DNA of 64,000 nucleotides from Setoptus koraiensis. Lineage: Eukaryota; Animalia; Arthropoda. Below are positions 1 through 64,000 of this stretch, in pieces. A program made the translations under genes and the position numbers. The notes beneath the pieces are model-generated. The model worked only from the letters and a program-made list of their open reading frames with translations, had not been told where the DNA came from and made no database searches. Location of the stretch: assembly GCA_048013815.1 (NCBI GenBank), contig CM106586.1:21948001-22012000 (forward strand). The letters are read 5' to 3'. The first letter of the stretch is position 1; each line of letters begins with the position of its first letter.

Positions 1-1
1 A

Positions 2-1762
2 GACTCTAGGGCCTCCAGAAGTTTAGACATTTTACCAGATCCGAAGCTACAGACAAGTAGGAAATATGCCTCCGTTTATTCGGTTCTCAATCAATGCCGC
101 ACATTGTGCGGCCAAAAACTTCTCATGTACTGGATCAAGAGGCCATTGATTGATCGGGTCCGAATAGAGAAACGACAAAATATAGTACAGTACCTCATAG
201 AAGATTCGGCTATCCGCCAATCTTGTCATGAAAATTTTCTCAGAAAGATGCCCGATCTACTAAAGATAGCCCATAACTTTGAAAAGCTAAAGGCCACCCT
301 CACGGATATGGTCAAAGTGGACAGAGCACGCACAATGATGCTCAGCGTAATAGAACGACTGGAAGAAAACTCCGACAATCTACCAGTGGATGTTCAAGAG
401 CTTTTGAACGCTATGAAAATATGCGTGAATAACCTGCAGAGTTTTTCCGAGCTTGTTGAGACCACCATCGATGCAGACAAGCTAGATCCAAACGGAAATT
501 TTATGATCAAGTCAGACTTTGATGAGGATATAGCCAGAATATCAATTGAAATCAATGCCAAAGAAACCGAAGCCAAATCTATTCTGAAAAACGCCGCTAG
601 AGATCTTGATCTAGAATATGATAAATCTATCAAACTAGAAACCGACCTATCGGTGGGATTCGCTCTTAAGGTCACCAGGAAGCAAGAGCAGGTATTAAGA
701 GGAAGAGAAGATGATTATCACCCCCTGTCAAATGCAAAAAAAGATGGCGTCCGATTTACCTGCAAAGCATTGAGCCGCTTAAGCGATGACTATATAAATC
801 TCCACAGAGAGTACAACAAAGCTTCCGAAGAAATCGTATTACAGATTCTCGAAACTGCTGCAGGTCACAAAGAACCAATCAGGAGTTTCGGTGTCACGGT
901 GGCAATCTTGGATGTTTTCGTTTCTATGGCTGTCGTATCTTTCCAGAATGACTACGTTAGACCGAAAATTTTAGACAAAGGCGCTGGAAAAATAGTGATT
1001 GAAAGAATGAGACATCCCTGTCTAGAGAATCAACCAGATATAGAAAATTTTGTAGCTAACGATATCATGTTCAACAAAGACGATAAGAAATTCTTCATTA
1101 TCACCGGCCCCAACATGGGTGGGAAATCGACCTTCATAAAGTCGGTGGCGGTTTGTGTGCTCATGGCACAACTAGGTTGCCATGTGCCAGCCAAAGAAGC
1201 CGAGATATCCATAGTGGACAGTATACTAACACGAATTGGAGCGGGTGATAGACAGCTACAGGGTATTTCTACTTTTATGGACGAAATGTTGGATATGGCC
1301 GAAATACTCAAGAATGCAACAAGTGATTCCCTTGTGATAATAGACGAGCTGGGCAGAGGTACTTCTACTTTCGAGGGTTTCGGTTTGGCTTGGAGTATAT
1401 CAGAGCGTTTGGCCAAAGAGATCAATAGTTACACTTTGTTTGCCACTCATTTTCACGAGTTGACAGAACTGGAGAACGAGATAAAGTCGGTAGGTAATTT
1501 GAACATATTGGCTCATTGTGACCAGGACAAGCTAGTGATGTTGTATTCAGTTGAACCGGGTGTCTGCAAAGAAAGTTACGGTATCAACGTGGCCAAATAT
1601 ACTAACTTCCCAGAGCATGTTGTTAACGCCGCTCAAGAAAAGCTACAACAGTTTGAGGAGATAGCGGGTTTCAAGTCGAAGGAGGATGTACGAAGTTGCG
1701 TAAAGAGGATCGCCAAGATGCATCTAGAGAAACAGGAACAGGTTAGCGCGAAAGTCATTTAG
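2..1762 (+). CDS. MSH2: DNA mismatch repair protein MSH2, 5'-partial (frame open from position 2; start lies upstream of the window)
   Basis: MutS ATPase motifs IITGPNMGGKSTF, DSILTRIGAGD, STFMDEM, IIDELGRGTST, LFATHFHELT; upstream LNQCRTLCGQKLLMYWIKRPL and F-E-G-F-G-L-A-W match the MSH2 subfamily. No introns in the visible part. Confidence 0.93.
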   Translation, partial: DSRASRSLDILPDPKLQTSRKYASVYSVLNQCRTLCGQKLLMYWIKRPLIDRVRIEKRQNIVQYLIEDSAIRQSCHENFLRKMPDLLKIAHNFEKLKATLTDMVKVDRARTMMLSVIERLEENSDNLPVDVQELLNAMKICVNNLQSFSELVETTIDADKLDPNGNFMIKSDFDEDIARISIEINAKETEAKSILKNAARDLDLEYDKSIKLETDLSVGFALKVTRKQEQVLRGREDDYHPLSNAKKDGVRFTCKALSRLSDDYINLHREYNKASEEIVLQILETAAGHKEPIRSFGVTVAILDVFVSMAVVSFQNDYVRPKILDKGAGKIVIERMRHPCLENQPDIENFVANDIMFNKDDKKFFIITGPNMGGKSTFIKSVAVCVLMAQLGCHVPAKEAEISIVDSILTRIGAGDRQLQGISTFMDEMLDMAEILKNATSDSLVIIDELGRGTSTFEGFGLAWSISERLAKEINSYTLFATHFHELTELENEIKSVGNLNILAHCDQDKLVMLYSVEPGVCKESYGINVAKYTNFPEHVVNAAQEKLQQFEEIAGFKSKEDVRSCVKRIAKMHLEKQEQVSAKVI

Positions 1763-1868
1763 GTCTATCAAGAGAGAAAGAAAATGGTTAAATGCTCTCA
1801 GAGGTTTGTTTGTGCCTTTGCTATGGATCTCTGCCACTAATAAAGAACATCTGAGTGGTTATTTTATT

Positions 1869-2129
1869 TTAAAGATTTATTTGAAAATCCTGTTCATTAG
1901 TGTCACAACTATTACTATTATTATTATCAATCACATTTGCCAAATATTTAATATACTCTATAACGCCTCTGATAACCTTGAGTTTGGTTAGCTTCTTGTC
2001 TCTTTGCATATCTGGTACCATCTCTTGTAGTCTTAACAACAATTCTTTCTCTTTGAAGCGAGACTGATTGGTGTGAGTATTCCTGCGTATTGTCTTTGGT
2101 TTAGTTGCTGTAGTGTCTTTAGGAGCCAT
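1869..2129 (-). CDS. Small HLH protein, Id/extramacrochaetae-like (no canonical basic region), 86 aa
   Basis: RLQEMVPDMQRDKKLTKLKVIRGVIEYIKYL resembles the Emc/Id HLH (KLKDLVPxMPxNRKLTKLEIIQHVIDYIxDL); good start context AAACATC-ATG-G. Confidence 0.7.
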   Translation of the reverse strand: MAPKDTTATKPKTIRRNTHTNQSRFKEKELLLRLQEMVPDMQRDKKLTKLKVIRGVIEYIKYLANVIDNNNSNSCDTNEQDFQINL

Positions 2130-4047
2130 GATGTTTATACACAGAATATGGCGCAGCGTCTTCAGTCTCTCTAGTCACTAGATTCTAGTGTCTGTACGGA
2201 TGATGGGCGCCTCCTGGTCGCCTGGCTGTCTGATAGTGAGAGTATGTGTGTGTTTGTGTGAATCAAGTTTTGAGATGGTCAACAGGTGACGGTGGCCAAC
2301 TACAAACACAGTAGAATGTTATATGTCAACGACCATGACTATGTTTTATTGGTGGTAATAATATAATAATAAATAGTAAAATTGATTGATCATTTACGCT
2401 CATTGACATGTGTAAAGTGCACTAAAAGTGTGTGATTGGTTGCACGTTGCAGTCGTCTTGTTAGCTAGCATCGTTGAACGATGCACCTGAGATGCTGTTG
2501 CACTTGAGTAACTGACCAGATCGCTAGGTGGCCACACACGTTCAGGCTATACTAGGCCGTAATAGTCAGGATAGGATGTTAGGCGGCACTCATGTCGTTT
2601 GTCAGCACAACAATCAGCGCACGGATAGGCGCACTAGTGAGGTTAGGCTACACGCGTGTTATGCCTTCAACAACGACCGGCCTGTTGCTGTCACCTGTTG
2701 AGGCAAATGATGTTACGCCGACGTTCAACGACCATTAATGAATTTATTTCATTGATTGACGAGTCTCAATTGCTATTCTATAACAGGGTATGAGTGCCGG
2801 CTCACAGATATGGCAACAACTATTAGTCGCTGCAACCACATAGGTCGCCTTATCACGTTTAGGTGTGTTTGTGTGCAACAGACGAATGTGCAGTGGGTGC
2901 GTTTGTCAAAATATGATCGCATGTGTTGTGGTCGCCTTCGTGAAGACTTTCCCAAGCCAAACTTTCGCCTAATACGCATGCTCGCCGTAATGAAGGGCGC
3001 GAACTGGAAGTCATTTGAATAGCCAGCCGACCAATTTCGTAATTACATTACAATCAAAGTTTAAGTTTGACATCAATGATAGTCATGGCGAGTTTTGGTG
3101 ATGCTCTCTCAATGGCTGTTCAGTTTGTTGAAATACCTCATTATCCATCTGGGACTAGTGTTGTCCGGATGGACTGGATCACAACAATTGCCATGATACT
3201 GTGTGCTTAACCTGTTGACGTAATCAAGCAGATCATCTACGCCAGATACAATTTCAAGTGTGATCGTATCACAGATGAAAGCCCACAAATGCGTTAAGAC
3301 AATACTTCTAGATTGCTCAATCATAACGACAACAACAACAACAATAATTAACTGCTTGCTCTCGCTAGATAATGTCGAGTGCAGCAAGCGAATGTACTAA
3401 TGTCGCTATGTGGCGCCAACCAATTTTACATTTATCTATCTATTGAGTGGTTTGCATATCGTGTAGATATATTATTGATGAATATTGATAGTCCTACAAC
3501 ATTCTGATAATATATATAAATAAATATATATAAACGTATATATGCACGCCACTGTACATTAGCAGTTGTTTTGTTGATTAAAATTGTTTTTATTGTTCTG
3601 ATAATAATCTCTTGAAAGTTGCCTCGGTGTATCATTACGTATTTTGCGCATGCTTCTACGCGACCTTTGACTGTCATTGAGGTGAAGAGGGAAAATCGGA
3701 TTTGTACTCTGCAGTAGAAAGCAATCATCATAATAATCTAGTCATATGTGATAACTATTTTGATAGATAGTACATAGTAGTAGCGCTAACAAGACATAGT
3801 GTAGTTGCTTGTAGCAAGCTCATTGTGACACTTGATTAGTATAGTCCATGATCAGCCTCTGTTATTATTATTATTCTTGTTATTCTTATTATCTAAGTAT
3901 TCTATTCTTTAACCTATTCAACCACTTTTATATTAGCCAAAACCGCCACAGTCATCAAAGCCACCAATATCATCAGTATTTAACCAATCAAATTCCTTTA
4001 TAAACCACAGAACCTAAAGTGAAACAGTTAAAAAACAGCCAAACAAA

Positions 4048-6249
4048 ATGGCCCATCAACTCACTAGAGGCATGTCAAAGCGCTTCTACCGCTTTGAATC
4101 TCTCGCCGACCAGTTAGATACACAATTGGTAATTAGTAATCCAAACGTTTGGTGTTTCGAAGTCTCGTTTGAGGTGGCCAACAAAGGTAAGTGTTTATTG
4201 TTATACATCGCATGCTCTTATCTTATTCATTTCTCATCATGCCTTTGTATCCTAACACACAGCTCACCGATAACCTTGTTTACCCTTTCACACGACTTGA
4301 ATATAACATCTTCAGTGGGTGGTATATTCACAGTGATAAAAACAAAAGCTCAAGTCACAACAGAGGAGTTGGGTAAACAATATATACTAGTGGGCCCCTT
4401 CAATGAGCGTTATGTCCAAACAGAGGTCGAGGTGAAAGAGCCCAAAGAAGCCATTTTTAGGGACTCAATCAAGTCTATGAGAGATCAGGGTGTCAGAGTA
4501 GTCTATGGTACCTGGCTAATTGATGGTGCACCGGACGTTCTTCTATTTGATATTGGTTCGGCCTCATGGAAGCTAGACGAATGGAAGCACGACTTTTGGA
4601 ATGTATGCAACATAGGTGTTCCACACCCGGACAAAGAGTCTAATGATGCCATTATATTTGGTTATATGGTAAGCTGGTTTTTAGAAGAGTTCTACAGGAG
4701 AGTAGAGGAGGAACGCGGCCAACCATTGATTGTGGCACAATTCCATGAATGGATGGCGGCTATTGCGTTAATATTAATAAGGATTCGCCATTTGGATATC
4801 GCCACCATCTTCACAACACACGCCACTTTATTAGGTAGGTATTTATGTGCTGCCAATGTAGACTTTTACAACAATCTAGATAAATTTGAGACAGACAAAG
4901 AAGCGGGCGATCGTCAGATTTATCACAGGTACTGTATAGAGCGAGCTGCGGCTCATTCCGCTCACGTTTTTACCACTGTATCTGAGATAACGGCCATGGA
5001 ATCAGAGCATCTTTTAAAAAGAAAAAATGATATCGTTACGCCAAATGGCTTGAACGTGAGAAAATTCGCTGCATCGCACGAGCACCAAAACTTGCACTCT
5101 ATAGCCAAAGAGAAGATACATAATTTTGTTAGAGGTCACTTCCATGGACACTATGATTTCGACTTGGACAAAACATTATACTTTTTCATAGCTGGTCGTT
5201 ATGAATATAGCAACAAAGGAGCCGACATGTTCATAGAGTGCTTAGCTCGACTCAACCATGCACTTAAATCAGCAAACTCAGACAGAACAATTGTCGCCTT
5301 CTTAATTATGCCAGCCACCACAAACAACTTTAACGTTGAGTCTCTACGCGGACAAGCTATTGCTAAACAATTACGCGAGACCGTTAATCAAGTCCAAGAG
5401 GCCATTGGCAAACATATTTTTGAGCGCTGTTTAGCTGGACAAATACCCAATGGAGATGAATTAATAACAGACGATTTAATGGTTAAATTAAAACGCTGCA
5501 CCTATACTATACAACGATCAACTGGCCTACCTCCAATATGTACTCACAATATGATTGATGATGGTAAAGATCCAATACTCAACAAATTTCGAGAATGTCA
5601 TTTATTTAACCACCGTCACGATCGTGTCAAAGTGGTCTTTCATCCAGAATTTTTGTCTTCACCGGAAACTAATCCATTGTTTAACATGGATTATGAGGAA
5701 TTTATACGCGGTTGTCATCTGGGCGTCTTCCCATCATACTATGAACCATGGGGTTACACCCCGGCGGAATGCACCGTAACTGGTATTCCATCGATTACAA
5801 CAAATTTGTCTGGCTTTGGGTGTTTCATTGAAGAACAAGTGGCTGACCCAATGAGTTATGGTGTGTATATAGTGGATAGAAGATTCAAAAGTATTGAGGA
5901 ATCAATGAAACAAATGACTCAATATATGTATGATTTCGCTTCATTGACAAGACGTCAGCGTATCATTCAACGTAACCGTACCGAGCGTTTGAGTGATCTG
6001 TTGGATTGGCGCAACCTGGGCGTCTACTATCGTCAAGCTCGTAGGATGGCCTTGCAACGACTTCATCCCGAGCTATTCGATGAAGAATCGTACCGAATAG
6101 TGCCACAACGTATGCAAATGAGGTATCCCAGGCCTGTAAGTGAGCCGACATCCCCCTCTTTGAGTAGAGCATCCACGCCTGCACCTTCACAACCTCCCAG
6201 TGATGAAGACACCGATGATGAGCCAGAAGATTACCGAACCTTGAGTTAA
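4048..6249 (+). CDS. GYS: Glycogen synthase; exons 4048-4186 and 4316-6249 (690 aa spliced). The supplied 733-aa ORF reads through a 129-nt intron
   Basis: [64 protein letters not shown]; C-terminal GSK3/CK2 cluster [17 protein letters not shown]...SDED. Removing GTAAGT(4187)...TTCAG(4315) restores the conserved ANKVGG. AATAAA at 6295-6300. Confidence 0.96.
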
Positions 6250-6331
6250 ACTCGTGATAAAGTATACCCAGTATCCATCAGCTTATTGTTATAAAATAAA
6301 TAAGATTAAGTTTTAAAATCGTGGTTTAATT

Positions 6332-6413
6332 TTTATTCGGTTAAGAATTATTTCAATCACATTCCTTTTTTTACGGTATGTACAATTTTTAAGGCAAAAG
6401 AAAACAAATCATT
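6332..6413 (-). promoter_or_regulatory. EGFR-A 3' UTR cassette: Pumilio element TGTACATA (6384-6377), K-box core TGTGAT (6361-6356), AATAAA (6337-6332)
   Basis: Motifs read directly; same order and spacing in the EGFR-B 3' UTR. Confidence 0.6.
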
Positions 6414-6509
6414 AAAACTTAGTGCCAGTGACATGTTGCGAATAACAAACTCGAGCGCTGTGATAATGTCGTTGAGATGATGAGTGAATTTTATCATCAA
6501 CTTGAGATC

Positions 6510-9500
6510 TCATACAGCGGTCTCATCGGGTTTGGTATAGGAGTTTGAGTCGCTAATATGCTCGCTTGATGACAAATCGTCGCTGGTTGATCTCTTGGAG
6601 TATTGATCAATCGGTGTGTGCTGTTGATAGTAGTTATTGTATTTCATGTGATACTCAGGATTGTTGACTCCGTTGATGTCCATTGAAATGATGTTCATCA
6701 TGTAGTTGGGATCAACAAAATTTACTGATGGTAAAATGTAATCATCGTCATCCACAGGTAAATTGAGATCATCGGTGGGTTGTGCAGTGAGGGGCGTTCT
6801 CGGATAAAGGATCTCGTGGTTGTTGTAAAAATCGAAATCACTGAGAAACCTTTTTCCGTCTTGATATGGCAATGTATCGAAATTAGGCACAGATGGGTTA
6901 TGATTACTGTAACTGCTAGCATTCTTGTTGTAATTATTAATATCATCAACAGAGAAGGTGAAGTTTTGAATCTCGCAATTCTTAGGCTTCCTTGGCGACT
7001 TGACGAAATCGAATGCCATATTAACACATGGTGTCAGGGGATATGGTAAATCGTTCGAACGTCTTTCCGTAGGAGAATTCATGCTATCACCTAGTTGTGG
7101 GTAGTTTGCGAAACGTTTTAACCTGTCACCCGGTATCACTAAATATCGCAATGGATCACGAGAGTACTTTTTGAAACTATCAACTAGATCAACAAACGAT
7201 GGCCTGTCTTCTGGTTGCACCATCCAGCAGCTAGTCATTGTGAGAAAGACGTCGATGCTAGCGTACTCTGGTTGCGTCAATCTTCCACCACCAATCACAA
7301 ACTTGGGAACTTCATATGCCTTCATATCATGATACGGCAGTTTTCCATAGGTTAACAACTCCCACACAGTAACACTGAATGCCCAAACGTCGCTCTTGTG
7401 AGTAAATATCCTCATCTGCAAGCATTCTGGCGCGAGCCATCTCACTGGCACCTCACCTCCACTTGATCGATATTCGCCTTCATTAGTTTCCAAAAGTTTT
7501 GCTAATCCAAAATCGGTTATTAATACACGTCCAGGTTGTTGCACAAGCACATTTCGAAGCGCCAAGTCTCGGTGAACAATTTTACTTGCTTCCAGGTATG
7601 CCATACCCTCCGCGATCTGTACGCACCATTTGAGTAGATATTCAGAATTGATGCATTCCTTGTGTTTCTCATCCCTAACAAATTCCGCCAAACATCCTAG
7701 CGGCATCAGCTCTGTGACTAGCATTAATCTAGATGTCATACATAAGCCTAGTAACTTAACTAAATTTGGATGATTGACACTGGCCATCAATTTAGCTTCC
7801 TCTAAGAAATCTTTGTTCATGTTAGGCTGAGCTCCATCTCGCAATACTTTAATGGCTACAGGACGAAAGTTTGACTTGTTCTCGAACCATTGTCCTTGAT
7901 AAACAATACCACCAAAGCCCTCGCCCAGTTTTTTACCCTCTCTTAGTTCGCATTCCTGGATGATTCTCAACTTAGCTAAATTCGGCTCAATGTTTGATGG
8001 CTGTAAGGGATCGTTATCGTCGAATCCGCTCATTCTCATCGTCAGTTTTGCTGTGTGCTCCTCAGATCTTACCCTCTGACACTTGTATGCAAAAAATAAG
8101 ACTAGCGATACTATAATTAAACTCAACGTCATGGCAATACCTTGTGATGTGCTTACGGTATGATCAGATACGAGGAGTTCAGAGATCGATTTGTCTTTGT
8201 CGGAGCAATAAGGATCCTCAACATTTACTATAACCCTGAATGGTTTACTTTTGGGGCACTGTTCTGTGCAATTGAACTCTGATCCTGAATCCGGTCCTGA
8301 GCCATGGAAGACTTTGAATTGCCTGCACGCCAAACAATCTGCATCAGTTGGTCCTGTGCATCCGTTACAGCTATAAGAACACTGAGAGCACTTTTTACCA
8401 TTAGGATAATGATCCCTCGGACATTGGTCCTCACATTGTTCAAAGACTTCATATTTTGCACACTCGCAAACAGACGTGTGAATGCCCATCGCTGTGCATG
8501 TCTTACATCGGTGATGACATTTACGACAATTATTGTGTTCTAAATAGTATCCAGTCGGGCATTGGTCCTCTGATTTAATGCAATAATCTGTAACACTGGG
8601 GTCGGTCGAACTAATGATGGCTTTTTGGCATGAGTTACAACCGTGAGGTCCAAGCCTGTTGAGTGGGCCAGTGCAGCCTCTCTCGGCAGCGCAACTCTCG
8701 TGACAAGCCTCACAAGATTTCGATGAATTGCTATATTTGGAAACGGGGCATACTTGTACGCAAAAAGGTCCATCTCGAACGTTCTTGCATTTTTTACAAT
8801 CCGCTGAAGTTGGTCCGTGGCATCCGTTCGCACATTCTTCGTGACATCTCTGGCAAGTATTATTACCGGCATCATATGAACTGATTTGATTTGTTTCGCA
8901 GTCCCTCACACAATGCCCATCATCAAGCTTGAAGTTTTTACATGATAAGCATTCGTCAGATTTAGGTCCCCAGCACCCGTCTCGAGAGCATTGCTCATGG
9001 CAAACAAGGCCTTGGTTTTTACATCGTATCGGATCTGCATTGAGTTTAACTGCGACTTCGCGTGGAAAATCAGAGTTACCTTGAGTTAGCCTGGTCCAAT
9101 TGATTGCTGAAGCGAAACATAGATCCGGATTCTCGACAATTGCTACTTTTCCAGATCGAATGTGTTTTAGAGATCGCAAATTTAGTGACACCAACGATGT
9201 CTTCAATATGTTCAAAGTTGTCAGCATATCGGTAGTTTGGCGTCCGCCAATTGTCACTAGGTTTTGAAAGCACGATAAGTTTTTAAAGTCTGAGTGGTTT
9301 GCCTGTATATTGAGAAATCCAGTAATACTTTTCAGAGTATTGAAAACCTCTAATTTTGAAGGATGCAATGGAGGATATCTAGCTCCCAGAGTCATGTTGG
9401 GATAAACTTCTGTGTAACCATTAAATGAGGTGTCCAATATGGTGATGGATCCCTCGATTTGTGTGCAGTTTCTAAAAGATTCTATGTTGCCTGAGTGTAC

Positions 9501-10748
9501 TGTGTCGACACCTTGGCATTCTTTCGGGCATGGACCAATACATGGTACGCATTCGCCTCCTTGATTTTGCTTGTTAGGTGGACAGGTTTTAACACACGCT
9601 CCATTGTCTCGAAGTAAATGATCGGGGCAGTTTTTGACACAATTAGTACCGTACGCGTATTTGGCTTCTGGATTGTTTTCCCATGAAAAAGTGGAGGGAT
9701 TGTACCTCATCATGGAGGGGCACTCTTGCCTGCAGACACCGTCGTCGTAGAAATTTTTGCATGCCAGACAATCGCTTTGTTTTGGGCCAGTGCAACCGCC
9801 CGCACAAAAAGAATGGCAACACTCGCCTGATTTTTGGCCATAACATCCACCGCGGCCACAGTGAGGACTACAATTTTTCCTGGTCATCTCTTGGCACATT
9901 TGTGGTTCGTCTGACCAGCAGCCATTGACGCACGAAGAGCATGGACAATTGTCAATTGGAACGCTGTTGTTGAAATAATAGAAAGTTCTAGCGTCTGGCC
10001 CGCTGAGTATTTCCTCCCACGCGATGCTCTTGATGTGGCACATGTTTGGACTCTCATGGATGCCCACATTGCCCACTAGAATATCACGTAGTTTTGGCAT
10101 CTCTAAATTTTTCGTCGTGCTAGATGTGACCAACAGTGCATATTTGTCGTCTGTCATGGACATGGTGCTGAAAAGTTCTCTGCCGCGTATTATTTGCAAA
10201 TTGTGCATTTTGATTTTGGGCACATTAACATAGGCTATCAGTACATAGCCGGTGACCTCTCTGATGGAATTGAGAAAGCTGAGATCTACGTCGGGCTGAA
10301 GCCATGTTATTTCTAGATTGCCGTCGACATAGGTACAATTGGTGTACCTGTCGCGAATATTTTGATAGTGGTGATCTTTGTTTTGCAACTTAGACAGTCT
10401 ATTGCTCGTTCCGATGCAGATCTTTTTCTTGAAGTTGTCCTCTTGCAGCGACGATTGTTGCTGCTGCTGCTGCAGCCTGCCGTTGCCGTGATGAGAGGGC
10501 AACTTGTGCAGAGTGGATGATTGTATTGTGGGCAAAACATGTGGCAAATAGGTCCATGTTCGATTGGGCAATTTCTTGGGCGGCTCTAAATAGGACGATG
10601 CTAAACTAGTGATGCTAATGGCGTTGCTACTCTTGTTGTTGTTGCCGTTGACAATAACAAACTTGGTTGATGATAATAACAAGTGATTAAATATAAACAA
10701 TAACAATAAATATAGCGTATAACTAATAGAGTTGTCTTTGAGTTTCAT
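6510..10748 (-). CDS. EGFR: Epidermal growth factor receptor, paralog A (1412 aa, intronless)
   Basis: Signal peptide; L1 (YTNCTYVDGNLEITW), furin-like Cys-rich, L2 (ITGFLNIQ), Cys-rich IV and extra invertebrate Cys-rich region; TM; Tyr kinase (VAIK, HRDLALRN, DFG, SDVWAF); tail with DDDDYILP, NNPEY and terminal ETAV PDZ-binding motif. Confidence 0.96.
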   Translation of the reverse strand: MKLKDNSISYTLYLLLLFIFNHLLLSSTKFVIVNGNNNKSSNAISITSLASSYLEPPKKLPNRTWTYLPHVLPTIQSSTLHKLPSHHGNGRLQQQQQQSSLQEDNFKKKICIGTSNRLSKLQNKDHHYQNIRDRYTNCTYVDGNLEITWLQPDVDLSFLNSIREVTGYVLIAYVNVPKIKMHNLQIIRGRELFSTMSMTDDKYALLVTSSTTKNLEMPKLRDILVGNVGIHESPNMCHIKSIAWEEILSGPDARTFYYFNNSVPIDNCPCSSCVNGCWSDEPQMCQEMTRKNCSPHCGRGGCYGQKSGECCHSFCAGGCTGPKQSDCLACKNFYDDGVCRQECPSMMRYNPSTFSWENNPEAKYAYGTNCVKNCPDHLLRDNGACVKTCPPNKQNQGGECVPCIGPCPKECQGVDTVHSGNIESFRNCTQIEGSITILDTSFNGYTEVYPNMTLGARYPPLHPSKLEVFNTLKSITGFLNIQANHSDFKNLSCFQNLVTIGGRQTTDMLTTLNILKTSLVSLNLRSLKHIRSGKVAIVENPDLCFASAINWTRLTQGNSDFPREVAVKLNADPIRCKNQGLVCHEQCSRDGCWGPKSDECLSCKNFKLDDGHCVRDCETNQISSYDAGNNTCQRCHEECANGCHGPTSADCKKCKNVRDGPFCVQVCPVSKYSNSSKSCEACHESCAAERGCTGPLNRLGPHGCNSCQKAIISSTDPSVTDYCIKSEDQCPTGYYLEHNNCRKCHHRCKTCTAMGIHTSVCECAKYEVFEQCEDQCPRDHYPNGKKCSQCSYSCNGCTGPTDADCLACRQFKVFHGSGPDSGSEFNCTEQCPKSKPFRVIVNVEDPYCSDKDKSISELLVSDHTVSTSQGIAMTLSLIIVSLVLFFAYKCQRVRSEEHTAKLTMRMSGFDDNDPLQPSNIEPNLAKLRIIQECELREGKKLGEGFGGIVYQGQWFENKSNFRPVAIKVLRDGAQPNMNKDFLEEAKLMASVNHPNLVKLLGLCMTSRLMLVTELMPLGCLAEFVRDEKHKECINSEYLLKWCVQIAEGMAYLEASKIVHRDLALRNVLVQQPGRVLITDFGLAKLLETNEGEYRSSGGEVPVRWLAPECLQMRIFTHKSDVWAFSVTVWELLTYGKLPYHDMKAYEVPKFVIGGGRLTQPEYASIDVFLTMTSCWMVQPEDRPSFVDLVDSFKKYSRDPLRYLVIPGDRLKRFANYPQLGDSMNSPTERRSNDLPYPLTPCVNMAFDFVKSPRKPKNCEIQNFTFSVDDINNYNKNASSYSNHNPSVPNFDTLPYQDGKRFLSDFDFYNNHEILYPRTPLTAQPTDDLNLPVDDDDYILPSVNFVDPNYMMNIISMDINGVNNPEYHMKYNNYYQQHTPIDQYSKRSTSDDLSSSEHISDSNSYTKPDETAV
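7109..8158. repeat. Inverted-repeat arm (1050 bp, 2 mismatches) pairing with 29021-30070
   Basis: Line-by-line reverse-complement comparison; mismatches only at 29970/7209 and 30048. Confidence 0.93.
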
Positions 10749-11227
10749 TTCATTTCATTTCATGTTGTTGTTGTCGTGAGCATTGTGTGTCGGCTGGGAT
10801 TCGATTTCATCATGTGTGTACGCTGGCTGCTACTTGCTGCAACTGGATGATGCGAGCGCACTGATGTTCGGTGTATCGGCGATATTTGCACTATTTGCAG
10901 CAGCACAATTGAATCGGTTGATTTGCAGCAGCAGCAGGTTGAATTAATTGAATCGTTGAGTGATATCACTTGTGCGAATAATTAAAATGATAAATATAAT
11001 GATGATAATAACTGCAAAATGCGAAATAAAATGGGACGCTGGCGCTCACTGGTGCAATTGCGGGCTGCGAAAGTTGGTCAACACATTGTTTGATCGAACG
11101 AATCGGATCGAATGTGAATATTGAATTTAGTTAGTGAACCACGACACACACACAAACTTTGCCTGCAGTTGCAGTGCACTGGTATGCGCCGCTCGGAATG
11201 CTTCTAGCCAATTGTCTGTGCTGGCAT

Positions 11228-11255
11228 CACACACACACACACACACACACACACA
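11228..11255. repeat. (CA)14 microsatellite
   Basis: Read directly. Confidence 0.9.
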
Positions 11256-12820
11256 AAGCCCCGCACACACACGCACACAGTTCGCTGGTCCATTATAGGG
11301 TGCAAATAACACCCTGCCTGGGGGATGCGCTGTGGCCGATCGGCAGCGCGCGCGCAACGCACATTCTCTGCCGCCAGTTGCGTGTGCGCCGCCTCTGCCA
11401 GGCCACGCACATGCTGCGCGCGAGCCGAGCCCACAAGTGCCGCCCGGCACACACAATGCGGCGCCTGTTCGGTGCGGCCACAATCTGTGCAATGGCGGCG
11501 CGCAAGTGCACCGGTGTCTGTGCAGGCGCACTGGCGGCCGCAGCGACAAGTAGCAGGCAACAAGTAGCAGCGACTGTGTTAGGCTGGCCGGGGGACGCGC
11601 CGACGCCGAGCGGCGCAGGCACAGCGAGCGCCAGCGACTGGCAGCGAGTCGCTGCCAGCGAGAGAGACTCTGGCAGAGCGAGAGAGTTTTGCCTCTGGTC
11701 AAACACAAGCCACTGGCCGAAGCGAATGACCAATGGCCATAAAATGATGCTGCGCGGTGTGTGCACTTGCCTCGATGGCACTGCATGCGCTCTTTATGAC
11801 CGTGCACTGCGGCCAATATCGCAGCAGCAGCGGCAACAACAACAGCGCCAGTGTCAGCTATGTTTGCCTTCATCAATTTGCCTGTTTGCTCAATCATGGT
11901 TGCCCTGCGACCAGCGCACACACACACGCACACACGCACAGGCACGGGAGAGGGCACAAAACAGAACCTTGAAACAAGTTGCTCTGGTGCCGATGTCTTT
12001 GCCCGTGTGTCCAGCGCTCGCTTCATCCCCTTCGTTCGGCGGTGTGCGCCGCCGAGAGAATCTCTTGCACCGGCCAACAAACGACCGCTGTGATTTCAAC
12101 TTGCGAGCTCCAACTCGCCACTGCCACTCACACTGCGAGCCTGCACAGTTTGCGCCCAGTTTCTTGTGCTCGTTGTGCCAGCAGCCACTGCTCAAAACTG
12201 CAACTTGTAACTGCAGTCCGGCGCTTGTTGTTGTGGCCAGTTGGCTCTGTGGCAACTTTCTTCTTTCCAGCTATTTGCACCGCTGCTTCTTCCAAAATCT
12301 ACCTGACACACACAGCCGATCGCTGGCGCTCTCAGCAATGGTGCTCTCAGCTATGGTGTGCCGAGCCGGTGCAATTTGCGTGGCTGCTCTTGGAGCTAGC
12401 AGAAATTCTTAGTCAGAACACTTAGAAATGAAAAGTTCGCCCGCGAATCATGCGCGAATTATGCGCGAGCAAAGTCGATGGGCGAAGCTTAGTTTGTGCG
12501 TCGGCCGTTGCGGGCTGCTCAACAGCACAAAGCTCTCAGAGTGCGCGCTGCAATGGATTATCGCAGGCAAGAGCAACAGCAACAGCAAAAGCAAAACTTT
12601 CCACTTTCTGCTGTTTTTGCCAACTAACATTTATTTTTTATTTTTATATAATAATAATTGTTGATTTCTATCGCCTATTACTTATCCTCATGGACGATCT
12701 GCGCGCACTCACACTGTGTGAGTCACACACACATGCAACACTGCCGATCGGCAATTTTTGATTAGCGCATTCGAATTAATGATGACGCCCTAGCGAGGCC
12801 TACATCGGCTCCTTCCACCA

Positions 12821-12880
12821 GCAACAGCAACAACAACAGCAGCAACAACAGCAGCAACAACGGCAACAACAACAGCAACA
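12821..12880. repeat. (CAA/CAG)n trinucleotide repeat
   Basis: Read directly; no supported coding frame. Confidence 0.85.
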
Positions 12881-14550
12881 AATATCTGCAACGTGCTCAC
12901 ATCCATCAATTGTGTTAGTCAGCACTTATATTCTAATGGCGGTACTTTATTCGATTCGAGCACCTATGCGCAACAAGTGACAACAATGACAAAGCCAATC
13001 GGTGCAGGTGAATCTTCACACGTACTATACGTGATGTGTGTGTGTGTGAGCGAAAGTTCACCAGGGGCGCTGGTGAGCCACCAGTGGCGACCAACTGCAA
13101 AGCACCAATGAGCATTCGCACTTGTGCTCTGTTTGTGCCAGCATGACAGCCCTGGCGGACTTTTCGGCATTCAACTATGGGTCATGGGGGTTCGAACCAT
13201 GGGTGAGTCGTCTTGAAATTTCCGACGACAATTAACACTCCCTTGTGAGGCCACCATTGTCTTGAACTATTCGGCAATGTGATTGGCGTGCCATTACAGA
13301 CAAAACACAACACAAAGTAATGTGAGCTTTATGGCAAAACAATTATGAATATTATTATTGGCTTGCTGTAGACGCCGCCGATGGCCAATTAGCGAGAACT
13401 AATTAATTTTGCAATTTTCTATCAGCGACCCAAGTTTCAACCAAGGTTTCCATCCAAACTTATTCATGTACTTGTATGTGTTGTGTTGTTGTTGGCAAAT
13501 GGCGAATGGCAGCTTCGCGCGAAATATGCTCACGGCAACCTGGGTGCAATTGCTATTGTCACCAATTAGCGAGAATTAGCGTGAACAAAACAACTCTGGC
13601 CCAACTTGAGCAGTTGCCCCACAACTTGTGAGTCATAAGCAACCGATTGCTAAAACAGACAGCGCCGTTTGTGTTGCTTCCTTCCGCCAACAACTTTGCC
13701 AGCTCGGCCATAAACTCGGCCCGGCCGTCGAAATTGACTAGTAATCAGCGGCAGCAGCAGCAGCACAGTCTATCAGCGATTTCTAACTAAGCATAAACTA
13801 TTAATGTAGTTATTGGACACCGCCAATATATCATGCGAGCGGCCTATCGCTCGATTGGCTCGGCTGAATGTTATTAATTAATGTTGCATGTTGTCGCCTC
13901 CAACTAAACTGTCTCTTGTGCTGCCAGTCGCATCGATTTGCCGTTCTATCTGTTTTGGCGATCTGTCTTTTGAAATTCGAGCGACAACCTATTATACAAT
14001 GTTATTTGTTAATAGCCGCACTGGCCGCCTAGTCGCAATGGCCGAATGTTGCCAAATGTGGCCAAACTGCCTACCGGGTCGGAATTCGTGTGCCCGGCAA
14101 TCGTTAGATGGATCGATTTTTGTACACGGCCGAGGATGAGCCGGCCAGCGCGGTGATACCAGATCGCAGACAGGCACTGGTAATTAAGATAAGCCCAAAG
14201 CAAATAGGCACACACACGTATCAATTATGTGGCCGGTCTCGGCCGCGCTCAACAGGACCCGACAGAGCATGAATAGCAGTGTCATGTCGAGACTGGCCCG
14301 ATGAATCAAATCTAATCGAATTCTCCATACATGTCATACGAGCGGACGTGCACGCAGCTCCGGCTGGCCAACAACTCTGGCCAGGCCCGTCTCGCAAGAC
14401 GCCCGCTGTTGTCCGGTAGCCGCATTCGACAAGGTCTCGGCACGGTGAATGGAGCACTGGACAAGTGGAGCATTGGCGAAAATAACATAATATAATCACA
14501 ACAAATATTGCAGCATGTTGCTGACGGCTGCCAGTTGCGCGACTCGAAAT

Positions 14551-14610
14551 CGCAGTGATACAACCCGAGTTGCAGTGATACAATCCGAGTTGCAGTGATA
14601 CAATCCGGAG
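14551..14610. repeat. 20-bp tandem repeat x3 (TGCAGTGATACAATCCGAGT)
   Basis: Units start at 14551, 14571 and 14591. Confidence 0.9.
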
Positions 14611-15183
14611 TGGCCTGCCGAGGTTGGCCCGACCAAACTGATTATTACTTTTGGAATCTCTCGCTCGCTCTGGCTCGGGCCTGAGCCGCTGGCTCGGCAC
14701 GGGCGCGCTCGCCGTTGCTTGGCATGGCGATTTCATTAAATCCGCCCGTCGCCGGCCAGTCGAGGGCGAGGGCGAATTCGTCGGGCCGGGACTTTGGCAT
14801 CTGTGCATCTATCTGTCCGTCCGACAGCGGGTGCGCTGAGAGACGGCCGATGCACTTTGCTGATTGCTCGGACACGATCGCATCTTGTCATTGTTGCGCC
14901 TGTTGCGCCTGTTGCACTTGTTGCACTTTGTTGCCCGTGATCCGCTGCAACCGACAAACAAACCGACAAACAAAATCGGACCACAAATTCGAGACTGTGA
15001 CAGCAGCAACAGCGCACACTGCAACTGCTCGCCAACTGCGGCCTGTCCGCGTCCCGAGCTGGGCCGCAGCGGGCAGGTTGGCTTCTCTGGCTCTGGTTGC
15101 GTCGTTGCCAGCGACACCAACCTGTTGCTTGCTCGTTTGTGGCCGTCGGCCAGCCAACGGGCGCACCGATCGCCGGCAGCCAG

Positions 15184-15236
15184 CGGCCAACTAGACGGCG
15201 GCCAACCAGACGGCGGCCAACCAGACGGCGGCCAGC
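15184..15236. repeat. 15-bp tandem repeat x~3.5 (CGGCCAACCAGACGG)
   Basis: Read directly. Confidence 0.85.
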
Positions 15237-15663
15237 TCCACAAGTGTTGCCGCTGCGTGCCACGGAACGAGCACCCAGCCGCACCGGCTAATGAGGTTCG
15301 GTGAGCTGACGGTGCCGGGCGGCACGGTAGCACCGAAACAGACTGCAAAAATTCAAAAGATTTTCAGTCAGCTCGCAGCTCGCTGTTCGGCATATCGAGT
15401 CGCAGTGATTATGTATCTACAGCGGTGATTGCGATTTCATTTTCACAGCTCATGCGAGCTGCCGAAGTGCTGCCATGTGAGGCCTGCGCTCCGTTGTCGA
15501 GCATTCTGGCCGCGAGAGTTTGGCGCGTATGGCCGGCACAGCCAGAGCCTGGGCCGGAGTCAGAGAACTCCTCTGATGGTTGTGCGAAGCCATTGTGTTC
15601 GTCCATGGAGCTCGTGCTCGGATTGCGCCGACTGTGCGTGTGCTCCGAGTTGCAAGTGGCCAG

Positions 15664-15726
15664 TTCGACGCTTCGACGTTCGCAGCTTCGACGTTCGCAG
15701 CTTCGACGCTCGAAGCTTCGACGCTC
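15664..15726. repeat. 15-bp degenerate tandem repeat x~4 (GCTTCGACGTTCGCA)
   Basis: Read directly. Confidence 0.8.
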
Positions 15727-17929
15727 GGCGCTCGCAACAGGCACTACAACACTGCCTGCTCAAGTGCAACAGGCAGCGGCCAACAGAGGCTACCGACGCA
15801 ACCGAACAAATTGATTCGAGGCCAACAGCTGCATCACGACCTGGTGCCTCCCCCGAGCGCTGGCGGCCTTACTCCTGTTACACCCCTAACAACTGAACCT
15901 GGCGGCCAGGTCCTGTTTCTATGGCCCGTCCGCAGCAACGCCGCAACCGGCCGCTGCTGGCCGCTGCTGGCGTGTCTGTCCGGCGTTCATATCTCTCTCT
16001 TTAGCTTTTGGTTGCATCATATCTCTAATAAATTGCGGCCGCTGCTGCTGGCGTGTGTTTGCTGGCTCGACATGACCATCAGACTGAACAATAAAAATGG
16101 CAAATAAATGGCACGTTGCTGTCTCGAGCGCCGCTTGTCCGGCTACCGGGCAGCGGACTGGCTCATACTTGTACTTGTACTTATACTCGTACTTATACTT
16201 GTATTTATTCTCATATTTATACTTGCACCAATGCAAACACAGCCAACTCTGTGTTAATTTGACGCTCGCCACAATCGATCGGGCGAGCAAGACACACAAA
16301 CAAATAATGGCCGCGAGTGAGTTAATTAAACAACGGCAGCCGCAACACAGTTATCGCACAGGACAATGAGGCCATAATTCTTGTTGTTGCCGCTGTTGCT
16401 GCTGCTGTTGTTGTTGTTGTTGTTGTTCAACAGCGGCTGCTGGAATGGCGCTCGCGAGATGATTGGTCGCCGAGCCGAGGCGAGCCGGCCCGGCCGGCTC
16501 ATCCCGTCAGCCTAATGTGTTTTATGTGTGATGTCATATTGTGCTGCAGTGGTTGCCGCAGCAACAAGTTGATCAAAACAGGCAATTAATTACTGATAAT
16601 TAGAGCCTTATGTCCTTGCATGCGCGGTGCGGCCGGGCCAGACGCCGGCTATTATTGTTATCGTCTTCATCCGACGCTCGCTCTGTTGTCTCAGGTTAAC
16701 TTGCGCAGAGCGGGCTCCACAGAGCGACTTGCAGAGAGCCACTTGTAGAGATAGAGACGCCGTTGTCGGGCACCGCCAATTGGCCGCCAATCGGCGGTGC
16801 CCGATCCCGAGCAAAGTGGAAGCGCCACTAACTCGGGACAACATGGAACGCACGGCGCATCGGTGGTAAAACTAAACAAGACAATTAGTTTTAATGGTGT
16901 GCAATTTCAAAGCACACACAAATATACTTATGCTGTATATACGCTCTTATCCTGGATGCATATTCTTATCCTGCGAACGTATTCTCATAGCAAGAGAGAG
17001 CGAGAGCAAACAAGGAACGCTGCTCACGTCGAATTCCACTGGCCAAGACAAACACAAACATAAAGAACGCGCTCTTTTTGTTTCGTCGTCGGTGTGCGCG
17101 TGCTGCACGTACCTTCGCTCATTTGTTGCAGGTCTTGAACGGGCTCAACTATCCATCTCAGCTCAACTTTGTGGCCAACGCAAAAAAAAAGATAAAGGAA
17201 TCGCACAAGAATCATCATGAGCCGCGCCGCAAGCAGAGCAGCTCAGTTCGGCCAAATCCAGTGGACCAGTTCAGTTGGGATCATATCGCAGAGAATTCGT
17301 TTGCCACTCGCTGCCCGAACTGACGCTTCTTTGTGGCCAGTTCGTTCTCGCTGTGTGCTGCTGCTGCTTATCGTGCTCCTTAATCTCTGTAATCTCTGGC
17401 TCGGCCTCAACCACCAGCGGCCAATAATCACTATCTTAATCTGGATCTGTTTAGAATTCTCTGTTGGCGTTGTCAGTGTTGCCCGTGTTGCTGGCGTTGC
17501 CGGTGTTGTGGACGCTGGCGTTGTTGTTGCGGCGAGAAGCGCCGATAGGAGCCAGCTTATGGATGGCATAGCATACTGAGCCGAGAGCAGGCCCGTTTGA
17601 GCCGGTTCAACCGCGGCCGTCGATACCACGCTCGTCTCGTCTGCTGGTCGCTGATCTGATTTTATCTGCAGGAATATCCCGATGCATTCCACTGGCCACT
17701 GGCCACTGGCGAACGGCCACAAATCGACGGCCGGCGCTGCCATTGGTGCGCCAGTGCCAGCGCTGGACATGAAATGAATAAAAACATTTGGCTATAATTA
17801 AATTGATTGGTTTGTTGTTTGGGGATGTCGTCACTCTAGTTGCGCTGCTCGTTTATCGTCGCTGGCCGTCTTGTTGTTGCCGTTGTTGCCGTTGTTGCTG
17901 TTGTTGCTGCTGCTGTTGGTGCTGTTGCT

Positions 17930-17962
<33 letters not shown>

Positions 17963-20900
17963 CCGAACAACCTCTGCCCTCGACAACATCGAGCCTTTTA
18001 TTATCATCGTTACCAGTCGACTTAAATCCCCAAAAAAGCACACAACAAATCTCATCGCAGCGGCCGCATACCGCGGCCCGGTCGCCAACCTTGCGCCTGT
18101 TGCAACAAACACCGAGCTGGCCAGCGCTTGGTGCAGTGCAGTTCGGCCTGTGTCCGGCGGCCAGTTTCGACCCGCGAGCAACATGATTTTATCGTTTGCG
18201 CTGCCCAATCCATCTTCGTCGCGCTAATGCCGGCCGACCAATGCACGACCCGAGACGAGAGCCGACTGACAACAAGTGAATGTCGGCCAATCGCCGCCGC
18301 TCATTGGCAGCTTCGCCGGCCTCGTTGCCGCTTTCAGCGGCCAATGGCAAGTGCTCAAGTGGTCACATTAGTCAACTGTGCCCTATTTGCTGGATTCGCT
18401 GCGGAAAGCCGATTTGGGCCGATTTGAAAATATCCAAGTCGCTTTGCGTCGGGGCGACCCACTCACAGTCTGCATGTTCGATACACACTGAAATGTCTCA
18501 GCATGTGAATTAGCATGTTTTATCCCAATCGGGCCCTCAGAGAAATTCCGACGGAAGTGCATAAAGGGTCCGAGGAGAGTAGAGAGCAGGAAATAGAACT
18601 GGCGACGAATTGGGAATTTCGGAATAGGTGACGGCACTGCGCTGACTATGACAGCGGCGGCGGCGGCAGCAGCAGCAGCAGCATTGGTCAAGTCGACGGC
18701 AGACTGGCAATCGTTGATGGCCAGGCAAGTGGCGTGGGCGGCCAACCAGCGACCGGCCGGTCACTTGTCAGGCGCTCGTAGCGTGGGTGTCACTTGATTG
18801 AATTCAGCTTTGATTCGATCCAGATCAGCATCCGCTGATAATCGGACAGCATCTATAGGCGTTGCAGCGCATTGCGACTGTGACTTGGCGACAATTGCTA
18901 TTTCTATCACTTAACTGGCTGCTGGGCACTCATTCTCTGATCGTGCCTCGAATATCAGCAGACGAACGACAAGCAATTAATGGCCGCCAAGACGGCTAAT
19001 CGAGCGACGATCTTGGGCGACAATCAGGTCGGCACAAGTTGACAATTACCGAGAGCGTGAGAGGCATGGGCAAACTGGCTTGCGATCAGCTGGCCAGTTT
19101 GAGAGAGAGAGAGAGAGAGTTGTCGCAATCTGCGACTGACAGCACCACCACTGTTACCTGCTCCGTACCACCTGTTCGGCAATTGCAACATTAGTGCTAC
19201 CTTTCAAATACAAACCATGTATGCAGATATGAAAATTTGTCTGTGGGACAGGCGAGTGAGAGTGTGTCTACTAATTATTTTGATAATCATTAGTGTTATT
19301 CAAATCTTGATTAATAATGCACGCTGATGATAATCGCTCCAACAGCCAGAGTACAAACACAACAAATAAACACACAGACAAGACAAATAGTTCAAGCTAA
19401 CTGTTTGGGTCTTTGTGATAGGACTGCAAACACACACACATTTGGAAACAAGTTGCAGATTAAAAATGTTGGTCTTTGTGTTTGCCATAAGCTGATAAAA
19501 AGTTGCCGTTCGAGAGAAATCCCAAGCTGGCAACCTGTGCAAGCTCAATTATCCGCAATAGGCCAGTCCGGTTGCAACGCCTGGCTTCAAGACGCTCCCA
19601 CTGATTAGATAAATTGAGTTGCGCAACTGGCCTGGGTTTGCTGTTTGGGTTGGTGCGGCCGATGGAGCGACGGTAAATCACCCGGCCGAGCGAGCCGTGC
19701 TCTCGTTTGGGCCATTTGTCTTTATTATCTAGTTTTATTACAATCTGCTCCATCAGTGGTGCTGTAAACGGTGTGTTTCCATTGATACATCAGTTATGTT
19801 ATTAGCTGGCAGGCAAAGTTGCAATCCATGGCAAGCTCGAGACTCGAGTCTACGAGTTGCAGGCTCCGTTCAAAAGCTCAACAATAGCTAACAACAGTAT
19901 GTGTGTGATCAACGATTGCAAACGCTGGCGCTCGCTGGCAAATTTGTCACCAGACCAAACGCTGGTGTCAAATATGCATGGCCTGATACCACATTATATC
20001 ACTCGGCTTATGTAATTGGGCGCGAAACGAGCCGTCACTTTCTCATGATGATTTGCATCTGACACTGCTCCATTTCACACTGTGTGCTGGTGACTTTTGC
20101 AGTTGTTGCCAATACAAGTTCACACATGCTAATATAAGTGATTAGCCTCTAGTGCGGCCTCTAGTCGCTAAGTCCGAGAGGCCGGCTAGTCTATTGAGTC
20201 TGGTGGTCAGTTTGGCCACTTGGTGCCATAATAAAGAGATGTGAATAAAGAGATGCGAATAATAATCGGATGAGATGCAAGCGAATTATGCATATCGCCT
20301 AGATATGGAGTTGGCATGTATTGACTTGTCAGCCGTGTGTCAGGATTCACCCATTTCATTTTGGTGGCGGCCAGAATTGAGCGACTTGATTTCAGTGGTC
20401 AGCTACCACTGAAATGAAGCCGACGAGCGGTGAGGCTTGCTTGCTGGTCATCCCACGATCGCTCAGTCTGTGCTGATAATATACACATACAACATGTATA
20501 ATCATTATTATTATTATTATTATCACTACTGCTGGCCGGCGTATGAACGACTCACTGACTGACTGACGTCGTCGTCGTCGCTGTTGTTGCTGTTGTTATT
20601 ATATTGAAATTTGCAGATACACGATTGCCTCATAATCATAACTTGTGTGTCTGTATGTACAAGTGTAAGTGTTTGCCAGTCATGAGAACATTGAGTAACA
20701 GTTCGAGCGCAGTGAGAGCGGCAGTCGCAAGAGGACTAAGACGAGCAACAAGAACAGAGCGAAGAACAGAGCGAAGAACGAAAGAACGAAGTGCTTCTTT
20801 TATCGCCTTCTTCGGCAGCTAATCATCCTCTAATTCACCTTTGCTGGCACTGCTTCGATATTCACACACACACACACACACACTCGCATACTGGCAGCGA

Positions 20901-23900
20901 ACAGGCAACAAGTGTCTCAGCGAAGGCATGTGAAGGTAATAGCAATATGCGAGACTCCAGCAATAATGAGAACTCAAAAGAAGATATGATGATGAACGAA
21001 AAAGATGATGATGCTGTACGGTGCACAGTGCTTGGTGCACGGTGCATGGTGCACAGAGTGCAACACGAACGCAAGTGACTGGTGCAAGTGCATCATCGCA
21101 CGGACAAACAACGGACCGCAGCCATATTAGTTGGCTGCTTCACTTCAACCTGTCACTACAGTTCTTACACCTGTCCAATGTGTTGCTGTTGCCGCTGCTG
21201 CGGCCATTCCAGTAAAATGGTCATCGTTGTCCATTGTTGTTGGTGCTGGCCTGGCCATTGTGCGCTCACCTGTGCACCGCGGCGGCGGCCGTAGCAGCTT
21301 CAGTGTGGTGCGTGGCCAGCAACCAATAATGCTGCACCAAACATGAGCTTGCATCGCGACAGTGGCTCCTCCTGCAGACGGCCATCGGCACTATTTGTGT
21401 GAAACAATGGCTGCTCACAATTGTCAGTGCCATTGTGAGTCAGTGGGCACTCAATGGGTGCTGAAGCCCGCAAACTAAAGTGACCAACACTGACCACCCG
21501 ATATGAGGCTCGCATTTCAGGCCGAGAGATGGCGCGGCGAGCGCACTCTTCAAACTTTTATTTTCGCCATTTTATATCTGTATTTGTACCCTATTAACGC
21601 GATGAGATCGCCCCCCCCCTCCCCGAAATCTCGTTGTGGGATGCTCTCGATGTGTAAGCGGCCCATACTGTGTACAGTAAAGTGTGGGTAAAGTGTAGGC
21701 CCACAATAGCACATGTAGGGTTAACACACCATTGGATGGTGACCAATTGGGCAAATCTGTTGCTGATCAACAGTTGACGACAACGAGCAGTATACAACAG
21801 CGATATTTAAAAGTATCAGAGCGCAACAAACAAAACAAATGTTTGCAATGATGCGAACGACGCGGAGAAAGTCCAAATGTTGCACCATGTGATCGCAGCG
21901 AGATTTTCGGACGGGACATTATCGTTCAAGTTGGAACTGGGCAGCAACACTGCAAGTCGAGCAACACTGCACGCCGACTCGAAGCGGTTGCCCACTAAAC
22001 CACTGCGACTTATGGCCCAGTAGAGTTCCAATGGGAGAGCCTGCTGGCCGCCAGACTATTAGGAGACAGTTCCCACGCTAGAATGTGTGTCCTTTAACTG
22101 TGGCCATCTTTCTTCTTCGGGCAACTGTTCTTTCTGCGTTCTTTGGCCCTCTCGGTGCGCTTCTCGCGAACACTTCTCGCACACTCGGCCAGCGCATACT
22201 TACTTACAGTGTATTTCGAAGCGATTCGAGGGATGGAACCAACATATGCATCGTTTAAAAAACTGGCAGAGAGAGAGTGCTCGTGCTCGCATAACACATT
22301 CGCTCGTTGTTGTTGTTGTTGTTCGTTGGCCGTCAACTGAACTGTTCGGTTGGTGAGCTGTTCGGTTATTGGACTGTTCGGTTAGCAAATTTAGAAACAC
22401 ACACACACACATGTACGTACATACATGAACGTGTATGTGTGTCAGAGATTAACACAGTGACCAGAGTACAATGGAAGAAATTGGAGCATCATGCGCGACA
22501 ACAAAGAACAACAACAACAACAACAAACTGCACGTTCGAACGGCAACAGTTGTGCGCCGGTCGCAACAATGAGCAAATTTCTTCTCCTTTCTCGACTACA
22601 AAAGCATTGCGACGAAAGCATATTTGCGACAATTCTTTTCATGCCAACTTTTGATGGGCTCAGCTTCTCGAGGCACCGAAGCAGACCCCTGAGCTTCTTG
22701 CTCTGCGCCCTGTCCAGCCATATATAGCAGTGCATTTGCAGCAGCGTACGCGCACTAGACAAATAGATTCGTCAGCGAACAGTCAGGTCACCAGGTGAGG
22801 GCGACCCAGTTGACGCCGCTACAAAAATGACCCCTCTAAAAAGCGAGCTGCTCCGACAGATTCAAGAAAGCAACCCAAAGATGCGTCGGTCGCGCAAGGC
22901 CAAGTCCCAGATTTAAACTTTAAACTGACTGTGCCTTTAAACCTGTGTCTACAGTTTATTTTGTGCTTTTTATGCTCTTATATTCTGATGTTCTTATATT
23001 CTTCTGTCGCATTATTCTGTCTCATTATGCTGTATTATTGCTGGCCCGGCTATATCTGCGCACACTAAAACATAACAGATAGTGAAAATTTGTCGTTGTT
23101 ACTAGAGGCTCGAACAAAGAGCCTTCAGCTAATTAATTGAGCAAAACCTATTTCCTCTCTCGACCTTGCTCTTCTTGCTGCACCAGCACCAATACACAAC
23201 AGGTCCGCTTTGCATCTTCTCGGTGCTCGCGGACACATTCAATACTATCCTATCATAGATTGTTATCTCTCGCTACAATTGCTACTTTCTTCTTCCACTG
23301 TTCTACACACTATACACCATTACCATCAGTATACCATTTACATAGGCAGACAACACACAGATACACTGGTTGGTCGAGGAAATGGATAAATGCTGTGACA
23401 GTGCGAGTGACCAGAGCTGCGATACAGCGCGAGTTGGCTAGTTTTGTACGACTCAGATTCAGCTATTTTGCACACTGGATAAAAGGGAGGAGCCAGCCCG
23501 AAGCCATGCTGGTTGTCATCTTCATCGGCACAGGTTAGGTTATTCACTTTCTTCGTTTTCTTCCGAAGGGCAGCTCGCCTTCGTTGATGATGAGCGCCGG
23601 CCAACAAAGAGACACACTCTTGTTATACCCGGTGCCTGCAAGCCTCTATAGCTCGCTCTTCATTTTGCTTCCTTCCAGTGCCCATCATGCATTCGATCCA
23701 GTGACAAGCGAAATAATCGAGTAAAATGAAATAATGAATGATGCTTGCGACGCCATCATTTCAGCCAGCCATTGTGAACCGCTGCTGCCGGGGAGATGTC
23801 TGCTGGCTCCCTGTCGAGGATTATCTCGTATTAAAAAACGAACTCCACGCACCAGCCCTACGGCTAGATGCCAATTCATACATGGTGCCACAGCCGAGAC

Positions 23901-25068
23901 ACACAATCTCCACTTGCCCACTGCTCCGATGCACAACCATTATAGCTGGAGCATGCCAATCTATGCCAGGTTGAGCTGCAGAAACGGTGTTGATTCAATT
24001 ATGGCCGGCAACAATCGCACATTCACCGATGCACTTACCTGGCGTAATATAAAATGCGTGTCGAAACTCGTGAGTGTGTGCTTATGAAGCTCAGCTTGCT
24101 AAGGTTGCCAGCGTGTTGGGCCACTCAACTCAAATCGAAGCCTCACCGCAGCATACGACAGCCAGCCACTAGTTAGACCGTCGAGTTTTGTGAATTGTTC
24201 GCGGCTAAAACCGCGACTGGCTTGTGTTGGTTTGCTGCGAGGTTTTTGCTGGTGCACTCTGGCGTTCGCATGGCAACACTTGTAAGCAAACACGGCGCTT
24301 ATTAGGTAGGTGTTTGCTCTCTCTCTCTCTCGGTTCAATATAATTTAATTGCCAGCGAGCTTTTTGTTTGTGCGAGCGCACTTCTTTATCTTGTTCTTCT
24401 TTTCGTTAATGGCGCCATCATTCGCACTTGCATGACAATAGATAGAGAATAGAGGTTGCTTGCGCAATCTTTGCCAGTTGCCACTTGTTGCTGGCTAGTC
24501 ATTAGTGGACACTCAAGCGATTGGGCGCCTCAGCCGGACACTCGTTGACATGAGTTAACGGTCAGTGCCGGCAGACTCTGGTTTGGTCTCAGGCCAGGCA
24601 ATTTCAGTGACAGTCAGTCGAGTGACAGTCAATGGAGCGACAGTGGACTGGGCGACAGTCGCTGTTACCTGGCGCGCTTGCGACCGCATCCAACCAACAA
24701 ACGAACTGAACCGAAAAGATTTGGAGGGTGTATTTGGCGAAAGAGAAGTTTTATTTTTGTTCTTGTTGGCGACAGGAGAAACAAGAGCCGAACGGAGCGT
24801 TGTTTTTGCCAAAAACTTTTTGGGCGAGCAACTGGGCTCGGTTGGCGAACAGTTGCAACTTACAAGTTGATATATACGTGTGTTGATATGTATACGTGTG
24901 ATAGCATCGAGGAAATGGGGAATTCGGTCGTCGTTATTGTTCGCCATTGGAGCGTTGCTCCATTGTCGAATTGTCAGTGGGCACACAGTTGCCCTAATCA
25001 TTGGTGGTGATGATGCGTGCGTGCACATGACAATATCTGTGCGTAGCGGCCCTTCTTGCCTCTCTACG

Positions 25069-25212
25069 ATCTACTTGCCCCCCTCTGCAATCTACTTGCC
25101 CCCCTCTGCAATCTACTTGCCCCCTCTATAATCTATTCGCCCCCCTCTGCAATCTACTTGCCCCCTCTATAATCTATTCGCCCCCCTCTATAATCTGTTC
25201 GGCCCCCGCCCC
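25069..25212. repeat. 20-21-bp minisatellite x7 (ATCTACTTGCCCCCCTCTGCA and variants)
   Basis: Units start at 25069, 25090, 25111, 25131, 25152, 25172 and 25193. Confidence 0.9.
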
Positions 25213-26277
25213 ACCTCCCGGCCGACTGTTGCTCGCTCCAGTTGTGTCCAGCATCGAATGTATATCGAATTGTATGCAGAGAGAGAACAATTACGATGCA
25301 GCAACAATCGACGCTGGCCACCGCACGCATCACACACACACACACGTGATAATATCATGAAGGTTGTGCGTACGCTCAACAGGCCTGCAATTGTGTCGAT
25401 GGCTTGTGTGAGTGCCACAGATAGACACAGAGAAGGCGCATACACTGTGAAAAAACACATAAAAAGTTCGCTAGTTGGCCGCTCCACTGTTGTCGCCCCC
25501 TCGCTCGCCCCTCTATTTGGGCCTGTCGCACGATGCGCAGGAGCGCCTTTTGTGCCGGCTCGCATGCTCCTCTGGCTCCTCCATTTTGTTTACTATCGCC
25601 GTAATGATCGCATATGCGTGGTATAAGTAGTGGTTCGGTTCAATGGCGTCAATGGTGGATCGCGCTTGCATGTGTGTACTTTAACACACACACAGTTTGT
25701 GGGTAACAGAGGCAAGCGAGAGCCACTGCACGGCGGCATCATCATCGCGGGCATCGTTCGCCGATACCAACCATTGCCTATATACAGCCCAGTGCACAGT
25801 GCTGGTACATTCACGCTACGCACACCGACCGAGCTGGCCCGTCTGATTCGACTCGATTGGATCATTCATGGAATTGTCGCGAGTTCATTCGATTCCAGCG
25901 CACGAATAGAATTGTTGTGTGAGTGTGTGTGTGTGTTTATCGGCCCACCAATACTGATCGCTGCTATGGCTACGACCGATAACAGCGCAACAATTAACAA
26001 CTAGCAACAAACGTACTATCGTTATTATTATTCCCATTGCCACTCACTCATTACACTTGCAACAACAAATATTATCAAATTCATCAATTATTATCAATTA
26101 TTGTCAACAGCATCGTCAATATTGTCCAATTCGAATTGCGAAATTCGAATCGCCAAATCCAAAGCTCAGCGTCAGCCTCAAATGTTGACACCATCGTCCA
26201 ACAATCAACAGTCAGCGAGCCGCGCCAAGATGCTCAAAACAAAGTTGTGAAACAATCAGAGCCAAGAATGAGCTGAG

Positions 26278-29200
26278 ATGAAAGCCAAACACAAGATACA
26301 TAGCTACTCTATTGGTTCATTATATTCATTAGTATTAATCAATTATTCACTTGTTATTCACCTATTATGTTCAACCTTAATTGTTACATCAGCCAGTGGC
26401 GGTAGCTTAACAAGATCCTCGGCGCTGTCCACGCCGTCCAAACAACATCATGTTGCCAGCCACAATTCAAATGATAATCACAACAAAAGTGCCTACACAG
26501 AAACGCTGCCACCCGTTGCGCAAAAAAGATTAATAACCAGTGATCTATTGAGCGATTGGACTTATCTGCCCAATGTTTTGCCACCTATTTCTACGCACCC
26601 CTATTACAAGCCCTCGTTGTATCACAGACCCTCGTCGTCAGCATCGGCGCACGTTAATCCGGTACACGGATATGCCAGCAACAGTTCGTCACAGACAGTC
26701 GCAACTCAGCAAGCCAGTGCAACAAATCGTGCATCGTCGTCGGCCTTGGAAGGAAAAAACTATGAAACTAAAATATGCATCGGAACAAGCGGCAGACTAT
26801 CCGCGCCCCAAAACAAAGATCACCACTATCAGAATATTCGCGACAGGTACACCAATTGTACCTATGTCGACGGCAATCTAGAAATAACATGGCTTCAGTC
26901 CGACGTAGATCTCAGCTTTCTCAATTCCATCAGAGAGGTCACCGGCTATGTACTGATAGCCTATGTTAATGTGCCCAAAATCAAAATGCACAATTTGCAA
27001 ATAATACGCGGCAGAGAGCTGTTCAGCACCATGTCAATGTCCGACGACAAATATGCACTATTGGTCACCTCAAGCACAATGAAAAATTTAGAGTTACCCA
27101 AGCTTCGTGATATTCTAATTGGTAGCGTGGGCATCTTTGAGAGTCCAAACATGTGTCACATCAAGACCATTGATTGGGAAGAGATTCTTAGTGGGCCCGA
27201 CGCAAAAACATTTTATTATTACAACAACACTGTTCCAGCAGAAAATTGTCCTTGCAACACATGCGATCATGGCTGCTGGTCCGACGAACCACAAATGTGC
27301 CAAGAGATGACCAGAAAGAATTGTCATCCTGCCTGCCAACGAGGTGGTTGTTATGGGCCTAAACAAACAGAATGTTGTAATGCCTTCTGTGCGGGCGGTT
27401 GCACCGGCCCAAAACAAAGCGATTGTCTGGCATGCAAAAACTTCTACGACGACGGTGTCTGCCGACAGGAGTGCCCCTCCATGATGAGGTATAACCCCAC
27501 AAGTTATTCATGGGAAACCAATCCTGGTGGTAAATATGCATATGGGGCAAATTGTGTTAAAAATTGTCCCGATCACTTACTTCGAGACAATGGAGCTTGC
27601 GTCAAGACCTGTCCGCCCAACAAGCAAAATCAAGGGGGTGAGTGCGTGCATTGTACAGGTCCATGCCCCAAGGAATGTCAGGGCGTCGACACAGTACACT
27701 CAGGCAACATAGAATCTTTTAGAAACTGCACACAAATAGAGGGATCCATCACCATATTGGACACCTCATTTAATGGTTACACAGAAGTTTATCCCAACAT
27801 GACTCTGGGAGCTAGATATCCTCCATTGCATCCTTCAAAATTAGAGGTTTTCAATACTCTGAAAAGTATTACTGGATTTCTCAATATACAGGCGAACCAC
27901 TCAGACTTTAAAAACTTATCGTGCTTTCAAAACCTAGTGACCATTGGCGGACGCCAAACTACCGATATGCTGACAACTTTGAACATATTGAAGACATCGT
28001 TGGTGTCACTAAATTTGCGATCTCTAAAACACATTCGATCTGGAAAAGTAGCAATTGTCGAGAATCCGGATCTATGTTTCACTTCAGCAATCAACTGGAC
28101 TAGGGTGACCCATGGTGAAGTCACAATAAAACTCAATGCAGACAGTAAAAGATGCGAGAATCGCGGTCTTGTTTGCCATGAGCAATGTTCTCAGGATGGA
28201 TGCTGGGGACCTCAATCTGACGAATGCTTAGCATGTAAAAACTTCAAGCTTGATGATGGGCATTGCGTGGAGGATTGCAAAAATTCACGCACAGATCCAA
28301 TTAGTTCGTACAATGCCGGTAATAATACTTGCCAACGATGCCACGAAGAATGTGCAAATGGATGCCACGGGCCAAATCACAAGGACTGTGAACAATGCAA
28401 AAATGTCAAAGATGGTCCCTACTGCGTACATGTGTGCCCGATTTCGAAATATAGCAATGCATCAAATCATTGCGTTGATTGCCATGAAAGTTGTGCTGGG
28501 GGCTGTACAGGCCCATCAAACAAAATTGGGCTTCTTGGATGCAATTCGTGTCATAAGGCTGTCGTTAGTTGGACTGACCCCAGCGTGATAGACTACTGTA
28601 TTAAGTTGGAGGATCAATGTCCAAGAGGGTACTATTTAGAACACAATACCTGTCGCAGATGTCATCATCGATGTAAGACATGCACCTCGGGGGGAACTCA
28701 CACATCTGTTTGCGAGTGTGCAAAATATGAAGTCTTTGAACAATGTGGAGACGAATGTCCAAGAGATCACTACCTCAATGGGACTAGGTGCACTCAATGT
28801 TCTAATAGCTGTAACGGATGCACAGGGCCAACTGATGCAGATTGTTTGGCGTGCAGGCAATTCAAAGTCTTCCGTGGCTCAGGACCGGATTCAGGATCAG
28901 AGTTCAATTGCACAGAGCAGTGCCCCAAAGACAAACCGTTCAGAGTGATAGTAAATGTTGGCGATCCTTATTGCTCTGACAAAGACAGGTCCATCTCTGA
29001 ACTTCTCATATCTGATCATGCCGTAAGCACATCACAAGGTATTGCCATGACGTTGAGTTTAATTATAGTATCGCTAGTCTTATTTTTTGCATACAAGTGT
29101 CAGAGGGTAAGATCTGAGGAGCACACAGCAAAACTGACGATGAGAATGAGCGGATTCGACGATAACGATCCCTTACAGCCATCAAACATTGAGCCGAATT

Positions 29201-30657
29201 TAGCTAAGTTGAGAATCATCCAGGAATGCGAACTAAGAGAGGGTAAAAAACTGGGCGAGGGCTTTGGTGGTATTGTTTATCAAGGACAATGGTTCGAGAA
29301 CAAGTCAAACTTTCGTCCTGTAGCCATTAAAGTATTGCGAGATGGAGCTCAGCCTAACATGAACAAAGATTTCTTAGAGGAAGCTAAATTGATGGCCAGT
29401 GTCAATCATCCAAATTTAGTTAAGTTACTAGGCTTATGTATGACATCTAGATTAATGCTAGTCACAGAGCTGATGCCGCTAGGATGTTTGGCGGAATTTG
29501 TTAGGGATGAGAAACACAAGGAATGCATCAATTCTGAATATCTACTCAAATGGTGCGTACAGATCGCGGAGGGTATGGCATACCTGGAAGCAAGTAAAAT
29601 TGTTCACCGAGACTTGGCGCTTCGAAATGTGCTTGTGCAACAACCTGGACGTGTATTAATAACCGATTTTGGATTAGCAAAACTTTTGGAAACTAATGAA
29701 GGCGAATATCGATCAAGTGGAGGTGAGGTGCCAGTGAGATGGCTCGCGCCAGAATGCTTGCAGATGAGGATATTTACTCACAAGAGCGACGTTTGGGCAT
29801 TCAGTGTTACTGTGTGGGAGTTGTTAACCTATGGAAAACTGCCGTATCATGATATGAAGGCATATGAAGTTCCCAAGTTTGTGATTGGTGGTGGAAGATT
29901 GACGCAACCAGAGTACGCTAGCATCGACGTCTTTCTCACAATGACTAGCTGCTGGATGGTGCAACCAGAGGACAGGCCATCGTTTGTTGATCTAGTTGAT
30001 AGTTTCAAAAAGTACTCTCGTGATCCATTGCGATATTTAGTGATACCTGGTGACAGGTTAAAACGTTTCGTATACTACCCACACTTAGGTGATAGCATGA
30101 ATTCTCCCACGGAGGAACGATCTTGTGAGTTACCGTATCCTCTAACACCCTGTGAAAAAATGGCATTCGATTTTAAATCACCACGAAAGAGCCACGATCG
30201 TCATTGCGAAACGCAAAATTTTACTTTCTCTGTCGAAGACATTAACAACAATAAGAAGAATGTTGGTAGCTATAGTAATCGCAAACCTATGAGACCTAGT
30301 GTTGATATGTTACCTTACCTGGATGGGAAAAGATTTCTCAGTGATTTCAATTTCCACGACGAACATGACTCCCTCTTCCCTAGAACGCCCATCATTAAAC
30401 AGCATGCTGATGATCTCAATTTACCTATGGACGACGATGGCTATATTCTACCATCAGTAAGTTTTATCGATCCAGATTATTCTATGAATATCAGCGAAGT
30501 CGACAATCCAGAGTATCATATGAAATACAATAACTATTATCAGCAGCATACCCCGATCGATCAATACTCCAAGAGGTCAACAAGCGAAGATTTGTCATCA
30601 AGTGATCGTGCTAGTGACTCAAATTCTTACACTAAGCCTAGCGAAACCGCTGTCTGA
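26278..30657 (+). CDS. EGFR: Epidermal growth factor receptor, paralog B (1459 aa, intronless)
   Basis: Same domain order as paralog A; kinase domain identical in protein sequence; tail with DDDGYILP, VDNPEY and terminal ETAV. Confidence 0.96.
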   Translation: MKAKHKIHSYSIGSLYSLVLINYSLVIHLLCSTLIVTSASGGSLTRSSALSTPSKQHHVASHNSNDNHNKSAYTETLPPVAQKRLITSDLLSDWTYLPNVLPPISTHPYYKPSLYHRPSSSASAHVNPVHGYASNSSSQTVATQQASATNRASSSALEGKNYETKICIGTSGRLSAPQNKDHHYQNIRDRYTNCTYVDGNLEITWLQSDVDLSFLNSIREVTGYVLIAYVNVPKIKMHNLQIIRGRELFSTMSMSDDKYALLVTSSTMKNLELPKLRDILIGSVGIFESPNMCHIKTIDWEEILSGPDAKTFYYYNNTVPAENCPCNTCDHGCWSDEPQMCQEMTRKNCHPACQRGGCYGPKQTECCNAFCAGGCTGPKQSDCLACKNFYDDGVCRQECPSMMRYNPTSYSWETNPGGKYAYGANCVKNCPDHLLRDNGACVKTCPPNKQNQGGECVHCTGPCPKECQGVDTVHSGNIESFRNCTQIEGSITILDTSFNGYTEVYPNMTLGARYPPLHPSKLEVFNTLKSITGFLNIQANHSDFKNLSCFQNLVTIGGRQTTDMLTTLNILKTSLVSLNLRSLKHIRSGKVAIVENPDLCFTSAINWTRVTHGEVTIKLNADSKRCENRGLVCHEQCSQDGCWGPQSDECLACKNFKLDDGHCVEDCKNSRTDPISSYNAGNNTCQRCHEECANGCHGPNHKDCEQCKNVKDGPYCVHVCPISKYSNASNHCVDCHESCAGGCTGPSNKIGLLGCNSCHKAVVSWTDPSVIDYCIKLEDQCPRGYYLEHNTCRRCHHRCKTCTSGGTHTSVCECAKYEVFEQCGDECPRDHYLNGTRCTQCSNSCNGCTGPTDADCLACRQFKVFRGSGPDSGSEFNCTEQCPKDKPFRVIVNVGDPYCSDKDRSISELLISDHAVSTSQGIAMTLSLIIVSLVLFFAYKCQRVRSEEHTAKLTMRMSGFDDNDPLQPSNIEPNLAKLRIIQECELREGKKLGEGFGGIVYQGQWFENKSNFRPVAIKVLRDGAQPNMNKDFLEEAKLMASVNHPNLVKLLGLCMTSRLMLVTELMPLGCLAEFVRDEKHKECINSEYLLKWCVQIAEGMAYLEASKIVHRDLALRNVLVQQPGRVLITDFGLAKLLETNEGEYRSSGGEVPVRWLAPECLQMRIFTHKSDVWAFSVTVWELLTYGKLPYHDMKAYEVPKFVIGGGRLTQPEYASIDVFLTMTSCWMVQPEDRPSFVDLVDSFKKYSRDPLRYLVIPGDRLKRFVYYPHLGDSMNSPTEERSCELPYPLTPCEKMAFDFKSPRKSHDRHCETQNFTFSVEDINNNKKNVGSYSNRKPMRPSVDMLPYLDGKRFLSDFNFHDEHDSLFPRTPIIKQHADDLNLPMDDDGYILPSVSFIDPDYSMNISEVDNPEYHMKYNNYYQQHTPIDQYSKRSTSEDLSSSDRASDSNSYTKPSETAV
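29021..30070. repeat. Inverted-repeat arm pairing with 7109-8158 (EGFR TM-juxtamembrane-kinase)
   Basis: As above; 29021-29969 shows no mismatch by eye. Confidence 0.93.
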
Positions 30658-30763
30658 GATCTCAAGTCAATGATAGGTTCTACTAATCACTCGAAAGTTG
30701 CAATCGAGTTTACTATCTACAGCTGCTACCCTTCTAGCAGTTACATTTCATGGATAATATCGA

Positions 30764-30844
30764 GATGATTTGTTTTTTTAGTCTCAAAAATTGTACATAT
30801 ATTAGAGAAAGGAATGTGATTGAATAAATTATTAGCAGAATAAA
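30764..30844 (+). promoter_or_regulatory. EGFR-B 3' UTR cassette: TGTACATA (30792-30799), TGTGAT (30815-30820), AATAAA (30839-30844)
   Basis: Motifs read directly; spacing identical to EGFR-A. Confidence 0.6.
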
Positions 30845-32078
30845 GATAAAATTGCTCCAACGCGGCGAGAAAGTCTTAAACTAACAAGGTCAACTTTTTT
30901 ACGCGGTACAAGAGATTCCAACTGACTATAGCCTAAATGAGAGAGTGTTAGGATCAATCTTTTTTTTTGCCTTAAACATTGCAGAAAAACGGCAAAAACG
31001 GGTATATGACTAGTGTATTTGTGCTCAGCTCAACCAGCCGAGAACAGACGGGCTAAGCATAGCCCAATAGGAGTCCAACACCTAAGTGGGGTTCCTTGTA
31101 ACTCACGAGTTGTGAGCAAGAACGTATAGCGAAACTGATTTTTATTAAGAATATGCAAGGTTTATATATGATTTCCTTTCCCATATCTTTACAATCTAAT
31201 AATTAGTCATCGTTACATTTATATAACAAGGTAACCAAATGAAAGATCTCATGTGCTCATATCGAATGTGAGAGGCACATTATTGTGCTCGAAACAGTGA
31301 AGATTTAGCCGAACACTGAATATAATGTATTTAGCCCTCTAAATCAACAAATTCATTAATTACGTTCTATAGCAATCTGTAATTCCCTGCAAGACATTCC
31401 TGGCTTGCGAATGCTTCGTCATGCAATGGCGATTTGGCGGGCTATAGGATGGATTACACTTTTTCGCTATTGATAGGCCAACCACAACTCTGTAAAATAG
31501 ACAGCAATTTCGGTCGAGCTGGACATTTTTTTTCTGCCGATAGTCACTTCGTGGATGACGATCGGCTGTAAATCAAACGTGTCTCTTTTTCGTTGCTTGA
31601 CGTATCAAGGCTTGTTAGTGACACTTCATTTCGTTTTTATCTTGAAAGTTCGTTCTGGAGAGCCTAATGCCATTGACACTAGCTTGATCTATTGGTTGCG
31701 CATCAAGCACAAAAGTTCAATGAAAGAAGCAAGCGAAAATATAGTTATAAATACTGCGACGCGATATATGCGCTGATGAAACAAAGCAAGAATAACAGTG
31801 TATAGCTAGAATTGGTTGGATAAATGTGACCATGGCTGTGTGCGCATGGTTAGCGCTGTCACCGAAGCCAGCGCATAGACTGGGGCCTAGACACACAGGG
31901 TTTCGGTTGGGCCCCAGTGAGAGTTCTTTGATCTTTCTTTTGTTTGTTCCATTCGGATTCTCAAGCTAGCTTCAATCAGATGAATCAGTGATCGAATGGA
32001 CAGTGTTACTGCAGTGTGTTTCAAGTCTCATTGTATTTGGATTCGCGTCACCATTGCCGCACAGGAGTGAACAACAAA

Positions 32079-35000
32079 ATGAAATTATCACCATTTCTAA
32101 CAGTTTTATCAACACTTTATTTGACATTTCTCATAAGATGTCTGCAATGTTTTTGGCTGTCCGATTCATTAGTTTTCCTAACAAGTCCACTGCGCCCAAC
32201 TAAGACCAACAATGCCACTATCTTGGCCAGCAACAGCATCTCATCTACACCAGCACCTTCGCAAAACAACCAATCTCCCACAAATTCAGTTGCACAAGTG
32301 GCCGATTCCAAAGTGAAAGAAAACCCTTTTGTAGCTGCAACATCGTCAATCACATCAAAAGAGGCCACTCGCATAAACGTAAGTGTTTAGAAATTTTGCA
32401 CAAACTCGTTTCCGCTTGTATCGAGCAAACAATTTGAATGCAAAGCATTCAGCGACAGTTGGCCCAACACCAGACCAGCCATGCTATCTATCGGCTATAC
32501 TGGCATAGGCTAGCATGGATACTGACAATGCGAGGCTCTTCACATACAACATAGATATTACGAAGCGCCAGGTATCCACAATGTTTGCATGCCGATCTGC
32601 AAAATGGCCGGGTTAGGCCAATATGACAAAATGGCAAAATGTGACAAATGAGACAATGAATTCAAACGTGCTAGAATAGCCCGAAGGCTTCGGACATGTG
32701 CGACCTCAAGACGCACGATCGATTATCTCACAATTGTGCGCCTCAATTTTGACCTAAGATGAGATTAATTCGCGACGTTGGTATCGCAAATGTAATGATA
32801 TACAGCAAGAGATTGCCATGCTCACTTTTGGGCTGCCATCCTCTTGAGCGATGCGCTCATCGTAAATCTAACGGCTAATGCAACGGCACAATTGTCACAT
32901 TTCTTCAAATCTAACCAGAGAGGGATAGTCGCAGATAGTCGAGTCACGACCGCCGCGATGCGTCTGTAAACAACAAATAGCTTGCGAGCTCGCTAATCCG
33001 GCCGCTCGCCTGCTCTAATGTAACAATAATGATCAATTATTGTTTAAATCCCATTTGACACATTAAATGAAGAAGAAGCTCTCCTCTCGGTTGGTTTCGC
33101 CTCTGGTCGCTCTGTCGGGCCGCCTCAGCGCCTTGTCGTTCTGCTTGGATTGTGCGCATTTTCGTGCCTAACAATCACACAAGTATCGGCTACAAAATTG
33201 TGCCCAAATCGGAGCCCGCCACAACGAGAGCAACAACGATGAATTGTGTGTGTGTGTCGCAGCCATGTAAATGAACCGTAAATGGATCCCGTTTAATAAA
33301 TGGCCAGCGACACAAGGAGTGGCTGATAAATGGCCAATGAATGGCCCGGCTCTGATTATACACCAACGGCAAGTGGCTGGCCATGGCCAAGATAAGCTCA
33401 GCGTCTCATGGCAAGCCTATAGCGAGCACCAGATCGCACGATTCGTATCGTCTGGTGCTGCTGCCGCGCGGTATGGCAAATTATTCGCATCACTAGGCTC
33501 CAGAAATTAGCAGAGAGGCCGCTGCGACGTGGCCAGACAGACGTAGGCGAGAGGAAGTGGCCGCTCACGCACGAGCTGTGTCCAGTTTAAATCAGGAACG
33601 ATTACGGCCGCTTTGGCCGGCCTGTGTCATTGTTGTCCGTTGATACGTGCTCACAATCGGCAAGCAAGCGGATGGGGCAGAAAACGAGTGAGGAAATGAA
33701 CTATGGGGCCGCTTAATTAAGTGGGCGCTATTTAGTTTCGGGCTCGCCGTGGCTCGCGATGGCCGCCGTGGCTCGCGATGGCCGCCGTGGCTCGTGATGG
33801 CCGCCGAGAGTCGCCACACCGAATGTCTTGTTTAGAGGCCGTTACTGGGCGTCACATTGTGGGGGCGCTGCGAGCGGTTGTAATCAATCGTTACCCAATA
33901 CTACTAACACTTGTCACTTAATCCAATTCGCATCAACATCATCGAGCAAGCAGGCCGACACTGATGAGTCTGGCGCCAGCAGCAACAATAAGCTGACAGC
34001 CGGCGGTTGTAGCCAGTATTGTTGGCCAAACGAAACACAACTGACGTCATGGATTCAATCATGGATGCTGTCAGATTCTGCTGCAGCCAAACAATTGCGC
34101 GCTCAGCTGCGCGGACCCAAAGGAAAGCGCGGGCCCCAAGGTAAACAGGGCCCGCCGGGCGCCCAAGTGAGTAGCTAACCAAGGAAAACTGGTTCGTGTG
34201 GGTTCGCTACGGCTCAGTTATGGAATTGCAGTGTTGCCGGTGCATGAATATGGGGCGCGCTGTTTGTTTTGCGCGAGTTCCGGCGTTGTGTTTGCAAGCC
34301 GCCGGCACACTGCATGCGCACCCAATAGTGGGCCGGGGCACCGAGAACTAGTTTTGAGTTGAACTCGCCATTAGAACTTGCCACAGGAACTTCTTGCCAT
34401 GCTGGCAGCATAATGCTGGCAGCATAATGCTGGCATAATTGCAACATCGCATCATCGTGTCGCTCTCTGCTATCACTCTGCTGCTGCTGCTCCTCCTCTC
34501 AACAGGGCGACAAGGGTGCCAAGGGTGACGCGGGCGAACGGGGCCCGTCGCCTGTGCACACAGTGAAACACGAGGCCCAATTGATTAGTTTGGATGCGCA
34601 AAGAAACTTGGAAAGCGGCTCGTTGGCCTACATCGAATCGCAACAGACGCTCATGGTGCGAACCCAATCCGGTTGGCGATACCTCGAGCTGGCCAGCAGC
34701 GTGCCCAAGCAGCGTACGGCCAACAATCATGTGGGGCCCGGCTCGTGGTCGCAGCCGAAACACAATCAAATGTTCAAAGTGTCCAAGGCTGACACTTCGA
34801 ACGGACAGTCAACCAACGGGCCGGACCAGGCCAAATGGAATGGCGCTGCCAGGCCAAAAGCGGAAACGGCGGATAAACAAGCCGGCGGCAACAAGAGAAC
34901 GTCGCTGACTCAAGCGGGATCGGGTCAGGCGGTGCACCGGTCGCAGCAAAAATCATTGTCGGCGCTTGATTCGCGCTGGATAAAGCAGACGACAGCGCCG

Positions 35001-35137
35001 GAGACGGCGAGAACGGCGGGCAATGGCAAGAGAAAGAATCAAGCCACGTCCACGAATGAATATCACAACAGTGATACCAGTGACGACGCTTTCGATCTTG
35101 ACGACCCCTACAAAGACGACGACGATGATGACGACGA

Positions 35138-35168
<31 letters not shown>

Positions 35169-38100
35169 ATGGATGCTAGTGACAGCAACGACGATTACTA
35201 TTATGACAACAACATCAACTATGAGGAGGCCGATGACGAAGATGAGGACGAAGACGACGATTACGACGACGACTTTCAGGAGCAACTGGACAGGGCCCAT
35301 CGCGTCATGTCCAACAACAACATGCCCGTGGCTAACAACAACAACAAGCAGCCAGGTAAGTGCCATGAGCAGCATAAATTGATTGATCCATCGATGGGCT
35401 TATTATTATCTGACAATTGTCTCACTATTGTTACCTCTTTGTTACGCTCATATCACTGCTCACAATGTCTAGCCATACCAACAACGACAACAACAACAGT
35501 GGCACCCGTTCTGGTCGGATCGCAGTCGTCGCCACTCAATTCGGCTTCGAAACTGACCTCGGGCGGTTCAGCAGCTGCAGCAACGTCAGTTTTGACACCG
35601 CAACAGCAACAGCAGCAGCCGGATCAGGTACGAAGCAGGCGACGTCTCGACAGAGAATGGGCAGCGCTCGCCGACGATCAGACGAGAGCGGGCAACAGCA
35701 ACGTGCCAACTTCGCCAGACAACAGCAACAACAACAACAACCAGCTAATGAGCAAACAGGCCACCACAGGCAAACAGGAACAACAGGCCAACAACTACAA
35801 GCACAACGGAGCCAACAGCAACAACGGCAAGGTACGTACGATTGACTGATCGAAGTATCAATCCGACAGTCGACAAACAATCGCGCGCCATTCATTGGCT
35901 CGTTCCAGCCAATGAACTAAACAATCGATATGAACCGATATGAATGTGTCGCAATTGGCAACTGTGTCGCAGTGATAAGCTCATAACCGATAACCGATTC
36001 TTGCACGTCGTCTCTCACCGCCCGTAACACAAACGCGTTGTCGCGAATATGCCAAAATAGATGCTTCGCTTGGCCGCCCTCAATCAGGCGTTCAGCGGCG
36101 ATTTGCACGGAATTAGAGGGGCCGACTACGAGTGCCAGCGCCAATCGGCCAAGGCCCACATCAAGGGCTCATTCAAGGCTCTTCTGGCCTCCAGGGTGCA
36201 GACAATCAACAACATTCTCAAGCACCAATCAAACAAACAGTTGGCCATAGTCAACCTGAAGGTGAGTAGCTGCCTCGTGAGCAGACTTGAGTGTCAAGTT
36301 GACAGTGATAAGTTGCTAGATTACGATTGCTAGTTTATCAATAAGAGCAGCGGCAGTGATTGCTGACTATTACGCATGTTGCCGCAGAATGAAGCCCCTC
36401 GTAAGGCTTCACAGTCTCTACCTGTCCGAGCGAGAAACTCTGCAAGCTTCACCTGTTCATTTTGCTGCGGCATGCAACAAAACCCTGAACAGGTAAATTG
36501 AGCGGTAGCGCATAAACAGCAGTCAGGCTAGCAGTGACGGTAGTTACGTCAACCACCGCACCTTGCGTGGCGTAGTGCGGCGTATAACTAAAATGAATGT
36601 GTGTGTTATGAAAGAGATTTAATAGTTTAATACTGTTACATAATGCAGCTATAACTGACACTGAATGGCAGATAGCAGGCAAAAATTTCTGTTTCGCAAC
36701 CAGTAGGATTCGAACCTACGCGGGCAGAACCCAATGGATATGCTTGTAATGGTGATTTCAATTCAAGTCCATCGCCTTAACCACTCGGCCATAGTTGCTA
36801 AGATGATTGTAAATGCTCCAAAGGACCTGTTTGCTTGTAATTGGCGGCCTGCAACTGTCTAACTGCTGCCAGTGACTTTTGGCTGCTCGCTCGCCGATAC
36901 AGTTTCCACTGGACCGGTCTGCCTCAGTGGCCGCTGCCTGCTTGACTGCTGTGGTCAGTTGGGCTTGTTGTGAGAGCCACATCAACTGCCACACATCGCC
37001 GCTAGCTGAACTGAGTTAATTACCGATCACTAATTAGTTGATCACTGATTAACAGTTGCCAGAGCCTCTGGTTAGTAGTGGCCAGAAGCTCTGGTTAGTG
37101 GTCGGTGCATGACGCGCACATCAGCGCTGCTTTGCGTCAAATTGGTGCAAAGGTGCATGCAAAAAAGGGGCGCTTTCGCTGCATCCGTTGGTGAGCCGTG
37201 TGCACCTCACTGTAAAATAAAACTTTACAACAGCATGATCACAAATAATCAAATCGCCGCTTGGCATCTCACCTGCTGCTCTTCAACTCAGAACGAATTG
37301 GTGGCCTCGTCGTGGAACGAGCTGGTATCGGCGCATCATTATCACGGTCGCCATTTTGTGTCATCCGGTCAGGAGTCGGGCTCGTCTTTTGTGATGACGC
37401 AACAGCCTTTCATGGCTCGAATATACTCTTTTGATGGACGCAACGTGGCAACGGACAAAAACTGGTACGTATCAACTATAACGATTCTCTCGATAATTGA
37501 GCTACAGTTGATTGGCTGAGCTCGCTTTCTATGTGTTCAATATCTCGTTTAAATTAATAATGTACGCATCTGGAAATAACCACCATGCCTCATCAATATG
37601 CACACACACACGACAATCAATTTCTGGCAGGCCAACAAAATTAATTTGGCACGGCGCCACTAAAACGGACACCAGAGAAACTGGCCACAATTGCGATGCT
37701 TGGCATTCGGGGGCACCCAATAAATTTGGATACGCCAGTTCACTCGTCTACCGACCTGTCACAGCGCTGGCATCGGCAGCAGCAGCAGTCAACAACAAAG
37801 GCCACCAACAACTATCGGCTACGATGACGCAAAAGCGCGCTTATTACCAATCGTTGAACAATGTTTACGAGACAACAAACAAACGAAACAAACGATTTAT
37901 TTCGAGCAACAATAGCAGCAAACAATTGACCAACAATTGGTCCATATTCGAACATCGCGACAAATATCCCTGTAACTATCCCATGATTGTTCTGTGTATA
38001 GAGACAGTAGGTCAGCATCAGTCATCCTCCAGTAACATCAGCAGTAGTGTTGGGCCTGATCATCGCCATCAACATCATCGTAATCATCACCAGCACGCCA

Positions 38101-38237
38101 GTCAACAACAACAGACAATGCCAATGACCCAAGCACCTATTAGCTCATCATCAGGTAGTGCTTCAGGTCAAACAAACCCTGGCGATGCCATTGACAACAA
38201 TATCGATGATGTAAATATTGACAATAGTTCACATTGA
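32079..38237 (+). CDS. Collagen XV/XVIII (multiplexin)-like protein; predicted exons 32079-32378, 33954-34166, 34506-35355, 35473-35831, 36061-36261, 37292-37464, 37631-38237 (~900 aa)
   Basis: Signal peptide MKLSPFLTVLSTLYLTFLIRC; Gly-X-Y run; trimerisation domain (GSLAYIESQQTLMVRTQSGWRYLEL); endostatin domain (LRLAALN, GIRGADYEC, IVNLK, RIYSFDG, WPTKLIWHG, IVLCIE). All six introns are GT-AG with matching phases (0,0,1,0,0,2); TACTAAC branch point at 33902-33908. Linking the first exon is the least certain step. Confidence 0.85.
33746..33806. repeat. 19-bp tandem repeat x3 (GCCGTGGCTCGCGATGGCC) in multiplexin intron 1
   Basis: Units start at 33746, 33765 and 33784. Confidence 0.88.
36681..36685 (-). 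terminator. Pol III oligo-T terminator of the tRNA-Ser gene
   Basis: T5 run on the minus strand 10 nt downstream of the discriminator base. Confidence 0.75.
36695..36798 (-). tRNA. tRNA-Ser, anticodon UGA, with a 22-nt intron (36740-36761) between positions 37 and 38
   Basis: Minus strand GCAACTATGGCCGAGTGGTTAAGGCGATGGACTTGAA[intron]ATCCATTGGGTTCTGCCCGCGTAGGTTCGAATCCTACTGGTTGCG: acceptor stem GCAACTA/TGGTTGC, A box, long variable arm, B box; the mature 82 nt closely match eukaryotic tRNA-Ser(UGA). Confidence 0.95.
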
Positions 38238-38669
38238 TCGTTCATGCTAACGCGTCATTTCCACGAGGCGCGTTCTTAGATCTCGGGGAGCTTACGAACG
38301 TAGATCTTTATTTTAATTTATTTTCTGCAATTTGTAGCTGCTATTCTCTATACCAACTATCTATCACTGTACCTGTATCATCCTTGGACAATGAACCAAA
38401 TAACAGTATTTGTATCAAGGCTCTCTTATAGTCAATAATAAATCCTCTTTTCTATCACCGATGGTTCCACGTGACGACAGAATTGACCAAATATTGCGTT
38501 AATGATTCACTCTGATATCTTGTTTTAGCCACAAATCAGACATTGCGTTACGAGCAATTCTTTTTCAGTCTCAGTCCTTCGAACGCAATTCAAGCCGAAA
38601 AAATCCATAAATCTCTGAATGTCTGCTTACGGGATACCGGAAACTCATCTCGCCCCACAAGTTATTCCA

Positions 38670-38706
38670 ACAGTGGTGCGACAGTGGTGCGACAGTGGTG
38701 ACAGTA
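38670..38706. repeat. 11-bp tandem repeat x~3 (ACAGTGGTGCG)
   Basis: Read directly. Confidence 0.75.
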
Positions 38707-41700
38707 AGATCTGTAATGAAGAAGGCGTTTGTTCTGTCTAGAGATATTAGTTGGTGGTCGCTCGGTGACGATGGTCTCGAGGGTGTCCAGCCTACGCAGT
38801 CTGAATGTAGTTTTGACGCTGCCAACAAAAACTTTTCGTACATCGAAAGTGGCTTCTAATTAGTCGATTCGTTGCGTCACTAACGTTACTCTCGCCCCTC
38901 AATGGACGCGAGATCACGTGGCGATTGAGATCAACAAGATGTGTGTTGCAAAATCTCTTTTGGCTGTCTCTTTGATGGCTCTCTCTCTCCCTCTCTCGAG
39001 ACTGAACAATGTGTTGAATAAATCCTCGTGATTATTAATCTTAATCATCATGTCGCATCTAACTTACGAAGAACCAGAAGAAAGTACAGAAGAAAATACC
39101 TCGTCAGTATTGCAGCACAATCTTCGTTCCTATGATGGGCATTCAATTATCTTAAACAGATTTCCACGTAATATCAAGAAACAATTGATATCACAGTGCT
39201 TCGCTGAATGAGCTCTGGCCACACATCTCCAGCTCGATGATTTTGAAGATCACATCCGCTTGTCTTCAGTGAGAGATGAATAACTCCACTACAAATCAAG
39301 TAGATCTACGTCCTAGACCGACGAGAAACTTACCTGTGTCGACATCATTTATCATTTGGTTAGGCTTTCCTGTACGAACTAAAAGAAAATTTTCACAAGA
39401 ATAGCCGCCTGTAATCAACCAATCTGAGTCATTCTTTTCTTCGTATATGTGTTTTAATATATATTTTTGTTTTTATAATTTAGTAAGCCGCTATATCTGA
39501 TAAATTTACATACACAAACAGTGTATCTATTCTCAACGTTAAAAACTACGGTAGTTTAGTATACAATCATCGAATTGGCTATAGAGTACAAATACAGAGA
39601 AAAATGATTCAATAAAATGAAGTGTTGCTGCGATGATATCAATAGAACTTAATTCACGGTGAGACCACAACCTATAAATACTGATATGGCATCGAAGGCA
39701 TCAAAGACAATTTATGTCGGAAATAAGACTTCATTTCCTGTCTTCGGGCAGCTCCTCTCCTATTCATATGTTGATTTTACCTTGAGAGTCTCACATGTTA
39801 TAGCCACTGACTCGAATATATTATTTTTGTCAGTGTAGACATTAAGCTGATATTGAGTATAAATATGCATCAATCAATTCTTGGTTTGTACAATATGTCA
39901 CCGATAAATAAAAATTCTATCATAACTTATAAGCTTCCTGTGGTCTACAATCCACACTCATCTAATTTTACGAACGTAGCGTAACATAACGGTCTTTGGC
40001 ATATGTCTAGACTATGGTTTCTATAAATGATATAATATCTACAGTTTTGATAATAGCGGTGAGCAGTTTATGTGATTGTGGAACAATTAACCCTCCCTAT
40101 TCATCCATTTAAATCCGCAACGCATAAAATAAAACTATAAATCCCATAATGTAGTAGTAGTTGTAGTAGAAGTATTAGGCTGCTCAATGGTGATAACTAA
40201 ATAGTGAGCAGACATTTGCCCTTTAGTAAAGACAATTATGGCTGTTGATAGAATACAATGATCTTGATTAACATGAATGATAATATATCTACTGGTAGTG
40301 ATAATAGTTTGGTGGTGCTTGGCCTTCTATCCGAATGCATGCAATTAATTGGTGCTGTCTCATTCTTGATGTCCATCTTCACTCGTCATCAATCAATTCT
40401 TATTATCCGATCCTCAAATTCAATGAGATTTCACTCATCTTCTCACTTAGCTGATAATCCAATCTCCATCGATCACGTGACTGACTCACTCTAAGCTTAA
40501 TTTTCACTTGTAGTAGATTGGCTGATCTATTGAAAGAATGTTCCTGGACACCGGAATTTCATAAGTTTGAGAGTTCAATATTCCTCACTCATTCAGTCTG
40601 TCCAATCTTCTGTAAAAAGTTGAATTCCTTTCAAAGAACTTGTTAATTTCACTGTAGTTTTCATGTGCATAATCTTGCATCTCTCCTTTACTTTTCCGTT
40701 CGTTCTTGTGTACGATAGTAAGCTCGCAAGTAATTTCATTAGATGAAATTAAGTTGAGTCTGGGCAATCACCTTTAAAACAAAGCATCTACAATTAAATA
40801 ACACATAACAAAAACAACATCAACGAGACACACTCCAGCACATGTACTGTAGTATATGCCTATAAATAAAAACTTAAACCTGACCGGGTCAATGTAACAT
40901 AGGATCTCCAAAGTTTTCATTTATTCCGATAATCACAGCGGTCAGCACTGTTATGATGTCGATCAAGTGCCCATTGGTGTCCGACGAACCTGCTTTGACC
41001 AGCAAAAAAAGAGAATAAAAGCATTATTAGTTATGGCCAAGTGATTTGATGTGACAATTGAGGAATACTTTCGTCGGCAGCTCGGCTGCATCACTATACT
41101 ATGGTTATAGGGTGCATAAAAAATAGGTTCAAAGATTACATTGTTACAATAATCTTGAATGAGTTGACCACAAAGTGGCACACCTAATCCTAGCAATTCG
41201 TTATTAAAAGGACTTTCATTAATCCGTTCTCCCGATGTGCGTTCTAAAGAATTACCTCAACTTAAATTGATGAATAAATGAATAAGTAGTAACGGAATAT
41301 AATCTGGCAGCATGTTTGCGCTAATCTATCTACATGAATAGTAATGACAATTAATACTCATTTCTCTAAAGGTCGTAATGATGAACACAGCAGGGTGATA
41401 ATGATGTCATGACAACGTGAAAGGAAAGGAACACATAAGTTAATGATATAATCAAGCAAAGAAGTTTCTAGTGGTGTTAGGTGCTAACTGAATCATATAT
41501 TGCTGACATAATTAATTCATGAGTGCCTATGTTGCTTACTAATTGGTAATTGTGCAAACTAATAACTAAAGAATTGTTGCCATGAGAAGTTCAGTTGAAT
41601 ATCATTACTATCCAATATTGGTGCACAAAAGTCTCTGAGCAAGTTATTGAGGGCGCTAGTCACACGCGAACGTAGATCTAGCTGATATTCACCAAATATT

Positions 41701-41753
41701 AGGTGTGTCACGAGAACCATGAGAGGTGGCCAATCCACAGAGGCCTGGAGGCG

Positions 41754-44700
41754 TTAATGATGAGAATGAATTTTAAACTCACCTTTTTTATCCTTGGAGT
41801 GAGTTTCTCTGAGTTGAGATGGTGACTCTTCGCTGTCACTGTCACTACTAGAATCTGTTAAACGCAATTTTCTTCTTATTTCATCCATAGTTAAAGGTGG
41901 ACCATTCTGAGTTTTTAATGATAATGTTGATGAAATAATGCCGCCACAGATATTGTTGTCCTTATTAAGTTTCGATTCCAATGCTTTAGTTACATTATCT
42001 TTTGTTGTCTGCTGTTTTGTCTGTGGATTTGTGACACAGTTTGTTGATAATCTACTACCGCCTGCTCTCATAGTGGCCGTTGAATCCGCGGCCTTGCTGC
42101 CCAACAATGCGCCCAATCCGCTCATGGTACCGTTAGTGGCCGTTGTGGTGTTATTGTCATTTGCGGGCACACCTTTCGACAACAAAAAATTGAAGCCATT
42201 TGTTGCGGGCCGTGTTTGCATACACGGTATCTTCTTGGGTTCAAGAGAAGAAGCACCCCTGCTGATGCCAGTGTTCACATCATTTTTACCGACATCAATC
42301 ATCATTTCTGACTGATTATTATCATTTGTTGTTGATGATGTCAGAAGTGATGATGATGATGCCGAATAAGAAGGAGTTGAGGCTGCCGTTGTGGCGGACG
42401 AACTCTCATGGCGTTGTTGACCATCATCAATCATTCCGTTAGCTCGACAATCATTCGAAGGAGACAGAGATATTTGACTCAGTAGTTGACTCCTTAAGCC
42501 TGATAATGTTGCCATTGTGGCAGCCGCGTTTTGGCGCCGCTTCTCATAAGAGTCTTCCTGGGACACAGCCGCACTCCCGCCTGTAATTGAATTTGAATCA
42601 ACTGATTGCGTTAAATCATCTTCGCTGCCGCTGTTGTTGCCCACAGTGTGCAATATGGAACCCAAATCCAATGAAGCTAAACGTTCCCATTGTTTGAGAT
42701 ACTTTGAGCCCTCCATCATCTTGATGAGACGCAATTTATTAGATAATAAAGAACTGTTAGGCACCGGCCTATTTGTTGGCTTGTTGGAGGTTGTTGTTAT
42801 TGTTGACGCACTTTCATCATCTCTGGGAGTGGCGCAAACATTGCCGACAGTAGATGGTGACGAATTGTTATCTGTTGAGCCTGATACCTGTTGATGTTTG
42901 CCTCCATTTGCATCAACATGACACGATGTGACGGGTCCGCCGATACGGTCATTTGAACCTTCTATCATGTTAGTTAGTTTAGCTGATTGTTGTTGTTGAT
43001 GATGATTAAAATTTTGGTCATGAACAGTGTGCGGGCTAGAATTTAGGCCTGTTACATCTGTTTGTTGCTGTTGACATTGAAGGTGGCAACTCTGACCCAT
43101 AAAACTGACACCACCGTGCAAACAAATAGGAATAGGCTGAACAAATCGATGTAGACAATCGCAGGTGACTGTACCATGCTGAGTTGATTGTGGGCCGATT
43201 GGTTGGTCGGATTCTCTAAAGCGACAGCTACAATGATGATGGCGATGATGATTTACATCCGAGTGACCGGGTAAAGATTGAGAAGAAGCGGCGGAGAGGG
43301 CGGTAGCAGAGCAACATGGGTTATTGAGAAGCGGACGGTGCTGTTGATATCTCCTAAGTCGCCTACGCCCATTATTAATATGTCCTAATGAGTGCTGTTG
43401 ATTATTGTTATTATTGCCAACTGTTGTGCTAGCTGTTGTGGAATTTTCACTTTCGTAGCCCAATGATGCATCTTCGCTATCGGTATTAATGATTGAATGA
43501 TGGTTGATTTGGAGCTGATTACGAGCATTATTGTGATTAAGTATACACGTCTTTTCTCTATGGTGATGATGATCGGATTGTTTGTGGTTTTTTTCATCCG
43601 AAAGATCGTATGTGGACTGCCAATAGAAGCTTGCGTCATTTGTGGTAAGTAGTTTGTTATTGTTGATGGGATCATTTGGAATATCTACATCTCCATCATT
43701 AGCATCGTCCTCTTCTTCGTCTAGATCATGCTGGTCTCTATACAGAGGTGTGCCACAATTCTCACCAACAGCGATGTCAGTGATGGAAGAGATTGTGTCG
43801 GCGAGACCGATAGAACTGTGAGGAACCTCGTCGGCTTTGCCTGCTAATCTATATCTTTTAGATTCTTGCTGCAATTCAACAAATACGCTCAACAATTCAC
43901 TCAAATTCCTTTTGCAATCTTTCAGCTCATCCGATAATTCCTTCTGGCACTCCAACGAGGCTTTAATGGAATTTTGTAACGAATCATTATCTGCACCAAT
44001 CTCGTTTAACCGTCTTTCAGAATCCCTCAATTGCGTCATCAGATTTTGAATCCTCTCTTGCTGTTGTTGATTTTGTTCACTTTTGATAGCCAGCTCCTCT
44101 TGCAGTTCGCATAATCTCTTGTTGCTTTCAACTGGAAAAATATAAATATCATCAATAGATTATTGTTGTGTGTACATTAGTATCATTTGTACCACCATCA
44201 TGATTGTCATAATATTGCGAAATAGATTTAGAATGAATTAATGGATTAGTCATCGGTCTAGACAGCATATAGTGATGTTTGAAATGTGAAAGAAAATGAG
44301 TAAGAGAGCACGACGCCGCTAAGGGCAAATAGTGTAGGAGTGTGTATATTTCAAAACAAAATTTCGTGCAAATGTTGTCTGATTTGCATAATGATCATCC
44401 TGATCCTGATCTTGATCTTGGCCGACCAACCAAAAGAGCGCATTCGTTTTTATGAATACATAAAACAAAATGAACTAACCGACGATAATCAGAGTGAACC
44501 AGTAGCTCAACATTATCGTGATCGTGGCTTTTTCTTTTGTCTTAATGAACAAACTGAATGATGAAATTGAGCAATTCTTTCTTGACCATCTCCGCTAAAT
44601 GGCCAATCATTTGTCATGGCACGCCGACAAAAAGAACTCACTACTGACAGTAGGATTGGGCAATCTAGTTGGTGGTCCAACTATTAACACTAATTAGCGT

Positions 44701-47700
44701 CAATTGAATAGCGACTATAGATATAATTATCATTGTTATGTTGCGAGCGCAACTTCAATTATCATTGAATATCGATCCAACACTGACAAGGAATAATAAA
44801 TCATAATTATATATTGACAGCGATATGAAGCGGCTCCTTCCTTTTAGGCAGCCCTTTAAGGAGAGGCAGGGTTGGTATATGTCAAGTATAGGAAAAAGTG
44901 AAGGTGTAAAGGTTGATAGTTTTACAGAGAGTGGACAGGACAACGGCTTCAGATAATTTAAGAGACAGTAACAGCGGCAGCTGATTTAGACAAATGATAA
45001 GATCGCCGAATTGCATGTCAGTTAATCTATCAAAGTCACTTATGTCTGGCTGTGTTGCTTCCAGACACTCATGCAATAATGGCCGTGGATCTTGCGAAAG
45101 CACAAGATTATATCTGCAGATTATACCAATGGTTTGTCGGACTTATTGCATAAGCAACAAAATCGGACAAACAAAACAGGGACCCTAGTGCTTGTCCTTA
45201 CCGTACATATATATATATATAGGGAGAGAGGCTAGAACTGCGAGCTTCAGGAGTGGATGATACAGACCCCGATTTGGATCATGTTATTAGATCGCCGCAC
45301 TTGATGTCCGATTTCAATCGGACACTACAATTGTCAGACGGTCTAAAGATAGCACATTACAAAACGGTATTGTGTTGCACCTCCACCCCCCGATGAGTGT
45401 TGATCCATTTATTCTGCAGTCTGATTGTGTATTGGGTCTGAGATCATGAATGAACGGACACAATTGAAGAATTAGACATCATTGCAACTGTGAACTTATA
45501 CAAATCGTGCATCTAAACTCTCTGACATGAACTGCAAATAGTGTGATTTACTGATCTTGTTTTCATTCCATTTGGCTCTCGTGATTCAGTGCCAATTGAA
45601 AAGAAAAAAAGGAATGAAATCACCATGTACTTATAGATGCACCTGTGCAGCATACCCATCTATGATTCAATTGAAGAACTCTAGTTCTGTTCAAAATTAG
45701 TTCATTTTCAATCAAAGCACCACGGCTTAGCATGAAAACTGAAAGAAGCTAGCAATGTAGTTCATGCAACCCAAGCTTATTATCGCACATATTCATGAGT
45801 CATGAGCATTGATTGGTGTTATTCATTCCATAAGTCTAGAGGCTAATCTATCAAGTAGTTCATGTTTCGCTCAACGATAATTTCAATATAACTTCTCGCT
45901 CGGAATGCCGCAGCATTATTTTTGTTATCGGAACATCACGGTGTTAGCTCAATTATTACCTTTTGCTAACTTGTATGGCCAACTAGTAACTTTGTAAACA
46001 GCTGGCGGTTTGTTGACAGTGTCATGCATGAACTCGGAGCAACTGTAATTACGGTTGCGAACAACGAACATGATTATTTCTAGTCGTAAGCGTCAAATTG
46101 TTAATCGGACACGATCTATTTATTTGTATTTAGATCGCTTCTAGTGCTGTGAACAAATGCTACAAGTGTACAATTGGACAAGCGATAGCTGGATCGGGAA
46201 TCACCACTGCTAATTGATAAGGTTGGCATTTGTTTAATGAGAACACGCAATTATAACTGAAGCTCATCTAGTGCCAAAGATATGTGACCAAACAAAATTT
46301 AACGATGATGGTAGAAGTTGATTCTGCTCTGTTAAGATTTGTTCGGTTGCAGATATGGTAATAGCTATATAAATTATGACCATACTAATGAGATTAATTG
46401 TTTTCTGGGATGGTGTAAATGTCGGACAAAGCAATTAAAGTGTCATAAATCATCAAAACAAACACTCAAATTGGTTTGTGCTTTGTGGTTAGTCCGAGGA
46501 ATGGATTGTTTTTGCAATTGAGCAAAAACAATCAAGGTCATCCTCTCTAACTAAAATCTAATGGTCAACAGAAGTACCTTTGTGGGCTAAAACACTGGTG
46601 ATAGCTAGCGTTGAGAAGAAGGTGATTTGTTTACAACTATAAATAACTCGGCTAGCTTGTTATGGTGGCACATGAGCTTTTGTTGAAATAAACAATCATG
46701 ATGATGACCATACACAATCAGTTCCACTGAGCTAGCACTAACAACTTTGGGAAGTTACAAATACTATCACATGAGAACCTTTGTTTTGCGTGACTGATAG
46801 AAAAGCTCAGAAGAATCTTGCATAAACAAAGCGAATGTTTTCGCCGTGATATCGCACATTTGACCATATTTTAGATGTTGGTGGAAAGAGAGAGAGAGAG
46901 AGACTAACTACCAATGGAAAGAAAAGACACCATTCTTCAAGTATCATCTGAATTTTACATGCCAACACTTCAGTTAGACATGCCAATGTATGCACCAAAG
47001 TATTTAACCTTGATTTGAGATAAGAATAGCGTTCTGACGTAAGGGAAGCAGCTGGTTAACAGAGCAACAAATAGATAAAAAGTCAAGGATTAACTCATGT
47101 ATTAAAAGAGCAAAACTATTATCGCTACTCACCGAGTTGTAAGGTAACATTCTGAACAAGTAGGCGCTGTTCCTCATTGTCCTTCTCAGTTAGACGCACG
47201 GTGTTGAGAATGGCATCTGTTCGCTGCAAAATTTCTAACTCTTCCCCTAATTTCTCTGGATGTTTCGTGCTAGCATTATTACCAGTGACAACAATATTCT
47301 TCAGTGATTGATGTTGATCGGGGTAGTAATGCTTCAATGCTGTAGTATTTGCAGCAATTTCATCTTGATTATTCGAGACCAATCTATTGAATTGCCAAGA
47401 CTTTTCTTTGTTCGGGGAAGATGCCAACATGGATTCATTTTGGCGATTTGATTTAGATTGATGATTTCTATCTAAATCTAAACCAGTCTGTTTTCGATCG
47501 TCATTAGTATCTGAATCGCTATCAAAACTGAAATCATTATTTACAAGATGACGCTTCGCAGTGAGCTCTGGCGCCTCGTTTGCGACTAAAAACGATAATG
47601 AGCTATACTCGGGACTGTCGGTGTGAGGTAAACTTCTATGATCCAAAGACTCTTTAGTCTCACCTTGATAACTCGGATAATGCTCGTCGTCATCATCCTC

Positions 47701-48969
47701 TTCTTCAATGAAAGTTTGCAATAAGCTAGACTTAGACGCTAGTTCATGCTTCAGTTGTTGCACATCATCCTTCCTTTTATTCAATTCGTCCTCGAGCTCC
47801 TGTATTGAGGACTTCAGTTGTTTGTTTTGTTCTAGTAAATCTTGTCCAATTCTTGCGGCCAACTCAAGATCTACTTCTTTCTCTTGCAACAATTTGACGA
47901 CAGCGTCGATGTCATCGTATGTTTTAGTCATTAGAGTTAGACGTTCGCCACAGATTACGAAATAATTTAAAGTTTCGCTGATCACTTCGTGACTAAGATT
48001 TGCTATATGTAAATTAGGAGGCAATGCTGGCGTTTGAATCCAAGGATTAGACTCTAGCTTGGATAAAAGATCTCTAATGTGTACATTAAGGCCTGAGAAT
48101 TCCTTTTTAAAATCGCTTGAGTTTTGTAAAGTTTCTGTTATAGCTTCTTGTTCTGCAGTTGTGTTTGATATCAATAGATTGTTTATTTCTTGTGTGTCCA
48201 GTTCTGCTGGATATGGTGGTATTTTATCACTTTGTTTGTCTTGCTTGTTTACAGATGTTTCTTGATGCAATTGTTGAAGAACTTTTTCCTCTTGTTGGCG
48301 TCTATGTTGCTTAGTGGCAGATGCAAAAGTGATTGGTTTGTCGCTGAGAGCTCTAAGTTGAAATCTAGTTGGTGATTCACACAGTCCGTCTAGATTGAGA
48401 TGTTGATCAAACAGTAGCCCATCCGCAATTTGGTTAGCCGGTTGGAGTTTCGATGGAATGTTGTTGCAACTAAAAGCTAAAACTAACTCGCTGTTCGCAT
48501 TACAATTGTCATCATGCAAATGTGATTTTGTACTGGTAGCGAATGTGCCGATATTAGTAGTATCAGTGGGTTGCAAAGGATGTTGTTGAAGTTTAGTTTG
48601 TTGTTGAGCTTCAGTTTCAGGTGAATCTAACATTTGAGGGCGGCATTGATCATCCAGCAGAATGGGTGTAGATATAGTTCCAAGCGGAGAGGTTCTTCTC
48701 GCCGACTGTTGTTGTTGAAGCCGCGTTTGTTTTTGCTGGCGTTGTAAAAAGAGTGATGAAGGCGATGATGTAACAGGCGATGATGATATTGAAAGGGCAG
48801 CAAAGTGGCGGTCGAGCCTAGTAGGAGGAGGTGGCCTACCACCGCAGTCTGCTAATAGTCTAGATGCAGTTTCCTTCCCCGACGAGTTAGTAATGTTAAT
48901 AGCGGTGCTGCTAGTCTGCTGAAGGGGGGCTGAATTAGCGTTGGAGCTCTCGTTATATCCGACAATCAT
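41754..48969 (-). CDS. milt: Milton/TRAK trafficking kinesin-binding protein (HAP1_N family); exons 48969-47133 and 44131-41754 (~1404 aa)
   Basis: HAP1_N motif ETLNYFVICGERLTLMTKTYDDIDAVVKLLQEKEVDLELAARIGQDLL; Milton/TRAK motif KLRLIKMMEGSKYLKQWERLA. Phase-1 GTGAGT donor at 47132 joins a TTTTTCCAG acceptor at 44132 in frame. Confidence 0.9.
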
Positions 48970-49935
48970 CCAACACAGTTGTTTTTGAACACAGGTTCAT
49001 TATTTTAGGAACAATACTAGTTATATTTTCAATGATTTAAATAGCGATAACAATAATGATGATAACTAATAATGCATTGATAATGCACCAAAAACATACT
49101 CTACTCTACAAATGGATAGAAATTATGATAAATAGTAACAACAATAATTAATAAATCTAATAGGATAGTAATAATAATAATAATAATAATGAAAACGCCT
49201 GACTGAATGTCATCAACAATTCACCATTTCACTGTCACATCTTCATTTCGTTTGCCTTTGTGCGTTACGCTTTATTTAATCCAATGTACGAGCAGTGCGC
49301 AATAGGTGCTGATTGTGTACAATCGGGTTCATTAAAAGTGCAACAGGGCCTAGAATTTTTATACCCCTTCTACGTGCGCAATGCGTGCTCTTTAGTACGT
49401 ACAAAGCACACTTTTTGAATGAAGCGCTCCTCTAGTGCGCATAAATAGAGAGATATAAACAGAGAATATATTCGCTTTGCCTCTAGCGTACTATTTTGAT
49501 GAACGCGATGTGTAGTGGTGCCCTCGAGATAATCATGAGCGAGACCGTCACACCACACCGTGCACAGGATGAACTGTGAGCTACTCTCACTTTATCCCAA
49601 CAACTGCTACATAAATGCTGTATAACAAAAACATCCGCGAGGGCGCTTTCTTCGTGCAGCGTGAGTGACTATTGATGATCGGTTCCAGCATACACGACTG
49701 GTAACAAGTAGCATTAAAAGCAAACCAATCCAGTGAGTTGGAATTTTTGACGTGACACCCGCGTCTCGAGTGTGCGTTTCGTAGAGTTGCCAGCGCCCCT
49801 CACTGAATCTCTCTGAAATATTTGTTACAGCATTGGCAAAACACCGCATGGTGCATCTATTTGTAAACAACTTCGAATATTGGACTCGTCTCACCATCGT
49901 AAAATCATCTTGTCGTTGCGACATCTAAAAGAAAC

Positions 49936-50535
49936 ATGTCCGCCCTGAGGACCAATATATCGATTCTTAGCAGGGCCATCAATTGGTACCCGGGACACAC
50001 GTTCAGCGTGAGGTCCCTGTTTGTTACTCCTTGTCAATATGCCGAACCTATGCGAAAAAAGAGACGTCTAGACCCAGCCATACTCAGGACCAGAGTGGAG
50101 AGGAAGATTCTCAAAGCTGAAAGAGAAATTGCTAAGATTATGAAAGCACCAAAGCATAAAATACCCATACTCGAGTATCAGTATACACAACAACAAAAAG
50201 AAACGTTGCAAAGCAATAAACGAGACATCCCTCCCGAAACTCTCGAACAAATACAAAAAGGTGTAAATAGTGCAAATAAACTGTGGAGTGTTTACAGGAG
50301 CTTCGAGGCCAAAATGCAAGATAGATCATTAAAACGGATGGAGCAAGCTCAAGATAGAGCGCTGGCGGAATTGAAGAAACTGTGTCCCAAACTTTATGAC
50401 GGGGCTCTCCGAGCTGATAATCAATACCTTATACCATATCAAAATATATCTATAAAAAAAGAAACCCCGCCTAACCCAGATTATGTTCCCCCGGACGGTG
50501 AAATGAGAGATGTTACTAAAGAATGGGTTCTGTAA
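49936..50535 (+). CDS. MRPL40: Mitochondrial ribosomal protein L40 (mL40)
   Basis: Presequence-like N-terminus, AEPMRKKRRLDP, AQDRALAELKKL, C-terminal TPPNPDYVPPDG...DVTKEW. Confidence 0.88.
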   Translation: MSALRTNISILSRAINWYPGHTFSVRSLFVTPCQYAEPMRKKRRLDPAILRTRVERKILKAEREIAKIMKAPKHKIPILEYQYTQQQKETLQSNKRDIPPETLEQIQKGVNSANKLWSVYRSFEAKMQDRSLKRMEQAQDRALAELKKLCPKLYDGALRADNQYLIPYQNISIKKETPPNPDYVPPDGEMRDVTKEWVL

Positions 50536-50721
50536 CCCAAAGAAAATTAATTTAGCTGTAATGAATTCGTTCTTTAATAAATCAAAACTCGCGCCTTGCG
50601 CAGAAATGATTATCATGCCTCTATGCTCTTTTGTTGTTGAAAATATTTATTCAGAGTCTTGAATTATACCCAAACTACTGAGCTTTTTTTATTCTAAACA
50701 ACACCTAGACCAAACTGACAA

Positions 50722-51192
50722 ATGTCCAAAATGGTGCTAGATTTTTCCATTAGAAGCAAGGAGGTGCCAGTCAATTATGAATCACCGCCTGGATATTTTC
50801 ACAACATGAGACAATTCCATCCTGAGGTAACCCGAGGAAGAGACATGAGTATACTAGTGAAAAAATCATGGGATATAGCATTGGCACCACTCAAATCCAT
50901 GCCAATGAATCTGTTCATCATGTATATGGCCGGCAACTCGATATCGTTGTTCCCAATAATGATGGTTGGAATGCTATTTTTGCGACCAGTCAAGGCTCTA
51001 ATATCAATCAATTCAACATTCAGGTTGATTGACGGCGATCAAGCAATATGGCAAAAGCTAGTTTATCTATTCGGAAATTTATTGGGTCTGGGAGTAGCGC
51101 TACACAAATGCCAGTCTATGGGGCTGTTACCTACTCATAGTAGTGATTGGTTGGACTTTCTCGCTGTTGAAGAGAGAGTCGAATTTGTATGA
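50722..51192 (+). CDS. EMC4: ER membrane protein complex subunit 4 (TMEM85)
   Basis: KKSWDIALAPLKSMPMNLFIMYMAGNSISLFPIMMVGM and KCQSMGLLPTHSSDWL are hallmark EMC4 motifs. Confidence 0.95.
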   Translation: MSKMVLDFSIRSKEVPVNYESPPGYFHNMRQFHPEVTRGRDMSILVKKSWDIALAPLKSMPMNLFIMYMAGNSISLFPIMMVGMLFLRPVKALISINSTFRLIDGDQAIWQKLVYLFGNLLGLGVALHKCQSMGLLPTHSSDWLDFLAVEERVEFV

Positions 51193-51213
51193 TACACATA
51201 TATAAATAAAGAA

Positions 51214-51510
51214 TCAACGTTTATCCTTTAACTTCGCATAGGTTGTTCCTGCGAGAAGACTAGCGACAGTGAACGCTTGAAAGCCTACTCGGCCTCTCAT
51301 ATAGAACTGTGATAGATGGGAGTGACCTTGGGCCATACTCTTGAGGCCAAGAACCAGACAAGCAACGGTGCATATAATTCCAAGCGGCGCAATAGGATTA
51401 CTCAAAAGTGTTCTCTTCTCACCTCTTGGCGCCCCTGCGATAGTTGTGAGCTTCTCGTCCTCATCTTCGATCCATTGTAATTGAGATGATAGAGGCCCGG
51501 GCTGCGCCAT
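51214..51510 (-). CDS. HIGD2A: HIG1 domain family member 2A-like (Rcf1/HIGD2A)
   Basis: NPIAPLG...LGLKSMAQGHSHLSQFYMRGRVGFQAFTV matches the HIG_1_N domain with two TM segments. Confidence 0.85.
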   Translation of the reverse strand: MAQPGPLSSQLQWIEDEDEKLTTIAGAPRGEKRTLLSNPIAPLGIICTVACLVLGLKSMAQGHSHLSQFYMRGRVGFQAFTVASLLAGTTYAKLKDKR

Positions 51511-51783
51511 AATTGATTTCGGAAAGATGACCTCGGATAGTAATTTGGTAAGGTTATGTGAGACTATATTAGATATAACAACAATGATATATAATTTAGT
51601 AACAATTATTGGTATATATGGTGATACTTGTGCAGAGTTGTTTTGATTAATTCGATGTTGTTGTCTAGTTACGAGGAGCGCGTAGTTTGAATAAATTTTT
51701 TTTATATGTGATCAATTAATTGGAACATAAATGAACTCATTCGAGTAGTAGTTATTTCCATCAGCTTTCTATAAAATCATCTA

Positions 51784-54700
51784 TTATATCAGATTGTCAG
51801 CATGACCTGGACAAGAACAGAAAGGTGATATCGCTAGACTCTTCAAAGTGCTAGATATTAGATTGCTGATTATAGAAATCCTTTCCATAACTGACACCAA
51901 CTTCTCATCATCAACCACTCCTTCGGATTGATGCTGATCAATAGATTGAGATCGCTTATACAATGAAGATAGAAGCAGATTCAAGCAGACTAAAGATGTC
52001 AATCTAATTTGACTAGATTTCAGCCTTTCCATGGCGCACTTGACTATAGTTTCATCTTCAGTTGGAACTAATTTCCCTAGGAGCATAAGGATTTCCAGGT
52101 GCTCTGCTACTGAATTGAACAACTTCTTGGGCACTGTCTCCGACATGAGCGCCCCTATGGAACGTTGTATTATCTTTTGACGAAATATTTGAAATTGTTG
52201 TTGGTTTTTCAGTTGGCTGTTGGTTGATGACAGTTCTTTCAGATCGCTAGGGGAATATTCGCACAACATCAATGCAAGCATCCACATGCTTGTCAAGTAA
52301 TCCTCTTCTATGTGATGCACCATCATTGTAGTGGTACCGTCGTCACTAAAAAAATGCTTTGTTATGTATTCCAAGATTATTGGCTTGAGCATGTTTATCA
52401 ATTGTAACTGTTTCAATTGACCTAACTGTCTAGTCACCGTTGTTCTGACACCATTGTCGCATAAGATGTAGCGTATTCCGTTCAAGGCTTTGACACGTGT
52501 AGGCATGAACTCTGATCTCAGGCAATAATCGAGACATTTGCGAAATCTCTCAAAATGTGCTAAGTTATTCCCTTCAGTATTAACTAGTAGTTGGCAAACT
52601 GCAGCCGATTTACAAATGCCCACAATTAAATATTGCATTTGATAGTCGTCTTTGTTCATAATAGCCTGACGAAACAATACGTTGAAGGTTTCATGGAGCC
52701 ACTCAAATTGAGTATAATCAGTGAAAAAATCCATCAAGCTGATTAATGATTTACAGATTTCAGTAACAAGTGGTGCTGGCTTGTTGTTCAATTTTTGCTC
52801 ATAAACATCCAACAAAAGATGTATGCATGATCGAAAATCAACATTATCGTGTGATATCAATTGGGACGAAGATGGCGAGTTAGAGCTGTTACCACTGTCT
52901 TCAGCTTTTGAAAGAGATGTCCGTAGTTGCTGAGAGCTTATCGTAAAGTATTTGCCAAGATCACAATTGTTGCTATTCGAGTTGCTCATTCCATTGAGAA
53001 CCTCTAGCGTCGCTTTTGTTTGTTGTCTTATGTCATGGAGCTTCTTATTGATCCCTCTGGATATATCCAATATTTTAAAAACAGCGTTAGTATCACAATG
53101 GTTAGCCAAAACTGATGTAGGATCGCCGGGTCTTGACAATTTCGCAGTCAATAGGAGTCTGGTAATGGTTTTGATTGTTAGGCAAGCTAACCTAAGACGT
53201 TCTTTATCATCTAAATCACTGGGACTGGTCGCTTGAGCTTGTTGATCTAAAGAGCGAGCAAATACGCCCAATAGGGACATCCAAATTTCTTCAAATTGGA
53301 TACGATTTGTCCAACCAATTGCGCTCAGTCTATACGAGAACCTATCTAATATGTCTATTTCCTGCAACAAATCACTAGGTATCATGGACATATTCACTTT
53401 GAATTTATCCTCATCCATTTTATCGGTCTTCATAGGCCAAGTGCAACGCTTCCACAAGACAGGAGGCACTAATAGAAAAGAGTTGATGAGTGTTATACGA
53501 CAAACCAGAACCAACAAAGGTCTTAACACATCGTAGATCATCGGTGTATTTAACTTGCAGTCATTATTTAATGACTTATGGATATTCTCCAATTGTTCCT
53601 GAAAGTCTATCAACTCGACACCATTGATGCAAGCTCTTCTGACGTGTTTGATTTGACGTTGCTCCCTTCTGTCTTTTGAATCGTTATCATCCAGTGACCA
53701 CTGCGAGGGCCTATCGCATTCCACATTATGAGTTAGATAACATTTACATAGTGTATGAACAGACGATATCACAGTACAGAGAAGTGACACATCTTTTTTA
53801 GCATAATCCATAATGTACCTAGAGCTCAAGCAAACTTTCATCGAGTTCAGCGAAGGTACAAGGTGTAAAATATAAGAATATCTTGCTTGATCGGAAGACA
53901 TCCAGTTTACTAATTCCGCGTACAGTCTAAATATCTGAGTTATTTTGTTAAGAAGGTCTTCGCCTAATGTCGGCAGCTGGAGCTTTGGTATGTAACTTAA
54001 CTGGGCGATAAGAGGTATGTAATGTGTAACGAAGGATTGAAAAGGCGAAGATAGATGTATCAGTCGCTCAACCAGGCAGAGTTTCTGATCCGATAGAATT
54101 TTAGACTTCCATTTGAGATAGTAGATCTCGTCAGGACTCAATTCTGCTTCAGGCAGGAAATAGCAATCATGATGGATCTTGATTTGTTCTAGTAGTTGAG
54201 GTGGACATGATTTTTCCATTATATCGAGCACAGAATCGATCTCCTCAAATAATGCATTGATAGAAACCTCTAACAAGGTCCATGTTAATGGTTGCTCCTG
54301 ATCGAAATCAACACTCGAGGTATTTAACTTAGCCAACAAACTGTTCGATCCGATTATTATACAAGACGCTAGTTTCTCCAGATCCAAAGTGGGCTTTCGT
54401 AAGATATTCATGACATCCTCTATCTGAAGTTTCTGAATCAATTGGATAGCCCTACGATCGCTGCATTGTTGTGATAAATAATGATTGAAATGTTCGACAA
54501 ATCGTGATTGATCCAAACTTTCGAGAGATTCGCTATCAGTAATAGATTGTTTCGATCCGTTTATGAGTTGTAGAACAATTGACGGTCCTTGTTGAGGACT
54601 GTTGTCTTCATTTTGTAAATCATCACCTATCAGTGGTGGTTCGGATTGTTTATTTATGTAATCCATCAGTTTTTTTATGTGCTCTGACAAGTCAGGATAA

Positions 54701-57700
54701 CGTCCATTATCGATCAACCCCAATAGTCGATCTACATCAACTAACGTCATTTGATTGGCAACCTCCTCTGAGGTTGTAATATAATTTCGATTAGTTTCAT
54801 TAAGTAATTTGCGTATTGTCTCGCAGGCCCTTGACTCTATTTCACTGGCTAAGGTGAGATAAGGCAATAACTGTGGTGATATCAATAATTTTTCTACCAA
54901 TAATATAACCAATGATCCGTATTGAGTGTGGTGAACATCACTCAAAGACTCGAGCATTTTATGTATGAAAACAAATGAGTTCAAATCATTACAACGGGCG
55001 TTGATGGCTTGAATGAAAAGGCCACTGGACGCAGAGTTGCGATGTATAGCCTTAATGAAGTCACTTATTGGTAGTTCATGAGACCAAGATATCAAATCAT
55101 TTATATAATTAATGATGATCCAAGTAATATGTTCCACATCGTTCATGTTAACGCTAACAAAGTCCAGAACTAAACACAAAGTTCCTCTACGACTCAACTC
55201 CATATTTGGTGCGAGCCTCTGAGATGCTTGACAGTAATCATTTATGAAAGTTTGATGACTGTTGGATGTGACAGGTGTCATATTGGAGGTAATTTTCTTG
55301 ATGAAACTCTTCCTCAGTTGACCATCAAAGGTAGTTTTATCAAGACCTAGAGATGAGGGTTTACTAATGTAAGTACGTTTGAATACAAAATCATCATTCG
55401 ATAAACTATCCTCTTCCTCTTCAATCGTTGTATCTCCTCCTTTCCCAATATCGCCGGACTGATCCGTCGAATCTACAAGTGTACTACAACAATTTGAACA
55501 TTCGTATGAAAGCAATCGCTGCCAGAACGCGTCATTGCAATCAACACAATTTACCAACATAAGTATATTACACCATTGGATTGTGAGATCGGGATATATC
55601 GAATTGATGCGTCCAAATAGAGCGCTACATTTGGCAAGACAAAACCCCTTATTCAGGTTGCGAGCGTCTGACAACAAATCTATGAGTGAATCGTCATTAA
55701 GAGGTTGTGCTCTTTGAATTAGATTCATCGCGCTTCTTGTAAGACGACAATACAGTCCCGACTGAAACATGTGAGCCAGGTAAATCAGATACGAAGATAA
55801 TTGTTGTACCAATAATAGTTCATATCGATGATTCATATTTCTATACAGTATTTCTGCTATGCATATTTGTGCGACATGTAATAAATATTCGGCCATCAAA
55901 TCGTCAGAACTGATACACATCATATAGTTGTTTTCGTTCAAATTAGGTAAAGGTGATGATTGAGAAGATGACGATACTGAGGAGGAAGTAGAGGATAAGT
56001 TGTGTGATGATAATATATCGGAATGATCACCGGCTGTAGTACTGTCTGTTGATTTGATATCGGTTTTGGTTGTTGCTGCAGGTGAATTCTTATCAGCACT
56101 ACCTGGATTGTTAGCTGCACTTTCGAAAAACATCATTTGGAAAGGCCATAGATGAGCAAGGGACATCTTTGTTTCGTCCAAACGTACTAGAAAAACCTCT
56201 TCGTTGACTTGAGTTATCAATATTCGCATTATAAGTAGTATCAGACCAAGCCACCTATCAAAAGTAGCTGAGTCACCAAGTATATCGTTTCTGTGAGTTG
56301 TTTGGTTCGAGAATAGAGTCTCCATAATGAACTCTATAGGCTTGAAGACGTCCGGCGATATACTTTCCAAGATTGTGTGTATCTTTTCTATACTTTCATA
56401 GTTTTCTAAATCTATCCGTTGTCTACAAAGCATTGGATAAATAGTGCTAGTAAGTTTCTGGGACAGCTTCTTACATTTGATTTCACTATCATCATGACGA
56501 CTCTCTTGTAATAATATAGAGAGCATATCATAAATGGCTGGATGCTCTACAAGATCAATCAGACTCTTAGAAACCATTTCCCTTCCAGCCTCGAATACTT
56601 CAACTGAAGAGACATCTGTATCGTTCGGCAATTGGTTGGTATTTCGACAAAGGAAAAGGTCCTCGACAAGACATTTCAAGGCGGGAATGATATATATATT
56701 TGGATCTTGCTCACTAGCTCTAAGGTGATCGAATTTCTGTATGATGCTTGCCATCTGAGTAATCGGTTCACTTTGACATCGTTCGTATGATAGAAGAATT
56801 AGGAACGTAAAGCAGTTTTGTATTAATTGGTCCAATAGTGGAGTTCTATTGTTGAAGACTTTATCACCAATCAAGTCCAATAATTTATAAACCGATTGGA
56901 TAAACCGTCCGGATTTATCAAGTAGCTTATAATTAACTTTGATGAGTATTAAATAACACATCAACTGGAGAGATTCACATTGGGCCATACAGAAGCCTGT
57001 ATTGATGAAAGATTCCATGCTGTCGATAACTACGGGACTGAAATCAGTGATATGAGAAAGTAGCAGAGTTCTCAGCTCGAACATCATGGGAGTTAAGTTT
57101 TTCGCTTCGAACAAAGACGTCGCACGCTTCTCTATGCACTTCCTGATCCTTAGTGTTTTCTTTATTTCATAGTTCAAGGTAGATAGTCCCACATTTGATG
57201 AAGGAGTGATCTGAGAGCTCTTAGTGGCGTAATAACTTGAGAATTTTTCGGATGGCGTTGATATCAAGTGATAATAGACCCCACCTAGGCTAGCATCCGA
57301 AAATTTCGATGAGGAGTTAGGTGAATCACAATGGTTGATTTGACTGTTGGAGATTCTGTCTTGACTATTTTCAAAGGTATCTGATGGTTGAGCTTTTGGG
57401 TCGATTTGATTCGAGGATGTCGAATATCCTCGATACTCAGGCGGTTCTTGGATATACAAACAAAGTATATTGAGGCCGAACAAACTTTTCAACAGTTGTC
57501 GCGAACACATAATAGATAGTGAGGAACTAAAACTGGCTGTTGTCTTGAAGTAGATCAACAGATTCTTAGCGTGCTTGGTAATAAAATTTAACGATAAATA
57601 TTCCATGAGTTTTCCAATACTTTCGAGACAAGTTTCTAACAACTGGTAATACTTTTCATCCGATTGGTCTATGTTACTTCTTCCGCTCTGATAGGATTGC

Positions 57701-60402
57701 CGAAGTTGATCATATATTTCTATGATTAATTGATTGGATAGAAGATTAGAAGCTGAGCTTAAGATTGATCTTGATCTAGATTCATGGCTAGGGGACATGG
57801 AAAAAAGTTGATCACTTGTCTCTTGATCCATGGATAACGATTGAGTTGAACCCCTTCGACTACTAGATGGAATAGATTCCTTGCTAATCAGAGAAGAGGA
57901 TGGCGTGCCAGTGGGATTCAAAGTGGATCTAATAAATTTATCATCAATAACACAGACAAAAGCGTTAAGTAACTTCACCAAATGATTGAAGCATATTTCT
58001 AAACATTCTTGGAATACTGGAGGGTCAATCTTGAGGGATGCCCATTGTTCTGGTGCTTTCAGAGTTGTTTTATGCTCTTCGAATCGAGTTTTGACACTTT
58101 GGTGACAAAGAGCTACAAGTATAGTTTGCGAAAGTGCTATAAATTTTCTGTAGGCATCTAAATCTTTTCGAATCGATGCGGTACTGCTGATGTATGACAG
58201 TAAAAAATTGAGCAACTCAAAGCATTTAGAATTTGCATTTGCCCTACAATCCCAACAGTCTGGATATTCTATTATTGGATAAAGATTTGCCAACTCGTTA
58301 ATACTGTTCACTATTGACGCGATTTCTTTTTTCTTATCGAAGTTTTCATAGAGAATGTCATTTAGGAAATTCACCATGTGATGTAAGTTGACAATCATAT
58401 TCTTATTAAGTTCTACCCGGTTGTTGGCACTATTGTTTTCAACATTTTCGTGTATTATTGACGAAGATAAAGTTTTGAGTTTAAGTGATTTCATATTGTT
58501 ATCATCATCGCCACAAACTAGTTTTGAAGTTTTGTTATCTGCTGGACTAATGATATGTTTCAGTATGATGAAATGTTCCGAGGCTAAATCTTGAGCTAAA
58601 GCCACTATCGGATCGCTAGGGGTGCTGTAATCAATCTGCCTGTTGTTATCACGATTGCAATGGAGGATATATAACCTTGGCACTATTTTGAGTAGACAAC
58701 TTGATGCTCCAGCTCGCACTTTGGGGTCCTCATTGAGTAGACCATTCGAAAGACACTTCAAAACACGGTCTTGAATACAGCCAACATACGAGTTGCTCAC
58801 TCTATTGGTTGTATGTATCCAGTGATAGTTTTCAAGGTAACTGATTGTTCTATAATTTAAATTAGTAAAAAGTTCGAATAATTCAATCTTGACTAGCCAA
58901 TAGGATTCAATCGTGACAAGTTGCAACAGACAATAAAAATCTGTAGGTTGAACAATATGTATGCAATGATCAGTCTCTAGAAGAGCTGGCAAGCAATTGT
59001 TGATTGCACTTACGCAAGCCTTCAATGTTAACGGTGGAAGAGTTTTGTCTTTTATAGTATCAATCAATTCAGTCCATGATTTTTTAACTAGATTACAACA
59101 TTTTGATTCCGCAAATAATCGCTCCTCTAACTCGGTAGTTTTGTGGAAATGATTGCGCCAACAAGAAGCCAAAAACGTACCCCTTATTGTTGCAAGATTA
59201 CTCTGTATTTGAGGGTCTGCGTGACTCTTTAGTAGGAACACATCTTCGACGGACTGATGTTGTAACTCTGAATCTGGTCCTGTTGCGTTTTTATCTAGTC
59301 GTAAAAACAATATCTCAGGTTTGAGGTTGATAATAGAGGCTAGGCAGGCTAGTGTCAATGCTTTGATGCTAACTCTGGAATGTGAATCTGGCCAATATTG
59401 TCCTTTTTGACCGGTAAGCAAAAATCTGGTTACTATCAATCTCGTACAATCAGTGAGTAATTGTGAATTGTGAGTTTCATTGAAATCTATCAGCCAGGAT
59501 TCGTGAATGGAAATCAGTGCTTCTAAAGCTGACGAGATTATTGTTATGTCTTGACTAGTTTTTATAGTGGAAAGAATCAGGTCGGCCATTTTGCACAGTT
59601 CATTATTAATCTTATTTGTGGCTTTTAAATAAGGTAACAATAGTCTGAGACAAATAAATGAACCAATACATGACGTTTGTGGTTGAGCTGTCATCTCGAT
59701 GCTTTGCTCCACTGATTCTATAAGTAATTCTAATAGTTGCATGCATGACGATTTAGGATCGCGAGTATTTCTGAACACATCAACTAAAGCCGACGATGAC
59801 AATCTCTTAATGTTGGGCGGTTGATGTTTAATGTTGTCACGTAGAGCTTCTATAAGTTGGGTGAAAGATTCCTGAATTTCTTTATCTTTGTCCATATAGA
59901 AACCTATAAATGGCATGCATTTCTCAATTGCAACACCCAATGCCTCTTGTATTGGCTCTTCATCGCCTTTGCGTGCCACCTCAATAAAACTCTTGATTAT
60001 TTCATGCACCTCCCGGCTTACGTCAACCGGTTGGACATTGTGCTGAAGGTAGGCCAATCTGATGAGGGCAGCTCTCAATGTGCGACTAGTTGCGTTGCTT
60101 TTGATCACTTCCAAATATGCCTTCAGTATATATGGGTAATACTGATTTTGGAATGTCTTGATGATCTGATTGAGACAATCACCGGATAGCATGCGAACTG
60201 AATCATTATCATCGCCGCACAATGTTAAATGAGCCCTGATGGTGGAATCTAGAAATTTTGCAAAGTCCGCATGTGAGCGAATTTGTTTGGATAGTATGGA
60301 TTTGGTGGCTTTCTCAATGAATTCCTTCTTGTCGTGAACTGTCGTGTCCAGATTTGTAAATTTGAGATTGTTGATCAATTTCTCCAAGTCAGTTGAAGCC
60401 AT
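51784..60402 (-). CDS. HTT: Huntingtin (2872 aa, intronless)
   Basis: N-terminal LTLCGDDNDSVRMLSGDCLNQIIK; C-HEAT motifs VPPVLWK, LLQEIDILDRFSYRLSAIGWTNRIQFEEIWMSLLGV, VDFRSCIHLLLDVYE, VMERIS; ends in TAA TAG. Confidence 0.93.
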   Translation of the reverse strand: MASTDLEKLINNLKFTNLDTTVHDKKEFIEKATKSILSKQIRSHADFAKFLDSTIRAHLTLCGDDNDSVRMLSGDCLNQIIKTFQNQYYPYILKAYLEVIKSNATSRTLRAALIRLAYLQHNVQPVDVSREVHEIIKSFIEVARKGDEEPIQEALGVAIEKCMPFIGFYMDKDKEIQESFTQLIEALRDNIKHQPPNIKRLSSSALVDVFRNTRDPKSSCMQLLELLIESVEQSIEMTAQPQTSCIGSFICLRLLLPYLKATNKINNELCKMADLILSTIKTSQDITIISSALEALISIHESWLIDFNETHNSQLLTDCTRLIVTRFLLTGQKGQYWPDSHSRVSIKALTLACLASIINLKPEILFLRLDKNATGPDSELQHQSVEDVFLLKSHADPQIQSNLATIRGTFLASCWRNHFHKTTELEERLFAESKCCNLVKKSWTELIDTIKDKTLPPLTLKACVSAINNCLPALLETDHCIHIVQPTDFYCLLQLVTIESYWLVKIELFELFTNLNYRTISYLENYHWIHTTNRVSNSYVGCIQDRVLKCLSNGLLNEDPKVRAGASSCLLKIVPRLYILHCNRDNNRQIDYSTPSDPIVALAQDLASEHFIILKHIISPADNKTSKLVCGDDDNNMKSLKLKTLSSSIIHENVENNSANNRVELNKNMIVNLHHMVNFLNDILYENFDKKKEIASIVNSINELANLYPIIEYPDCWDCRANANSKCFELLNFLLSYISSTASIRKDLDAYRKFIALSQTILVALCHQSVKTRFEEHKTTLKAPEQWASLKIDPPVFQECLEICFNHLVKLLNAFVCVIDDKFIRSTLNPTGTPSSSLISKESIPSSSRRGSTQSLSMDQETSDQLFSMSPSHESRSRSILSSASNLLSNQLIIEIYDQLRQSYQSGRSNIDQSDEKYYQLLETCLESIGKLMEYLSLNFITKHAKNLLIYFKTTASFSSSLSIMCSRQLLKSLFGLNILCLYIQEPPEYRGYSTSSNQIDPKAQPSDTFENSQDRISNSQINHCDSPNSSSKFSDASLGGVYYHLISTPSEKFSSYYATKSSQITPSSNVGLSTLNYEIKKTLRIRKCIEKRATSLFEAKNLTPMMFELRTLLLSHITDFSPVVIDSMESFINTGFCMAQCESLQLMCYLILIKVNYKLLDKSGRFIQSVYKLLDLIGDKVFNNRTPLLDQLIQNCFTFLILLSYERCQSEPITQMASIIQKFDHLRASEQDPNIYIIPALKCLVEDLFLCRNTNQLPNDTDVSSVEVFEAGREMVSKSLIDLVEHPAIYDMLSILLQESRHDDSEIKCKKLSQKLTSTIYPMLCRQRIDLENYESIEKIHTILESISPDVFKPIEFIMETLFSNQTTHRNDILGDSATFDRWLGLILLIMRILITQVNEEVFLVRLDETKMSLAHLWPFQMMFFESAANNPGSADKNSPAATTKTDIKSTDSTTAGDHSDILSSHNLSSTSSSVSSSSQSSPLPNLNENNYMMCISSDDLMAEYLLHVAQICIAEILYRNMNHRYELLLVQQLSSYLIYLAHMFQSGLYCRLTRSAMNLIQRAQPLNDDSLIDLLSDARNLNKGFCLAKCSALFGRINSIYPDLTIQWCNILMLVNCVDCNDAFWQRLLSYECSNCCSTLVDSTDQSGDIGKGGDTTIEEEEDSLSNDDFVFKRTYISKPSSLGLDKTTFDGQLRKSFIKKITSNMTPVTSNSHQTFINDYCQASQRLAPNMELSRRGTLCLVLDFVSVNMNDVEHITWIIINYINDLISWSHELPISDFIKAIHRNSASSGLFIQAINARCNDLNSFVFIHKMLESLSDVHHTQYGSLVILLVEKLLISPQLLPYLTLASEIESRACETIRKLLNETNRNYITTSEEVANQMTLVDVDRLLGLIDNGRYPDLSEHIKKLMDYINKQSEPPLIGDDLQNEDNSPQQGPSIVLQLINGSKQSITDSESLESLDQSRFVEHFNHYLSQQCSDRRAIQLIQKLQIEDVMNILRKPTLDLEKLASCIIIGSNSLLAKLNTSSVDFDQEQPLTWTLLEVSINALFEEIDSVLDIMEKSCPPQLLEQIKIHHDCYFLPEAELSPDEIYYLKWKSKILSDQKLCLVERLIHLSSPFQSFVTHYIPLIAQLSYIPKLQLPTLGEDLLNKITQIFRLYAELVNWMSSDQARYSYILHLVPSLNSMKVCLSSRYIMDYAKKDVSLLCTVISSVHTLCKCYLTHNVECDRPSQWSLDDNDSKDRREQRQIKHVRRACINGVELIDFQEQLENIHKSLNNDCKLNTPMIYDVLRPLLVLVCRITLINSFLLVPPVLWKRCTWPMKTDKMDEDKFKVNMSMIPSDLLQEIDILDRFSYRLSAIGWTNRIQFEEIWMSLLGVFARSLDQQAQATSPSDLDDKERLRLACLTIKTITRLLLTAKLSRPGDPTSVLANHCDTNAVFKILDISRGINKKLHDIRQQTKATLEVLNGMSNSNSNNCDLGKYFTISSQQLRTSLSKAEDSGNSSNSPSSSQLISHDNVDFRSCIHLLLDVYEQKLNNKPAPLVTEICKSLISLMDFFTDYTQFEWLHETFNVLFRQAIMNKDDYQMQYLIVGICKSAAVCQLLVNTEGNNLAHFERFRKCLDYCLRSEFMPTRVKALNGIRYILCDNGVRTTVTRQLGQLKQLQLINMLKPIILEYITKHFFSDDGTTTMMVHHIEEDYLTSMWMLALMLCEYSPSDLKELSSTNSQLKNQQQFQIFRQKIIQRSIGALMSETVPKKLFNSVAEHLEILMLLGKLVPTEDETIVKCAMERLKSSQIRLTSLVCLNLLLSSLYKRSQSIDQHQSEGVVDDEKLVSVMERISIISNLISSTLKSLAISPFCSCPGHADNLI

Positions 60403-63400
60403 TGTTATGAATAACCAATAGACAGGTCTTCAAGCTGACAACAAGCGATGAATAATAGTTCAATAGTGTGTATAGATAGACAGTTGATTGTGTTGTTGTT
60501 ATTTCTACAGTGTAAATGGTATAATAATAATCATAATAAATATAGTAGAAGTAGATATTATCAACGGACATCAACAATCACGAACTATGTGGTGGTATAT
60601 GTGCTATGTGTAGTTGACGATCATGGGCCGACATGCATTCAATAATAACAAACCACATTGTCCAAGCCACAATCATATGGAATTATTCAGTTCACAATAC
60701 GTCCGCTAGATGTCTTCGCCTATGACAGTGCGTCCCAATTGAGCGGTGAGTCAGCGATGATGTTCACAAGTCAGCGGCGCACACCCTACTAAAGTTTAGG
60801 GTGCGATGATCAATCGACCAAATTTCCACAGATAACGCTACGTTGGCTTACACAGTTCATTTTTCCAGATGCACGATGGAAGCCACGCAAGCACAGAGTG
60901 TACAAAAGCACACAGTGCGCCTGCAGCAGCACCCATCGCACTCAGCACACTCACCGCGCTCCACGTACGCGCAATGCGAGTTCTGTGCCACTGTGCAGCA
61001 CAGACGCTCTTGTGCCTTGGTTGTTTGATCCGGACACCCTGTAGAGGAGTGCAATGTGAACAACAAAGTCGTTACATAAGCACTCGCACTATCTATAGAA
61101 CAAACGTGTTTATTTGCCGTTGCGCACGAAATCGCAACTACGTCGCGCACCTATGGCGGGAGAACTATCTAGAAATGTTTGAGTTTTGCCGGATATGTCC
61201 AGACAGATTTCCTGTTCTCAATAATCTCACCATCGGGATATTGATCACATTTGGCTCACAGTTAGCTGTGTGACACTATGTGATCATTATTTGGCATTAT
61301 TTAGCTTGTCACGTGCGAATCTCCGGATTCGTCTTGTGGAATCTTGTGTAATTTTGAAAATTGTTGAATGGTCGAAATCACTTTGCACAGCAAAGTATCA
61401 AACTAATGATAGAAACAGTTTCCTTCTATTATGGACCATAATTTATGCTACCATGAACTAGAAATCACTCGGTTGTTTCTCACGGGATACTTATCGAGCT
61501 CTGACTGGTTTGTTGGTTTGAATCGGTAGCATTGTTTAGGAAATTGTTTTACAGGGACTCTAGCATTTTCCACTATCTCTACTGGTGCCCACTGTTCATA
61601 GCGTTAAACTGTGTTAATCGTCAAAGCATGCAAGCATACACCTCAGTGTGTTGAGTGCCTATGGGTGTTTGAATATCACGAGAAAGCAGGGTAATTCGAC
61701 CAATGGTCTCATAATGCCAGATTCGTCGCATCCGTCGGCTCGCCTCGACAAGTGTCGCTGTGATGCTCTCTGTGAGCGATGGGGCCTCTCAAGTTGAGAG
61801 TCTCAACCGTTAGTTCGAGCGGCACATGTTACAAAAACTTGATGCGCTCGCAAGTTGCCGGCAACACACATCACGTTAGCGTTTACACACATTAACTTAA
61901 CTATACATCGGGCTAGAAGTGAGGCTACACAACTTAAGAGAAAAAGTAACAAACTACTGTACTGTATTACCCTGCTTGAATATCATTGAATAGCCTCGCC
62001 GTATGCCCATCGCTATTGGTAGTATATGGCAAGCTCGGGTTATTCGTGCGTGGGCGATAATATTATCGCCATGGGGGCGCAAATGGTGCAGATTGTGCGC
62101 CCATAAACGCCTACGCCCACGCACACACTTGTGCACTTGTAACTTACAAGTTGTAAGTGTTGTGCGAAAATGATGATATAATTAGTTCGTATGCCGCCCA
62201 CGAGAGGTCGTAGCGTGTGGCATATGGCGGCTGCATGAGTAAGTCAGTTTATGTCAGAACAAGGTTGCTGCGCACATTGGTGTGCAATGGAACTTGTTGC
62301 GCACCAACAACAGATATAACATGTTACGTTGTGGCGCGCCATTTCGCCCTAAGGAGCTATGCAAACTTGCATGCTTACCTGGCCTTAATTTCACATGGTG
62401 AGCTCTATGTGAGCTTGTGAATCGCTAATTGTGTGATGTTTGGCAAAAGTAATTAGATCTGGCACAAGAAAACACACTAACTAGCTAATAAATAAACCAT
62501 CACTTACAGGTTGATTGCGAGCGGCGCGGAGCTTGCCAGCGGTGCAGTTGTGCGACTGTAACATGTTGCCGTTCATGTACGCCGGTGATATATATATGTA
62601 TGATATTCATGTTCGCATTAGTGAGCTCATACAGTATGACACAGCAAAGACGCGCAGTCGGCGGAAGAGCGCATAGTGACTGACGTGGCTTGTGCAACAA
62701 CAACAACAACAACAACAAAAACAGCCTATTCGCAGGATGTGTGAGCAATGGTCGTATGACTATCACAAGTCAGTGACTCACGTTGTCATATGACCACCAA
62801 TGGCATATGGCACGGCCATAGGGTCGCTTCGGCAGAGCCACCGTCGGATCGGAAAGCGCCAGCAGCTCGCAGATAATCATCATGCCGCTAGCAGCCATGT
62901 CCGCTGCTGTATTGCAGCGCAACAGCAAGTAGCGCCTAGTTCTCGCCTGCTTATGCGTATGACTCAGCACACCATTGTGCCATTGTAACTATCACCGCTC
63001 TAATCACATAGCTGCCATTTTAACAAGTGTCTGCTGCAACTAGTAAATGTGTATGTATATTTGTGTATTAGTGTGGTTGTGCAAAATGGACACCATAGGT
63101 AGAGCCATTGTGTGTGTGTGTGTTTGTGTTGCGTGAGACTGACTTTGCTCACAGCAAATTTTGCTGCTGTCGTTGTTGCATCGTTATCGTCGTTAGCGAG
63201 CATAAAAGAAACTTTTCGTTTCGCGTTCGCTTTTTCCTCATTGCGAACGGCAAATGTCAGAATGAGGCAGCTATTGCAGCAGCCATCAGATCGGATGGAG
63301 CCAACTTCTAGGCGCATAATGCGAGCAACAACTTGCTATTCTTCTTCGCAACTGCTTGCCCTGTTCGTAAACCATGTGATGCCATGGGAGAGAGCAAACC

Positions 63401-64000
63401 AACAACGAGTGACTCTATCTCCTTCGCCATCGGCGTGCACCGGGCACCGTGCACAGTAATGAGTCGCCTTCACTATTTGCTATTCACTATTTGCAGACAC
63501 CAACAGCAGCAGCAGCAACAACAACAACAACAACAGCAACAACAACGTGGACAAAGAAGCCAGAGTTACCTGTGTGAGCCGCTCACGATGGCGCACACAA
63601 GATGTTGTAGTTGTTTTTTATTGCAGCGAAGCATCTCGTCTCGCAGCGGCCAGAGAAATTGATGCTGCTTGTGCTGCTGCTGCCTTCGGAGCTTGAACAA
63701 GAACGGAGATGAGACGCATAAAGCAGCAGCCATTATACATTATACTATTATACACACGCCATGGACTGTACTATAGTCACTATAGTGAATGGCTCGCAGG
63801 CAACAAGTGCAATGCGCTCACCTGTCCCCGCTGAAACTGGCCAGCGCAACCGGCCGCCGGCCTGTTCCATATATCGACTTGTGAGCAGCCCAGGGCAGCA
63901 TCTAGTGGCTGTTGCATCGCCATGATAGATGCTCGCCTACAACTGCAACTGCTATCACTGCTATGCCAACATACCATTAATGCCGTACCATTGGTGCCAC

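What the first reader, a model, noticed from the sequence alone, without database searches (positions are those of the whole stretch)
7109..30070. Mosaic gene conversion between the inverted EGFR paralogs
Seen: near-identical tracts alternate with diverged ones. TM-JM-kinase 29021-30070 vs 8158-7109: 1050 bp, 2 synonymous mismatches, 949 bp perfect. L2 core 27685-28080 vs 9509-9114: 396 bp, 3 mismatches. L1 core 26809-27017 vs 10385-10177: 209 bp, 2 mismatches. Shorter tracts lie near 28805-28929 and 27390-27470. Between them third positions differ often and indels occur. Identity at synonymous sites cannot come from protein-level selection. Inference: recurrent ectopic conversion between inverted arms homogenises the ligand-binding cores and kinase while the Cys-rich domains, N-termini and tails stay distinct.
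Basis: partly seen in the sequence, partly recalled or inferred. Interest (0 to 1): 0.8.

Follow-up and report, generated by a model that had tools for sequence, protein, structure and literature searches.

The report
Gene conversion between twin mite EGFR genes
A tiny plant mite carries two old, head-to-head copies of the growth-factor receptor gene EGFR, and three sharply bounded stretches (two ligand-binding cores and the kinase) have recently been copied from one gene to the other; this is a very clean but ordinary case of gene conversion between duplicates.

Summary
The window holds two intact, intronless EGFR genes: A at 6510-10748 (minus strand) and B at 26278-30657 (plus strand). They lie head to head, 15.5 kb apart, in a 48.8-Mb, two-contig mite genome. 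It is not human.

The longest perfect run is 949 bp. An unsupervised change-point analysis returns the same six boundaries.

- **Silent sites:** fourfold-degenerate sites differ at 3 of 219 inside the tracts and at 91 of 209 between them.
- **Constraint control:** the first Cys-rich domain is as conserved across arthropods as the kinase, yet its silent sites are near saturation. Protein constraint therefore cannot explain the tracts.
- **Donor:** the genome has only these two EGFR copies, so each is the other's donor.

Interlocus gene conversion is the best explanation (about 0.85). "Recurrent" is only partly shown. There are several separate tracts and weak evidence that their ages differ, but no divergence gradient at the edges. 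A single complex event is not excluded.

I found no GC-bias signal. No close relatives exist in any collection I searched, so the cross-species test could not be run. This scan has noted similar converted paralog pairs elsewhere in the same genome. This is a known kind of event, of modest interest.

The parts
6510..10748 (-). EGFR paralog A. Intact intronless ORF of 1412 aa with signal-peptide-like N-terminus, L1, furin-like Cys-rich, L2, domain IV, an extra Cys-rich region, TM, tyrosine kinase and tail.
   Evidence: ORF list. Pfam Recep_L_domain x2, Furin-like, GF_recep_IV and PK_Tyr_Ser-Thr, all above the curated cut-offs. N-terminus read.
26278..30657 (+). EGFR paralog B. Intact intronless ORF of 1459 aa with the same architecture. 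83% amino-acid identity to A over 1411 aligned positions.
29021..30070 (+). Conversion tract K in gene B, covering TM, juxtamembrane, the whole kinase domain and about 22 further codons. 1050 bp, 2 synonymous mismatches, 949 bp perfect (29021-29969).
7109..8158 (-). Conversion tract K in gene A, the partner of 29021-30070.
27685..28080 (+). Conversion tract L2 in gene B, almost exactly the second receptor L domain (B residues 470-601; the Pfam L-domain match is 483-609). 396 bp, 3 synonymous mismatches.
9114..9509 (-). Conversion tract L2 in gene A.
26809..27017 (+). Conversion tract L1 in gene B, covering the first ~70 codons of the first L domain. 209 bp, 2 mismatches. Its left end lies 39 bp from where DNA homology between the genes begins.
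10177..10385 (-). Conversion tract L1 in gene A.
28805..28929 (+). Short, older tract in gene B, in the membrane-proximal Cys-rich region. About 2.4% mismatches against 18% around it. The partner in A is about 8250-8374.
   Evidence: Scan statistic. Perfect runs 28828-28873 and 28875-28916.
27383..27462 (+). Marginal candidate tract in the first Cys-rich domain of B, with 4 mismatches in 80 nt. The partner in A is about 9732-9811. Not established.
   Evidence: P about 0.01. The test mixes silent and constrained sites.
10749..26277 (.). 15.5-kb spacer between the two divergently transcribed genes. GC 47-59%, many microsatellites, no Pfam-recognisable ORF and no Rfam match. No homology between its two halves beyond CAG/CAA repeats.
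30773..30851 (+). Block downstream of the B stop codon that is 80% identical to 6325-6403 downstream of A. This is the outer limit of detectable DNA homology (26770-30851 vs 10424-6325).
   Evidence: (pair I7).

Best explanation
Two ancient, functional, head-to-head EGFR paralogs exchange sequence by non-allelic (interlocus) gene conversion. A break in one copy is repaired by homologous recombination using the inverted copy 16-20 kb away on the same chromosome or on the sister chromatid. This overwrites a few hundred to about a thousand bases without loss of the donor. Because the arms are inverted, the process causes no deletion.

At least three large tracts (first part of L1, L2, TM-JM-kinase) and one smaller, older one have been overwritten recently compared with the age of the duplication.

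I infer, and have not shown, that these are long-lived 'islands' of concerted evolution. Conversion needs stretches of near-perfect identity. It can therefore continue only where earlier conversion, helped by protein constraint, kept the copies alike. It stops abruptly where the flanks have diverged to about 80% identity and carry indels. That would explain both the sharp edges and the near-saturated flanks. Purifying selection then removes conversions that would erase paralog-specific features in the Cys-rich regions and tails.
For: **Shown**
- The tract coordinates and mismatch counts are exact.
- Fourfold sites differ at 0/23, 2/60 and 1/136 inside the tracts, against 32/68, 35/91 and 24/50 in the first Cys-rich domain, the second and third Cys-rich regions and the tail.
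- Nei-Gojobori pS is about 0.5-0.9 in most background windows and 0 across about 290 codons of the kinase tract.
- Permutation and change-point tests support the tracts.
- Protein constraint is not the cause. Windows 27310-27660 in the first Cys-rich domain score 0.85-0.92 for conservation across 23 other arthropod EGFRs, as high as the kinase. Even so, 39-48% of their identical-residue codons differ silently in three of the four windows; the fourth (13%) holds the marginal 27383-27462 candidate tract. The converted TM-JM window scores only 0.56.
- There is no third EGFR copy in the 48.8-Mb genome; the next best hit is 41% identical over the kinase only. The paralogs must therefore be each other's donors.
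- Both genes look functional. Both ORFs are intact, all 81 of A's Cys columns are shared with B, derived changes are symmetric at 22:22, and background pN is far below pS.
- A and B are sisters on a long branch.

**Inferred**
- The background holds no perfect run longer than 46 bp, whereas the tracts hold runs of 118-949 bp. By established knowledge of minimal efficient processing segments and mismatch-triggered heteroduplex rejection, new conversion should be confined to the tracts.
- The sharp edges without a gradient fit such hard boundaries.
Against: - No reads, no population data and no related species were available. Non-reciprocal transfer and tract-specific phylogenetic incongruence were therefore not tested (searches found no relative above 67% identity, even for the kinase).
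- The 'several events of different age' claim is weak. The a-priori test gives P = 0.11; only post-hoc partitions reach 0.01.
- GC3 is identical in tracts and background (0.428 vs 0.430), so the GC bias that often accompanies frequent conversion is not seen.
- Tracts are on average in more conserved protein regions (0.82 vs 0.66). Selection and mechanism therefore cannot be separated.
Confidence: 0.85

Rival explanations
1. One complex repair event, not recurrent conversion. A single break repair with repeated template switching between the sister chromatid and the inverted paralog, or a long heteroduplex repaired in patches, laid down all the tracts at once.
For: With the tracts as defined a priori, their divergences are statistically indistinguishable (2/1050 vs 5/605, P = 0.11). 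Edges are sharp, with no gradient of nested older events.
Against: The perfect 949-bp core differs from the L1 and L2 tracts taken together (P = 0.009) and from its own last 101 bp (P = 0.009). The 28805-28929 tract, at 2.4%, is older than the kinase tract (P = 0.01). All three are post-hoc tests. A first-time invasion between sequences about 81% identical and carrying indels is mechanistically unlikely by established knowledge, which favours a history of repeated events.
Confidence: 0.15
2. Assembly or polishing artefact. Repeat collapse or short-read polishing copied one paralog's sequence over the other, so the true copies differ in the tracts.
For: Not testable here. If this genome is the published CLR, Flye and NextPolish assembly of a pooled wild sample that it resembles in size and chromosome number (PMC11920263; identity not verified), short-read polishing could have erased a few true differences inside already near-identical tracts.
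Against: The arms are a 4.1-kb repeat at 86% identity, and a collapse would homogenise all of it rather than three domain-sized pieces with base-sharp edges next to 18-25% divergence. The tracts are not perfectly identical; seven scattered mismatches remain. Long reads span a 1-kb tract and its unique flanks, and reads that carry a difference map best to their own copy (inference). Other paralog pairs in the same genome show the same pattern.
Confidence: 0.05
3. Extreme selection on the nucleotide sequence itself (an embedded RNA element, an overlapping gene or a codon-level constraint) keeps silent sites identical without any exchange.
For: None found. The tracts do lie in the more conserved protein regions.
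Against: No ORF of 100 aa or more overlaps the kinase tract on either strand, and there is no Rfam match. 135 consecutive fourfold sites without a change over about 1 kb, in three separate domains, has no known precedent as constraint. Equally conserved protein segments in the same gene are near saturation at silent sites.
Confidence: 0.02

Closest known systems
Interlocus gene conversion between inverted paralog pairs, such as Drosophila Hsp70Aa/Ab, human RHD/RHCE and Y-chromosome palindrome arms
   Same: Inverted arms on one chromosome. Non-reciprocal homogenisation without deletion. Tracts of a few hundred to about a thousand bases. Identity extends to silent sites.
   Different: Here the background is near saturation at silent sites, so only islands are still converting rather than whole arms. 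The genes are receptor tyrosine kinases in a streamlined mite genome.
Mosaic or partial concerted evolution of duplicates, in which some exons or domains are homogenised and others escape, as in primate gamma-globin and opsin genes and Drosophila amylase and attacin genes; and the Walsh and Teshima-Innan 'escape from conversion' models (general knowledge)
   Same: Alternation of near-identical and diverged blocks inside one gene pair. Boundaries sit next to diverged sequence or indels. Both copies are kept functional.
   Different: There are no introns here, so the tract limits are not set by exon-intron structure. The blocks fall on protein-domain scale within a single ORF.
Other converted paralog pairs noted by this scan in the same genome (Six4 twins s1-362438; MRPL13/mTERF3 inverted duplication s1-330800; several unchecked first-reader notes)
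   Same: Same genome. Inverted or head-to-head duplicates with sharply bounded near-identical tracts.
   Different: The EGFR pair has the longest tract (1050 bp) and several tracts within one gene. I did not re-examine the other pairs.

Membership tests
EGFR/ErbB receptor tyrosine kinase (arthropod type) | Ectodomain order L domain, furin-like Cys-rich, L domain, growth-factor-receptor domain IV, followed by one TM segment and a tyrosine kinase domain | tested here: met
   Pfam PF01030 (two stretches), PF00757, PF14843 and PF07714 all score above their curated cut-offs in both proteins. The hydrophobic TM segment is visible in the alignment.
EGFR/ErbB receptor tyrosine kinase (arthropod type) | Intact catalytic motifs: the VAIK lysine, the HRDLxxRN catalytic loop and DFG | tested here: met
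   VAIKVL, HRDLALRN and ITDFGLA are present and identical in both copies in the alignment.
EGFR/ErbB receptor tyrosine kinase (arthropod type) | Best full-length matches are annotated EGFRs of other arthropods | tested here: met
   Best named matches are EGFRs of the mites Halotydeus, Dermatophagoides and Brevipalpus, then ticks and spiders, at 49-57% identity. A and B form a clade within them.
Interlocus (ectopic) gene conversion | Tracts whose identity, including at silent sites, is significantly higher than in the flanking homologous sequence | tested here: met
Interlocus (ectopic) gene conversion | High identity not explained by constraint on the protein | tested here: met
   Equally conserved segments of the first Cys-rich domain have 39-48% silent differences in three of four windows, and the less conserved TM-JM segment has none.
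Interlocus (ectopic) gene conversion | Phylogenetic incongruence: within tracts paralogs group by species, outside them by paralog | not testable with these tools
   No relative closer than 57% (full length) or 67% (kinase) exists in the protein collection, and none in the metagenome contigs.
Interlocus (ectopic) gene conversion | Tracts are real in the DNA of individuals, as shown by spanning reads or an independent assembly | not testable with these tools
   No reads or second assembly were available.
Interlocus (ectopic) gene conversion | GC-biased outcome in frequently converted sequence (common but not obligatory) | tested here: not met
   GC3 is 0.428 in the tracts and 0.430 in the background.

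The most novel reading that the evidence does not exclude
The EGFR mosaic may be one symptom of unusually permissive ectopic recombination in this mite lineage. Two factors could favour it. The MSH2 gene in this same window is reported, by an earlier follow-up that I did not retest, to lack its mismatch-binding and connector domains, which could weaken rejection of mismatched heteroduplex. Haploid males also lack a homologous chromosome as a repair template. Together these would let diverged paralogs keep converting and would produce the many converted pairs noted across this genome. A second, separate novel reading is that selection keeps the ligand-binding cores and the kinase identical, so that both receptors read the same ligands and can pair, while the Cys-rich regions and tails specialise.
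Probability: 0.15. Interest if true: 0.65.

Novelty: new member of a known kind. Interest (0 to 1): 0.33.

Why it matters
The pair is a textbook-quality natural example of domain-scale concerted evolution inside a single uninterrupted ORF. The contrast is extreme, with silent sites near saturation next to 949 identical bases.

It has practical consequences:
- Trees or dS-based dating of these paralogs will be wrong unless the tracts are masked.
- Short reads will mis-map in the tracts.
- Any functional difference between the two receptors must lie in the N-terminal extension, the Cys-rich regions or the tail, because the L2 domain, the first part of L1 and the kinase are the same protein.

Taken with the other converted pairs in this genome, it gives a way to ask whether streamlined, haplodiploid mites with an altered MSH2 have elevated ectopic recombination. 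In itself it adds no new mechanism.

Tried and rejected
**Cross-species test.** Four searches were run: a full-length protein search, a tail-plus-kinase-end fragment (no hits), a kinase fragment (best 60-67% identity) and a metagenome locus scan (none). None found an eriophyoid relative, so per-domain gene trees could not be built. I did not use the large representative search, because three word searches had already shown that close kin are absent and the claim does not rest on absence.

**Third-copy donor.** Rejected: the genome holds only two EGFRs.

**GC-biased conversion.** No signal.

**Gradient of nested older tracts around the big tracts.** Not seen. Silent divergence is already at background level within 45 nt of the edges.

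**Asymmetric decay of one copy.** Rejected: derived changes are 22:22 and A's cysteines are all shared with B.

**Genes or RNAs in the 15.5-kb spacer.** Ten ORFs gave no Pfam match and Rfam gave nothing.

**Spacer homology.** The two halves share only CAG/CAA repeats.

**Literature.** No paper on EGFR duplication or gene conversion in Eriophyoidea was found. The Aculops genome paper mentions neither.

**Species identity.** The size and chromosome number resemble Setoptus koraiensis, but I did not verify this.

**Operators' rules.** The contig is a mite's, not human, so the human-contig rule did not apply. Both genes are intronless, so no spliced model or joining of exons was needed.
Full report
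**What is there.** The window lies at 21,948,001-22,012,000 of contig 2 of a 48.76-Mb genome assembled in two contigs. It holds two long uninterrupted ORFs in inverted, head-to-head orientation. Gene A is 6510-10748 on the minus strand (1412 aa). Gene B is 26278-30657 on the plus strand (1459 aa).

Both genes have the full receptor architecture: receptor L domain, furin-like Cys-rich region, second L domain, growth-factor-receptor domain IV, a further Cys-rich stretch, one transmembrane segment and a tyrosine kinase. All these domains score above the Pfam cut-offs. The VAIK, HRDLALRN and DFG motifs are intact, and both N-termini look like signal peptides.

The best named matches are EGFRs of acariform mites (Halotydeus, Dermatophagoides, Brevipalpus) at only 54-57% identity. 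Several features point to an eriophyoid mite: long intronless genes, a genome of about 49 Mb on two chromosome-sized contigs, and earlier notes of this scan. The published genomes of that group are described in the same terms (PMC7738191, PMC11920263). The assembly resembles Setoptus koraiensis in size and chromosome number, but I did not verify that. The contig is not human.

| Tract | B coordinates | A coordinates | Length | Mismatches |
|---|---|---|---|---|
| TM-JM-kinase | 29021-30070 | 8158-7109 | 1050 bp | 2, both synonymous; 949 bp perfect |
| L2 | 27685-28080 | 9509-9114 | 396 bp | 3, all synonymous |
| L1 | 26809-27017 | 10385-10177 | 209 bp | 2, one synonymous and one Pro/Ser |

DNA-level homology runs from 26770 to 30851 against 10424 to 6325, at 86% overall. 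It starts where L1 starts and ends about 190 bp past the stop codons. The first roughly 160 codons can be aligned only as protein, around a shared WTYLP motif.

**Is it more than chance?** A codon alignment shows 235 synonymous, 218 non-synonymous and 75 gapped codon columns, distributed very unevenly.
- Nei-Gojobori pS in 30-codon windows is about 0.5-0.9 in most background windows, which is at or near saturation. It is 0 over about 290 consecutive codons of the kinase block.
- Fourfold-degenerate sites differ at 0/23 (L1 tract), 2/60 (L2 tract) and 1/136 (kinase tract). In the first Cys-rich domain, the second and third Cys-rich regions and the tail they differ at 32/68, 35/91 and 24/50.
- Shuffling mismatch positions never gives a perfect run above 105 bp, against the observed 949. 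Shuffling fourfold sites never gives a run without a difference above 50 sites, against the observed 135.

**Why it is not protein constraint.** I scored each residue for conservation across 23 other arthropod EGFRs. The tracts are on average more conserved (0.82 against 0.66), but the relation is loose. The first Cys-rich domain at 27310-27660 scores 0.85-0.92, as high as the kinase. Even so, 39-48% of its identical-residue codons differ silently in three of its four 30-codon windows; the fourth window (13%) holds the marginal 27383-27462 candidate tract. The converted TM-juxtamembrane window scores only 0.56 and parts of L2 only 0.68, and both have no silent differences. No overlapping ORF or Rfam element explains the identity.

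**Donor and status of the genes.** A six-frame search of the whole genome finds only these two EGFRs. The next hit is another kinase at 41% identity. The two genes are therefore each other's template.

In a tree with 37 other EGFRs they are sisters on a long branch. The duplication thus arose within this mite's lineage, but long ago given the silent-site saturation.

Both copies look functional. The ORFs are intact and all 81 of A's cysteine columns are shared with B. Derived substitutions are symmetric (22:22), and background pN is about 0.05-0.2 against pS of about 0.5-0.9.

**Mechanism.** The pattern is the signature of non-allelic gene conversion. A break in one copy is repaired from the inverted paralog, which overwrites a patch of 0.1-1 kb. 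The inverted orientation means such exchange cannot delete the interval, and a crossover would only flip the 15.5-kb spacer.

What is shown is the existence, limits and youth of the tracts. What is inferred is their history.

Evidence on whether there were several events:
- The tracts are separated by near-saturated sequence containing indels.
- The 28805-28929 tract (2.4% mismatches) is older than the kinase tract (P = 0.01).
- The perfect 949-bp core differs from the L1 and L2 tracts taken together (P = 0.009) and from its own 3' end (P = 0.009).
- Those three tests are post hoc. The a-priori comparison of the kinase tract against L1 plus L2 gives P = 0.11.
- There is no gradient of divergence away from the edges, so nested older tracts are not visible.

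I therefore rate 'conversion' at about 0.85. For 'recurrent over a long time', the reading I prefer is the following. The background has no perfect run longer than 46 bp, whereas the tracts have runs of 118-949 bp. By what is known of minimal processing segments and mismatch-triggered heteroduplex rejection, conversion can now start and spread only inside the tracts and is stopped at the diverged flanks. That makes the tracts self-maintaining islands with hard edges. It fits the sharp boundaries, and two ends lie close to heterology: the L1 tract starts 39 bp from the start of homology, and the L2 tract ends about 36 bp before an 18-bp indel. A single complex event with template switching remains possible (about 0.15).

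**What the data do not show.**
- GC3 is the same in tracts and background (0.428 against 0.430), so there is no sign of GC-biased conversion.
- Whether selection favours identical ligand-binding cores and kinases, or merely tolerates them, cannot be told from one genome.
- An assembly artefact cannot be excluded without reads, but it is unlikely. A collapse would homogenise the whole 4.1-kb repeat rather than three domain-sized blocks. The tracts also keep seven scattered differences.
- If the assembly was polished with short reads, as the look-alike published assembly was, the exact counts of residual differences could be slight underestimates. That further weakens the age comparisons.

**Relatives and literature.** The protein word searches with the full length, the tail and the kinase, and the scan of metagenome contigs, found nothing closer than 57-67% identity. 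I found no paper on EGFR duplication or on gene conversion in Eriophyoidea. Within this scan, several other inverted or tandem paralog pairs of the same genome carry similar tracts, and two follow-ups read them as ordinary gene conversion.

**Verdict.** This is a new and unusually clean member of a well-known kind of event. Its value lies mainly in three things: a caution for dating and read mapping, a pointer to where the two receptors can differ functionally, and one data point for a possible genome-wide tendency to ectopic conversion in this mite.

Noticed in passing
window 10749-26277: The 15.5-kb interval between the two EGFR genes has no recognisable gene or RNA. It is GC-richer (47-59%) than the flanking genes (about 41-44%) and is full of short tandem repeats, including a 21/41-bp array at 25062-25196. 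Such a large gene-free interval is unusual for a genome described as having tiny intergenic regions. It may be shared or partitioned regulatory DNA for the divergent receptors.
   Followed up: partly
window 1-1762: An earlier follow-up of this scan (s1-367090) reports that the MSH2 gene here lacks the mismatch-binding and connector domains. Because MSH2 complexes also reject mismatched recombination intermediates, this could bear on how readily diverged paralogs convert in this genome. I did not retest it.
   Followed up: no
window 51784-60402 (-) and 41754-48969 (-): A 2872-aa intronless huntingtin homolog (Htt N-HEAT, bridge and C-HEAT domains) lies directly next to ORFs matching the HAP1_N domain of huntingtin-associated protein 1/Milton. 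Those are 47125-48969 (strong match) and 41754-44039 (weak match to the end of the same domain), possibly two exons of one gene. This is a curious adjacency of two proteins that are known partners in other animals.
   Followed up: partly
window 36695-36798 (-): Rfam finds a tRNA (53.9 bits) spread over 104 nt for a 71-position model, so it probably carries an intron or a long insert. ARAGORN does not call it.
   Followed up: partly
window 30773-30851 and 6325-6403: A 79-bp block about 115-195 bp downstream of both stop codons is still 80% identical, although neighbouring downstream sequence is at 35-55%. It could be a conserved 3'-UTR element or an old conversion remnant.
   Followed up: no
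window 26770-27270 / 10424-9920 and the tails 30071-30657 / 6510-7108: Derived amino-acid changes, polarised with 23 outgroups, are lopsided by domain: 10 in A against 1 in B in L1, and 3 in A against 9 in B in the tail. The whole-gene count is 22:22. Numbers are small, but this hints at complementary specialisation.
   Followed up: partly
window 4048-6249 (+): An intronless 733-aa glycogen synthase (PF05693, 1086 bits) lies convergent with EGFR-A, with only 260 bp between the two stop codons.
   Followed up: no
It is visible in the alignment. Its function is unknown.
   Followed up: partly
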